Counted from the first letter of the stretch, positions 1-64,000 are shown. The stretch is DNA of 64,000 nt from Cirrosporium novae-zelandiae (GCA_026023565.1 JAPETS010000060.1:1-64000), one strand, 5' to 3'. The notes: a model not told the origin generated them from the letters alone. Made by a program: numbers and translations.

Positions 1-312
1 GGGGGGGGGGGGAAGGTCGGGATAAATAATGATTATCTCAGTGATATGATATCCTTAGTTCAAGTGAATATGCTATTAAAGTAATTTCCTCCACCTTTGA
101 ATTTTTGAGGGGAAAAAGATTTGGTTCGAGTAAACAGGTCACATCAATATGCATAACATAATCTATCTAGTCTTTCGATGAAAGCGATAGCAAGAGCCTT
201 CATTGTTTATATGTATATTTGAGGCTAGATCAAGTATCTATATGGATACAGATTTGCTGCATGAATAGAATCCGTCAAGGTTCTATATGACTCTTGTTGT
301 TGAAGCTTTGCC

Positions 313-2247
313 TTACACTCGTTCAATTCTCTGCTCCTCAATCTCAGGGACCTTTTCAATATCTCCCCGAGAGTACGCCTCGGCAGTACTACCCGTACCA
401 GCCGTCAAGGCGGCACCTTTGCGACCAATGATATACCACGGCAAGCTGAATAGCTCATCCATACTTTCCAGAGACTTACCCGCCGTTTCTGGAAGGAAGA
501 ACCACATCCACAATAACCCCAAGAGAGTAACAGCAGAAAAGAACCAAAATGTTCCGGCGGGCTTAAGACCACCATCCGTCAACATCAAAGGTATAGCCTT
601 GCTGTTACCATATTGATTGACAAAATGAAAGCCCATTATTAGAGAGCTACCCAGAGCTCGAACCCGAAGTGGAAAGATTTCGGCGTTAATGAGATACTGG
701 ATCGAGTTCCAACCAAGCGCCCAGCCTGCGCCGCTAAAGTAAATCATTACAATAGCACCAGTGCCAGCGTGCTTAGCCGCACTTGAACTTACTTCGCCTT
801 CTTCAACTGATGGTACTGCTGTCAGATAGATAGCGATGTATAGGACTGAGATGAACTGTAAAGTGATGCCGTAACCCAGGGCACGTTTTCGTCCAAAAAA
901 GTCCACTAGAAATAGTGCACAAAGGAGTGAACAAACTAGCTTTACAACGCCAAGAATACATGTTGCAAATAACTTCTCGTTCTGTCCGGTTGTGCCTAGG
1001 AGGGAGAAAAACTCCGGAGCATATATAGTGATACTATTAGCCCCAGACCACTGGCCGAGAAGTTGCGACATGACGCCAATCATTATTCGATAGCGATTGG
1101 AAGGTATAACAACGAGTTCCTTGATCGTTCCAAACCACCCGGCGCCAAGGGTAGCCTCTCGTTCCTATTAAAAGATTGCATTAGAAGGCTTCGGGCTAGA
1201 TTGGCTTGGACGAGTCAACTTACTCTTTCAAGCTGATCCCGGATATCTGTAAGCTCAGTCTGGATGTACGGATGCTCAACAGGGAGTTGCCTAATTGTAG
1301 ACATGTTTTTCGCAGCTTCTTCATATTTGCCGACCTTGATGAGATAACGGGGAGATTGTTTGACTCCAAAAGATAGGAGGAGGATGATTCCGGCAAACAT
1401 CAAGTGCATCGTGTTAGGAATAATCTGCCGAGTATGAGCCATAAACCATGCTACTAGTATTTACCATGAACGACACCTACCCATTGATTGTCAGAGTCAT
1501 TACTCAAGTTTTTAGCAGAACCCCAACTAGCAAAATAGGCCAACATGATTCCAAGATAAACTGCCCCGGAAAAAACGCATATACACAGGCCCCGGATTGA
1601 TCTAGGGGAAATTTCCGCGAGATAAGTGGGCGCGACAACAGCTGTTTGGCCGATCCCAAGGCCAGCAATGAAGCGGCCTGCATAAACTTGACCAATCCTT
1701 CCGTTTGACTAAAAAATCATTAACTGTTACCACCGACTCTCAGCAGTGACATATGTATGAGTGACATACCGTTAAGAAGATCGTGATTCCAGCTATCCAA
1801 ACAAGACATAGTTGACGAGTCGCCCATACATGACCAATGCGATCACATAGTAGGAAAGCACTAAACAGCCATTAACAAGTTATCACTCGGGTCATTATGA
1901 AATGGGCATACATCAAAGCACCTCCGACACAGCCTATCTGAACCATAGCCGTAATATTTCCCTTAAGGTCTGCCTGCTCTGTTTCTGTGAGGCTAGGGTC
2001 ATTGAGGCCATATTTTTCGACGAATGATTTCTGCACGACGGTGCCTGAGATCAAGCCTTCATCAATACCTGCAAGTTGTTAGCTAAGGGTAATGGCGAAT
2101 CTAGGATGCTTGGGACGAGGCTATACCTCTAGCGCTTCCCATCAGTCCAAAGCAGAGGACAGCGAATCCAAGGCGCCAGTTTAGCGCCTCCTTCGGCGTG
2201 TCCTCAAGCTTCGTCTTGAAGATGTTCGTAGCAGTTCCTCCTCCCAT
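313..2247 (-). CDS. MFS sugar porter family transporter, quinate permease/sugar-acid transporter-like (multi-exon)
   Basis: Spliced by eye from ATG 2247: MGGGTATNIFKTKL...GSARG|IDEGLISG (GT-AG intron 2126-2069), then CDRIG, GRFIAGLGIG, PTYLAEISPRSIRG, VKQSPRYL, QWSGANSITIYAP, VDFFGRKR, AEIFPLRVR, PETAGKSLE. These are the canonical sugar-porter motifs. Confidence 0.93.
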
Positions 2248-2524
2248 GATGCAAGTTGACAAAGGATGTATTTTCTTCTAGACCTAAGAGTATGACATGC
2301 AACAAGGCACTGAAGATGCAGCTGGAAACGCCTGGACTCACTCGAGGCTGAAAAGAAATCTGGGAGGGACAAAGGCGCTTTTTATACTTGGGGTCAAGCC
2401 ATAGGAAGCACAAAGGTGGGCGAAAAATCCTATTAGACTGGCATTCCTCCCATAGTAACAATCGTCCAGCCGAATTTTTCTCACTCATCCTTGATCGCAT
2501 ACAATTCCTTCCAACAAGATATTA

Positions 2525-2975
2525 CTATTGTCCGGGGTCGCCCCAGCTCCATGCGGGGACTGATTGTGGAGTTGACAGGGATTGAAAATGCGGGGATGAT
2601 AAGATGTGGGGAGCGGACAATTGAACAAAAATGGAGTACATCGGCTGATACATTACCCGCCCCCCAGTTCGACCCCATGTCGTCGGCAGATTGCGCTTCA
2701 AATCCTAGTTGGAGGAAGGGTATAGAAGTATGCCAAGAAAATTATGCCGGAATTCAACGAGTTTTCTCCAGGGTTGAGAGGAAAGAAGGGAGAGAGACTG
2801 GTAAGCCGGGTAAGACGATTTCTCTGCATTATGTGGTGGAACCATATCTATCAGCCGGTAAATTTTAAACGCCCAAGACTTTCCGATGGCCGTATCTTGG
2901 CACGGCGGAGTGGCCGTTAATGGCTTACATTCCCGCAAATCTGTACCAGCCCAAGTTTCTGGGCGTGGGGAAACC
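2525..2975. promoter_or_regulatory. Upstream region of the MFS gene with clustered SYGGRG (CreA/Cre1-type) and CGG/CCG (Zn2Cys6-type) motifs
   Basis: Several GCGGGG/GTGGGG/GTGGAG/CCCCAG hexamers between about 2540 and 2670 and near 2965, plus GCCGG half-sites near 2746, 2804 and 2853. The motifs are short, so function is inferred. Confidence 0.35.
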
Positions 2976-3647
2976 TTTTGATCATCCCTCCCCTTTGGGT
3001 AATTACGGAAAAGTAACACTCAATCAGGTCGAGTTAGATATAGATTTGATATTTTTGCAAACCCTCGGTACCTCTTAATCCGGCTAATGAAGCCAGAATG
3101 CTCCACAATCGTCGCCATGTCGCTATCCATAAGACCGACACGAATTTGTTTGCAGGGCCCTCGATGTCAAGTCAGCTACGTAGGGTATAACTAGTGTTGA
3201 TCTAGAGCTCATAGTCATAGAACTACTGTCGAAAGTAGTCAATCAGAAATTAGGATTGCACTTTCACCCACCCGCAATCATATAAGTCATTGGCGGGCGT
3301 TAAAAACAACAATACTCACCTTCAAAGGCCTTCATACAAAATAATATTTTGATCAAAGTTCACGTTGTACCTAGGTATCTAGTTATACCTTTCCGTTCGA
3401 GCAGTTCAATGGACCTCCAGGTAGTACAAACGACTGGTAGATTCGTTTATTGAAATAATAATGGTCTAGCATTTTATTGAGCATACCTTCCTAGCTTCTG
3501 CTCTTCAAATCTCTGGCTGTCTCATTCAGCACCGCTATAACGATAATGTCGTTGAATATACACGAGCCGAGGGGAACGAGAAATTGGAACCACCGTTAGA
3601 GGTTTAAGCAACTGTTGCCAAGAGATAGATGTAAAGTTTAGCGTAAT

Positions 3648-4733
3648 TTAGAGTGAAATGACAATCTTGTCGACTCCTACGGCTAATGCTTCCTTGTTTA
3701 AAGCTTCTATCTCGGCCTGTACATACGGGATTCCGGTTTTTAGTCGTTCTTCCTTTGTTAGCTGTTCAATTTCACCAGGGAAGTATATCCGGTCTATGCC
3801 AGCCATCTTGTCAGAACCGATTACCCGTTGATATAGATAGTCCATACGTTCTTTAAAGTCTTCTAAACTCATAAAAAGGTTTGGCCTGATAGCAATAAGG
3901 AAATGTCCAACATCAGCGGCCTTGGAAGGGTCGTAAGGATTCGTGACATGGCCAGCAAACGCGGAGCCAGATAGCACCCCGGAAAATACATCCATCATTA
4001 CCGACAGTGCTGAACCCTTAGGCCCACCCATAGGAAGCATGACACCCTGTAGAGCTGCGCCGGGGTCATCTGTAGGCTGGCCATCAGCATCGAGGGCCCA
4101 ATCCTTTGGAATTTTTTCTCCTCGGCGATATGCCTTGTAAATCTTTCCTCTTGCTGCAATTGAGGGTGCCATGTCTAGAATAAAGGGCTTCTCCTTGCCA
4201 CCTGGCGCACCACATGCAAGTGGGGATACGCCCATGAGCTTAGATCGTCCTCCCCAGACAGGCAGAGCTGGTGAAGAGTTGGTGAATACTAAGCTCATCA
4301 TGCCAGCATCAATGGCTTGCTGCACCACCCACGCAGACATACCGAAATGGTTTGAGTGTTTGATAGAGACCATGCCGATCCCAAACCCTTGAGCCATCTG
4401 GATCGCACAATCCATACCTTTGTGTGCTGCTAGAAAGCCAAAACCATTATGCCCATCGACTTGCGCAACAACAGGCGTCACTTTGTTCAATGTCGGCGAC
4501 GCTTTGGGGTCCAAGACTCCCTGTCGGATTCGTGCCATGTAGGAGGGGATCCGATTGATCCCATGTGTGTCGATACCACGGAGGTCGGCTTGCACAAGGC
4601 AGTTTGCGACAATCCTAGCATTCTCTCTGGGGACGCCATTGCCGACGAGAACAGACTGGACGAAAGTGTGTGCATCATTTGCATTGACAGAGAGCTTCTC
4701 CACTGGAACTTGTGAATCAGAAGGGGTAGACAT
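3648..4733 (-). CDS. Ldh_2 family (type 2 malate/L-lactate/sulfolactate/ureidoglycolate dehydrogenase-like) oxidoreductase, single exon
   Basis: 361-aa ORF with ADLRGIDTHG, VDGHNGFG, SNHFG, LDMAPS, LPMGGPKGSAL, GHFLIAI and PGEIE, all Ldh_2 signature motifs. Confidence 0.92.
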   Translation of the reverse strand: MSTPSDSQVPVEKLSVNANDAHTFVQSVLVGNGVPRENARIVANCLVQADLRGIDTHGINRIPSYMARIRQGVLDPKASPTLNKVTPVVAQVDGHNGFGFLAAHKGMDCAIQMAQGFGIGMVSIKHSNHFGMSAWVVQQAIDAGMMSLVFTNSSPALPVWGGRSKLMGVSPLACGAPGGKEKPFILDMAPSIAARGKIYKAYRRGEKIPKDWALDADGQPTDDPGAALQGVMLPMGGPKGSALSVMMDVFSGVLSGSAFAGHVTNPYDPSKAADVGHFLIAIRPNLFMSLEDFKERMDYLYQRVIGSDKMAGIDRIYFPGEIEQLTKEERLKTGIPYVQAEIEALNKEALAVGVDKIVISL

Positions 4734-5085
4734 CGCTAAAGGATAAATTTATTAATGAGGTGCTGAGCTGTTGTCCCAGTAACGCAATTTCAATTGTAAA
4801 TAAGTTGTTTCAGTCTTTTTTACATTTATGACAAATAACTTTCTTTCCTTATCCGTCTATATAATATACCTAGGTAGTCTAATATAGTAATTAGATATTA
4901 CCAACAAGTCAGCGGACCTCGGGTCAAGAGCTGCCGATTGCATGCCTGTGTTTGTCCACTGTGTCCTACTCGAGTAATTAGATTTGGCCACTCTGACCTT
5001 GCAAGGATTGTCATGGTTTTATTTTAACTTTGTTCCTTCCTTGGCGTCATGGGTCCCTCTCTATAAAGTCATAACTTTGTCTGAT

Positions 5086-5122
5086 CACAGAGTATACAGA
5101 GTACACAGAGTACACAGAGCAC
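5086..5122. repeat. Short tandem repeat (ACAGAGTAC-like, about 4 copies)
   Basis: cacagagtatacagagtacacagagtacacagagcac read directly. Confidence 0.8.
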
Positions 5123-5915
5123 AGAGCTACAGCATAAAGATAACGTTTTCGTACAAATGCCATAATAGCGATAATCATAAAGCGACGACGCCATCTCTCA
5201 ATCCACCTTGACAGCTCAAGATAAAAAATTCCCTGGTTGATTGTCGATTCAAATTTGCTCTTCTTTCGTTACATGTATACCTAGAAACCAGCAATCCTCT
5301 CAATTCTTTGAGAGCAGTATTCATGACAGTGACTTGACTGGGGTTTCCGGTCCAATTCAACTGGAGAGATTTGCATAGACTCTAAATTTCCGCACATAAG
5401 AGCAAAAAGAGCTGCATAGTTAAGATGAATCCTACTCCATAGGATCTTAAGGCCGCCATGCTTAGTTTTCCAATTTACTTTGTACTAAAGCAAGAACATC
5501 GCAGATAGGCATGATTAGTTCCAAATCTTCATATCCCTCTCTCCATTTATGCTTCCTACCTTCGTATATATATTTACTTTCCGCCACAATCATAGAGGTC
5601 AGCAGACAGGTGGAGGTGGGGCGGGATTATTCCGTTAATATTCCCCTCAACCCTTCACTGCCCTCGGAAGGATTTCCTCCTCCCTCCTTGGCAATGGTTG
5701 AAATTAATACAACCTATCCAGGACATGTGAGCCTGAGTACATTTCTCCCATCTAAGCCCCCATAACGCTGTTTTCACAATCCAGCTTCCCCTTGCTTCAG
5801 ATCTCATAAATTCAGGCAATGGACATCAGTGGCTGCCGTTTGATGATGGGGTTCCAGTGTACTATGCTGGCTCAACCTTATCCCTTGTTCTTCATTCTTC
5901 GATATGAACAGACAT

Positions 5916-7575
5916 TTAGCAATGCTCATGGGCTTCTATGATTTGGTCCATACTGCCGGTTCTCATACTTCTCTCATCGGCCTCCTGGTTTTGACCCTGA
6001 TTGGAATTGATATAATCCATCTCGTAAGTCTGCAGTGTTGGGAGATCGATTCCATCCAAGTCAGGCATAGGTCGTCCAGAAGAACTATTTGTAGAATAAA
6101 TTTCGTTTAATGTGCTATACTGTTTTGAGTAATTTTTGGGATCGTAGGAAAGAGAGTTGGCTGGGATGGTGGTGCCGGAAAGTTCAGGAACGCGATTCTT
6201 GGGTGGACAACGCCGGCCAACAACATCGACGGTGGTAACCCAATGAAAGACTATGACGGTAAAGAGGACTGCAGGGTCGCATTAGTATCGGATTCATTCC
6301 TGATACAAAGACAGCGCATGCAGGGAACCTACTATCAGAATTGCAGGATGTCAGGCAGATCCAGCCAGGCTCGCCGTTGAGGATAATCAGAACGGTTATA
6401 TTTACAATACTAGAGAGGAGAGAGCCACAGCAGCCCCAGAAAGTTCGGAAAGCGACGGTACGAAGAGCTTCGGTCATAGGTACCACATCTTTTCTAGACG
6501 AGTAGCTTTCTAGGGGACAGGTCAGCAGGAGTCTGTGAAACTTGCCAGTATATTTGTAATAATTGGAGAGAAAATTGGAGAGGATTACTTACTAATGAGT
6601 GGAATAAGGAAAAGGATCGTCAGATATACGTTAAGCAAGACGTCGAATGAAAGCAATGGTATGATGGCAATGCGTTCCATGCCAATAATGCATGTCCCGC
6701 TATCATCGATGAACGCGAATCGGCTATCGAGAGATCAGCATATACTCTGTCAATAATGTTGATGGGTTATAATATTGAGCCATGATCGATAACAAGGGGT
6801 GAGTGGACTGTGGTGACGGGGTAACCTCTCATAACCCTGTTTTACTAAATGCGCTTAGATCATTCCAACATTATTTTAGAAGCTCAAGCCACTCCATCGC
6901 TCAGTGCTGGACAGTTCCCATCACAACACCTAGGCATGATAATTGATCATAACTTGAAAAAATATACAAGATTGTTCAAACAGAAGGGGTACTTACAAAT
7001 AGAAGTTCAATACAATAACGACAAGAAAAGGGCATATGACTCCGAAGAAATTGAATAGCCAGAGCTTGTCTTTTAAACGTGGGACACGGCTGGCGCGTAC
7101 AACATACTAGATAGAAAATTAGTAAACTTCACTTCTACGGTGCAAGAGATTCCTCACTGACAGCCTTTTCAACTAGCAAGTAATAAACAATAACTTTGGT
7201 TGACAAGTAACACAACAAGCAAAGTAGGATCGCTGCATCACACAGAGACCTAGATTCATTTATGTTGAGTGCCTTGGATAGCAGTGCGGATATCAAGATA
7301 AATAATAGAGAGTCAACGTAGATGGCAATAGCCATCCAATATCCCAACGGAAGCTGCCTCCATTTCGACTTCCGAACTGTTGATATGCGACGAGTCAGAA
7401 ATAGGGCCAAGATGCCAATTGTTAACAAGTTCAAGATGAGACCACTGATCTGGCCAATCATAGGAACTTTGGCAGGTTTGGTATTGGGACCGGCATGTGC
7501 ATTGTTGAAGTTGCCTACTGCTGAGGAGAGTCGCCGGGAGATGGAGTCCATGTCGAGAGATGGGATAGCAGGCAT
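5916..7575 (-). CDS. Conserved fungal multi-pass (about 7TM, GPCR-like) membrane protein, multi-exon
   Basis: Exons join to ...CDAAILLCLLCYLSTKVIVYYLLVEKA|..VRASRVPRLKDKLWLFN..|..DDSGTCIIGMER..FDVLLNVYLTILFLIPL|..LRTVAFRTFWG..GEPGWICLTSCNSD|ILFTVIVFHWVT... The last exon (6268 downward) is in frame to TAA at 5918-5916. Confidence 0.8.
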
Positions 7576-8083
7576 TAGGAAATTGGAGTCTATTGGGTTA
7601 GAAGATGATGCCTGGGTTGCTATATATTAATGAGGTCCAATGGAATGGATAACATAACGAGTGATTGGAGCACCTTCACACAGTTGAGAGGAGCCCACTA
7701 GATTTTATAGATACAGGCCAGTGAATAAGCAGAAATGGAGAAAGTCTTAACTCAGAAAAACAGTGGGAGAAGGCGAATGGCGATTGGTTACCATCATCAG
7801 CTTTATGCAACATGTTATCATGTATCTTGGATTCTTGGGGGTCACTGGGGTCAAGGGATGGGGATCGGATATTAGTGCCTTCTCCAGAAAACTTTGAGAT
7901 GAGCAATGAGTTTAAGTGCCTGGAGAACCTAAAAGCTGACTAAATCGTAGATCAATGGTTGGCGTATGCATTTGAAGCCATTCACATTTCAAGAGGGATG
8001 GAGGAGGTGGCACTTGGGGGTCCATCAAAGTTCAGATTATGGTTGGACCTTTGATTTTGGGAATCTCGGAGGTATTCAGGGAT

Positions 8084-8112
8084 GAATGAATGAATGAATG
8101 AATGAATGAATG
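8084..8112. repeat. (GAAT)n microsatellite
   Basis: About 7 perfect GAAT units. Confidence 0.9.
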
Positions 8113-9579
8113 ATGTTGACAATGTCGAGGTAGATGGATCTGAATGAAGAGGTCTAATCAATAGTCTACGGTGGTGGATATTTATCCGGGGAATTCCTTA
8201 TGTATTTAATGGATTAATGATAATAATGCCAGTGCACGATAACTTAATTTGAATACTGTGGGTATCATTGCCACCTTTTCTCCACTTGATCTACTGGGAC
8301 TATCCATAAGCGAATCAAGTTGAAGACTGTAAGCAAATACTCGAGTACTGATCCACACGTGCCGCCTTCCCCATCGCGCTACCCCACGGTGCACGGTGCC
8401 AAACAAATATTCATCGGCCCAAATCTTGTCCGACTCCGACTATTCGGTTACTCCAATACATAGTACATACTCGAGTACCATAGTAGATCAGGTTTCAAGG
8501 CAAAATAACCGAAACCGACTTGTACAACAGACAGTAAGAAATAATAAATATAATATGAAACATCATCAGATGAAAATATTAATCTTCTTTGTTATGTACA
8601 GCTTGGCTTCAATGCTTGGAATCATACGATACAATTCCTCTTAAACGACGTTGAATAGGGGAGGGGCCACATCCTAACCCAAGCGTGCTAATAAGATACA
8701 GCCCAGGGGAATATGTCATTTTGGCTTTGGGGGCCAAGCCATACTCCACCCTCCCCATTCTCCAGCCAGTCAATGACAATCTTTGATTTCTATCCTCCAT
8801 CATCCATACAAACCCACACGCCTCCACTGTTGATATCTTCAATGCCGTCTGTCCTACAGCTGTCAACCTCTCCACCATTAAGCTTTTCCCTGCGCAATGG
8901 ACAGGGGAAACTCCGACATCCGCATTGCCGTCTACACCTAGGTGACTTGTCTCACGGTATCCTCTTGAGTAATCTGACATCTACTCTCTCACCTATTAGG
9001 ATACCCTCTTCGGCCTAGTTACCTTCATTCGCCTTTTCCTTCTAGCTAACTCTGTCATCTTAGAAACTCTGCCTTTCTAACGAGTCTTTTCTCCCAGACT
9101 CGTAACATTTGAACCTCCAAAAAGCCCTACTTGTAGCTCTTGGTCAATATTATCAACCAATCTCTCCCACCCGATAAACCTACCCCGACCCAAGCTATTC
9201 TTCTTTAACGTGCACGGCCCGATACATTTCCTCCTTTAGCCTGGCTCCTGGCTCCTTCGAGTCAGCCTCATACGACTCACGACCCCAACCTCAACTATTC
9301 CGTTATTAATCTCGTTGTATTCTAATAATCATACAAAGTAGCTGCGAAGAAAAGGAGGAATCTAAGGCTGGCTGAGACATGCAAGTATTGGCTTGGATTT
9401 GAATTAAAGCCCATCCCTTGGAATAACCAAGGGGTGACGGAAACTGTTACCTATTTCAATTGCCAGTTCCTTTCTGGATGTTTGTACCTCAAATATGCAT
9501 ATTCCATCTATGGATTATTTCATAATCTCGTCTTCACCTCACAAAGATGAAAATTCCCATCTACCAACAATGGCAATAT

Positions 9580-11386
9580 TTAATTGGTCAAGATACCTAT
9601 CGCCTTGTGCGCATACTTGGTGATACCTTTCCTTGGGTTCGATTCCGTGTCGACATGGTCAACATAGAACCTCCGTCCAGAGTCAAGATTGATCTTGCTC
9701 ACATCCTGCCACCATGGCCCACGATAATACGCTCTGGCTCCTAGGTAGATTATCAGAATAGCAATGACGGAAACATAGTTGGCAAAAAAGGTCTCTGCAG
9801 AACTGGGTTCACCCAACGGCCATATGGCGAGATAGAACTCGACAATAATCAAGACTATGCACCAGATAAGCCCCCACCAGGCAGCGTAAGGCCAAGTCCA
9901 TGATCTCCACGGAAGTTCTTCTGGGGAGCGACCTTGGACCTTCCACGCATAGCGGAAACGAATATGCGACAAACAAATCATTCCCCAGCCGAACAAAGTG
10001 AAGAGAGAGGTGAGGTTAGAGAACCAACCGAAGACTTCGGCACCGCTATTAGAAACGTTGAGATACGAGAGACCTCCACCGAGGAGCAAGGTGCAGATAA
10101 GTCCGTACCAAGGACGGCCAGCCTTGTCGGCGTGCATGAATTGCTATAAGTGGAGGGATGTCAGTACATAAAGGGAAAGGTAGCAAGGCAAATGCTAACC
10201 TTCGGAGCCATGCCAATATGAGCTAAACCCATGGTAGTACGTGAACCACCATATCCTGAAATACTTCCCGTCGATACCACCGAAATAAAGATGACAGCAT
10301 TCATCATGTGTGCAAGAGGAGCGAGGTCGGCATTGCGGTAGGCAATCACAAACGGAGAAGCGTTTGTACCCGAGGCACCAAAAAGATCTGGATCTTCGGG
10401 TGAGACACAGATAGTGACCATCAGGGAACCCATGAGATAGAAAAGCGACAGTCGTAGCCATATTGACCCAACGGCTCGAGGCACCGACTTCTTGGGATTT
10501 CCCGTCTCTGCGGCCACCAGGCCCGAGTTTTCAGATCCAGACATAGCAAAGATACAGGTTGGCATGACAGTTAGAAACCCCTTGAAACCGTTGGTGAAAG
10601 GTTCCGAGTTCCAGTACCGGAAGCCAATCGCGCCATGACCGGGTGCACCACCAGCAGAGACGACTATTGACCAAGATCAGTATCTGGTAGACCCATTTTT
10701 GATCAGGATATACTTTACCGATACAGGAGATGATAACCACAAAGATCCAACCGAACTTAATTGACGAGCAGATTACTTCAATCTCAGCAAAGAATGTCAC
10801 GACTCCCACGTTGACAACAATAATAACGACCCAGAAAATCGTCAGCCAGGCAGCGGTTGGAACTGCATCAGTCCAAAAGCTCAAGACGGTAACGACACCC
10901 TGCAATAGTCATGCTTATCGTTAGACCCAGTCGCTTATATCGATAAAAAAATAATAATATTCTAACCTGAAGCTCATTGGCAATGGTAATGCAGTATGAG
11001 AGCCAGTAGGCCCATCCCAGCGCAAAGGCAGCTGAAGGGCAGACAAACTTGCTGGTCCACTGGACAAAGGCAGATGGAAGAGGGTACATGACAGCCATTT
11101 CTCCAATTGAGTGGCTAACAGACCAGATCATGGAACCAGCAAGCACGTATCCCAAGAAGATTCCAGCCGGACCACCATTGGTTAGGGATGTGCCTGAACC
11201 AAGCCATAGGCCCATCCCAATTGAGGAACCCAGTGCAATCATTGTCAGGTGACGCGTACCAAGTAGACGGTGGAGTTCAGTATCGGCTCCATGATCTTCG
11301 ACATGGAGATCGTCGCCTCCTGCTTGGAGCTGGGTTGCCTTCTCATTGCCCTCTTCGAACGAAGGTGGGGTGTCAGCAGTTGCCAT
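9580..11386 (-). CDS. Amino acid permease (APC superfamily, YAT family), multi-exon
   Basis: RHLTMIALGSSIGMGLWLGSG, GEMAVMYP, FALGWAYW, EIEVICSSIK, GSENSGLVAAETGNPKKSVPRA, SPFVIA, DKAGRPW, SHIRFRYAWKVQGRS, FFANY. Confidence 0.95.
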
Positions 11387-12473
11387 ATCTTTATATTCAG
11401 ATTTGACAGCAATTGATAGATGAACCGATCATGGAATATAAATGAATACGTGGTGAATGTTGTTCCCTTTACAGGAGTGTAAGCTAAAAGCAAATGAAGA
11501 GGACAACGCAGGCCTAGGACCTGAGCACGTAGATGGAGTTTCAGAGGCGATATAAGGGCAGAGACGGGGATTGCGATTCATATGCAATATATCAATGGCC
11601 AATGTGGTTGCATTCGCTAATCAAAACGCCTATCACGACACAAGAAAAGCCAAGAGATAAGGGATGGCTATGCAATATCTCAAAGTGAACCCAAGAATCT
11701 TGGGATGCATCAACGCCTATCAATCGAACCATGTAGTCGTCGCCCGGGCATTGCAAAATAATCTTGGCCATCGTATGTCAAGTTGAGGGATGGCCATGTA
11801 TTGGGAATATGCCAACACTGGACTGGCGGATGGCCAAAACGAGGTTGGCATCAATGAGCAACATTTTATCGGTGCAGGGGATGGACTCTTTAGAATGGCA
11901 GGTGTGTAGGGGAGGGCCGCAACTCGTAGCTATGATCAACATCAAGAGCGAGCATGAGGGGATAATGATGAATTGATAAATCTTGGAATCGAGATTCGAG
12001 ATAAAACCCAATGTAACGGAATGATATCCTTAGTATCGGGAATACTTATCCGGGTACCACAACGAGTACAGATAATTAGATTAGATTTGGGTTAGATCTG
12101 ATAGGTGAACGGTTCCTAAGTACCCGTCTCTCGGTGAATTCAATTTCTCGTTGGCATCTTCCTGACCATGACCAGACTCACAGTTAAAGTTGAGCCTTTG
12201 CCAAAGATTGAGAGCTGGGATCGTCAATTAATTATGGAGTTCCAACCCAAGCGTAGCATCTGGCATGAGGCTGGTATTTCTGGTACTGGAGCTCACCAAA
12301 GGATCAGTCCGCCTTGGAATAAAATTGCTGCCTTGCGAAGCGAAGGAAGATGGTGGGACTTGACACTAAGAGAGAAGAAAAAAGCATGCAAAGGTCATTA
12401 TTTATATACCTGAGGTGCAGCACCTCCTGAGCATCTAGGACGGAAAACATAGACAAAATTTCAATGCTGCAAC

Positions 12474-13670
12474 ATGTCTGATTCTATTGCCAACGTCTCT
12501 ATATCCTCTGCATCCGCCACTCCTCAATTGCCGTCAGCATGTCCTCTCGATACCCGTCTCACAGGACTCGAAGTCGGCCTTCGTGTTGGCATGGCCTTTA
12601 TCACCACAATTGCGATGCTCGTGCATCTACTATGGCTGCAACAGGATAGGATCGTACTTGCACGGGTGTTGTTGTTCATTATGTGCCCATTTATCCTCCT
12701 CTGGCATTGTCTTTGGTCGTTTCTTGCAATCCCAGTTGAGGTTTTGATTTGGGAACGGAATCAAAGGATCAATAAGATTAAATTCTACTGGAGAATGATG
12801 ATAGTCTACCCCCAACCGATGCAGGCCGACGGTGATGATGGGGCTGACGGGACCAAGCTCCCTTCACAGACCATTGTTGACGAAGAAAATATTCCCACCT
12901 TTGATAGCCACGACAAACAGAGTCCCAACGAACCGAGCTGTCGCTATGAGCCCGCATCAGTCGCGAAGAAAATAGCATTAATCATCACCTCTCTCTATAT
13001 CTGCCAATGTGTGCTGGGTACCGTGCTCGTCCACCGTCGGGTCCTACACCAAGCCGTGATCTCCGTGATCGACTTTACAGTCCTTGAATTCTACGTCTGC
13101 GGCATCGCCATCGCATGCCTCACACTCGCCATAATCTTAACCTCTCCCCTCAGTTCAAACATGTCCCTCAAAGAACTGGAAGCCGACGAATCACGCATGA
13201 TGAAGAGCGTAATTGCCTTCCGAAATGCCGTCTTCCCATCATCTTCTGGCTGCCGCCGAGCATTTGCAGCGGGGTTTAGTTGGCAGCGCGGCTGGATAGC
13301 CTCGGAGCTGGGATTCACGATACTCGTATCCCTCGTGGCGACCGATTTCGACATGCTCAAGGACTCCGCCTGGCTAGGTTTCCTCTCCAAAATCCCTATC
13401 GGATACATTTTTCTGGGGTCCATTGCTTTCATGTGGCTTTTGGTGCGTTTGCACCGGAACCAATCGATTCCTCGTCTGGTTATTGTCTGCTCGGCTATCT
13501 TTATCGTAGCACTCCTGGCGTTTTTCGTCTTCGCTGCGTTGGCGTTGTTCTTCCATTGGGTGTTTGTTGTAGTGGTCAGCATTAAACACATTGATGCATG
13601 GCCCGAGGATATTGAGTGTCCTTTTCTCTGGAGGGATCCGGTCATGAAGTACATATGGTGGCCTGTGTAG
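12474..13670 (+). CDS. Uncharacterised multi-pass membrane protein, single exon
   Basis: 398-aa ORF with about 7 hydrophobic segments, a hydrophilic loop and a C-terminal WPEDIECPFLWRDP..WW motif. A TATA-like TATTTATATA lies about 70 bp upstream. Confidence 0.75.
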   Translation: MSDSIANVSISSASATPQLPSACPLDTRLTGLEVGLRVGMAFITTIAMLVHLLWLQQDRIVLARVLLFIMCPFILLWHCLWSFLAIPVEVLIWERNQRINKIKFYWRMMIVYPQPMQADGDDGADGTKLPSQTIVDEENIPTFDSHDKQSPNEPSCRYEPASVAKKIALIITSLYICQCVLGTVLVHRRVLHQAVISVIDFTVLEFYVCGIAIACLTLAIILTSPLSSNMSLKELEADESRMMKSVIAFRNAVFPSSSGCRRAFAAGFSWQRGWIASELGFTILVSLVATDFDMLKDSAWLGFLSKIPIGYIFLGSIAFMWLLVRLHRNQSIPRLVIVCSAIFIVALLAFFVFAALALFFHWVFVVVVSIKHIDAWPEDIECPFLWRDPVMKYIWWPV

Positions 13671-13851
13671 TCTATTTGCTTTCTTTCGGATGTTCAGCAT
13701 CAGGACATGATTATTTGTATTTCCCCCTTCCACATGTAACTATCTAAGAGACATATTAGCGGATTCCAAAAGTGGGCGATGTTCACCGATTCAGAATTAG
13801 GGAGGTCTCAGCACCAAATAGAATTTTAACTTGTATCAATCTCGATTTTGA

Positions 13852-13905
13852 TATGTCCCCCCCTAACCCAAAAGAGATATACGGACAATAAAATGAATCA
13901 TCATC
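13852..13905 (+). mobile_element. Ultra-short retroposon-like element, copy 1 (most diverged)
   Basis: tatgtccccccctaacccaaaagagatatacggacaataaaatgaatcatcatc, flanked by 13-bp direct repeats atctcgattttga (13839-13851) and atctcgattctga (13906-13918). Confidence 0.75.
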
Positions 13906-15107
13906 ATCTCGATTCTGAATCCAATTTTACTTATACACTATAGATGAATAAACTAGAAGGTCCTCCAAGGGGAAATGAGTAACTATCCTATCCATTCCAA
14001 GGCTAAATTCCCACTTCTAGTCTCTATATCTGCTAAAAGCCATCCTGGTGATGAAGGAATTCCAAACAACTACAGCCACAGGACAAAGAGTAACAGAATA
14101 CAAGCCTACCCAGTAGTTTATCCAGTTCCAGTTCCATATACAGAACCCATACTCCAAGATCCCTTTCTATCCCTATTAAAACCCCAACATTTCCTTGACT
14201 CTATACCCCAAAAGCCTATCTATCTATCTATCCACATATCCCACCCCCCAGCCCTCAGCCCCAACTAACCAAAAATTCAATTCAACAAGGAAGAAAAATG
14301 CCATGACATACCAACAGAAAGAATGATTACAGTACAACTACTTAGGTCTTAAGTAACAAACAAACAATATTCAGAGTAGAATACTCACGCACCCACTAAC
14401 TATCCCCTTGTTAGCGACGTACTGTACATGTACATAACCCCCCCATCTCCCTTTGTCTCTCCCTCGCCATAGCCACCTGGTTATTTAAACCGACAGATCA
14501 GCGCATGTTCACCAAACAAACAAACAAACAAACAAAACAGAAATATATATTTCCATTTATCGGCCTCGACCCGTCGACTACACTAACCGATCGATCATGC
14601 GTGATATTTTTGTTTTTTGTTTTGTTTTTTCTTCGTTCTTAATTTTTGGTTGATTGAGGTGGTGGGTGGCTTGCTTTCAATTTTCAATGTACCAAGGTAG
14701 TCATGAAGAAGAAGGTCTCAGGCCTATCTTTGTGATGGAAACGGAAGGAGTATATATTGTATATTGTATATTGTTGTATGTAGAAGTTGAATACATATGT
14801 GTTCGGTTAGTTCAGTAGAAGGAAGGATATAAGGATATAAACAAAAGCAAGCAAGCGTCGTCCTAGAAAAGGGTACTTGACTTGCTTGACTTTATTTGAT
14901 TAGGACAAATGAAGAGGTATAGGTAGGTAGGTAGGTGTGGTGGGGGAACTCCCCTATTTATTTCTATTTCTACTTTTTTTTAAAGATAAATCTTTATCCT
15001 AGAAAGAAAGAAGTTGAAATTGAAGTGAAGAGAAGTAAAGGGAAGGGAAGGGTAAGAAACTACGAGGTTCTGCTAGGTTAGAGTGAGTGCGTAAGTGGAT
15101 TGGTTCC

Positions 15108-15236
15108 CCAATGCTGAGTTATTCGAAAAGGGTGATTGGACTGGACCGGGTGTTTACTGAGTAATTAACCTAGTATTGCATATTGCATGTTTTATATTGA
15201 GCAGCATGGTGCAGTGTAGTACGTAAAAACTCAACA
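15108..15236 (+). repeat. Dispersed direct repeat, copy A (expanded by micro-duplications); partner at 16900-16989
   Basis: Shares ttactga..taacctagtattgcatgttt(t)atattgagca..tggtgcagtg..cgta..actcaaca with 16900-16989. Confidence 0.85.
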
Positions 15237-16192
15237 TCCCAGATATATTTATATGCGGGGAAGTGAGCCCGATCTCTCTCGGATTGTACAGTACTGTTGA
15301 GGGTATAACCACCTCTAAAACTTTCCCGCTGAATTAACTCGCTGGGTGCTACTCTTTTACGATATCCATAGCTTACTTAGTGTGTTCGGATGCGATGCGT
15401 TGGGGTCAATGGATCATAGATCATCCCTTATGATAGGTATAGCTTTGCAAGGATGGCAGGAATCGAGAGAGAGTCAGAGAATGTCACCTTGTGTTGTTCT
15501 AGGGTGCAATATTTAAAATTGATAACGGGTAGTGGAGGTAGTTTTGATATGCCCTATTGAAATGCCACAATACTCAAAAGTAGATGGAAGGTTTCTGAAA
15601 AGGGAGTGAGTTGAGCAACTTTATTGATATCCAAGGGTCTCTTGGGGTGATATATATACTAGACGTAATGCAAAAGTTATGTTCAGTGTGTCTTCCTTAG
15701 TCCATATTGAAAAACTCTCTGATAGCCTAGATAGTAGATAGTAGAGAACAAATTTGCATTTCCCGAAGCCTAGAAGAAGATGATGTTTAGAAGCAACTAG
15801 CATCGTCTTAAGAGAATGGCCAACAGAAACATGACTGTGAGGCAATCTCAATTCTCTAAAATCTTTTTTTGAATTTCACCAGAATTCCTACCCTAGCCCT
15901 AGTAAGCTTGACCATACCATGTCAGAACAAACTATCCACAAGATTCAGAGGTAAAGCCTTAAGTCAAATTATCGATAGAGTACCGTACGTACTACCCCGA
16001 GGAGAGATATGAAAGCTATGAAGGTTCTTCACGGAATTAATTACGTACGTACTGAAGAAAGTTGTTGCATGCAACAGCTGGCTAGGTTCATTGAGGCTTC
16101 AAATATAGCCATTTAATTGCAGGTAAGCTCTTCGGAAGCCTTTCACCTTGCCACTACCCTCAAGAGGTTCCTATTGATATGTCCTATAAAAA

Positions 16193-16246
16193 GCATGTCC
16201 GCCATAACCCGAAGGCGATATGCGGGAAATAAAATGAATTATCATC
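16193..16246 (+). mobile_element. Ultra-short retroposon-like element, copy 2
   Basis: gcatgtccgccataacccgaaggcgatatgcgggaaataaaatgaattatcatc, flanked by degenerate 14-bp direct repeats atgtcctataaaaa (16179-16192) and atatcctatgaaga (16247-16260); the three mismatches are all A/G. Confidence 0.75.
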
Positions 16247-16597
16247 ATATCCTATGAAGAATTCAAGTTAGCATCATAACGACAGGTATCTAGATAGCTT
16301 AAAAATAAGGGGGAGAAAAACAGGTCCCTTCAGGCAACAACAGAACTCAGAAGCTGAGATGGATTTTTTTCATAGAATGTGGCTAACAGGATAGGAGGGG
16401 GGGGAAGATGGAAAGATCTAGATTTAGGGCTCTTGCGAACAGATAAAATATACGGCGTTCTTATTCATCGACTCTTTCAGAGCGGGGGCAAATTATATGA
16501 ACGTCGCTTGCACTTGAATGTCTGTTTTTAAATTAAATGTCGTTCTATACTATTGTGACCTCTTCCTGGGCTCCCATCACATCGATTAACAATTCAT

Positions 16598-16625
16598 AGA
16601 AGAAGAAGAAGAAGAAGAAGAAGAA
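16598..16625. repeat. (GAA)n microsatellite
   Basis: About 9 GAA units. Confidence 0.9.
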
Positions 16626-16899
16626 AAGAGCATAACTCCGCCACAATCAGAAAAAACGTCGGACAGAGAAAAAGGAAGGACGAAAACATTTGGAAGCACT
16701 TCATGGCACACATCTCATTCAATCCAAAAAAAAAATGATTAACTGTGGAAATGCAGGATCCTAATTACCAGTGTAGCGGTATGCTCCTCGTTATCGGCAG
16801 TTAAGACCGCGGCTAACTGTTCTCTGGCGCTACTTATAATATATATGTCTCGGCGTCTAGCAGCAAGCCAGGTTTTTTTTTATCTCAGAACCCATGTTG

Positions 16900-16989
16900 C
16901 AATTGTTAAGTTGTCAAAAGGTGGCTGGGTTACTGAATAACCTAGTATTGCATGTTTATATTGAGCATGGTGCAGTGCGTAACTCAACA
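16900..16989 (+). repeat. Dispersed direct repeat, copy B (compact); partner at 15108-15236
   Basis: caattgttaagttgtcaaaaggtggctgggttactgaataacctagtattgcatgtttatattgagcatggtgcagtgcgtaactcaaca aligns to copy A. Confidence 0.85.
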
Positions 16990-19239
16990 GCAATCAGATG
17001 GTGCCTCCGTTCATCAACAACGGTAGTTTATACCCATCCGATAAGCTTCTAGTGACCATGGTCTCTGCCGGTTCATTAAGAAGTTGGTTGTAGAAAAATG
17101 CACCAAGGCCTTCAGCACCGAAAATGGTCTCGGTCCTTATCAGCACTAACAATCTAGAGGGAATGTCTATCTGTCTTTCTCAATGAAGTGTGCTTCGCAC
17201 GTATCCACCTAGGACGACGGGTAAGCATCAATCAAAGCCCCTCCGGAGTCTTCTCCAAAATGCTATTATTACCAATTATAACTCCATCTGTCATCTGTGA
17301 ATATCCTATGTCCTCGGAGGGAAGCGAAAGCTAGCCCAGGACGGCTATTTTCTTTTTAGGCATCTGTTGCCCTAAAAAAAGGAGACTCATGACGTTTCTC
17401 TCCGTTCTCTCTCTCAGTCTTTACTCTTCTCCAGCTCATTGAGATAGTTGATTACCAATGAACAGAGATGAGGTAATATCACGTCTTTCGTACAACTTCT
17501 ACATGCCTTCCAAGTCATGCAGCTCCAATGGCTTCATCCCAGAGTGCTAATTATCTAGGTAGTTTGTCGAAAAAAGCTCATTCTCATCCGTCAACACCGC
17601 CAACGCCAACACCACTCTCTCTATCTCCTCCCACGATAGAAGACATATCTTCCAACCTCTCCTCTCCTTCAAGCCCCAGAGCCCCAGCATCAAAAATCTA
17701 ACACACCAAAACACATCTAATCATAACGAGGCTTCTGTAGAACTTTAATCTTAAGCTTATACTGGGAAATAAGGTAATGCCAAGACCAAGACCAAGGCAA
17801 TCAGAAGAGGACATTGATGGTTGGATTAGAGATCCTGGTAAAGTACTGTAGTTGGCATATAAATTCAAGGACAGTTGTGAACATGTTGGTTATTAGTAGG
17901 CTGGCTAGGCTAGGCTAGATCGGTCCAGCTCATCAGCATCAACCCACCCACCCATCCAGTTATAAAAGACTCATTCATAATTAAATAATCTTAAACATCC
18001 CGCTCTCTCTCTCTCACAAAAAGACTCCCAGACCATAAGAATAAAGCCTAAGCCAAGCAATAACATAGCATAGTATAGTATAGAAGCTTTACCAAGCTCG
18101 CACAGTAATAAAGAGAAAATCTTGATAGAAAATATACCCATTTAAGTTATCGCCGTTAGGTTATTAAGATCACTCTCACTTCCTTCCTTGTATACACACA
18201 CGCTACTTACTACCTACCTCAAGTCCTTCACTCGAATCCAGATTATATAAATCCAATAAAAGGTAGACTAAGGGTTATTTGTATGTCTCTATATACTACA
18301 ATACTACAGTAAAGAGGTTAATTATTTAATACTCTTTTACGCTTAATTAACGCGTTACAGTACAGTAGAAACAAGTTCCAAACTAAACCAACTAATTAAC
18401 CAACGTTAATTACCGTCGTTCGTCCCCTTACAGTACCAGGGTACTGTACCTTACTAGTAACCCATAACACTCTACTCGAGTATGATTAATTAATTCGTGA
18501 TTCCATTCCATTCCACCCCGTTAATATAAAAAGCTTAATTATCCCTCTACCAAAGTAACTTATTTATCCACATTGCTCCCCAAATAATAAGATTAAAGTT
18601 ATAAAAGATTAATTATTCTATTTGACATCACACCCAAATTACCATTGCGCGATAACTTATAGTTTAATCTCTAACATAAAAAAATTTAATATATGGAGTC
18701 TGTTTTATTTATTTTTATATCTTATATCTATCTGACATTTTTATGATAGCAACGGTCGATAAGATATTACGTACCCTATATATTGGAAAATTAATAAGTC
18801 AATCTACCTGAGATTACCTTTTAATCCATCTAATCTGCTTTCATTTACTTTCGAAAGTAGTTCATGGGTCTAATCTAATCCGATCGATTACTGAATCTGG
18901 AAGAGAGTAATTATCACTTCGGCTAGACTAGACTAAATGCTATGATTTTTTCCCAGAGTACTGCGAATATAGGGCTCGTATGCTAGGCCAGAAGCCTGGG
19001 TATTTCTTTAATACGGCGTCAGTATAAATATCTTGAACTGGAAAACGGAGTGATTTTCTTCTTTGGTTTGATTAGATGTGAAAACTGATGAAAATTGAAT
19101 ATGGGTATATATCGTTAAATAGAGTCAACCCAGCCCCAGCCCAGTCGAGATGATACAAGAGACGCCCAGACATTTAATCTACGAAATATCTTAGATCTCT
19201 GTCTGAGGAGTCAAAACCATACATTGCAAAAAAACCCCA

Positions 19240-20669
19240 TCATTGACGGATATTATCGCCACTATTGGAATTACTGTTGTCGCTACTCCTCTCCTCCGTC
19301 CAATGCAGCTCGCGACTAACCATAATCTCGTATGGATGTAATGGCATCTCATCACTCTCACCATCCCCGCGACTCTCCCTCTTCACCCTCACGTCGCTAG
19401 CCATCTTATTGTAATCGGGTCTCAAGTTGGTGTCGTCCTGCCGATGGTACCCATGCGTGGTGCTGGTAGGGTTGGTGCGGGACGTCTGGCCGAGCACAAT
19501 GTCCGTTCCTGCAGTTCGGGATTTGGCTTGGGAGCTGTCAAACCCCGAGGATATATGACGAAGGATGGGGCGAAGGGTGGGGAGGCACGCGCTAATGATT
19601 GCGGCTGATATTTCAATCAAGCACCATAAGAGGGGGGTGGCAACGGTCCCTGGAAGGGAGAAAGCTAATGTTAGCTGATGACTTCATGTTAAATGCAAGA
19701 TTTCGGCCTGTAGGTATCTCATACAAGGCGTATCTGAAATTTCAAAGCCGAAGAGGGTCGTAAAACGGTAGACACTAGCAAAAATGACGCTACGGTAGAA
19801 ACACTCCTCGTTAGTAGTAGACCTAGAATGATACGACATCTGTAAAGGGATTTCCTCACAAGCTGCCCAGCAGGAAAATTCCAATAACAGAAAGTCGTTG
19901 AATAATGCTCGTCTGAAGCCTCCATAAATGAGGTATGGGTAATGCCAAAATGATGAAATCGGTTGTAAAATTAGGCACTGCGTTCCCAACATATAGTCCT
20001 CTGAGGTAAAGGCAGTGACCAGGAAGTGAATAATCCCAGGCTCGGCGAAGGGGTGTGCATTGGAATACGACAGCTGTGTTGATAGCAATAAACCAAGCTC
20101 CCACTATAAATCCAATAATCCAGGCCCCTAGCCGCAGGCTTCTTATAGGAAAGATACGGTAGTACATGATCAGGATGGACAATTTGACAACCGCTATGGA
20201 CGTGACGTATGTAAGTTCGAATGCGTAAAGAAGCTTGCGACCTTCATAAGTATCTGATACAAGTGTACAATTTTATAGGGAGGAACTTACCTTGAAAATC
20301 ATGGTATTCGCATAATCACTCAGATCATCTTTGTGCCGACCCATACCATAGTGAATCACTATTATCATAGGTCAGAATAATCCCCCTAAGCTTCTCTGAC
20401 GAATGCAAGGGCACCATACTAGTTATATATATGCCCATTGTGGCATAAAGAATTACCTATCTTATTCAGTTTCTGTAAAATATCGAACTCGCCATTTTTG
20501 TTCTTACTAGGGCCAACAAAAGTGTATAGTCATCTGAACCATACGCCACCCTCTTCATTGATCGGGCGACGATTCGCAATATCACAAACACCCCAGCGAG
20601 AACCGAGACGGCTATTCCGGACCGCAATAACTGTCCTTGATGGTTCGCATGTTGGTCGGCGGTACCCAT
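19240..20669 (-). CDS. PTH11-like (fungal rhodopsin-like domain) integral membrane protein without CFEM, multi-exon
   Basis: VILRIVAR..GSDDY, HYGMGRH, VKLSILIMYYRIF, FQCTPLRRAWD..GHC, NFTTDFIILALPIPHLWRLQ, IFLLGS, FASVYRF, WCLIEISAAIISACLPTLRP. Confidence 0.92.
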
Positions 20670-22275
20670 CGAAGAGAATAGAAATCACGGATCATATGAG
20701 TGAATAGGATATTCTCAAAACAGAAGAATACCAACGGTTAATGGACAAAGAAATCAATGAGAGTGAAGAACAAGCAAGAAAACTTTAATGTATATGTCGC
20801 AACCAAACTTTTAAAGACAAGACGTTCAAGAGTGAAAATGGGATGTCATAGCCTCGGTCGCAAAGGCGCACGAAGGGCCTCGCAGAGATCTCACAAACGT
20901 CTTCCTTGCAAACACCCTGGACGAATTTGAAATCCTCGCTCGAAGTTAAAGCTTCCGAGTAGGTTTCATTATTGAACGGATGCCAAACTGAGTTTGTAAG
21001 TCAAGGTCCAGGTATCTTTAAGCCACTCAATCCATTATCAGGAAGAGAGGTGAACGAAAGAAAGGTGCCAGTGTGAAAAGGGCCAGTGGAGCATCATAGG
21101 GATCTGCATAGGCGTAATGCACTAGCCTTGAATCGACACTGCACCATCTTCACCTCGTCGTCGCCACCATCATGCTTGCAAGCCTGTCATCGACTCACCG
21201 TTGGGACCCAAACGCAGGTTAGGCTAGGTACCGGGATTGGAGGGGAAGCGGGCCAAGGAACCCGGGGAGCAGAGGAACGGAAGGAGCCAAACAACTTCAT
21301 TGATGAAGAATACAGATAGGAATTAGATAGATAGTATCCACTGGATACTAGAGTAAAATGAAATTTGGCAAGATCAATCCTTCCTCTCTGTGGGAATCAG
21401 GACTGTGGTGGAGTACGATAAGATAAAAGAGAGTTTCTGTCAAAAAGTCGGACGGGTGAAGCCTATTTTGTGAGTTCTCCGAGATGCTAAAAGCTGGAAA
21501 GGGATGGTAAGTTGGTGAGTGTACTCGAGTAATGATTGAAAGATGCTCGAATTCGTGTAGGAAACTTTATGCTCCATAATCTGGCGTGTCTGGGTATGAC
21601 GGGACATGACGGGACTGGACGGGGAAATCAACTACCGTTCGGACTAATTAGGAAGCAAAACTCTCTTGAGGTTGGATGAAACGACTTCCGACCTAATTTG
21701 GACTAGTTATATCTAAGCCTTTCCTAATCTCGAAGCCTTTCCAAATTCGTCCAAAGTTGAAATGACAATATCTTGATAATTTGATAAGACGTCTTCAAGG
21801 ACAACCCTTGGATATCCAAGATCCCTTGATGACTGACAGATAATTGCTATAACTCTATAGTATTGAGGTAGCTACTTATGGCTAACTTAAGCCTTATATA
21901 CATACGATGTTATCCATGATGAGGAAAATACCCTTTAAACAACATGCTTTACCATTTAACGCAGGATTGGTCGAATGGGTCGTTACACGTACTACACCAG
22001 ACGCTTCAAGTAAGTAGTTACTTTGCTAACTAAACCTACCTTAGGAATTGCTTGATCACCCATCTCTTTTGTTTCCATTCCTTGTCCGTCTTTTTGCTCG
22101 TAGACCTGGCTAGATCCTTCCTCTCCATGGCCATTTTCTCCTACCGTCTCATCCACGAATACATCTCTCTTCCCTCTACCCTCTTTGAGCAATACATTAT
22201 CCCACTTCAAACTCCCTTCCATAAAACCCCCTTGGATAAATTAATCTGGAGTAGATCACCAAGAATTCCTACAAC

Positions 22276-23141
22276 ATGTCTACCAAGCCCGTCATTCTTT
22301 TTGTCCCAGGGGCCTGGTCCTCGCCCGAAGGTTATGTCTATCTCTGTGATATCTTGACCAAACGTGGCTACCCCACTGAAGCTGTGGCCCATCCTTCTAT
22401 CGGTGCTGAACCTCCTAACAAGAACCTCTACGACGATGTCGCCAGTCTCAAGGCAACCTTGACTAAGCTTGCAGATGAGGGAAAGGAGATTGTTGTTGTT
22501 GCTCATTCGTATGGAGGGATGGTGAGCTCTGGGGCTGTTGAAGGCGTAGAGCTCGTGCAGCGAGCCAAGGAAGGAAAGCACGGCGGTGTGATCATGTTAA
22601 TCTACATGACGGCATTTGTCATTCCGAAAGGCAACAGCTTGCTGGATATGATTGATGGAAAATACCTATGGTGGATGTGGCGAAAAGTAAGTACCGTCTT
22701 CTGTCCTAATCTCTTCGCAGCATCATTTAGCTATTGTTTTTCTCGGTAGCCCTTCAAGAAATATTAACAATCCCTTCCTCTGAGCAGGACAACTACTGTT
22801 ATAGCAGCCACGAGGATAAAGCCCTTTTTCACGATCTTACCCCCTTGGAACAGGAACGCTGGACCAAAGATCTGCAGCATATCTCCGCGGCCGTTTTCGA
22901 AGTCCCTGCTACCTACGAACCCTGGCACACCCTCCCTACCTCTTTCATCATTTGTGAAGAGGACCAGGCCATTCTACTCCCCGTTCAGGAAGCGATGGTT
23001 CAAGCCTTAGGCCCCCAAACCCCCGTCCGCAAGCTAAAGTGCTCGCATTCCCCCATGTTTGTAAGACCAGAAGAGACTGTGGATGTACTTGTAGATTTGG
23101 TTGATATTGCTGTGGAGAAAAAGGGAATTTTGGAAGCATAA
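22276..23141 (+). CDS. Alpha/beta hydrolase (Abhydrolase_6, methylesterase-like), 2 exons
   Basis: ILFVPGAW, nucleophile elbow AHSYGG, ICEEDQAI, CSHSPMF; intron gtaagt at 22687 to ag near 22786. Confidence 0.9.
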
Positions 23142-26100
23142 GCAAGATAGGGTGTCAGACTTATAGTAGGTGTAATCAATGCGTAGGGCCTTGTATATAT
23201 AAACTGTGATACCTCATCATTTCTACAATTACCTCGAGATAGAAGACAAGAGATGAGCATGGGGAAAGGATAGGATCCCACAACTTTGCGCAAGTTGAGG
23301 AAATAGTTTCAGAGGCTTGTGTTCTTGAAATGAAATCAGGCCATGGCATTTTTTGACTTTCCCTTAAGCCGTCCATAGTGTTCCGCTTCATGCCGCCTAC
23401 CTACACAGGAAGGAGCTTTTCAAGGTCAACTGTTGGCATAGTTAGCGCTCCCGTATCTCAGATAGCATTAACCATAATTGTAGACAGATGAATCTTGGCC
23501 ACTAAATTCCGGCGGTTACTCGGCCTGTCTTGATTGAGGTTATGAAATGGGCCGAAAGTTAAATTCCTGCACTAAAGTGGCACAGGTGAGAACTTGCAAA
23601 AAATATAGGTAAAAAAATTAAATGACTAGCTCTCAATCCGAATACGAAATTGGGAAATTTGCACAACATAGATAGAACAAAAGGGTCATGCATTCTGAAT
23701 GAACCAGGTCGACCACCATCCAGCAGTAGATGTCAGGCTGACAGACAAGTTAAATCAAGAAGCAGATTTGCCATACGTCTAAAAATCAAAAGATGGTTGA
23801 AATCGTTAATGCTATCGCTTTTGCAGGTAGACTTTTAAAGAATTGACATATCCACAGATCAAGACTGAAGAGAGATGCAAACCAACCTGTTTTATCCCAT
23901 GCTCCAACCAACAGCAAGTGCGATGCTAATTGGGTAGTCTAGTTTCATAAGATCGGAAGCAGCATATCAAAGGAAATTTGGAGCTGGTGTGAAGATGGGG
24001 CTTTGAGATACCATACTGCTATTGAAAGTAGAGGACCTGAAAGAGTGTACGGAGGATGAAGATGGCGGGAGACTGCTTGCAAAGATGATTTGATGCCCAC
24101 TGCTACTGGGAAGAGGTAAGTAGTTGTGATCTCCTGTGCATCTAGAAAGAAGGCGATCTTTTGGATAAGTCGAAAACACCGAGGTTTTCACATGATCCCT
24201 ATCCCATCATTTTCGTTCGTATCGGTAAGAGTTGTCGTTTCATCCTTCCATCGGCATATTCTATAATGGTATATGCCCGTTTCTAATTCAGCAATGTGAA
24301 ACAGAAGTTGGCGAGGTGAGCATAAGGGCTTAACGTCGGTCATGATCTTTTTGACCCTCCTGCAGAAAACGGGGTTGGTGGTAAAAAGGTATGTAAGAAA
24401 TCATAATTCGAAGTTCCACGCGAGTTAGATATGGTAGGTGAGGATCGAGAAAGCACAGGGTGCGGCTGAACTATGGTCGTGTACTTGCTGTCTTGGTAGT
24501 TGATGGATCCGCGCGTGATTATGTGAGATGGTGAAAAAGAGTTATTGACAGGTGCTCGAAGGAAGGACAGCGGCATATAGAATAGCACAATAGGTGATAG
24601 GGTTAACTTAGGTGGAGTGGCAGATGTTGGAAGTTCGAAAACTGTCGTTCTCCAGATGTCCCTAGCAAAATTAACATTCAGATGAACCTCACCATGGTCC
24701 AGTTTGCTGTTTGTTCGGGGAATATTTAAGCACAACGAGTTGCAGGACCTCGTGTCGAATCTGCTGGCACGTATTGATAAGGGCCAAGTCACGGTCTGTT
24801 GCCCTATCAGTACTAGCATCTTAGATTCTCAGACTCAAGAGGACGGTTAGATAAATCAATAGAATTAGTTTCTATCACAGTGCTAGTAACTGACCAGAGT
24901 TATATTCAGAGATTCCTAACGAATGGACTTTTAATGAGGGAGTTCACCATGACTTCAGAGTAGAGATTAGTGGACCAAATATACGATTTGATGGTTTAAC
25001 AAGAGGATTCATTCTGCTTCTTCTACATAATAAATGTAATGAAAGTTAAAAAAGAAAGATGGGATGATGCTGAGGGTTCTTTTGATGCATTATGTCCTCC
25101 TCTTCTACCTCTCTTTTCCGTGCAAGTTAGAACGGGACATCTTCCATGATCAAAACACATAAGAACCAAAGTCTAGTAAAGGCAAATATAATCCATGTAA
25201 ATATTTTCTGATTCCAAATTCTGATCAGAAAAGGAACGTCGAGTTTACTCCTAAAGGTTGTCTTGGTTGTTTTGTCTGGAGATGTCGTTGATTTATAGCT
25301 TTGGTCGGAGTATGCAAGTTCGGGGACCGGTCATAGTGAATGGATGGCGGGATGGATGGATGTATTCAACTAAAATTATTTCTGGGACCGAAGAACCAAA
25401 ATAGGTTTGGCATCCACTGCAGCATCTCAACTTCGGTCCTTGACTTCGGCTCTTGACCCCACCTACTTCTACCCTGCAGTACCACTACAGTACCACTATA
25501 TCTTTATACTTAGTTTCAACATCTTGACATAAATTCCGGAATATTGTGAATAGTTCGTATCCACGCAATCTCTACTCTCGATCTAGACAAACGACTTCTT
25601 TTCCGTAGTATAAGAGTTGCTTAATCTCCACCAGTATTTAGTCCATGATACTACTTTCCATCATCTATTCATCCCCATCTATCAAGAAGCAATCATCAGA
25701 ACCAAAGAACTAAAAATACATAAAGACTTGTGAACAGGTTTCACCACACCACCTAGCTTTCCCTGTGTGTCTTCCTATCGCCTACTCTAACCCACCTGAC
25801 CAACAAACAGTACCTCCGAATCCCTATTCCCAGCAGGACAATAACATCTTAAATATGGGCAACCGCTCCTCGAGTCTCACCGGCAAAGCCACCCCCAAGG
25901 CCGCCACCTACGCCAACATTCCTAAGGTTGATCACTGTAATCGCCGTGCTGTAGGATGATTTTGAAGGATAATAGAATTGACTGCAGTGAGCATAGGCTG
26001 ATTACTATGTAGTTCCAAAAGCTTTCACAGGCAAACTCTGCTGTGTGGGCGAAACTATCTTAGGAGACGATAATGCAAGGGGTAAGGGATAAGGGATAAG

Positions 26101-26976
26101 GAGATGTCGTGGACTGCTGAACAGTCATGACATGTAGAGGAATTAAGTAAATATGGATATAAAATGCCGAAGGTTAATATTGGCTTGGGCCGAGAAATTC
26201 ATTGCCGATTGACCGCTTATTGGCTAATGACTGTGTGCTATGCATAATGATCCACTTCTTTACATTGATTAAATAGGAAATATATTCAGCTTTAAATATT
26301 AACAAGTTATAATTCTTATTAGCATTCATCGTTTTGATAATACTTTTGGCCTTTTTCAATCGAGATAAGGTGCCGTTTAGTTTTTTTCTAGAAGCCATGT
26401 AAGCCAAACCTTGGACATGCTGACTTTCAGCCCTACAATGTCCGCACGAATCGTCTTCTCTCGCAAAGGAAGGTCTTCCCTGGTTGCATTGACAGTGAGA
26501 AAACCTCTCGCTACGGAGATCCTGTACCTGGATCCACGCTTTACATCTCCTATTTGAGATTCCCTTTGAGTTTTTTATTCATAGTTAATGCGGCCAACAA
26601 CGCCACAAATTCCCTATCTGATAATATTGGCCATCTTAATATCTCTCGAGATCACCACTATAATCCATTCTTTGGTCACTGGTACTGTCATGGGATCTGT
26701 TTGTCGATGACGTACGAGATACTAGTCACTACCATTTAAAATATCAAATAGCATGGACACTGAAGTGCACATATTTGCCAAGTCCTAGCCTCCGAGGGGA
26801 CAAAGGTTAACATCCTACTTGCTCGAAAGATTCAAAGGAGTGATCTATGAGAACTCAATATCGAGGGTTGAGTACCTAAGTGGCTAAGAGGCTATTTGAT
26901 CAAAAATAGCATCGCCGAGCGATCTAACAGGCGACCTGCGGGGCAGTCTACGAGAATATTCATTACCAGCATTACG

Positions 26977-27388
26977 ATGGATTTAGTGCGGAATTTCTTC
27001 AGACCTAGATGCCAAAACTCTTTACATTGCCATGGATACAAGGAAGACGCACGGGACCAGTACTGCCCATATTGCGCTGTAAGTAGCGGCTAGTCTCTCC
27101 ATCTTCTCGAATGCTCATTAACAGTTTGGTGAACCTCTAGTGCGGTCATGCAAGGAGAGGATATATCGACATAAAGGTCTGCGGGCGCATTGTACCAGTT
27201 ATTGCCAAAGAGCAGTGCTTTTGTCGTAGGCATAAGCCTCGTGGTGGTTGGAATGAGTATGCCGATTACGAGTTCGTGAATGGATTCATGATTCGATTCA
27301 ACAGGCAAGAAGTGTTTTGAATATATACTGCTTGCTAAATACTAACATTGACAGGAGTGATGAGAATGATGGATGGGGGCAGCGATGA
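26977..27388 (+). CDS. Small Cys/His-rich (putative zinc-binding) protein, about 99 aa, 3 exons; only its first exon appears in the ORF track
   Basis: Exons 26977-27078 | gtaagt..ttaac..ctag | 27141-27304 | gcaaga..ctaac..acag | 27355-27388 give MDLVRNFFRPRCQNSLHCHGYKEDARDQYCPYCACGHARRGYIDIKVCGRIVPVIAKEQCFCRRHKPRGGWNEYADYEFVNGFMIRFNRSDENDGWGQR. Confidence 0.55.
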
Positions 27389-28817
27389 CCAAACTTCTCG
27401 CCGACTGCAACTCTCCGAGAATAGAAAAGATGTAATCTACCTACTTGCATTACATCAAGAACTACCTGGTGGTCGAGTGTTGCCGACCTGAATGGCTTTG
27501 ACGATGCGACGAGGAGCCGATGCTAGTGAACAACATAACCGCATTAAAAGTTCACTTCCAATAGGGTCAAGAATTGACTCCCAAATATATCACTACGCTA
27601 GTATTTCCCCTATACATATTACATCAATACTTTGTTCAGCGATTAGGGCAATGTGGTGAAGAGTAATTTTTTCTATGGACATCCTTCACATCATGTGTCT
27701 CATTCTTGGTCTCGAGACTAGCTAAGTATGAATATATCAATACTAGATGGGTTTCGGACATCACAGGGAATTATATAATGAGCTGTGATATTTCTTTTGG
27801 GGAATTCTGAATACTAGACTGTTGTCGGAAATTTGGCTAGTCAAAACATTAAATACTCAGTTAGCGATAGCCTGCATCCTATTTTCACCGGTAACAGTGA
27901 TATCGAATATCAAAGGGGTCTGTTTACTCTAACCGGCATGGCTCCTTGCCTAACCCAAGGAACATGATCTTGGAGCTCGAATATAAAAGAAAGCCACTTC
28001 AGTGTCCTAGTATTCTTGAATGCCATGAACGTCCCAGAGGAACTCTCCGTGTGATAGTCCCTCCCAACAGGCAACCAAATCGGATCAGCATCGCCTCTAT
28101 CAGAATTCAACTTATTCATAACAGCGGCATTGGTACTATAGAACTGAGGCTAGAAGAACGTAGAAGACAACAGCAAGCTAAACTGCCTGCTGTTGATGGT
28201 CTACCATGGTGAACCACGGAGGAACGCTAGATAGATCAAGATTGAAGATGAGTCAATTTTCAATTGCTGAGGTTTTACTGACCATATTTCTATGAACTTA
28301 TAGTACGATGCATTTGACAATGGCGGGTCTGAGAATCAATGTATAGGTGGAAAAAAATCTATGGATCCGTATAGAAATAAGTTTGGGCACGAGAGCAATT
28401 GGTACCTTGGGAATGGTTTAGGTATCGAGCGGTGGTGGACTGGGAGGCCCTTGGTTGGTTCGTTTGTGAAGGTTCAGCAACTAGTGGGAGCGTGATGCCG
28501 AGGCAGACCCACTGGTGACATATCGACCCAACCACCAGGTCTCCTTCATGTCGCTCAAATAGTACTACTCTCAAATAATCTATGGAATACTGGCTCCACA
28601 TTCTATTCTATCCCTTGACTGATTGACCTTTGTTCCTGGGCGGTGACATATCGCGGTACAATTTCCAAAAATATATATTTTTGAGGGAATATCATGCATT
28701 TTAATAATGTTGCCATGTTCCCACTTGACAGAGTAAAAGACAGGAGGCGGTATAATTTATTGAAGAACCAACTGCCATAGTCATATTGCACCCGCCTCAT
28801 CCCGATCATCATTTCCC

Positions 28818-30018
28818 ATGGATGCATCACAGATTTACGCGCACGTACAATCCCACTACGGGTCTGTTGCTAAGGATCTTTCTAATACTCAATATGGCCA
28901 AAATATTGCTTCCGCCTTTGGTTACTCCCCACAGGAATTGGCCGAGGTCCCAGAAGGTGCGAATCTGGGTCTTAGTTGTGGGAACCCAATGGCCATCGCA
29001 AAACTGAGAGATGGCGAGACAGTAATTGATTTGGGAAGTGGAGCTGGATTTGATGTATTTCTTGCAGCAAAGAGTGTTGGGCCCAGCGGAAGAGCCATTG
29101 GAGTGGATATGAACAAGGTAATTGCTTATTGGCTACTTGTTTATTCGTGGAATTTAAAGCTGAGCAACTGTTCAGAGCATGCTCGAAAGAGCCAACAAAA
29201 ACAAGCAGAAAGCCGGCGCAGCCAACGTTACCTTTGTCGAGTCGCCCATAACTCGGGTTGACCTTCCCTCCTCCATCGCAGATTGCATAACTAGTAACTG
29301 CGTCATCAATCTTGTGCCAGAGAAGGAGAAACAATTGGTGTTCAATGAGATGTTCCGACTACTTAAACCAGGAGGAAGACTCGCGATTAGTGATATTCTG
29401 GCAAAGACGGCCCTACCCGAGGGTTTGAAAAGTGATATGGCCATGTATGTGGGATGCATTGGTGGGGCAAGTGAAGTTGGGGCTTATGAAAAATACCTAA
29501 GGGAAGCAGGATTCATGAGTAAGTTGATCATTCCGCTTAATTTCTTCTAGGAACTTTTACTGGGTGTGTTTTGACTTGTCATTCTTATTAGATGGCTTGA
29601 TACTGGACAGCAAAAGTGACTTGAATGTCTATAAAGACACCAACGAGAGTGGGACCACAAAAGGGCCATGTGGAACTGGATCTGGGTGCTGTGGTTCGCA
29701 AGCCTCACCTTCCAGCGTAGAAGGACAGAAGGGCTCGTTAAAACCTTGTGGTCCGAGCCCTGCAGGCGGTGAGACCAAAGTGCCATCAAGTAGCGGAGAA
29801 AGTAGCGGAGGGAGTACTGCAGCTGGTTGCAGCATGGAATGCTTATCCTGCTGCGAGGCGGAGAAAACAACAACTCCCGCTACATTATACAAGGAATGGA
29901 CTGACGTGGACTTGAACCAGTGGGCAGGTAAAGATGATCCCCAGATCTTGCACAGGACTCCACTAATTGTTTATGCTTCATATTAGGCTCATTCAAGATC
30001 TATGCGGTAAAGCCTTAG
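28818..30018 (+). CDS. arsM: Arsenite S-adenosylmethionine methyltransferase (ArsM/AS3MT family), 4 exons
   Basis: [68 protein letters not shown], a Cys-rich tail, and [16 protein letters not shown] ending at TAG 30018. Confidence 0.92.
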
Positions 30019-30225
30019 CGGAGTGTGATGTAATTCAAATACTGATAACCTGGTAGAAAGTAGCAAGGAATGTAAATAATTAATGAAAGTTCATGTGTAG
30101 CGGGGTTCAGCCCTATCTCTCTTGAGAGGGGGGATGAAGGCTTGGCATTTTTGCAGTTGGACGCTGAACTCAGCTGGGTGAAATTGTTTAAAAAGCTAGC
30201 ATTTTTGAAATGGAACCTTTTATCT

Positions 30226-31068
30226 ATGCAATATATCTTGAAACGATCGTTTATACGGTCTTTTTCCAAAATGCCTGGTCGCAGACCACGTAAAGTCCTG
30301 TCACGCGAGGAGCAAGTCTCCCACCTTTTATCTCGAATTTTGCGACATCAAGCGGTGAATCTCGGTCTGAAGCTGAACCCAAAAGGTTATGCTGAAGTGG
30401 ACAAAGTCCTCGCTCTACAGAATATACGAAGCCTCAAAGTTACCTTTCCAGAATTACGCAAGATTGTTGCCGAAAATGACAAGCAACGTTATTCCTTAAT
30501 ACCGCGAGATGAAAGTATTTCTCCAGAATCCGAACAAGCCTCAGATTATTTGATTAGAGCCAACCAAGGCCACAGCATCAAGCTGGAATCGGTGGACCTG
30601 CTCACGCCCATTACCGCAGAAGCCGGAAATATACCCGAGACGGTGGTTCATGGGACAGACAAAGCAACATGGGATGCTATCATCAGGTCTGGTGGGCTGT
30701 CGAAAATGACAAGAAATCATGTACATCTGGCAACAGGACCCTCTTTAGGAGCAGTTGAATCGGGGGCTGCATTCGCAAGAAAGAGTGGGATAGTGAAAGG
30801 AGGCGTGGATGACTCGAGTACCAATGTCAACTTTCCAGTCTCGGGCATACGGAAATCAACAAGCCTTTTCATCTACATTGATATTCGTCGGGCGCTTGAA
30901 AGTGGAGTGAATTTTTGGATGAGTGATAATGGAGTGGTTTTGACTGAAGGCAATGACAAAGGACTATTGTTGACCGAGTTCTTTAATGTTGTCTTTGCGA
31001 AGAAACAAGGTGTAATATGGGAAGGTGGAAAACAGGTGGCAGAACTATACGGCAAAAGTGGTGAATAG
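30226..31068 (+). CDS. TPT1: tRNA 2'-phosphotransferase (Tpt1/KptA), single exon; ATG at 30226 or 30271
   Basis: SHLLSRILRHQA, NDKQRYSL, IRANQGHSI, VVHGT, GGLSKMTRNHVHLA, SGIRKS, SDNGVVLTEG cover the Tpt1 Arg-His-Arg-Arg catalytic and NAD-binding motifs. Confidence 0.95.
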   Translation: MQYILKRSFIRSFSKMPGRRPRKVLSREEQVSHLLSRILRHQAVNLGLKLNPKGYAEVDKVLALQNIRSLKVTFPELRKIVAENDKQRYSLIPRDESISPESEQASDYLIRANQGHSIKLESVDLLTPITAEAGNIPETVVHGTDKATWDAIIRSGGLSKMTRNHVHLATGPSLGAVESGAAFARKSGIVKGGVDDSSTNVNFPVSGIRKSTSLFIYIDIRRALESGVNFWMSDNGVVLTEGNDKGLLLTEFFNVVFAKKQGVIWEGGKQVAELYGKSGE

Positions 31069-32394
31069 CAAGATCCTACTACCCTTAAAATAAATTGATG
31101 AAGTCAGAGGTCATATATGAGAGGAGGTTTCATGATACCTCTCTTCCGAGTTATTTCGGGGGTAGTTCGTCATCCTCTCTTATCTCTTCGGATCTGAGAT
31201 TGTCTTTGATTACTCCCGTTCACTGGTTACTAGCCAGCCTTCTGCATCGCTATCTGCATAGGAGGACTAGAAGATCGGAGAGATGCGAAGTGTATACACA
31301 GTGTCCATAGCTCCCTGGATGCTTTTTTTTATTCACGAGGTTAAATAAAGATGGGAAGGGGGTTTTGACCAGTCGATTATACAAAATTCGCAAGACCCAA
31401 TAGACCTGGAACGAGGGCAATATGGAAAGTATATCTTTGAAGTTAGATCAAGATGATATAGGAGGTTTAGCTTCTCTCCTGGGTTACGAAAGTATAGACT
31501 AGTTAATTACTAAAGGAGGAGTTCATGAAAGTCGCCATTTTAACTAAAGGGGGGGGGGTCCGGTCTAGTTATCGTGGGACACCGATGGGTCAGTGCCTGC
31601 ATTAGTGACCGGTGTAAAGACCTTCAAATTCGAAATTCTCTTCCTCCTTTTTTCGGCCAATTGCAAATCCAGTATCCAGAAGTCACCAGTAAAGATGGAT
31701 TTTGACGGGCTGTTTGACAGTTATGGATTATTAAGTGACTATTCATGACCATTTATGTACTATGTACCTTTGAAGAAGAGAGTTCATCTAAGGAACGAAA
31801 GAGTTTGCCATCGGTCGCATAAAGTTACTAAGGAATATATTACTTGTCATGCTTACTTAGTAGGGAAGATTGAAGAAGAAGAAGTTCCAGAAGATAATAG
31901 GTAATAATGTAAATTTGGTATTCCCAGCCCCTTCTTTTTTATTGATTGTAAGTTATGGACTGGTGTGAATTGTGTGGATGGTGGATTGTGGACTGTAGAC
32001 TGTGGGTTTTGGGCACCCATCCCCCGTGACTGGACCCCCCAAGGACCCCCCTCCCCCCCTCCCCCCCTCCTCTACTTTGTGTCTACCGCTCGTCTATCGC
32101 CTCACAATACACGTTTGTGATTCCCTGAAAGAGGAGAAGCCTAGAATATCTCTAAAAAAACATTTCCCGTCTTTTCCTCTTTCCTTCATAATATATCTAC
32201 ATCCTTCTTCCATCTATTGATACATCAACCTCAAGATATATATAATACCATGATAGTGATTCCGTGTATTGTTACATGCTATCCCAGATCAATCTGCTCT
32301 CGCTACAAGTTACCTACTGGCTCCTGACCATCAATCTAACCATTTATTTCTCATACCCCCCAGCCAAAGTACCAGTGGACCTGTAAGAACCCCC

Positions 32395-32455
32395 CTCCCT
32401 CCTTCCATCCCCCCCAAACTACCCCCCCCCCCCAACCCCCCCCCCCCCCCCCCCC
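32395..32455 (-). other. Dense poly-C tracts (G-quadruplex-capable on the minus strand); similar tract at 32035-32072
   Basis: Multiple long C runs separated by short linkers just upstream of the 32535 gene. Confidence 0.5.
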
Positions 32456-32534
32456 GAACCCATAACCCCGACAGGGAAGTTGGCTGAAGTTGAAGCTAAA
32501 CAAAGTACCAAGGACCTTTTCTCAACTTGCGAAA

Positions 32535-34610
32535 ATGTCGCGTACAACAACAGCCACCCCCAACTCATGGCCTACCATGTATCTACCTTCACAACAAAAA
32601 CAACAAAAAGACTGGCGATTGCTAAGAAGCAAAACCGAATCTTCACTTGTCGCACCACGTCGCTCGATAACTAGTCGATCGCGACAAAAATCATTCGATG
32701 CCTCGACATCATCATCAACAAAACGACCTCAAGAGTTCGGTGCAGAGATTACTCGCTTAGCGCCCGCCCCCGACGTGGAATCGAATAATAATAAGGAGGA
32801 AGACTACTTCCTCCTCCAACTCCCCCAAACCACCCCGCTATCACCACCATCAAAAAGAATTCGCACCACGTCGAGATCCCGCAGAAGTTCCATATCACTT
32901 TCGCCAAAACAAAATCCCTTTCTTCATTCTAGGTCTCAATCAAAAAGTCAACTTTCACCGCCGGTGGCCGATACTAGGTCAGCCCCGACCAGACGACCGC
33001 CTGCTTCGCATAGTAGTCATGGGATAGAAACCTCACACGGCCCTCCTCCTGCACTCATAACACAAAGATCCAAACATACCTCCGAGATGGACGATTACCA
33101 CGATGAGACTGATAATTCCGTCGTCTCCACTGGGACACACTCAGTCTGGGATGAGCTGGAAGACATCAAATCAAGGATACGCCGATTAGAACTGACGGGG
33201 CGATTACCGGCAGCATCCGTTGAGAAACCACGCGCGTTGAGCGCTTCACCAGCCCACTCTTCAAATGAGAGTGCGACCGACACAGAAGACAAGGACCAAG
33301 AGGATATAACCTTACGGCCGTCACCACCACCGACCGGACCCTCGTCGCTGTTGAATTCTGCATTAGAAAAGACCAAGCCCCATCTCGCGAAAGATGTCTA
33401 TCGAGCCTTGGAAGCCACGGTTTCAGATGTTATCGCCCTGGCAGCGATGATGGGAAGTACTGGCGAGGTTCCTTCTTCAGGCGCATCTCAAGCATCATCG
33501 GCTGTTGGGAATACACCAAGTGTCTCGGCTCGTCAAGTTCGCAGAAAAACCGATAGCATCTGTCGAAACATGACCGAACTATGTGTTGCCATGACCGATA
33601 CTCCCGCTTCTGCGCCTCACACATCTCCGAGAAGCCGTCCAAGCCGCCCAAGCAGTAGGGATGCTTCATCGACTCAACCCGCCGCCAGTCATAACACCGA
33701 ACAGTTTTCGTCCCGCTTTGGTCGAGGCCTCAGCCTTGAACCAGAAGATCTCCCTCGCGCGGGCTCTCGAGTCATGTCGCGACTCGAAGCGCGTCGATCG
33801 TCGATGATGGTATTTGGCGCGTCGACAAATGCTCGGGGGACAACAACTACTTCTGAAGCCAACACAAGCTTGCAACCTCATAACCCTACATCGAATTCAT
33901 CCAGCAGTCGCGCGAATCGTACCTCAGCCATTTTCCGTCCTCGGACTACCGCCGCTCCTCGAGAAGAATCCCCTGAGGTCGAACCCCCAAAACATTCAAG
34001 TATTCGACCAGTGTCACGAGCAATGACCGAGGTTACCCATGTACGCTCGCCCCGTGAACGAATGTCTCGAGAATACACATCGCACCATCCACTACCAGAG
34101 CCTCCAACCGCTTCGTCGCAAAACTCACCCTCATCCGCTATTACACCTTCATCTGCTATTATACCTAGTTCTCGGCTTGGTAGACGAAGCAATTACACCA
34201 GCGCAAGCAGCGTTGTTGGTATCCAAACACCTCCTTCACAACCTACGAATCATTCGGAATCGCATTCGCATACTCAATCGAATCCCACATCTGCTATTTC
34301 AAGCAAGAAGGCTTCATCCACCCGTCCACTTCGCGTATCATATGACTCCACTGGTTTAACCCAACTAGCCACCCCACCTTCCTCCGGGTTAGGCCTCGGT
34401 AATGCAACATCACGTCGATTCAAAGCCTTGAACCATACTCCACGGAGCCCATCGCATTTGACAGATAGCAGTAACAGTGAAAGCCCATCGGAAAAAGCCC
34501 CTTCTGCTATCTCCACCTCCTCGAGAACCGGTCTGAGATTTGTCTCTTCCGCTTTACCTTCAGGTCATACCTCTAGACGGATTCCACGACCGAGCCTTCC
34601 TGCTAGCTAG
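32535..34610 (+). CDS. Conserved fungal Ser/Pro/Arg-rich low-complexity protein of unknown function
   Basis: Long ORF (first ATG 32535) with ordered islands SVWDELEDIKSRIRRLELTGRLP, LLNSALEKTK..VYRALEATVSDVIALA and RQVRRKTDSICRNMTELCVAM. Confidence 0.82.
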   Translation: MSRTTTATPNSWPTMYLPSQQKQQKDWRLLRSKTESSLVAPRRSITSRSRQKSFDASTSSSTKRPQEFGAEITRLAPAPDVESNNNKEEDYFLLQLPQTTPLSPPSKRIRTTSRSRRSSISLSPKQNPFLHSRSQSKSQLSPPVADTRSAPTRRPPASHSSHGIETSHGPPPALITQRSKHTSEMDDYHDETDNSVVSTGTHSVWDELEDIKSRIRRLELTGRLPAASVEKPRALSASPAHSSNESATDTEDKDQEDITLRPSPPPTGPSSLLNSALEKTKPHLAKDVYRALEATVSDVIALAAMMGSTGEVPSSGASQASSAVGNTPSVSARQVRRKTDSICRNMTELCVAMTDTPASAPHTSPRSRPSRPSSRDASSTQPAASHNTEQFSSRFGRGLSLEPEDLPRAGSRVMSRLEARRSSMMVFGASTNARGTTTTSEANTSLQPHNPTSNSSSSRANRTSAIFRPRTTAAPREESPEVEPPKHSSIRPVSRAMTEVTHVRSPRERMSREYTSHHPLPEPPTASSQNSPSSAITPSSAIIPSSRLGRRSNYTSASSVVGIQTPPSQPTNHSESHSHTQSNPTSAISSKKASSTRPLRVSYDSTGLTQLATPPSSGLGLGNATSRRFKALNHTPRSPSHLTDSSNSESPSEKAPSAISTSSRTGLRFVSSALPSGHTSRRIPRPSLPAS

Positions 34611-35505
34611 CGAGGATTGGTGCCATCTATCATTATCTTTTGACTTAAAGACCATGATTTAGGAAGAACCTCAAAATTATGATTTTGCATATATTTGTGC
34701 GGATATATTCTCATACATATTATTATTATTATTGTTTAAGCTGGTCTGCTACTTTCTGTTCTGTATCAAGCGTCGGCGCTTTAGGGTTATATTTAAGCCA
34801 AGCTTTATTGTTTATTTTATTTTGGTGGGACCATCTATATTGGTGGATATTTTTGTTGAATTTGGAGATGTTGGATAAGCATGCCCTCCTTTTCATCCTC
34901 TACATGCAATCTGGAACCATTGGGAATATCAAGCGGAAAATTCATACCTGGCGCAATGACTGGGAGTCAAGAAAACGAATGACAGTAGTTTTCTGGTTGG
35001 TTGGAAGGGTCAATGATGGGCATGAGACATCCAATGGAATTGTCTTTGGTACTTGAAGAGGATCGACTTGTACGATATTTATTTAGAAGAAATATTCGAA
35101 ACGTGGATGCAATGAAAGGCATATCTAATCTACAAGTATGCACATGATGATGACTATGTAAAGTGCAGGCATTAGGGTCAATAAGCAGCAAGGACTTTAT
35201 TCACCCTAGCACCCTAGTAACCACTTGGATGAGCGAGGTATCTAAATGATAGATGATAGGTCAGATAATAGATTGTAATTATACCCATCTGATTATCTTC
35301 ATGTTTCGATTCGAGCAACCCCCCCCCCCCAGTCCAGCTTCTGATGATGATGCAACAATCTCCAAAACCAATTTACTCATTGCTTGAATTCTTTTCTGCT
35401 CTGATGTTGCCAACTAATTTCCATTTGGGCACTCTCGCAGGCCCAACTTACAAAACCCCACCACTATACCACCACCAATAACGCATCTCGTCATTCCCGA
35501 CAACA

Positions 35506-37496
35506 ATGCTTTCACCTCACTCAAGTTCTGATCCTCGCTCCTCATCCACCCAATCTCTCGTCTCCTCACCCCTTGAGACTGTTCCAAATAGACGCACTCT
35601 CCTTTTAATTTACATTCATGGTTTTCTGGGAAATGAAACAAGCTTCAAAAGCTTCCCGGCGCATGTGCATAATGTCTTGGCCATGACGCTGGGGGATAGA
35701 TATACTGTACATACCAAGATCTATCCAAGATACAAGAGTAGGAAACCCATTGAGATTGCAAGTAGTGATTTTAGTAAATGGTGAGTCGTTTGTTTGCTTC
35801 CTACCCGTAATAGGCACCAATATACCAGTAGGAACTTTACATCAAGATAAACCTCATTTCAACCAAAAATTTAGTTATCGGTGGTTAGAAGCAAATTGTT
35901 ATTGCCAACACTATTGCTAACTCCTTTCTCCCCAGGTTGGCCCCTCATGAATCCCCCGCCACCGACATCATCCTGCTGGGCCACAGTATGGGCGGCCTTC
36001 TCTCCGCCGAAGTTGCCCTCCTTCGCTCTCCTCCTCCCTACAACAATTCCAATCCCTTCCGCCATCGCATTATCGGAACCATAAATTTTGATACGCCGTT
36101 CTGTGGGCTTCATCCAGGAATCATCGTCAGCGGACTCAGTAGTCTCTTTCGGGGAAAAGAAACGGGAAAGAATAATGGAAAAGAGGGGACGAGGGAGAAT
36201 AGAAACAGCAGTGAATATGGGGGGAGCTCCGAAAGTTTGCAAATCAATGAACTGGTGGGAGTCTCGCCATCTCCACCATCTTACTCTTCACTATCTGCTA
36301 CACCCCCACCACTTCCACCTCGTCGACCAGCTTCCCAACCACCCGCCTCATTCCCCCCTCCACCTCCTACACCGATACATCTTCTCCATCCAGATCCAAC
36401 ATACAATCCTGCCTTTAACAATGATGTTTACCTTCCTAGACCCCGTGGTTTTATTCCTGGGGCTCTCCATTTTCTTCGCAAACACCGCGATACTCATGAT
36501 GTGCGTTCTGCAACAAAGAGCTATGTCATTGATCATTTACAATTCGGAGGATGTCTAGCAGACTGGAGGGGGCTAAAAGACCGATGGAAGGCAATTAGAA
36601 CTTTGGAGGAGGAAGAGACGATGCGGAGGGGTGGTTGGCCAAGACGGAGGTTTATCAATTATTATACTACTTGTAACGGGAGACGGAAACGGCCGAAGAA
36701 AGAGAATAATGAAGCGAGAGATGCAGGGAGAGATGCAGGAAAAGATACTATGAATGAGGAGCAGAGTAATCAAGAGGAAAAGAGATATGACGAGATAGTT
36801 GAGGGAGATGTCAATGGAGAAAAACGGCCGATGAACAATAACATCCCTGCTGCTGGAGAGTCTACTATTCAGATATCTATTGACGAAGATGATACAACCC
36901 TAGCTCCAACATCTTCCGTTCTATCTTTACAGTCTGACTCTATCTCCATGTCATCAAACCCCGAATTTGACACCCTTAGTTCGGTCACAACACTCAATGA
37001 AACCCTTCCCGACATTGAAACAAACACCATGACCAACGTATCAAAGTCTTCCACTAACATATCTGAACCCCTCACCACAACCGCCTCGTCCGCTTCAGTA
37101 ACCACCACCAATTATGCCGATTCCGAAGCCACCTCTCATAGCACATGTACATCAGCACCTTCGACCATAGAAACCGAATCCTCGATTTCGTCTACCACCA
37201 AAGCAAAAGCCAAGAAGCCCCCCAAGAAGCGAAAATTCTGTCTCCTGCCGCCCACCAATCCTCACGATCCAACCTGGTTCAACATCGACATGGGCAACGT
37301 GAGCGAGGTTGGCGCGCACTGCGGGCTGTTCATCTACTCAACAGCTCAGGACCCCAAGCAGGAGGTTGAGCTCGAGAGGGACGAGGATGGGGTTGTGGAT
37401 GAGGAGGGGATAAGGATGCGGTATGAGAGGCTGGTGAGTGAGGTCGTGGAGAGAGTGGAGGGATGGGTGGCTGGATATGATCCGAGGATGGGGTAG
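35506..37496 (+). CDS. DUF676/putative lipase-like alpha/beta hydrolase, 2 exons
   Basis: LLLIYIHGFLGNETSF..FP, YPRYKSR, intron near 35781-35936, IILLGHSMGG, GTINFDTPFCGLHP, HLQFGGCLAD, RKFCLLP, VSEVGAHCGLF. Confidence 0.88.
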
Positions 37497-37879
37497 AGTT
37501 CAGCATGTATGCATGAGATTCGCTGTCCTAGTTTCCCATGCCGCTCTCAAGCTACTAGATAACTAGACGGCATGCGATAACTATCTATCCCCTCTCACAC
37601 GACTTACCTCCATCTATACTCCCCATCTCCCACCCCCTCCCACTCCCCTCCTCTTTCTTCCAAGACTCTTCCACCAAATTCAAGCCTAGAACGACCAATG
37701 AATGAATAAATAAATAAATAAATAAATAGGATAAACAGATTAACCAATCGATCCAAACCCACCATCTCGACCAAGGAAATATTAATTCCTCCTTTCTCTT
37801 CTTCTTCCCTTTTATCATTTTCTTTTCTTTTCTTTTCCCTCCCTTTCTCTTCTCTATTTTATCCCAGGCGTTTAAACAC

Positions 37880-38106
37880 CTCAGACTCAGACTCAGACTC
37901 AGGCTCGAGCGTGAGCGGGAGACGGGGGGACTAGGACACTTGACCTATCTATCTATCCATCCATCCAACGAAACAATTCGGATACATGGACATGGACATG
38001 GACATGGAAATGAGATAGAAGATATAACCAGTTGATTGAGCCATATATCTTGTATCTTATATCTTATAACAAACAAACCAACAAACAAACAAACAAACAA
38101 ACAAAC
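37880..38106. repeat. Cluster of microsatellites: (CTCAGA)n, (CTAT/CCAT)n, (GGACAT)n, (CAAA)n
   Basis: Read directly at about 37880-37901, 37945-37966, 37980-38007 and 38068-38106. Confidence 0.85.
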
Positions 38107-38636
38107 ATACATATCCTCATCTTCTCAGCCCCCCACCAACCAACCAACCATCTAACGGCTTAGGGGGGGGGAGATAATTAGTCAAACTCAGATAATAAAA
38201 TCACCAATTAAAACAATTTTTTTTTAAATTACCTTCAAGCGGCATTATTGCTTGAGTATAGGAACTTGTGAGAGGGGGCGCTTCTCTAGACAAATATTTA
38301 GTCTATAAATATGGGAACCCCCATCTCATCATCTAGTAGTAGATGATTTTCTTACTGGACTTGTTTTTTTTCATTACATGCTTGTTCATGTAGATAGATT
38401 TCCTTGGAAAATGAAAAATAGGGAATTCCTGACCACTCTTTTGCTCACTATTAATCAATTACCCTTTTCCTAGGATGCTAACGCTTTTCCTTCTACTGAG
38501 CTTACGGATCAGTTCCACTACACCCACCACTAAGACAAATTATGTCATTAATATTTTTTGCATTGAAGTCTATAAAAGTCCCTGAGAACACTACTTTACT
38601 TTAAAACGCTTAACCCCTCTTTAACCCATCCCATTA

Positions 38637-40561
38637 TCACTTATCGTCGCAAATCGAATCTATTTCCCCTATCGATTGAAACTGCATAGCACTATTTCCC
38701 CTACCAAATACAATCGCGTTTCCGTCTTCCGAGCTGTAGGGCTTCCAGTCCTGTTTGGGGAGACCTTCGATGGGGTCTTTTATAAATTCGAGCCATAGAT
38801 CTGTGTGATGGTTGGTTGGATGAGGATAAAGGGGAAGGTAGATAGATAAAAAACGAACCTTGCATGGTATGACTTGTACAATATTCGAAAGGAGTGGAAT
38901 CCACATCGGCATCAGAATGCGAGCCGAAGAGAAGGGGAAGTTCCGCTAGATGAAAGCATATTAATAAGCTTTTCTGGGCAATGCCGAAGGATGGGGTAGG
39001 TTGAGACACTCACAGGAATGATAGGCACCCATCCATGGGAGCGGCGAAATGTTGGTAAAGTTGCCATCGTAGACGTATCGGAATGTTGGCCTTCCTGCAG
39101 CTTCCCGAAGTCTATTTAAGGTTAGTAGTGATTGGACTTCAATGGATCATTCCGACGGACCTTGATGACTTTACTGCTGGACAGAGAAACATGTCTCGAG
39201 CCTTCGTAGTAGATGTGTCTTGGTTAGGGCCATCCGGGGAATATGGAGCAAGCGCAGAGCCTTCATTCGACGTTGTCCCAATGATGGCAGGAAGGGAAGT
39301 AAACTTCTCATCCTTATACTGTTTCGTATAATCTGAGAAAACAAGGGCCTCATCTGGTATTGGGATGAAAGATAACTTGGGGCTGGATCCACCAAGATGA
39401 AGCTTTTCGTTCTTTTGCAGGAACGACTCTATCTGTTCCTGGGGAATCTTTCGCATGCAACCGAGTTCAGCTTCCGCATCTTTGCTGGCGCATCCAAGGT
39501 TCTCGGCTACGAAAGAGAAGTTTGCTTGGACATGATCTTCGGACTTGAGGGGCAACAGTGCCGAGCCGGAATCCATGATAAAGCCACTGACGATGGGATC
39601 TTGAGGGAAAGCAAAGTTCTGAATATCGACCGAGGAGGCACCGGCAGATTGACCCCAGAGGACTATCCGAGCAGGATCTCCTCCAAATTTGGCAATATTG
39701 TCACGTACCCATTCAAGACTAAAGATTGTTAGCGGTTCGTGAGAAGAAATGTTTCGCTTAAAAGTGAGCTAGGAGTATTTTTAACTATGCAGGCAGGATG
39801 ATCATATACTCCTTCAGGAGTATTCTCATATGACAGATTCCCTTGATAAGATGTGCCGCTCAAATGAAACGAGTGGGGTATATGAATTTGACTAACCCTA
39901 AGCGTTGATCCAAGAAGCCAAGGTTCTGATCCTTGAGTCCTCGAGCATTGGGAAAACCAAAGATATTCAAACGATAACTAGCGAATCAATTCATTGGCAT
40001 TGACTTTCATATTGTGGATGGGATAACGTACTTTATTTGAACGACAATATGGTTCTGTGACCGCTGGACCCATTTCGAAGGTATTTGATATGTGGTATTT
40101 CCACCACCGTTGGTAAAAGCACCACCATAGATCCACACTAAGACGGGAAGACCAGAACTTCCACGTTGTTGATGCTTTCTCACTGGAGTCCAAATACTCA
40201 GGAATAGACAATCCTCCGAAGTTTCACCAGAAACAATTAACTCTTGAACATCTCTAGAATACACAGATGGAATAGAACTCTGAAACTGAGGGCATGATGG
40301 AGAAAAGGATGTTGCGTTGATAGGTTCGGCTGGTCTCTTTGGCTTTGGTGGTTGCCAGCGTAAGTCTTCTATTGGAGGCTCTGCAAATGGAATGCCTAGA
40401 AATTGTCGGACCCCAGGAGTGCTGTATTCAATAAAGCCCTTCACCTCTCCGCTTGTAGTGTGTATATCCAGTAAGTAATCATAAGTAATAGTTATATACA
40501 AATAAGAACCAATAGCTACAAAGACAGCAAGATAATAATAAAAAATCCTAGGAACAATCAT
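38637..40561 (-). CDS. Carboxylesterase type B (COesterase family), multi-exon
   Basis: FLGIPFAEPP..LRW, SEDCLFL, PVLVWIYGGAF, YRLNIFGFP, NLGFLDQR, NIAKFGGDP, LWGQSAG (catalytic Ser), GTTSNEG, GAYHS|ELPLLFG; hydrophobic N-terminus. Confidence 0.95.
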
Positions 40562-41614
40562 TGTGAAGAAAAAAAGCCAACAAGACTAGGATTGAATAAC
40601 AAGGGGGGGGGAGGTTCGATGGGGCTTCTAGAAGATGAAGGGAGGGTAGGGAAGATATATATAGCAAGACTTTAATAATCGGTGTGGAGAAGAAGAGCGT
40701 AATAGTTAGAAATAGTCAAGAGCGGAGCAAATATTTCCCAAGGTAGATGATTACGATTGGGAAAGGGGGTTAAATAAAAGTAGGCACCACCAAGGAGGTA
40801 GGTCAGTTTGCTTCATCTGTGAGCTGTTTTCGGGGAACGGTGAAGCATCTTTCTGCATGTCTGTGGAGTAAGGTGTTACGTATCTATTTAATCGAGGTGA
40901 TGGCAACACAGTATATTGTTAAAAAGGCTTGCTTCTCTCTGTTGGAAGATTAATTTTTGAGATAATAATCCACTTGGAATTGATGGTTTCTGATTCAATT
41001 TTCCACCAAGGTCGGTTCGGGGGGGGGGGGGGTTGAGTTGACGTTGCATCAAATCAAATGGGAGGTTAGCATGTGAAAGTGGAAAGTGGAAAGTGGAAAG
41101 TGGTGAGTGGTGAGTGGTACATTGCGGATTAAACTGCTCCCTCGTCAGACATTCCCACCTTTCCTTTTCCATCTTGGACAACATCACCTCCTTCTCATTA
41201 ACCCCTTGTCCTTTTTACTTACTCTCCCATCAATACCAATAACATGAGCAATAAGATCTTACCGATTACTCAGATAACCTTTGGTGCCATTTCCAGACAC
41301 AGAGATCTGCACTCGACCATAACCCCCGAGAGCAATCACCTACTAATTAGCTCTTAAGTCTTCCGGTCTTGGTGCTTCTCATTTAGCAAACAACGACCAT
41401 GTTCCTGGATTCGGTTCGGAGAAAGGTTTTCCATCAGCAGGCTTGAATTGAACTTGAACCTTATGTTGACAAGGATGCAGCCCTATAACCTTCTGCTAGG
41501 TCCGATCGGAACTCGTTCATATTCGCACTTTATCACAAGCAAGCTCTGGAATAAGAAAATCACTTCTTGTATCAAGTCAAATGTGCTAAAAGTCGAGCAG
41601 AAAATAGCAAACTT

Positions 41615-41666
41615 ATGTCTGCCATAACCTAAGGGCGACATGCGGATAATAAAATGAATCATCATC
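41615..41666 (+). mobile_element. Ultra-short retroposon-like element, copy 3
   Basis: atgtctgccataacctaagggcgacatgcggataataaaatgaatcatcatc, flanked by 12-bp direct repeats aatagcaaactt (41603-41614) and aataacaaactt (41667-41678). Confidence 0.78.
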
Positions 41667-42616
41667 AATAACAAACTTTCCGAACCCTTTCCTTCAGTTC
41701 AGCCACGTCTCGCTGTTTATACAACCTCAATGATTTTGCAAACCAAAGGTGGATTAAGAACCATGAACGGGGTAGGAGATCTTTATACTCGCCGATAATT
41801 CATGAATCACGGACATGTACCTACTCCTACGGCGTTTGCGCAGCTATGACCAAAAGATTGCTGAAACCACCCTGAAAACCCTAAGGTCTGATGGATATGC
41901 TTGACGAATTGACGATGGGGAAGGACGACAGCAAATTGAGCATATAGCCAGGACAAGAGACCATTGTATCTGAATCTAAGATTAGGGCGCAATATTATCT
42001 GCCGTTAACCGTTGTGGTACAAGCCTGCATAATTCCATTGTATTGTTCTAGTACACTGTTGCTAGACTTCCATGATTGATAAGTGTGCTGATGGTATCGA
42101 AGTATCGTGCAGAGTAGGAGTTATTAAAGGATCCCCTACACAAGATAGTGATTTTCATACAAAAATTCCCAATAAAAGCTAACGATCGAACTAATGACTC
42201 CCCATTTGAGAGCCAGGCAACTATCAATTACAATGTGAAGTTTAGGAGCTGTTAAACAATATCTAATACCAGTGTTAATGGCTATCATCGAGATGGCACC
42301 TTCCGCGCTGGTACCTACTGTTACTGCTCATCTCCGACTTTGAGATAAGAATTGGAATACTTCCTCTATATGACGATTCATTGATACTTTTGTTATCAGC
42401 ATCCCCACGATGATCAATCTCCAACCGAGATGCTTATCTAACATACAGGGATACTAGTAAGATGGGGTAAGATGGTATTCACCGCGCAACCACAGCTCTT
42501 TGTTCTTCAGGTTATATTTACCTGGGAGGACCGGACCAAGGAAGCCCAGGTGTATTGCAGACAGCAGTTGTTTTCTGTGATATGTGAAGAACTGTGACTC
42601 TATCCAATCCCTCGAC

Positions 42617-44997
42617 ATGGCCTCAACCGGCAACATCAGAGTCACCCAGCGAGCACCTCAATCATGTCAACAATGTTCAACTAAGAAAATGAGATGCTCC
42701 AAGCAGATTCCATGCAGCAATTGTATCCGTCGTGGAATAGCCAATCAATGCCAAAGAGAATCAGTTATCGTATCCAAACGACATTCAAGACCATCAACGT
42801 CGAAAAGATCGAGGAACAAGGACTTAGATCATGCCACGCGATCGAACAAAAATTGCAAGGCTGTCTCTGGCATTGATAGAGGATTGGAAAACGATGCAAC
42901 TCCAAAGAATCCAAGGAATAAGGATGTGCAATTTGTGCTTTCATCACCCGGGAACTCCGCTTCTCCAATAAACCCAGTTGAGCCTTATAGCCACCTCATA
43001 GATGCGCATAAGGACTTGCAACGATCATTCCAAACTTCGAATCCACCTTGTAGCAATGATCAACGTGCTTTAGTCCACACCTATAGTGGTGAAACCCTAG
43101 CTACTGAAGCTGCTGTTTCTCTCGAATCTTTTGCGTGGGGCCGCCACCGGGATGTTAACAAGCCCCTCCTGGTGGCAACAGGTAACCCTATCTTTATACC
43201 TGGAGCTTCGGGCATCATTTCGCAAGAACAAGCAAACACGATTCTCGATTTCCATAAAAACTATGTTGCTTGGATGCACAATGTCATCCATATGCCATCT
43301 TTTCTTCAAGGATGCATTGCAATGGAACAAAACCGACTCGTCCAAGATAATGCATGGATGAGCCTCTACTTTGCGGTATTATGTGTAGGTCCTACTACTA
43401 TATATCACTAGGCAGCCCTGACTGTTATAGACTGGGGTTCATTACATGAGCTGGGAGGAACGGCGAAATCTAGGAATTCATAACGGGCATGCTGTTTCAA
43501 AAAGCTTGTATCAAAAGACTTTGGACATGCTTGCTGAAGCTGATTTCATGGCCGTACCTTCAAGTATGTCAAATTAGTCATTGGTATAGCTACTTGCTAA
43601 CCAGCATACGACTTCAGTCTATTCGTTACAAGCGATTTGCGTAATTCTTCTTTGCGCTCACAGCTTCGGGTGAGTTATCATCTCCAATTTCTAGTTTATA
43701 AACACGTCGGCACCCTCACGCTTGAACGGTCACACATAATTCATGGAATCCTGTCTCCTTGAGTGTTCGTAGTGTTTGTTGTTCACAGATCACTGCGAAG
43801 TACCCCCAACGTCCTCATTCGTGCCATACTATACGTTCTGCTCTGTACGCAGACGAGGTTTCTGATTACTAGAGCAGGGAAGCGAAGCGTATTATGGTTC
43901 TCCTGTCCTCTGCCACAAGTATCGCTCAAGATATGAACCTACATCGCCTTGGCCCCAACCGGTTCAATCTTCTACCTTTTGAGCAGGTCGTCAATCGAGA
44001 GATTGGCAAACGAATTTGGTGTTTTCTTAGCACGCAAGATTGGTTCCTAATCCCTTTCAAAAATTGTTATTCTATTTTCCCTAACCACAATACTACTCCC
44101 TTGCCGGCAAACTGTCCAGATGACGCTCGAATAATCTGCAAGGGTCAAATACGCGATTTACCCATAACTATCCCAACGCAGAGTAGTCACTCGATATTCC
44201 TTTATAAAGTTGCTGACATATCAAGATCTTTCTTTGATCGAACACGTCGCGTTGATGGTACACGAGGTTCAATTGCGGATTTATACGACGAAGTACTCGA
44301 GGCCGATAACGAAATGGAGAGTTTAGCAAGGAACTTGCCAAGCTGGATCCGCCCCGGGAAACAATCCAGTAGTGACTGGCCTCCTTCTATATTCTTACAA
44401 CGACACACTTTCGAAATTTCATTTGCTCATAAAAGGATTATAATTCATCAAGCTTTCTTCTGTCAAAGTCTAAAAGATAAGAGATATTTCTATACTCGAA
44501 TCGTTTGCCTTGATGCTGCCCGAACGATCCTGCAAAGATATTGCAATTCTCCTGATAAACGACTGCATGAATGCTGGACTATACTGGCACATGTTCTTAG
44601 TGGTGCAATTATTCTTACTCTCAATATTTTGTTCTCCAACGACGAATCCAACAGGTCTGCAGGTGACTTGGAACTAGTATCCACTTGCTTAGGATTGTTG
44701 GAGGACTCTGTTCGGCTAAGTGTGATCTCTAAGCGTAAAGTGAGAATATTAAATCACCTTCTTAAGCAGGAACCATTATACGCAAAAAGGCAGTTTTTTG
44801 AGCTTCAAGAGATTGTCCAATTGATGAAGGACATGGGACGTATAATGGGCGAAGAAGGCCATGCACTCAACTTAGACTTTAATACCGTGGACGATGTCTT
44901 CCTTAATATGTTCAATCTATATCCTCAAGAGATCTTCAATAATAACTTGCTTCATGTGAATTTGGAGGATCAGCCGAAAGTTGGCGTGGCTGTCTAG
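42617..44997 (+). CDS. Zn(II)2Cys6 transcription factor with fungal-specific TF middle domain, multi-exon
   Basis: SCQQCSTKKMRCSKQIPCSNCIRRGIANQC, WMHNVIHMPSF, YSLQAIC, AQDMNLHRLG, REIGKRIWCFLSTQDW, TPLPAN; GT-AG introns between 43384 and 43880. Confidence 0.93.
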
Positions 44998-46857
44998 GAC
45001 ACAGAGGGGAAACCTGAAAACTGATTTCTCCGAGGGCGAGATGAAGGAAAAACTGGTCGGTGTAAGCTATAAAGGTACCACCAGGTTGACCTCTTTGCAT
45101 TCCTGGAAACTACCAAAGCAGGCTAAAAGTGCCTCGTCTTTCGTCGTCGTCGAGCTCAGTATCACAACAACCATTCTCAGACCCTTGGTCGTCGATGTCT
45201 CAAACGTCATTCAACAGTTATCGATAAAGCAATCTGCGCAGACCTGTACATTCTGTTGCCCCTTACTACTCGTTCAAGCTTGGAGGACTGGTTCAGCGCT
45301 GAGAGCTATGCTGGTGCCGCCCAGGTCGTACAACCCACCACCCAGAGAACTTGACCGAGTTTTGCCCACACCAGGAACACAATGCTCGAATCCACCGGAA
45401 TAACTAATTGGATGGTGTGAGCCTACCTCCTCTACTGCTTCGTGCAGTCCTCGTTCCTCTTGATCCTAACCCCCGGAATTGGCCGCGTGGTTTTGTGGTT
45501 TCGTGGGTCTGTGGTTGTGTATTGGGTTTTGAATGTCGTTGTTCTAGCTCAGAGAAACTGGTCTCTAGGACGACTTTGGGTGGTCGTTGGTGGGGTTGAG
45601 GTTGGCGATGGCGATGGTGATGCTGTGGATGGGGAGGTGGAAGTAGAGAAAGGAAAAGCGAAGGAGGGGATGGTGTGGGAGAGAGATAGGTGGGTATATC
45701 GTACGTATTATTAGGTTTCTATGAATGTGACTATCGCGCGGACCAGAATATAGACAACAGGCAACCTTGAGACGGCTGCTGGGTAGTATTTTCCCTATCT
45801 TGTACGTCTTACTGGAGCTCTCCCTAAATGATACATCATATTCCCACATGACTAGAGCTGTTACATGGTTACCCACTTTCGACTTGCCAAGGGAATCCGT
45901 TCGAATTGCTTTTCAACCAGAACCCCATCTAATCTCTCATCCCTACCCCCCCCGCTCCGCCTTGAGATTTCTCCTTAAATATGATATTCCTAGCCGTGGT
46001 AGGCCGCTCGTACGAAATGTACCTACCACTACTTTAAAAGTATTCGGACCGGCATCTGACCTCACACATATCATAAAAAATATTCGTCATCTCAGCCCTC
46101 CGTCTTGGTAGACTATTCTTTAGACACTACGGGCTGTATGTATTATCGCATTGTCGAATGCTTCTTGGGGTTCGTTGAAACAAGGCACATTATCACGGCT
46201 ATCTCGGGATATAGAGTCTGGGCATCAGCATATCTTGGAAGGGACTGTCGGAATGATCAAGGATATAAATAGAGTTCGAACTATGAATGCAATGCTGAGA
46301 AGATTCTAGAAGTATAAGTGTTAGCCTTTCCGGAAAGCTCTTTGTTTCCTAGGTTTTCTAGATACCTAGGCATGATGATGATTAGTTGACTACTACCAAG
46401 TAGTACAGTACAATGGCAGTCTCGGCCTCGCACGATGATATCGGAACGTCGGAAAATCGGAAAAAAAAGAAAGCCGCGGCCCGCTGATGACGTCGTTAGT
46501 ATCATGGCAATCGATCCACGACCCGGTTTGCTGGAGCCAACAACCAACACCAAAAAAACGCCAGTCATCAACCAGTTAAATATCTAGTTCAAATCAACAT
46601 CTGGCCACTCACTGTCACTGTTGTTCAATATAGGTCTTGGACTTTTGCATTGCGTCCCTGACAGTTCCTAAATAGATGATTACTTACAAGACTCTCTTCT
46701 CTCCCAAAACTTCTGCCTAGAATCACTCCTTGCAGTTCAATCCACAATAGTTTTAACGCACTGCGCCAAGCCCTTGGATTCTTGGAATCCTTTTCAATCC
46801 CCAAAGACAGATTCAGACTGCATTACCGCTAATATCCATGCCAACGTTAGTATAGCA

Positions 46858-49278
46858 ATGGCAGCCCTACATTCAGCCCTCCAGGCTCTTGGTCCCACGT
46901 CATACGACGATGTCCCCGAATCCGAATCCGAATTCAAGGCCTACCTGTCCAACATCTTCCAGCAGTCATATCTAATTGCTGAATCTGTTCCTCAGCCTCT
47001 TTTCGATGATAAAATCCAAGCCACCCGTCCACGTGCCGATACCAATGCCTCCGTCGCTTCTAATGCTTCTGAAATATCGGCTTCCCCTGCTCGTTCGGCG
47101 CATCCGGGACCCGAGTATGAAGATTTACAGAAGGAATGGGGGAAGCCAATGAGATTTTCTGCAAAGGATAACCCAATGAGCATGAGTGTATGGAAGATGA
47201 ATGGAAAAGACGGCAAGGGAGCTTGGTTTGCTCGCAGAAGCGTTCATGAAGGCCTAGGCTTCTCTAGATGGAAGAGAGCGTTTGAAAGGGAATTTCCTGA
47301 AGGTATGGAGAATGGTGGTCCAGGAAAGGGTAACATTAGAGGAATTGGGTCCGAAAGAAGAGTAGAGCATATTGACGTCAATGGGATTGGAAAGCTAGAA
47401 GGTTCGATCCATCTTTTTCCTGGATAGCATTGCACTTGGAGATAATAGATACTGACTCTTAATCTAGTATATCACTTATCCACACAATTCCCTGGCCCAA
47501 CTGCTGCCAGAGATTTCGTCACCCTACTTCTGACAACGTCGAACCCTACTCAAGACTCATCATGTGAATCCGTATCTTCGAAATATGCATTCCCCAAACT
47601 CACACAGTCGTCACCTAGACAGTACATGATTGTTTCCAAGCCCTGCAACCATCCGGATTGCCCTCCGCGTGATGGCTTTATACGTGGACAATATGAGTCT
47701 GTTGAATTCATTAGGGAGATCCCACGATCTCCACCCCGTAGATCATCATCCGTGAATGATCTTGAAGGGCTACAAGACACAAAACGCTCCAGAGCTGATA
47801 CAGCAGACATGAATCGAGAAGCAATTTTGCGAAATGCTCGCAAGAACGTTTCATCAATTGAGGAGAAGCACAGCGTCAATGGAGCAGCTGCATCTGAGGG
47901 TAATGCTCAAGTGAAAAGACCAAGAGGAAAAACCATAAATCTTCCATCAAGTGGAGCTTCTACGAAATCAGATGGCGATGAATATACCCCAGTATTCGAC
48001 GAAAGTGAATTGAATCCTGTTGAATGGATAATGATCACTCGAAGTGACCCTGGTGGAAGTGTTCCACGGTGGATGGTTGAAAGAGGTACCCCTTCCAGCA
48101 TTATCGCCGATGCACGGAAGTTCCTTGACTGGGCTGCCAGCAAGGAGTATGCCAATAAAGAAGGTGATATTGACGAGGAAGAAGGGCATCTACCTGAGTA
48201 TGAAACAAATGGCCATCTAGCGGGAGTTGACAGCATCGACCATGAGGAGGTCGCGGAAGAAAATAAGAGTGAGACTCAGCAAGAACAGCAGCAGTCGGGT
48301 GGAATTATTTCATCAATATCCGACACATTGAACACCTATGCCCCACAGACAGTTCTAGACTATTTGCCGAAGCAGCATCAAAGGGAGGAAAGCGGTTCGA
48401 CCTTCGTATCATCTCAACCGGATGAGGATAGAGACGAGGATAGAGATGACACTGCCTCGATGACTAGCACCGTAGATTCATTTGCCTCGGCCGACTCACA
48501 TTTCGATGCCTCCTCGGTCCGAGATGATGCTTCCAAAAGTACATCTTCAGAGTCGAAGTCAAAGGAGGAGAAAGAAAGACAGAAGAACCTTACGCCTGCT
48601 GAAAGACAGTTACAGAAGTATCACCATCGAATAGCAATGCTCGATGCCAAGCTAGCAAGAGCAAAAGAGCGCGAACTCAAGGACAAAGAAACGTTAACAT
48701 CGAAGGAGGAAGAGAGGATCCGCAAGGCGGAAGAAAAACACAAAGCCCAAATGCAAAAAGAAAACGAAAAGCACGAACGAGAAATGAAGAAACTGTCGGA
48801 GCGAAAACAGCGAGAAGAGCGACGAGCAGACGAGAAAGTGAAAAAGGAACAAGAAAAAGCCGAGCGCACAAGACTGATCCGGGAACGGGACGACGCCAAG
48901 AAAGAAGCCGCACAGCTGAAAAAGGAGAGACAGACAATGATGACCCAGATTGGCGAATTGCAGAGCGAGAACACGGCCCTGGCAGCTACACTGGGGAGGC
49001 TGGTTCAGCGCGGCTCACCCGACTCGTCAACGGCAGATATGCTGGAGCTGAAGAAACAGCCGGTGGAATCTGGGAGGGCCAGGAGCTCCAGCCTTTTTTC
49101 CCACGGGAGCGGCGGCGGGAAGAAGAGCGCCGCTTCCAGCGTGAGTGGAAGCCCTGCTGGGTCTCGGAAAGGAGTCGAGGTTACCTCAGGGGATGGGAAA
49201 TCCCCGGAAAAATCTTTGAATGTCCCCGGGGGATTTGAACAGTCAACCGCTGACAATGTGGCAAGCGACAAGGTGTAG
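46858..49278 (+). CDS. DUF3074 (START/SRPBCC-like) domain protein with C-terminal coiled coil, multi-exon
   Basis: WFARRSVHEG, YHLSTQFPGPTAARDFVTLLLT, YMIVSKPCNHP, IRGQYESVEFIRE, NPVEWIMITRSDPGGSVPRWMVERGTP, then an E/K/R-rich coiled coil. Confidence 0.9.
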
Positions 49279-50730
49279 GACGGGATGAGAAACCGATGTT
49301 TTGATGGAATACTGAGGGGGAGGGGTGGGATTGGGTTGGATTCGACGTACATATATGTTGTTGTTATACAAGCATCCTCCTATACATACATACATATCAT
49401 CATCACGAAAAACGAACGCATTAATTACGATTCATTCTTCTCGGGTTAACTAAGACTGGTTCTAGTTAGAATGGCGGAGTTAGTTACGTAATTACATTCA
49501 ATGTCCGCTCCCTTTTTTTTTATATCGCACGTTTAAGTAAATTGATTGATTGCAGTACAGTAATGATAGAAGAACACTGGTACTGTGATTTTGTGTATGG
49601 TTCTTTATTAAATTTATCCAAAATATTCTAGTTATACTATCTAGTCTTGGCACGGCATCTTCCGAGATCCTTAACAGAAACCACAGTACCGTGCAAGTGT
49701 GACCAATTACTAATTAATTAGCGCTCTTGGGAATCGAACCCAACCAACCTGGTATTTATGACCAAGTTACCTAGTTAATTACCAACCAATCCAACATCCA
49801 ACATCCATCCATCAACCAATCAACCTACTAACCAATACCATTCTAACTAATCATCTCAATTACTATAAGTCAACAAAGGACGTTAAACCCAAACACAAGT
49901 CAAATATATAAATACAAAAAATCATACAAGAATAATATACCAACTACACCACATCACATCATATTATTGAAACTGTGAAGGCTCATGTAATTTCTTTCTA
50001 GAATGCTTACTATGGATATATGCACTTCCCCTCCTCATATGTGCCGGCTTCTGTGCCCAACTTCTATGCCCAATGTCACAAAGGAAGGATAGCTAGAGCA
50101 TAAGATCAGGCTCGGAGACCGAGGACCGGATGCGGAATATATAAGGTTATATGGCATTAATAAGGTGGAGGGATAATGCGTCATAGATAGAACGAAGACT
50201 CTATAAAGAAGGGTAAGGGAAAGCTGGGGAAGGCCAGCTTTCAGTCTTGTATTATACTGAGATACTACTATACGCGCGAGCTATGCACCTACACCGCTAC
50301 CTACACTATCGGAGCCCAATCCTTGGCACAAAGTGAAGAACATCACGCTCGACACAATATTGGTACCGGTGGAATGCGCGACCTTAACTTATCGAAAAGA
50401 TTCACGTTATTTGCTATGGAAGTCGAACAACATCTTGCAAGTTACGGAAGTTACGATCGAAGCATCTGAAGATGATACTACTAATAGTGTAGTGCAATTA
50501 ACACTTGGGTCTTGGTGGGAAGTTCCTCGCCTTGTGGTGGAGAAAATGAAAGAGAGATGGAAAAAAGTGAAAGAGAAGTGTGGTTTAGATGACCCTGGAC
50601 AGCGCGTTCTGATTCTTTGAAGCTGTGAGGTCCAAGGATATTGAATTTGCCATGGCATAGGCCGCAAAACAGGGAAGGGAATGGGGCTACAGTAGACCCA
50701 ACCCTCCAAAGAAAAGGAAGACTGATACCA

Positions 50731-50757
50731 GTGTGTGTGTGTGTGTATGTGTGTGTG
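50731..50757. repeat. (GT)n microsatellite
   Basis: gtgtgtgtgtgtgtgtatgtgtgtgtg. Confidence 0.9.
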
Positions 50758-52320
50758 ATCAATCACTAGCAAGCACTCTTTAGGAATCAAACCCAACCTA
50801 GTATTTTTTGGACATCCGACACAAAAGCACTCGATTAAATGAACGGTCTACAGTAAACCCCCCCAACCAACTAAACAAACTACACCGACCAGACCTTAAT
50901 TACCTAAGGTCCATTTAATTTACCACATAAATATACCATTAGATAGAGGATATCAAAACATAAATAAAACCGTAGATACTCACACCTTGACCATCATCCT
51001 CACCACCACTTCTACCTCCACCATCACCCTTATACACCCAACTCTCACGCCTAACGCTCGCGCCTTATGATGGTTATACAATATCCCCCCAAATAATAAA
51101 ATACCCACTCATTCCATACCTCCATACCCCCCCATACCCTACACCCTATCCCTCGATCCCTCGACATGCCTCATCCCAAACCCCAAACCCCAAACCCCAC
51201 CCCTACAGTACCAGAAAGAAACAAAAGCCAAGAAGCCAGAACCAAGATATGCCTAACCGACTATAAGATATATAAATTCTTTATCATGGAACCAGGAGCT
51301 AGGAGCTAGGAGCTAGAAGTCAGGTCATATAGGGCTGGAGACTGGCACTGGAGAGTGCATGGATAGAAAGTAAAAAATAGTGTGAAAGAGTTGTAGATTT
51401 AGGCGTTTATAATGGACAATTGGGGATAGAAACTAAGGGCCAAGGAAGCTGCTGGAGGCGAGTCCTTAAGGTGCTTTAGGTTCTAAAAACCTAAGGAAAA
51501 CTATTATATATATAATTAAGGCTGCAAGGTTCAGACTAGCCTGGGGAAAAAAAAAAACAAAAAAAAATAGGGCTGAGCCTGAAGCCTTAGGCATTAGAAA
51601 TCGGGGGCCTCAGGCTATAGGGCTGATGCCCTAAGTTACTAAAAATTGCCAACTTTTTCACAATAGAAAATAGAAAATAAAAAATGGAGAATAAAGAATA
51701 GAAAATAGAAAATAGAGTGGAAACTGGATGGAGTGTATGCATCCATATACTACTGGAGTTGGTTGGTTGGTATAGTACTTACCCTATTGTACCTACCGCA
51801 CGTTTTGTTAGGGTAGGGAAGGTGAGAAGGAGGAAGGTGGGTAAGAAGAGTGTTTGTTATTGGATTTTGCATTTTTGATAGATGGCAGTGGGGCGTTGAT
51901 ATTGTGATTATTATGATTATAATTATTATTATTATTAATGTAGCTTGTTAAGTACATGATATGTGTGGCCTCCGACTTTTTTGAAAAGGAAAGAAGGAAT
52001 TAAGTTTTTGGGGGTCGTGGTTTGGTTGGTTCATCCAGCCTTTTTCATATTTTGTAGTGTCCCCTATATGATACGGTAAATCAAATCAAAGTAAAGAAAA
52101 ATAAAGAGAGTTTGGATCTATTTTGAAAGAGTGTGATGCCAACAGTAGCAGCAGCAGGAACCCAGATAAGTCAGCCAGTGTGTGGAGCTGCGAGGTCTAA
52201 GGGTGCTTGCGAGTATATACTTAAATTATCCGTGGGCATCACGGACTTTTCAGTTTCGGTAGAAATTACACACTACATCGCTGCTTCCTAGTTTCCCACT
52301 ATTACCTCACAGCCAGCTGT

Positions 52321-55300
52321 TCAGCTGTGGACTCCCAATCCGGTCAACTCAATCACTGGAAGGTCAGATTGAGCCTTTCTCCTTCGTGGAATCCACCCCT
52401 TAAATGTCTTTGAAGACGAATCCGGTGATTCGGCTGTCTCATATGGCTGGGTATGATACGGTACGGTCCTTTCGGTAGCTGTTTTAGTTTCAGATATTGA
52501 TACGTGCTTATCATCCTCAATATTCGTCCAGAAATCATCATCCGCACAAAACCCTTGCTGTTCGCTCTTTAGATATTTATCGAGTCTTTTGATAGACATG
52601 GGCATTGAGGCTTGGAACTTTTTTTGGGCCTTTTCGAGTCGCAACATTTTCTTCAATGGGAGGACGAGGATGTCTTTGCAAAGACCAGATAAAATTTTCT
52701 TCGTGGCAACGGTAACATATCGAAGTTGTCCGCTGAAGGCCATGAACAAGGCAAATGCGATTATTGCGACCGAGACAGGACCTGCTATTACTATCATGCG
52801 CTGAAGGGAAAGATTTGTTGAACTGCCACTCCAGTCTCGCGCATTCATTCCAAATAAAGAGGTGAAAAATGAAAGTGGCAGGAAGCTGGATACGTATAAT
52901 CAGTATATGTTATAGAGTATCTATGATCAAATGGCATACATGACTGTGAAGATGGTAAATATCATGACTGATCTCGATTGGTGCTGGCTAACATCGGCCT
53001 GCCATCGTGCCATCCGAGCCTCGTCAACGTTTGCCTGCTTCTGTTTTAGATCTAACAGATTTGAAACCTATGATCAAGTTAGATAGTTTACCTGAATCAG
53101 CGGAGAGAGTAGTACTGATTGTTGAGCTTCCATTGCACTTTTCTTCATTTCCTCAACTTGGCTCTTGTATTTTTCAAGTCGTTCTTCAGCCAGTTTGATG
53201 TATTCAATGCCGTGGCGGCAATCCACATGCGTGCAATAAGATTCCATCCCCCTGATGGCAATATCTTGCTGCTCAAAGAGCTTCATTATGGTACTTAGTT
53301 CGTCGACGATATCTCGTAGTTCTAGTAGAGTAGCAAGATCTTTCCGATTCTGCTTAGCAATGTCTTGATCCCGGCTTGCTTGTTCAGCAAGTGTCATAGG
53401 AGATCCGTTTGGATTTCTGATAAAGTCTTCAGGAGTATTTGAAAATCCATTGGTCCTAAACCTCTTGAAAGATCTCGTCATGGTTTCGGTCTTTTCTGTC
53501 AGCTTGAGTTACTATAACGACGGTGAAATCTTACTAAAATACTGATAGATTCTTCAAATATTCGAAGTATTTGTAGATCCCGATGCAAAGTTCTTTCGAG
53601 AAGAACTGTGATGGCATGTAGAACTAAAAGAGCTGCAAAATCTCCACACGTCTCACAACGTCGTGCAAGGTCTCCATTGAGCTCATTGTATATACTATCT
53701 CGTAAGTCGGCTTGTTGATAAAGGTTTCCTTCCGAGAACGTTGATTCCTTCTTTGGAAAGAATGTGACCACTGTTTTATTGTCAATAACATAGAGCCATA
53801 GCTGATCTACCATCAGAACATTGCCATCAACAACTTCTTCTCCAGCTTGATGTTCGGCATTTTCACCCAGGGTTTTCTTTGTTCGTTTCCAAAGCATCTG
53901 GTCATCATCCCTTGCTATGGTAGATCGTAAATTAGGATAACCGAACTGATCTAGCGTTCTGCGGCAGTGGATGGGAGGGTGGGATCCAAGGTAGCTCCAT
54001 ATTAACTTTCCCTCAAGAAACTTAGAACCCGAAATATCTTCAGGCACTGGCTTGGTACGCCCTTGAACTATTCTCCGTTCAATTATTTTGCGCGACCTAA
54101 GTAGATTCTTGTACGTATCCCAGTGAAGCTAGACATATCAAAGTTAGTTCGTACCTAGAGTAAGGTGTGGGGGCTCGTACGTAAGGTACCTATCGGTAGA
54201 TTAGAAGGGTTGCCGAGTTACGTTGTTGATATGAAGGATACCCACATATAATGCCATTTGAGAATGGAATGATGGAGGAATATTTTTATGGATGCAGCCA
54301 GATTTTATGTAGCGCGCATGTGGAGCAGGATGACGAGCAGTGTTATGCCTCCGGTTCCAATTATCGTCAGACAATAAGTATTTGTTACCGTCAACATTCG
54401 CTTCCTTACATACTCTATGAAGGACTTCTGGTACCCAGCCAGCATGAGTGTAAGGAACATGTATCCACGTAAATTTGAGATTTTCGGGCTGGGGCTGTGG
54501 GAAACGAGAAGGAATTCTTGGTCCTTGCTCCAAATCCTTCACCTTGAGCCGTGGACCTGGATCTAACTTGAATGGTTTAGGCCGGTCATGTAAATCCTTT
54601 TGATACTGCGGATTTTTATATGTAGGTTTATTCCGAGCAAGATGAGGATCCTGGGATGGAGAGAAAGTCTCAGAGGTGTATTCACCAATTTCTATCCTAG
54701 GTGTAACCGCAGACACCATCTCGGTATCCATATCTTGCGGTTCACCACTGATGGATTGATCAGCCAAGATATGGAGCTTCTGGTTATCTAAGGATGGGCT
54801 ATTTATTCGAAAGTCATAGCCATCTACTGTCGGTTCCTTAATGGTGATCCGTGGAGATTGCAACGGTGGAGGATCTTCTGCTAGACCATGTCTTACATTA
54901 GGTGCGCCTTGGCTATGGGGGCCTATTCGATCCGGACTGGGGCCTTTTTCTAAAGAATCTCTCTTCCCAAGGTAATCATTCACGCGGCCCTTGAGAACCT
55001 TTGCTGGACCCTCATCCAAGAACTTCTGTAAGGTTGTTCGGCTGGACCAGAGCTTTAAGGGGGTTGACTCGCTAACGCCGAGATCTGCATTTTCAAAGAA
55101 TCCATGTACTTCAACATGGACATCGTCTTTCACATTTAACGGAAAACTTGGTTTCTTCGATAGATCTATGGCCCACTCGACGGCTGACTTCAGCTGTTTT
55201 ACATATGATTCTTTGTGAAAAGCATCCTCTTGCGCAGCAAATGTTGCAACATCGACGTGATCGCTTGCCAACATGACTTCATATTCTTGTTCAAGGTCCA

Positions 55301-56317
55301 AGATGCCTGAATTGATTGAGGTAATAGGTGCACGAAAGTAAGAGGACGCGCCACCCTTCATAGTCAACTGAGTGTCAACCGTCTCCAAGAAATTCCAGAT
55401 TTTAAATTCTGTTGATATGTCCCTGAAACTCTCAGACCAAATACAAAGATCGCTACTTCTCACATCGAATGATTTTCTTAGCGATGTTGGTAACGGTGAC
55501 TTGAGCCTCATGACTCTGGCAATGCTATCGGCGTATTCGTCAGAGGACAAATAACTAGATCCATTATGAGGCGTGGCAAAAAAAGTAATCCCATAGCAAT
55601 CACAGAGAATAGACTGGAAATTGGAACCAGGCTGAGCCGCCAGGACGAGAGCTGCTTTCGCAACAAGGCCACCGGTACTATGGCATACGAAAAACATTGG
55701 CCCTTGCTCACCCTGTAAGATTAATCAAGTCAGTCTATAGCTTATATAATAGTTTGTCCATTAATGTACCGTAGATTTTCTCTTATCCCGTAAGTTTTCG
55801 AGAAGCTTTATAGCCAATTGGTCCAGAGAAGATGTGGCACTAAGAGTTTCGTGGTCATAGTAGTGAACTTTGATTTTTGGGATGTAGCCTTTTAGTTCGG
55901 TGATCCAAAGAAAAGACTTCCTTTCTGTCCCTGGACTTAGTCTGTTTGGTGAGGACATGGACCAGTGTGCAGGAGGGGTGAACATCAGTGCCGGTACACT
56001 TGCAGCCGCCATTGCAGCACGCAATTCATATCCTTCTTTGGGATAAGAAGCCCATGTCTCTATTGGATCTGCACCAACAGCAGGTATAGCAATAATACTG
56101 AGATTTATTAGTTAATTCCAAGAGATAATAAGCCTTATCTTCACTCATACTGTGCTTCAGCTGAAGAATCATCAGAGATTTCCACAAAGCCATTCTCCAC
56201 GATATAGGATGAATACAAACTACTAGATCCATTCACATTCGAGCCAGAAATTGAAGAGTGAGATGGTGCAGTAGGAAAGTAGTTTCTTTTTGATGTGGCG
56301 GAAGCTGTTCGCGACAT
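52321..56317 (-). CDS. Fusion protein: N-terminal SesB/DUF676-like alpha/beta hydrolase plus C-terminal CorA-like two-TM domain, multi-exon
   Basis: Likely ATG 56317 (MSRTASAT..). IIAIPAVGADPIETW, FFVCHSTGGLVAK, ITFFATPHNGS, FLETV, ASDHVDVATF, then WIHVP, ALY|VPY|LHWD, RRTLDQFGY, LMVDQLWL, ELRDIVDEL, LLDLKQKQANVDEA, MIFTIFTVIFLPLSFFTSLFGMN (CorA GMN motif). Most exon junctions were checked and join with GT-AG introns. Confidence 0.88.
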
Positions 56318-57357
56318 GGTGGTAATACTGCAACCGCGATTTGAGCCATTAGCTTAAACACAGAATATAACCTGATTGCTCTGCAGTTTACAGAAAATAT
56401 GGATGACTTGAGGACTCCATGGTCTTTAAGGATGAAAATGTAAGAAATACAGCCTTGCGAACCCCACCACATTTCTTGTGGCCTCCAGACTATCCCTCTT
56501 ACGTACTTCAGCTGAGTGCAAGCTCGAGTAGTTGGAGGATCTCACAAGGTATATGATTGGTTGTTGCGGGTTCAGGTCTGCCTATAGACTCTTGGCCAAG
56601 TGACAATGTTCGGATGACCAGAGGTGGAGGAAGAACAAGTACTCAAGCAGGTGGGCTAGGAATGAAAAAGCTGTGACATTAATTTCTTTCAATAAGAGTC
56701 TCGCTCTTCGAGGTCTGAAATCATCTAGATGTAGAAAATATAAAGCAAAGTAGACTATTTACTGTCGCGTGTGTAGTTACAGACGGGGACGAAATGCAGG
56801 GAGAATAGGCTTTAGATGGGGGCCGTTTCGCCCCATACAGTACGCCTACCTCGGCCCGACCCTTTCTTCCTATTAACTGCTGGTCTTCCCTCAGTCTCTA
56901 TTTTAATTCGTGGTTCTCTAGCTATGCTCGATTACGCTCAAACTATCTCCACCTTTCATGCTCCTTTAGTGCCAATAGATCGAGGAGAATCCATTGACTC
57001 GTTCGCATGTTGTGTATTCATATGTCACCCATCAGTGCTGTCCATTGAAAGAGCTCAGCTAACAGAATTTTTCGTTTGTATAGGACCAAGATGAAGTCGA
57101 TCCGGCATGAGATATGGCTTATTCCTACATCGATGATAGCTGAGTCTGAATATGAAAAAAAAATATCTGAGATCAGAAATGTTGCCTGATAAAAGCCGTT
57201 CACAGCCAGCATAAGCCAAACTTTCCTTCGAGGCCTATAGCTTTCAGCATAAGAATCCTCGACTTGCTCTCAGAATGAGGATTGCCTTTTCACTACAATG
57301 TTAGCAGGCAGGACAAGAAAACTCATGTTGCTAGTTGAATTTGCCTGTCGTCGCGCA

Positions 57358-60300
57358 TTACCCACTCACACGTAGTTTGTTAATTCGACCGGAAATTCTG
57401 TGATTACCGAACATGTCCTGTAGAAACGATCCCCGCCGTTTAGGACGGTGGTCTAGTCGAGTATCGGCTGAACCGAAGTTGTCATGTTCTTCTGTGAAGG
57501 AAATCTGCAACTCGTTTCCATCGGATCCAGCAGCCTCTAATACAGGAGTAGGTAGTGACTCGTTTGATGATATTTCACCTAACGGTTGCTGGGAGCCTGA
57601 ATACGCTGAATCTTCATTGCCTTCTGAAGCTGATGAGCTCAGGTTCGATCCGATTCTGCTGTCGTGGAACTGGGTCTCTGACCCTTTGGACGGCGATGAA
57701 GGCTCCCCTTGTTGAGGATTTCCAGTATCTGGATAGTGAAATTTGAATTTTCTATTGTGACCAAAAATGATAGCACCCTGATCTATCAATTGAGCTGGAT
57801 TCCCACTGAATTTTTTATTAAAGAAATTCGAAGGCAGAAGGCTTTGGACACGATCGGAATAGTTCGTCGGAATCGTCTCGCACTAACATAGTTCAAAGAT
57901 CTTTTTGTCTAGGTTATGCCAAATTATGTCTTTACCAAGCTTCATCGGGTTCGCTTCTTGGTCGCCACCCATGTTCATAATATCTTTGAGGTCGGAAACA
58001 CAAGTCGCAAGATAGTATTTCCCCTGCGGCAATTTGGCCCAATGGGTACATAGGTTTATGGTATCAACCGGCTGAATAATTTCTCCAAATCCACGCCCAA
58101 ATAACGTTATTGCATGAATAGCTCTAGTGAAATCCACCCAGCCTTTACCTATTGTTTCAAGCGTAGCCACGCGAGGATAGAAGGGGTCCTGGTCTGTGGC
58201 TATGTCCTTAAAGTCCCAGCCTTCGAGATACTTCCGGGCTTTAAACTTCAAGTTCACGCCATCTTGACCAGCAACGACAACCTGATGGTCTATGAGCTTC
58301 TCCAACGTATTGCAGTAGTATTCGACTTGATGCTTAAAGCGAATATAGTCATCCTTCTCTGGGTATATTTTGAGCTCCATGTTTTCGAGGTTCAAAAGAA
58401 CATCGAAAGCGGAGTCAACTTTGTGTCGTTGGGATGCTTCCTGTATTTCCTCCCGCCTGAAACAAAATACGGATTTGAATTTATCGCGGCTGTTGTATTC
58501 TAGAGATGCGCGTACGAGGTGGAGCAAAGCGCTGATACCGTTAACCAGCCAGCCTCACTTATCGCCCTCGTCCCATAGAACTACGAACTTCTTGGATATC
58601 CATTTGAGATTCGGTATGTAGCCGTTTCGTGTTACATGAATTGGTGTGTCTTTTTTACCGAGGCCGATTGTTACACCACCCGTGATGATTTTTCCGCCGG
58701 ATATGGAAATTTTCTCGAGAACGCATTCTTTGTAAGGCTTTAGGGGCTTGGAAGTGTTTATAGTATAACGGGCATCAGCGGCCCCTGTGGAACAAAACGT
58801 GTCAGCCAAAAGGTCCCTTTCCTTATCTCCGCATCGTTCGTACCGGCGTAGTATTTGATCTCTGAACACCAACCAACCACTTGTCGAGCTTTTTCCAAGT
58901 CAAAGACACTGGTATCTTCCGCATGGGGGACCCTATTGTCCGAGTAAGATATTCGGCTTCCGTCTTGGTTATAAACCATGTGCCAGATAAGCAGGTCTCC
59001 GATGTGCTTTGTTGGAACATGGTCGAAAAGCCCTTCATGAAAAGTTGTCCATTGAAGGTATTTACACACCTGGTTCGAATCAACCCTGCCTTCATATTGA
59101 GTGAGATCTCAAGGCCTGTATTAGATTTCGGCCTGTGTAGTATCGGATAGCCTTGGACGACAATTGGATTTCTAAACATGTTGTACCAGTATTGATCATT
59201 GGAATGTTTAAGACACTCTCCCCTTTGCTGCACGGTAAAATCGATCTTGCAAAAAATATTGAGCCAATCCTGCCTTTCGGAAGCTGGGTGCGGAGCATTA
59301 TCACCGTGGATATCTCTGATGAATGGTGTGCAGTAAGCTACTCCAGATTCGTACGGCGAGGAGCGAAGAGCAGCCCCTGGCCATGCAAACTGTTCACCGA
59401 TCTCTGCAACAGAATCCCCTGTCCCAAAAGCCTCAACCATGAATTTTGATTCATGAATTCATGCAGTGAGCTTGGTGTTATCGGGTAAATTGCCTAAAGA
59501 GATACTGATTAGAATCGGGACCACTTCAAACCTAGGAACGTACATGTGCGTTGATAGTCAGGCCCACTACGGACCACATCTGCAACCAGTCGAATAGTAT
59601 GCTCTCCAGCTGACGGCCACGTCTGGGACAGATATTGCGTACAGGTTAGCGCTTGTGCATTCTTGGCAGATCCAGTCAGCGTAATGGCTATCTTAACAGC
59701 CTCCGCTGGTTCCTCTGTATATTCTTGCTCCTTGACAGAAGACAGTGGATCCTACTGAATCTCGAAAGTCATTTTGTAAGCCTCTGAAGATTGATTTCTG
59801 CTGACTTTGTGGGATAATGGAAGGGAGTCAACAATATTTTGTCTAATAGCGTCCATAGAATTTGGCTCTGCAGGGGCCAGGTAGAACTCCCTACGTAAAT
59901 TTGCAAGCAGCCATTCGTGTGCTGGCGCTCTAAAAATGAAGTCCCGATATGCAAGATGCTCAGAATTATTGATTTCTATGTCTCCTCCTTCGTCTGTTCC
60001 ATCATTAAAGTTTTGGTCGTGAGGGGCTCCATTTTCATAATCCACCCGGTTCTTATCCCAAAGGCCCATCAGTTCTTCCAAGGACATTTTATTGGAGTCA
60101 CCGGTCTGGACGTCGGCAATACTCTCTACCTCATCAGAGTACCTGCCTTTGAAGTATCCGACGATGTCACTGACAGATGACCCAAGTCAGTATCGAGATT
60201 TCAAACACTGAAACCGGTGAAGCTTCTGCCACAAGTCAGAAAGAGAAAACGCACCTTCGATACTTATGGATAAAAACCATAACATCGCGATGCATCTGAG

Positions 60301-61339
60301 TTGGTGCGTTGTGACCAACTTTAAGAGCAAAAGCTTTAAGTAGCTCAAAAAGAATTCCAGAAATTCTCTCGATGGTATGACCACCGCATTTTTCGGGACA
60401 GGCTTTCTTGAATAAGTCATCAGCCAATTCGGATAGGTAGTTTTCTTTTCTTGAAGCAGGGAGACTTGGTGCGTCCGAGTAAATTGTTTTGACATCGTCC
60501 CATTCCAGGCTTTCTGCATTCTGTGCACTTTCAAACTTTATATTCGTTGCAGACGCGTATCCCGAATCCGTAGGTGGTTCAGGTTGTGTGGTCTTAGGGT
60601 TGTAAATTTTGTCATTTTTGTTATCTAAACTGTCTTGTTTCAACGCTTCCATATTATTTTCTGTTTCGTCGATGCCTAGTAAGAGGTTAGAGGGGTCATT
60701 AAGAGGAGTAATGCCCGCTGTTATATTACCAATTTCGATCCCTCGGTTCAAATCATCTATTGACCCCAGTCTGCTCAAATCGCTTCATGAATAGATATCC
60801 AAGATGATTCAAAACGTCAGCTCGATCGGGATGGTCGAGAGGAATAGCTTCTCTCGCTGTATTACCTATTTCGATAGCTCGATCCAAATCTTCCATTAAT
60901 CCATACTCCTTAAATCGCAAGCAGAGTACAATCCCAGCACGATTCAAAAAATGAATTCGATCAGGATGGTCGAGAGGAGCGGTTTCCACTACTGTACTAA
61001 ATATTTGGATCCCTTGGTTTAGATCGTCAAATGATCTAGTCCGCTCAAATCGCCTTTTAAACACTTCTCCTAACAACATTTGTTTTTTAGCTAGGTCATA
61101 TTTGTTTTGCGTTACAGGTAATGTCCGCTCCAGTAGACGAATGATTCGGTCCAAATCGCATAGATCCAAATCAAATTGATCGTTAGTCCTTACCCGGCAC
61201 TGTAATAGTTTGATAAATATCATATCAGGAATTTCCAACTGCCGTGCACGGTCTGGATGGTCATCACTTGTTGCTGCTATTCATCCTTCTATTTTCTGAT
61301 GAGCTTGTTCACAAAAGGATTGATCTGAAGAGACTCCAT
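57358..61339 (-). pseudogene. Pseudogene: TPR-like repeats (CHAT-protein-type) fused to a conserved fungal domain of unknown function
   Basis: Repeats DLDRAI..P.DHPDRA..LN.LG, then TDSGYAS, ITLTGSAKNAQALTC.QYL.QTWP, AEIGEQFAW.GAALRSSP, MFRNPIVVQGYPI, YLEGWDFKDIA, GKGWVDFTRAIHAITLFGRGFGEII, GAIIFGH. Broken by in-frame TAG at 59754-59752 and 57885-57883, a +1 frameshift near 60765, a frameshift near 59015 and a disrupted 5' end. Confidence 0.85.
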
Positions 61340-63310
61340 TTCTGATGGCTTGCGAAAAAAATAAAAAAATAGAAATTTGTTTATATATCGTCAACCGTTT
61401 TCGCACAAGGAGGATTAAGTAATGTTTCTTGACTTATTAGGGGTGTTTTGAATAGAGGGCAAAGCTGTATAGAATTGATGGAGCTTTTAAAGGGAATTTT
61501 GGTATTTATATATTTCGAATTGAACGCAGTGTTAGGACAAGGCATTAGGCTTATCTTACTACTTTAACGAGTCAAAAGGACCACAGTCATCGAGCCGTTA
61601 GTTCGATTACATATCACAAACAAAAGGTCCAAGGGAGAAAAGTCAGGAAGATCGAGTCAGGTGCGGCCACGAACGGCTACCGTTCGTGGAGGTGTCATGT
61701 AAAGATTATAATAGGTCAGATTACTATTTTCAGGCAGAATCAAAAATTTATTATTGGGCCAATTGATCTTCCAGTTTTATCCCCCCCCCTGCGAGCGGTA
61801 GCCATGTGAGGACAGTTCAAAAGATATGTTTGCGTGTCACCGTATCTGCCAATAATTTTGGTTTTTTTCCTTATGTACGTTGTACTCGAGTAGTAGGTGG
61901 GATTCGGGAGTAATAAAGGGCAAGACTGTGGTTGTAGTTTTAAGGATGTAAGCTACGCGTGAGAAGAGAACTGGTTTGCGAGCTAAGGTATAGATAGAGG
62001 GGCTGTGAGTGTTGAGCATTCACTAATATTACCTTACATCTTGAGGGCAGTGTTAATTTTTTATACTAGTATCTGACTTTATACATTGTAAGGGAGGGTA
62101 TAGTGTTGAAATATTTCCCCTACCCAACACTGTAGCCATCCTAATTAGTGTAAGTTCAGTATTCTGCGTACGTATTCGGGGTTGGGAATGGACCAGACCG
62201 ACCAGGCCAACCTGTACGTATTATTAATCAATGAAGTCTCCCCTCTATCGCCTTGTCCTCCACCACAACCATACTAATAGAGACAAAACAGGATGGGTAC
62301 TACTCGATAACCCCACCTGAAATATGGGATCCAGTCCTCATCTTGAGCTCCAACATGTTTCCTCCTTAACAGCATCCCTATGAAAATCCAACCTCTTTAT
62401 ATTTAAAGCCCCAGAGTCACAAGGCAGTAGCGTTATAGACCATTCTAAATATCAATTTCCCACACTACCATGTTTATCTTGTTCCTAGAGTTTCATAGAA
62501 CGAACAACAAAGCTACTTCCACTTCCAAAGTTATGCTCTCGAGTTAAGAGAATGGAGGCTTGGAATCCCCTACAAACGGGCTCTAAACCAGCCTTTACAA
62601 AGATTTTAGTTATTATGATGTTATCTTTGCACTTTCCCTAAGTTTTGAGATCGAGGGGAGTATGATTCTCCGGTCTGAGATGATTAATGCCAAGCACCCC
62701 TTCCAGGACAATTATTGCTTCTGGACTAAGTAGCTCCAAATTCCTAGCGATCAGTCATAATAAGATTCTCTGTCTCGAAAGCTTGCCCAGGCGTAAGAAA
62801 CGTAAAAGAATGGGAGAAATAATCACGCCGAGAGTTGGAGGAGCCTTCATAAAGGAGGTTCGATGTTGATGCGTAAGCCTACAGGTGGAAAGACAAAGAC
62901 ATGGTTGATAGTGCAAAAAAGAATAACAACAAGGCCCAGGCTCTAGTTCAAGGAGAGTAGACTACGTTCGATATGGAAACGAATAGTCCTAGCCGTAAAG
63001 GGGGTGGGGAAGAGGGAGAGGTTGATCCATTCTACCGATACTTGAATACGGAAAGGGTATTACCTGAGCCAGAGAATATATTTCTAGATTGAGTTATCTC
63101 TATAGATAACTGCAGGTCTTTGACTTGGACGCCATAAGCCACATAGGGGAGAATAACGAGGGTAATTAGATACTTTTCCTCCTTCCATATAACAATTTGT
63201 GGTCCCATTGTTCCCCGATCATGTTAATTAGTGTGATTAGCTTCCAAACCATCCTAATTACCGCCTTCACCACGGCCCCATCGATTTCCTTGCCCTTCTC
63301 AAAGAACCTC

Positions 63311-64000
63311 TTACGCAGTATGGGAGGAGTTGTCTAAAAAAGACATCCGCCTAGCTCTCGAGTAAGGTATCCTTTTCGCCTTCTGAGTTCTAGTCCACTC
63401 CTCCTCTGCCGCCGCAATCTGCGAATTCCGAATCAAGTATCCAGCAAACACAGTCTCCCAGCCTCCGTTACTTGCAATAAAGATACTTGGGAAGAGCGTA
63501 AGCTCCACAGGATCCTCGAGCGGCGGTGTGATTGGAGTAGCCGTAGGTCTTGTGGCTGTGCTTTTGGGTGAAGTTGGAGCCGAGTGGTTGGAATCGCATG
63601 GCAGAAGGATGGTCCGCCAAATTGTCATATCGGTCTGTGTAACTTCGAGGCTGGCCTCGAGCCTCACTTTGCTTATTTGGGCCTTGTGCCAGAGTTGGAC
63701 GGCCTCTTTGATCAGATTTCTCAATTCGGGAAGAAACGTCTCGTGAGTTCCTGATGTCATTAGAGGAGCGAGGGTGACATCAGCATCCTGGACCACAGAG
63801 GATATCAGCTCTTCGGACGATTGCTCCTGGATACCTCCAGCTGATTCGGAGAGAAGTATTGCTCTACATAGAGATTCTTTAGTGACGTCTATTTCAGCCT
63901 GTTGGACGAGAAAGTCGTATAGATCTCTGGCCGTACGTGGGACACGTTTAGGTGTAAAAATATCGCGGGTAATCAATGCACTTAGGACTGCCATGGCAAT
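63311..64000 (-). CDS. Hypothetical protein, 3' part (gene runs off the window)
   Basis: At least 227 aa open frame to TAA at 63311 with ELRNLIKEAVQLWHKAQ and LTLFPSIF..VFAGYLI segments. Confidence 0.65.
   Translation of the reverse strand: MAMAVLSALITRDIFTPKRVPRTARDLYDFLVQQAEIDVTKESLCRAILLSESAGGIQEQSSEELISSVVQDADVTLAPLMTSGTHETFLPELRNLIKEAVQLWHKAQISKVRLEASLEVTQTDMTIWRTILLPCDSNHSAPTSPKSTATRPTATPITPPLEDPVELTLFPSIFIASNGGWETVFAGYLIRNSQIAAAEEEWTRTQKAKRIPYSRARRMSFLDNSSHTA

Follow-up and report, generated by a model that had tools for sequence, protein, structure and literature searches.

A dispersed 54-base hairpin unit as a candidate minimal retroposon in the ascomycete Cirrosporium novae-zelandiae

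The 3′ end of bird and reptile CR1 carries a hairpin and an 8-nt microsatellite that serve as the RT entry site, and the rodent ID element, derived from the BC1 master gene, is a very short retroposon of about 75 nt plus tail. Stringent-type LINEs are reported to require a 3′ stem-loop and terminal repeat units, and stringent-type tails are described as common to LINE/SINE pairs in the CR1, Tad1 and RTE clades (PMC4176376). In the accounts of eel UnaL2/UnaSINE1 and zebrafish ZfL2-1/ZfL2-2, a stem-loop lies tens of nucleotides from the 3′ end and is followed by tandem repeats, which is the layout found here; the UnaL2/ZfL2 tails are described as being recognised by the cognate ORF2 protein and shared with partner SINEs. 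In fungi, Magnaporthe insertions are reported to carry 12–14 bp direct repeats, and RT is described as dissociating from MGL RNA at preferred sites that have a consensus and predicted hairpins nearby (PMC2104539). Among primate SINEs, Platy-1, at about 100 bp, has been called the shortest (PMC4864456).

The window analysed here, a 64-kb stretch of C. novae-zelandiae DNA taken at its full length, contains three copies of a unit 52–54 bp long, each lying between its own target-site duplications (TSDs):

13839–13851, + strand: left TSD of copy 1, ATCTCGATTTTGA, matching the right one at 12/13 positions (random frequency 3e-5)
13852–13905, + strand: copy 1 of the 54-bp unit, 75% identity to copy 2, profile E 1.5e-13
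13906–13918, + strand: right TSD of copy 1, ATCTCGATTCTGA, whose first three bases, ATC, prolong the (ATC)n tail
16179–16192, + strand: left TSD of copy 2, ATGTCCTATAAAAA, 11/14 match, may reach 16194
16193–16246, + strand: copy 2 of the 54-bp unit, best preserved, reference for the other copies
16247–16260, + strand: right TSD of copy 2, ATATCCTATGAAGA, whose first two bases, AT, prolong the tail repeat
41603–41614, + strand: left TSD of copy 3, AATAGCAAACTT, 11/12 match (random frequency 9.5e-5)
41615–41666, + strand: copy 3 of the 54-bp unit, 85% identity to copy 2
41667–41678, + strand: right TSD of copy 3, AATAACAAACTT, whose first base, A, prolongs the tail repeat

The initial annotation had placed three copies at these coordinates with 5′ ends within 2 nt of each other; the same places were recovered, all on the + strand, and the agreement of the 5′ ends was confirmed. 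A repeat search of the window, in which the identities to copy 2 were measured over 53 nt, showed that the three-copy unit is its sole real repeat family, the other 11 direct ‘families’ amounting to simple repeats or to short pairs of low identity. The 19-mer AATAAAATGAATYATCATC occurred exactly three times in the window versus 0.10 expected, and at up to three mismatches it gave four matches, a number that 0/100 shuffles reached. An nhmmer profile made from the three copies (--max) matched only these three (E 2e-16 to 2e-13), and the next-best match in the window had an E of 1.5. A candidate fourth copy at about 8498–8567, resembling ATAACCGAAACCGAC...ATGAAACATCATC, was rejected, as its spacing was about 18 nt too long, its profile E was 16 and no clear duplication was present. 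Copy 1 sits 182 bp downstream of a + strand ORF.

Copy 2 consists of a stem-loop, a linker, AATAAA at 16228–16233 and the tail ATTATCATC. Its stem has 10 bp with one bulged C (16193–16203 paired with 16214–16223) and encloses a 10-nt loop. The differences between copies 2 and 3 break no stem pair: one G-U pair becomes G-C in copy 3, and the others are confined to bulge, loop, linker and tail, with AATAAA and (ATC)3 intact. Copy 1 is the most decayed, with a broken stem and one additional C, and its 3′ half, AATAAAATGAATCATCATC, is intact; all three window copies end in (ATC)3. Predicted fold energies of −13.9 (copy 2) and −9.7 kcal/mol (copy 3) agree with the stem-loop described earlier for these two copies, and that of −4.5 kcal/mol with its decay in copy 1; the fold z-scores of the three copies are weak (−1.87, −1.19 and −0.92). 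Over only three sequences, 83% of the stem cells were paired versus 17–50% in slid controls, and the both-sided change at one stem pair was matched in 339/500 shuffles.

The duplications differ in sequence at each window copy and measure 13 bp at copy 1 (consensus ATCTCGATT[T/C]TGA), 14 bp, or up to 16, at copy 2 and 12 bp at copy 3 (consensus AATA[G/A]CAAACTT). Their significance was taken as the frequency of equal-or-better repeats at 200,000 random pseudo-elements in the window; with 1.6e-3 per site for the scored 12-mer of copy 2 and the values listed above for copies 1 and 3, the earlier claim that each copy has its own 12–14 bp direct repeats was upheld. So was the observation that every mismatch between left and right duplications is a transition (5/5), and reading the copy 2 duplication as 16 nt adds two more mismatched positions, which are also transitions. 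RIP was considered as the cause of these transitions and rejected, the indices at the copies being unremarkable and the mismatch contexts not CpA. The left and right duplications are 8–21% diverged, and the right ones overlap the tail by 3, 2 and 1 nt of the ATC repeat in copies 1, 2 and 3, respectively. The variable duplication length favours staggered nicks and disfavours a transposase or integrase.

Genome-wide copies were collected by aligning the contigs of one public run (35.7 Mb, 157,048 contigs) to window positions 16150–16299, with a likeness threshold of ≥80% on copy 2. The result showed that at least 31 of the 157,048 contigs matched, comprising the source locus and 30 others, of which 10 were 90–95% alike to copy 2, 20 were under 90% and none was at 95–99%. 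Contig depth was 349–363 in 8/8 listed pieces (of 31), equal to that of the source contig, indicating that these are single-copy loci of one genome. The prediction of many copies genome-wide was thereby borne out with 31 single-copy loci at this likeness. Two further runs of the same study, from other organisms, contributed no contigs to the alignment, a result that speaks neither for nor against the family.

The 30 other loci align to copy 2 across 16195–16248, and their edges are sharp. Between bins 16190–94 and 16195–99 the coverage rises from about 1 to about 25 contigs and the summed depth from 424 to 8894. Among the loose ends listed, 15/15 upstream ones fall within 16195–16198 (11 at 16195, 2 at 16196 and 2 at 16198; for 9 more rows the side is unstated), and soft-clipping at mismatches may displace apparent ends by a few bases. 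The family-wide 5′ end on copy 2 is 16195, while copy 2 itself was placed at 16193–16246. A smooth range of 5′ ends, named beforehand as the pattern that would speak against a discrete element, was not seen, the listed ends lying within 4 nt. Beyond the 5′ loose ends of the 11 copies with their edge at 16195, letter agreement was 0.42, compared with a simulated 0.417 (0.388–0.448) for 11 unrelated sequences and 0.472 when three have shared sequence, so that at most about 2 of the 11 could run into a common longer element. The sequences beyond the listed 5′ loose ends are unrelated. At the other edge, 14 of the listed 3′ loose ends fall at 16248 (11) or 16247 (3). Past these, the consensus of the loose letters starts with CATCAT, indicating that other copies have longer (ATC)n tails, which slippage priming predicts. 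Given the sharp 5′ end, the unrelated upstream sequence and the placing of most 3′ ends at 16247/16248, this is a discrete unit of about 52–54 bp and no smooth series of 5′-truncated tails. The copies look old, because none is 95–99% alike to copy 2 and because of the divergence of the duplications.

The unit starts directly with the stem and has no tRNA, 5S or 7SL head with an internal pol III promoter; lacking a pol III head, it fails the SINE definition. As in non-LTR retroposons, the TSDs of the three window copies vary in length and sequence, the 3′ end is fixed, the simple-repeat tail is variable and target overlap occurs at the 3′ junction. MITEs and cut-and-paste elements do not fit, as the ends (ATGTCC... 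and ...ATCATC) form no terminal inverted repeat, the sole inverted repeat of the unit is its internal stem and the duplications measure 12–16 bp. Helitrons make no TSD, have a 3′ hairpin before a CTRR end and insert between A and T; here duplications flank 3/3 window copies and neither end is CTRR.

The initial annotation had noted no pol III A or B box, and the box consensus sequences indeed matched the unit no better than random 54-mers, the best A-box match having 2–3 mismatches and the best B-box match 4–5. Rfam at gathering score gave 0 matches across the window, including no tRNA, 5S or SRP, and around copy 2 gave 10 sub-threshold matches only (E ≥0.32, bit scores far below gathering), among them C/D snoRNAs (GATGA repeat, − strand) and RAGATH-25. 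No Pfam RT, endonuclease or other TE domain was found in 56 (8 + 48) of the 77 window ORFs of ≥110 aa, 21 having been left out as overlapping frames, and six-frame read-through of the ORF-poor interval 13906–19200 showed no RT or endonuclease domain. An Ldh_2 ORF is among the window ORFs. A metagenome scan with ATRCGGNNAATAAAATGAATYATCATC returned 0 loci; the 53 loci returned with the 19-mer tail were discarded as chance, since the profile match never extended 5′ of model position 27 (0/53).

The junction features point to target-primed reverse transcription (TPRT), probably by a stringent-type LINE, because the duplications vary in length, the microsatellite tail is variable and tail and target overlap by 1–3 nt; the TPRT reading of the initial annotation fits all of these features. 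We give an even chance to the explanation that the copies are insertions of a discrete, non-autonomous, non-coding retroposon of about 52–54 nt that has no promoter of its own and was copied from a short RNA. The data show a discrete unit with its copy number and unrelated flanks, its duplications, a variable tail and an overlap between tail and target; beyond this, we infer an RNA intermediate, its strand, a LINE partner, a role for the stem-loop and an origin of the 5′ end. The unit would comprise only what a stringent-type LINE RT requires at an RNA 3′ end, namely a 10-bp bulged stem closed by a 10-nt loop, a roughly 20-nt linker containing AAUAAA and a short (AUC)n tail. In the proposed cycle, a LINE endonuclease would nick the bottom strand after T in AT-rich DNA, and the freed 3′ end would pair over 1–3 nt with the (AUC)n tail. 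RT bound to the stem-loop would then copy the RNA up to its 5′ end at the stem base, and a top-strand cut 12–16 bp off would produce the variable TSD. The template would be a short RNA with a true 5′ end at the stem base, which may be the product of a master locus driven by an external promoter or be a protected 3′ fragment left from a LINE or read-through transcript; a promoter-less 54-nt unit can persist only if a master locus or read-through transcription supplies its RNA. A bolder reading, which we hold to be less likely than not, is that this self-contained 52–54-nt family is nothing more than the bare LINE-RT recognition module, templated by a discrete cellular RNA. That RNA could be a promoter-driven master transcript or a nuclease-resistant 3′ fragment, the latter of which could be protected by the stem-loop or by bound LINE protein.

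The same TPRT signatures are expected if the copies are dead-on-arrival LINE tails, made from full-length LINE RNA when RT or second-strand joining aborts just 5′ of the stem-loop. In that case each 54-bp unit would be an extremely 5′-truncated copy ending at a hot spot, the units would form no family of their own, and the missing promoter would pose no problem; the loss of RT from MGL RNA at preferred sites near predicted hairpins, as described in Magnaporthe, offers a precedent (PMC2104539). However, if the hairpin blocked RT, the stop would be expected on the 3′ side of the stem, at about 16223, whereas the observed end lies past the whole stem. Ordinary truncation further predicts a spread of lengths and longer copies with common upstream sequence, but 15/15 listed ends fall within 4 nt, upstream agreement is at the random level and no LINE was seen in the window. 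We regard this truncation reading as possible but rather unlikely.

Retro-copying of a cellular small ncRNA, transcribed from one master gene with an upstream promoter and accepted by a LINE RT at its 3′ end, would have parallels in the ID elements copied from BC1 RNA and in U6 retropseudogenes. It would accord with a discrete 5′ end starting with A, unrelated flanks, duplications and the lack of an internal promoter. Yet no Rfam family matches at gathering score, AAUAAA with a microsatellite tail is a typical LINE 3′ ending but an atypical one for known small RNAs, and no master locus was identified; we regard this origin as improbable. The hairpin and AATAAA, together with the position of copy 1 downstream of an ORF (182 bp, + strand), would also be compatible with an immobile regulatory or terminator motif, or with an element that moves as DNA (a MITE, another cut-and-paste type or a Helitron-like hairpin end). 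An origin of this kind is very improbable: the ends form no terminal inverted repeat, the duplications are 12–16 bp and sequence-diverse, while Helitrons leave none and those of transposases are fixed in length, and the unrelated flanks of the 11 copies ending at 16195, like the duplications, oppose a motif conserved in place.

A 54-base unit in which a hairpin is followed by AATAAA and a short TCA repeat, apparently inserted by a LINE-type RT and present in at least 31 scattered copies, would be among the shortest retroposon families described. Should its template be a discrete 54-nt RNA, the unit marks the lower size limit of LINE-dependent retroposition and would define, from a natural example, the features that the RT of a stringent fungal LINE needs (stem, loop, spacing to the repeat tail and repeat unit). 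If it is the bare recognition module, the minimal unit of LINE-dependent mobility would exist in nature as a family, and the genome would display directly what the RT of a fungal LINE minimally has to recognise. If the 5′ end instead reflects a fixed stop on LINE RNA, the copies are a clean example of site-specific reverse-transcription termination. The at least 31 natural variants could be used for covariation analysis, and the size of the module suits direct binding, structural and retrotransposition assays. Most repeat finders apply length cut-offs that repeats of about 54 bp do not reach, and similar families may therefore be missed generally.

In open-access text, the 13-mer ATGAATCATCATC gave no related match in full text, fungal-SINE phrases gave no match, no description of a promoter-less, tail-only family was found among the entries listed and, among shortest-SINE claims, only Platy-1 was relevant. 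The 52–54-bp unit is roughly half the reported length of Platy-1. Unlike this unit, CR1 copies are truncated over a broad range, and ID elements have a tRNA-derived pol III promoter and an A-tail and depend on relaxed-type L1. The tail module used in UnaL2/ZfL2 assays is reportedly close in size to the unit. In contrast to those pairs as described, however, the tail module here is the whole element, with no LINE body or SINE head, its repeat unit is TCA/ATC and its host is an ascomycete, not a fish. SINEs proper are likewise described as non-autonomous, short and dispersed, with variable TSDs and a LINE-type tail (PMC5786205), but they have a head, which the unit lacks. The Magnaporthe MGL LINE/Mg-SINE/MINE/WEIRD elements, compared with the unit by their published description, are a fungal LINE system too, one with a non-autonomous element that imitates the LINE 3′ end; the MGL 3′ fragments described there span 230–5461 nt with 28 different junction sites (PMC2104539), whereas the unit described here has one end point and a product of 54 nt.

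A repeat search of the 64-kb window returned three copies of one short unit as its sole convincing repeat family, and their positions (13852-13905, 16193-16246 and 41615-41666, all on the + strand) were exactly those given in the initial annotation, where the unit had been proposed as a candidate ultra-short retroposon. A profile built from the three copies and run on the window gave three matches (E 2e-16 to 2e-13), the next match having an E of 1.5. With copy 2 (16193-16246) as the reference, the unit is composed as follows.

16193-16203 paired with 16214-16223, + strand: stem, 10 bp with one bulged base
Copy 2, + strand: loop, 10 nt, ATAACCCGAA
Copy 2, + strand: linker, GGGAA
Copy 2, + strand: AATAAA, after the linker GGGAA
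Copy 2, + strand: ATGA, between AATAAA and the tail
Copy 2, + strand: tail, ATC/ATT-ATC-ATC

The stem-loop claimed previously was recovered by folding in copy 2 (-13.9 kcal/mol) and copy 3 (-9.7 kcal/mol), the stem being lost in copy 1. Ten aligned columns distinguish copy 2 from copy 3, with no pair broken and one G-U changed to G-C; this retention of pairing is only suggestive, as three sequences are available in all. The fold z-scores of the three copies ranged from -1.9 to -0.9, and the covariation score of the stem, computed on three sequences only, was matched by 339 of 500 shuffles. The 3′ half of the unit is nearly invariant (one change in 57 nt across the three copies) and the CpG-bearing 5′ half is decayed, chiefly through transitions. 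A loose likeness to the unit was also seen at 8498-8567 (ATAACCGAAACCGAC followed by ATAATATGAAACATCATC, with about 18 nt more between them than in the unit). It is not supported as a fourth copy (profile E 16, without a clear duplication), and is a chance match or else a very old copy.

Genome-wide copies were collected from X1, a public sequencing run with 35.7 Mb of contigs, in which 99% of the words from 13000-17000 occur. This DNA probably derives from X1, which is hence not independent of it. Alignment of the X1 contigs to 16150-16299 at a likeness of at least 80% showed that 31 of 157,048 contigs matched, comprising the source locus, 10 contigs 90-95% alike and 20 less than 90% alike. 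Word depth was 349-363 in the eight listed pieces of the 31 and 361 in the source contig; these eight pieces represent loci present once in the genome from which the source contig comes. Summed depth was 361 in the flanks, rose from 424 (16190-94) to 8894 (16195-99) at the 5′ edge, peaked at 11,400 (about 31 contigs) and fell from 5670 (16245-49) to 493 (16250-54) at the 3′ edge. The upstream loose ends, among those listed, lay at 16195 (n = 11), 16196 (n = 2) and 16198 (n = 2), and the downstream ones at 16248 (n = 11), 16247 (n = 3) and 16234 (n = 2), these counts being of listed rows, beyond which there are nine more. A smooth range of 5′ ends, which the initial annotation had regarded as the mark of ordinary truncated LINE tails, was thus absent among the listed upstream ends, all of which fall within 16195-16198. 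The 30-letter upstream consensus of 11 loose parts had an agreement of 0.42, compared with a simulated 0.417 (0.388-0.448) for 11 unrelated stretches, 0.472 when three share a sequence and 0.528 when four do, indicating that no common longer element extends beyond the 5′ ends of the copies. The downstream consensus begins with CATCAT (agreement 0.48), which means that the (ATC)n tail is longer in other copies. Taken together, the sharp depth edges, the loose ends and the random-level flanks demonstrate that the unit is discrete and about 52-54 bp long, and that it starts sharply at the stem base.

The copy number is at least 31, and the length of the microsatellite tail is variable. Since copy 1 is 75% identical to copy 2 and falls under the 80% threshold, the true copy number is probably higher. 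No matched X1 contig has a likeness of 95-99% to copy 2, and divergence within the duplications is 8-21%; on this basis the family looks old. De Bruijn contigs would break at element ends if the 31-nt words there were common to several copies. Two X1 contigs (records 4 and 7) stop 1-2 nt past an element end, which hints that some copies are far closer to one another than to copy 2. Within its 64 kb the window has three copies, each on the + strand, and the genome has 31 in 35.7 Mb (at least 80% likeness), or about 0.06 expected per 64 kb; this excess may reflect a regional insertion preference, or may be due to post-hoc selection of the window plus undercounting of decayed copies.

Each window copy is directly adjoined at both ends by a direct repeat whose sequence differs from copy to copy. 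These repeats are 13 nt at copy 1 (12/13 identical), 14 nt at copy 2 (11/14) and 12 nt at copy 3 (11/12), and when 200,000 pseudo-elements of 52-56 bp were placed at random in the window, equally good repeats occurred at frequencies of 3e-5, 1.6e-3 and 9.5e-5, respectively. The flanking repeats of the three copies are real, and their mismatches are all transitions, as had been claimed. The right-hand repeat starts with ATC in copy 1, AT in copy 2 and A in copy 3, and therefore overlaps the ATC tail repeat at the junction by 3, 2 and 1 nt, as expected if the nicked target end anneals to the repeat tail and primes the cDNA.

The unit has no terminal inverted repeats (TIRs), LTR or coding capacity. 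Together with these absences, the discrete unit, unrelated flanks, variable duplications, variable tail and target overlap are characteristic of an APE-type LINE acting by target-primed reverse transcription, and any non-retro explanation is highly improbable. AATAAA, the location of the variable repeat at the same end and the target overlap lead us to infer that + is the sense strand. The layout of the unit, a stem-loop plus terminal repeat units, is the one described as recognized by stringent-type LINE proteins and as common to these LINEs and their partner SINEs; the Tad1 clade, which is reported to be common in fungi, is among those in which this occurs (PMC4176376).

How the constant 5′ end arises can be read in several ways. 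A fixed stop on a long LINE RNA would accord with the preferred RT exit sites documented for a fungal LINE (PMC2104539). However, a stalling hairpin should halt RT at the 3′ side of the stem, yet the product ends past the whole stem, at its 5′ base, so a stall fits more poorly than a template beginning there and is rather unlikely. The template RNA itself would then start at the 5′ base of the stem, and could be either a short master transcript or a 3′ fragment that its structure or a bound protein protects; we give about an even chance to the template being such a discrete short RNA. That the copies derive from a master gene for a small RNA with no relation to a LINE is quite improbable.

The window is gene-dense eukaryotic DNA (G+C 40-52%) with ordinary fungal genes, identified by Pfam domains as sugar transporter, Ldh_2, amino-acid permease, fungal rhodopsin domain, methyltransferase, Tpt1, carboxylesterase, Zn2Cys6 factor and DUF3074/START. 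The DUF3074 ORF is 100% identical to a protein that NCBI assigns to a metagenome-assembled genome of Cirrosporium novae-zelandiae, and after this match its nearest relatives are only 44% identical. The species is described as an isolated Pezizomycotina lineage (PMC6712537), and a close relative for comparison is therefore lacking. Copies 1 and 2 lie within 13700-19200, 5.5 kb of lower G+C (0.34-0.44) without any ORF of at least 110 aa, in which six-frame read-through gave no Pfam domain; a RIP-like dinucleotide signature marks bin 18001-19000 (G+C 0.339, TpA/ApT 1.26, (CpA+TpG)/(ApC+GpT) 0.73). This stretch may be what remains of a heavily mutated repeat, or a plain gene desert. A 405-aa + strand ORF without a Pfam family (12453-13670) has its stop 182 bp upstream of copy 1, which has the same orientation, bears AATAAA and could lie within or supply the 3′ end of that gene. 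At 350 bp beyond the 3′ end of copy 2 there is a (GAA)n microsatellite, about 35 bp in length (16596-16630).

No LINE was found in the window: Pfam detected neither an RT nor an EN domain in the 56 ORFs scanned, out of 77 with at least 110 aa, or when the ORF-poor segment at 13.9-19.2 kb, which contains copies 1 and 2, was read through. Metagenome scans showed no relatives of the unit, and an Rfam search of the window showed no family for it. In lexical searches of the open-access literature, no account turned up of a family this small that lacks a promoter and consists of a tail alone. Assignment to MITEs or Helitrons was rejected, as there are no TIRs and the duplications are variable, as was assignment to SINEs, as the unit has neither a head nor pol III boxes. 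The unit behaves as a stringent LINE or SINE 3′ tail does, and is about half the length of Platy-1, which at about 100 bp is named as the shortest primate SINE (PMC4864456).
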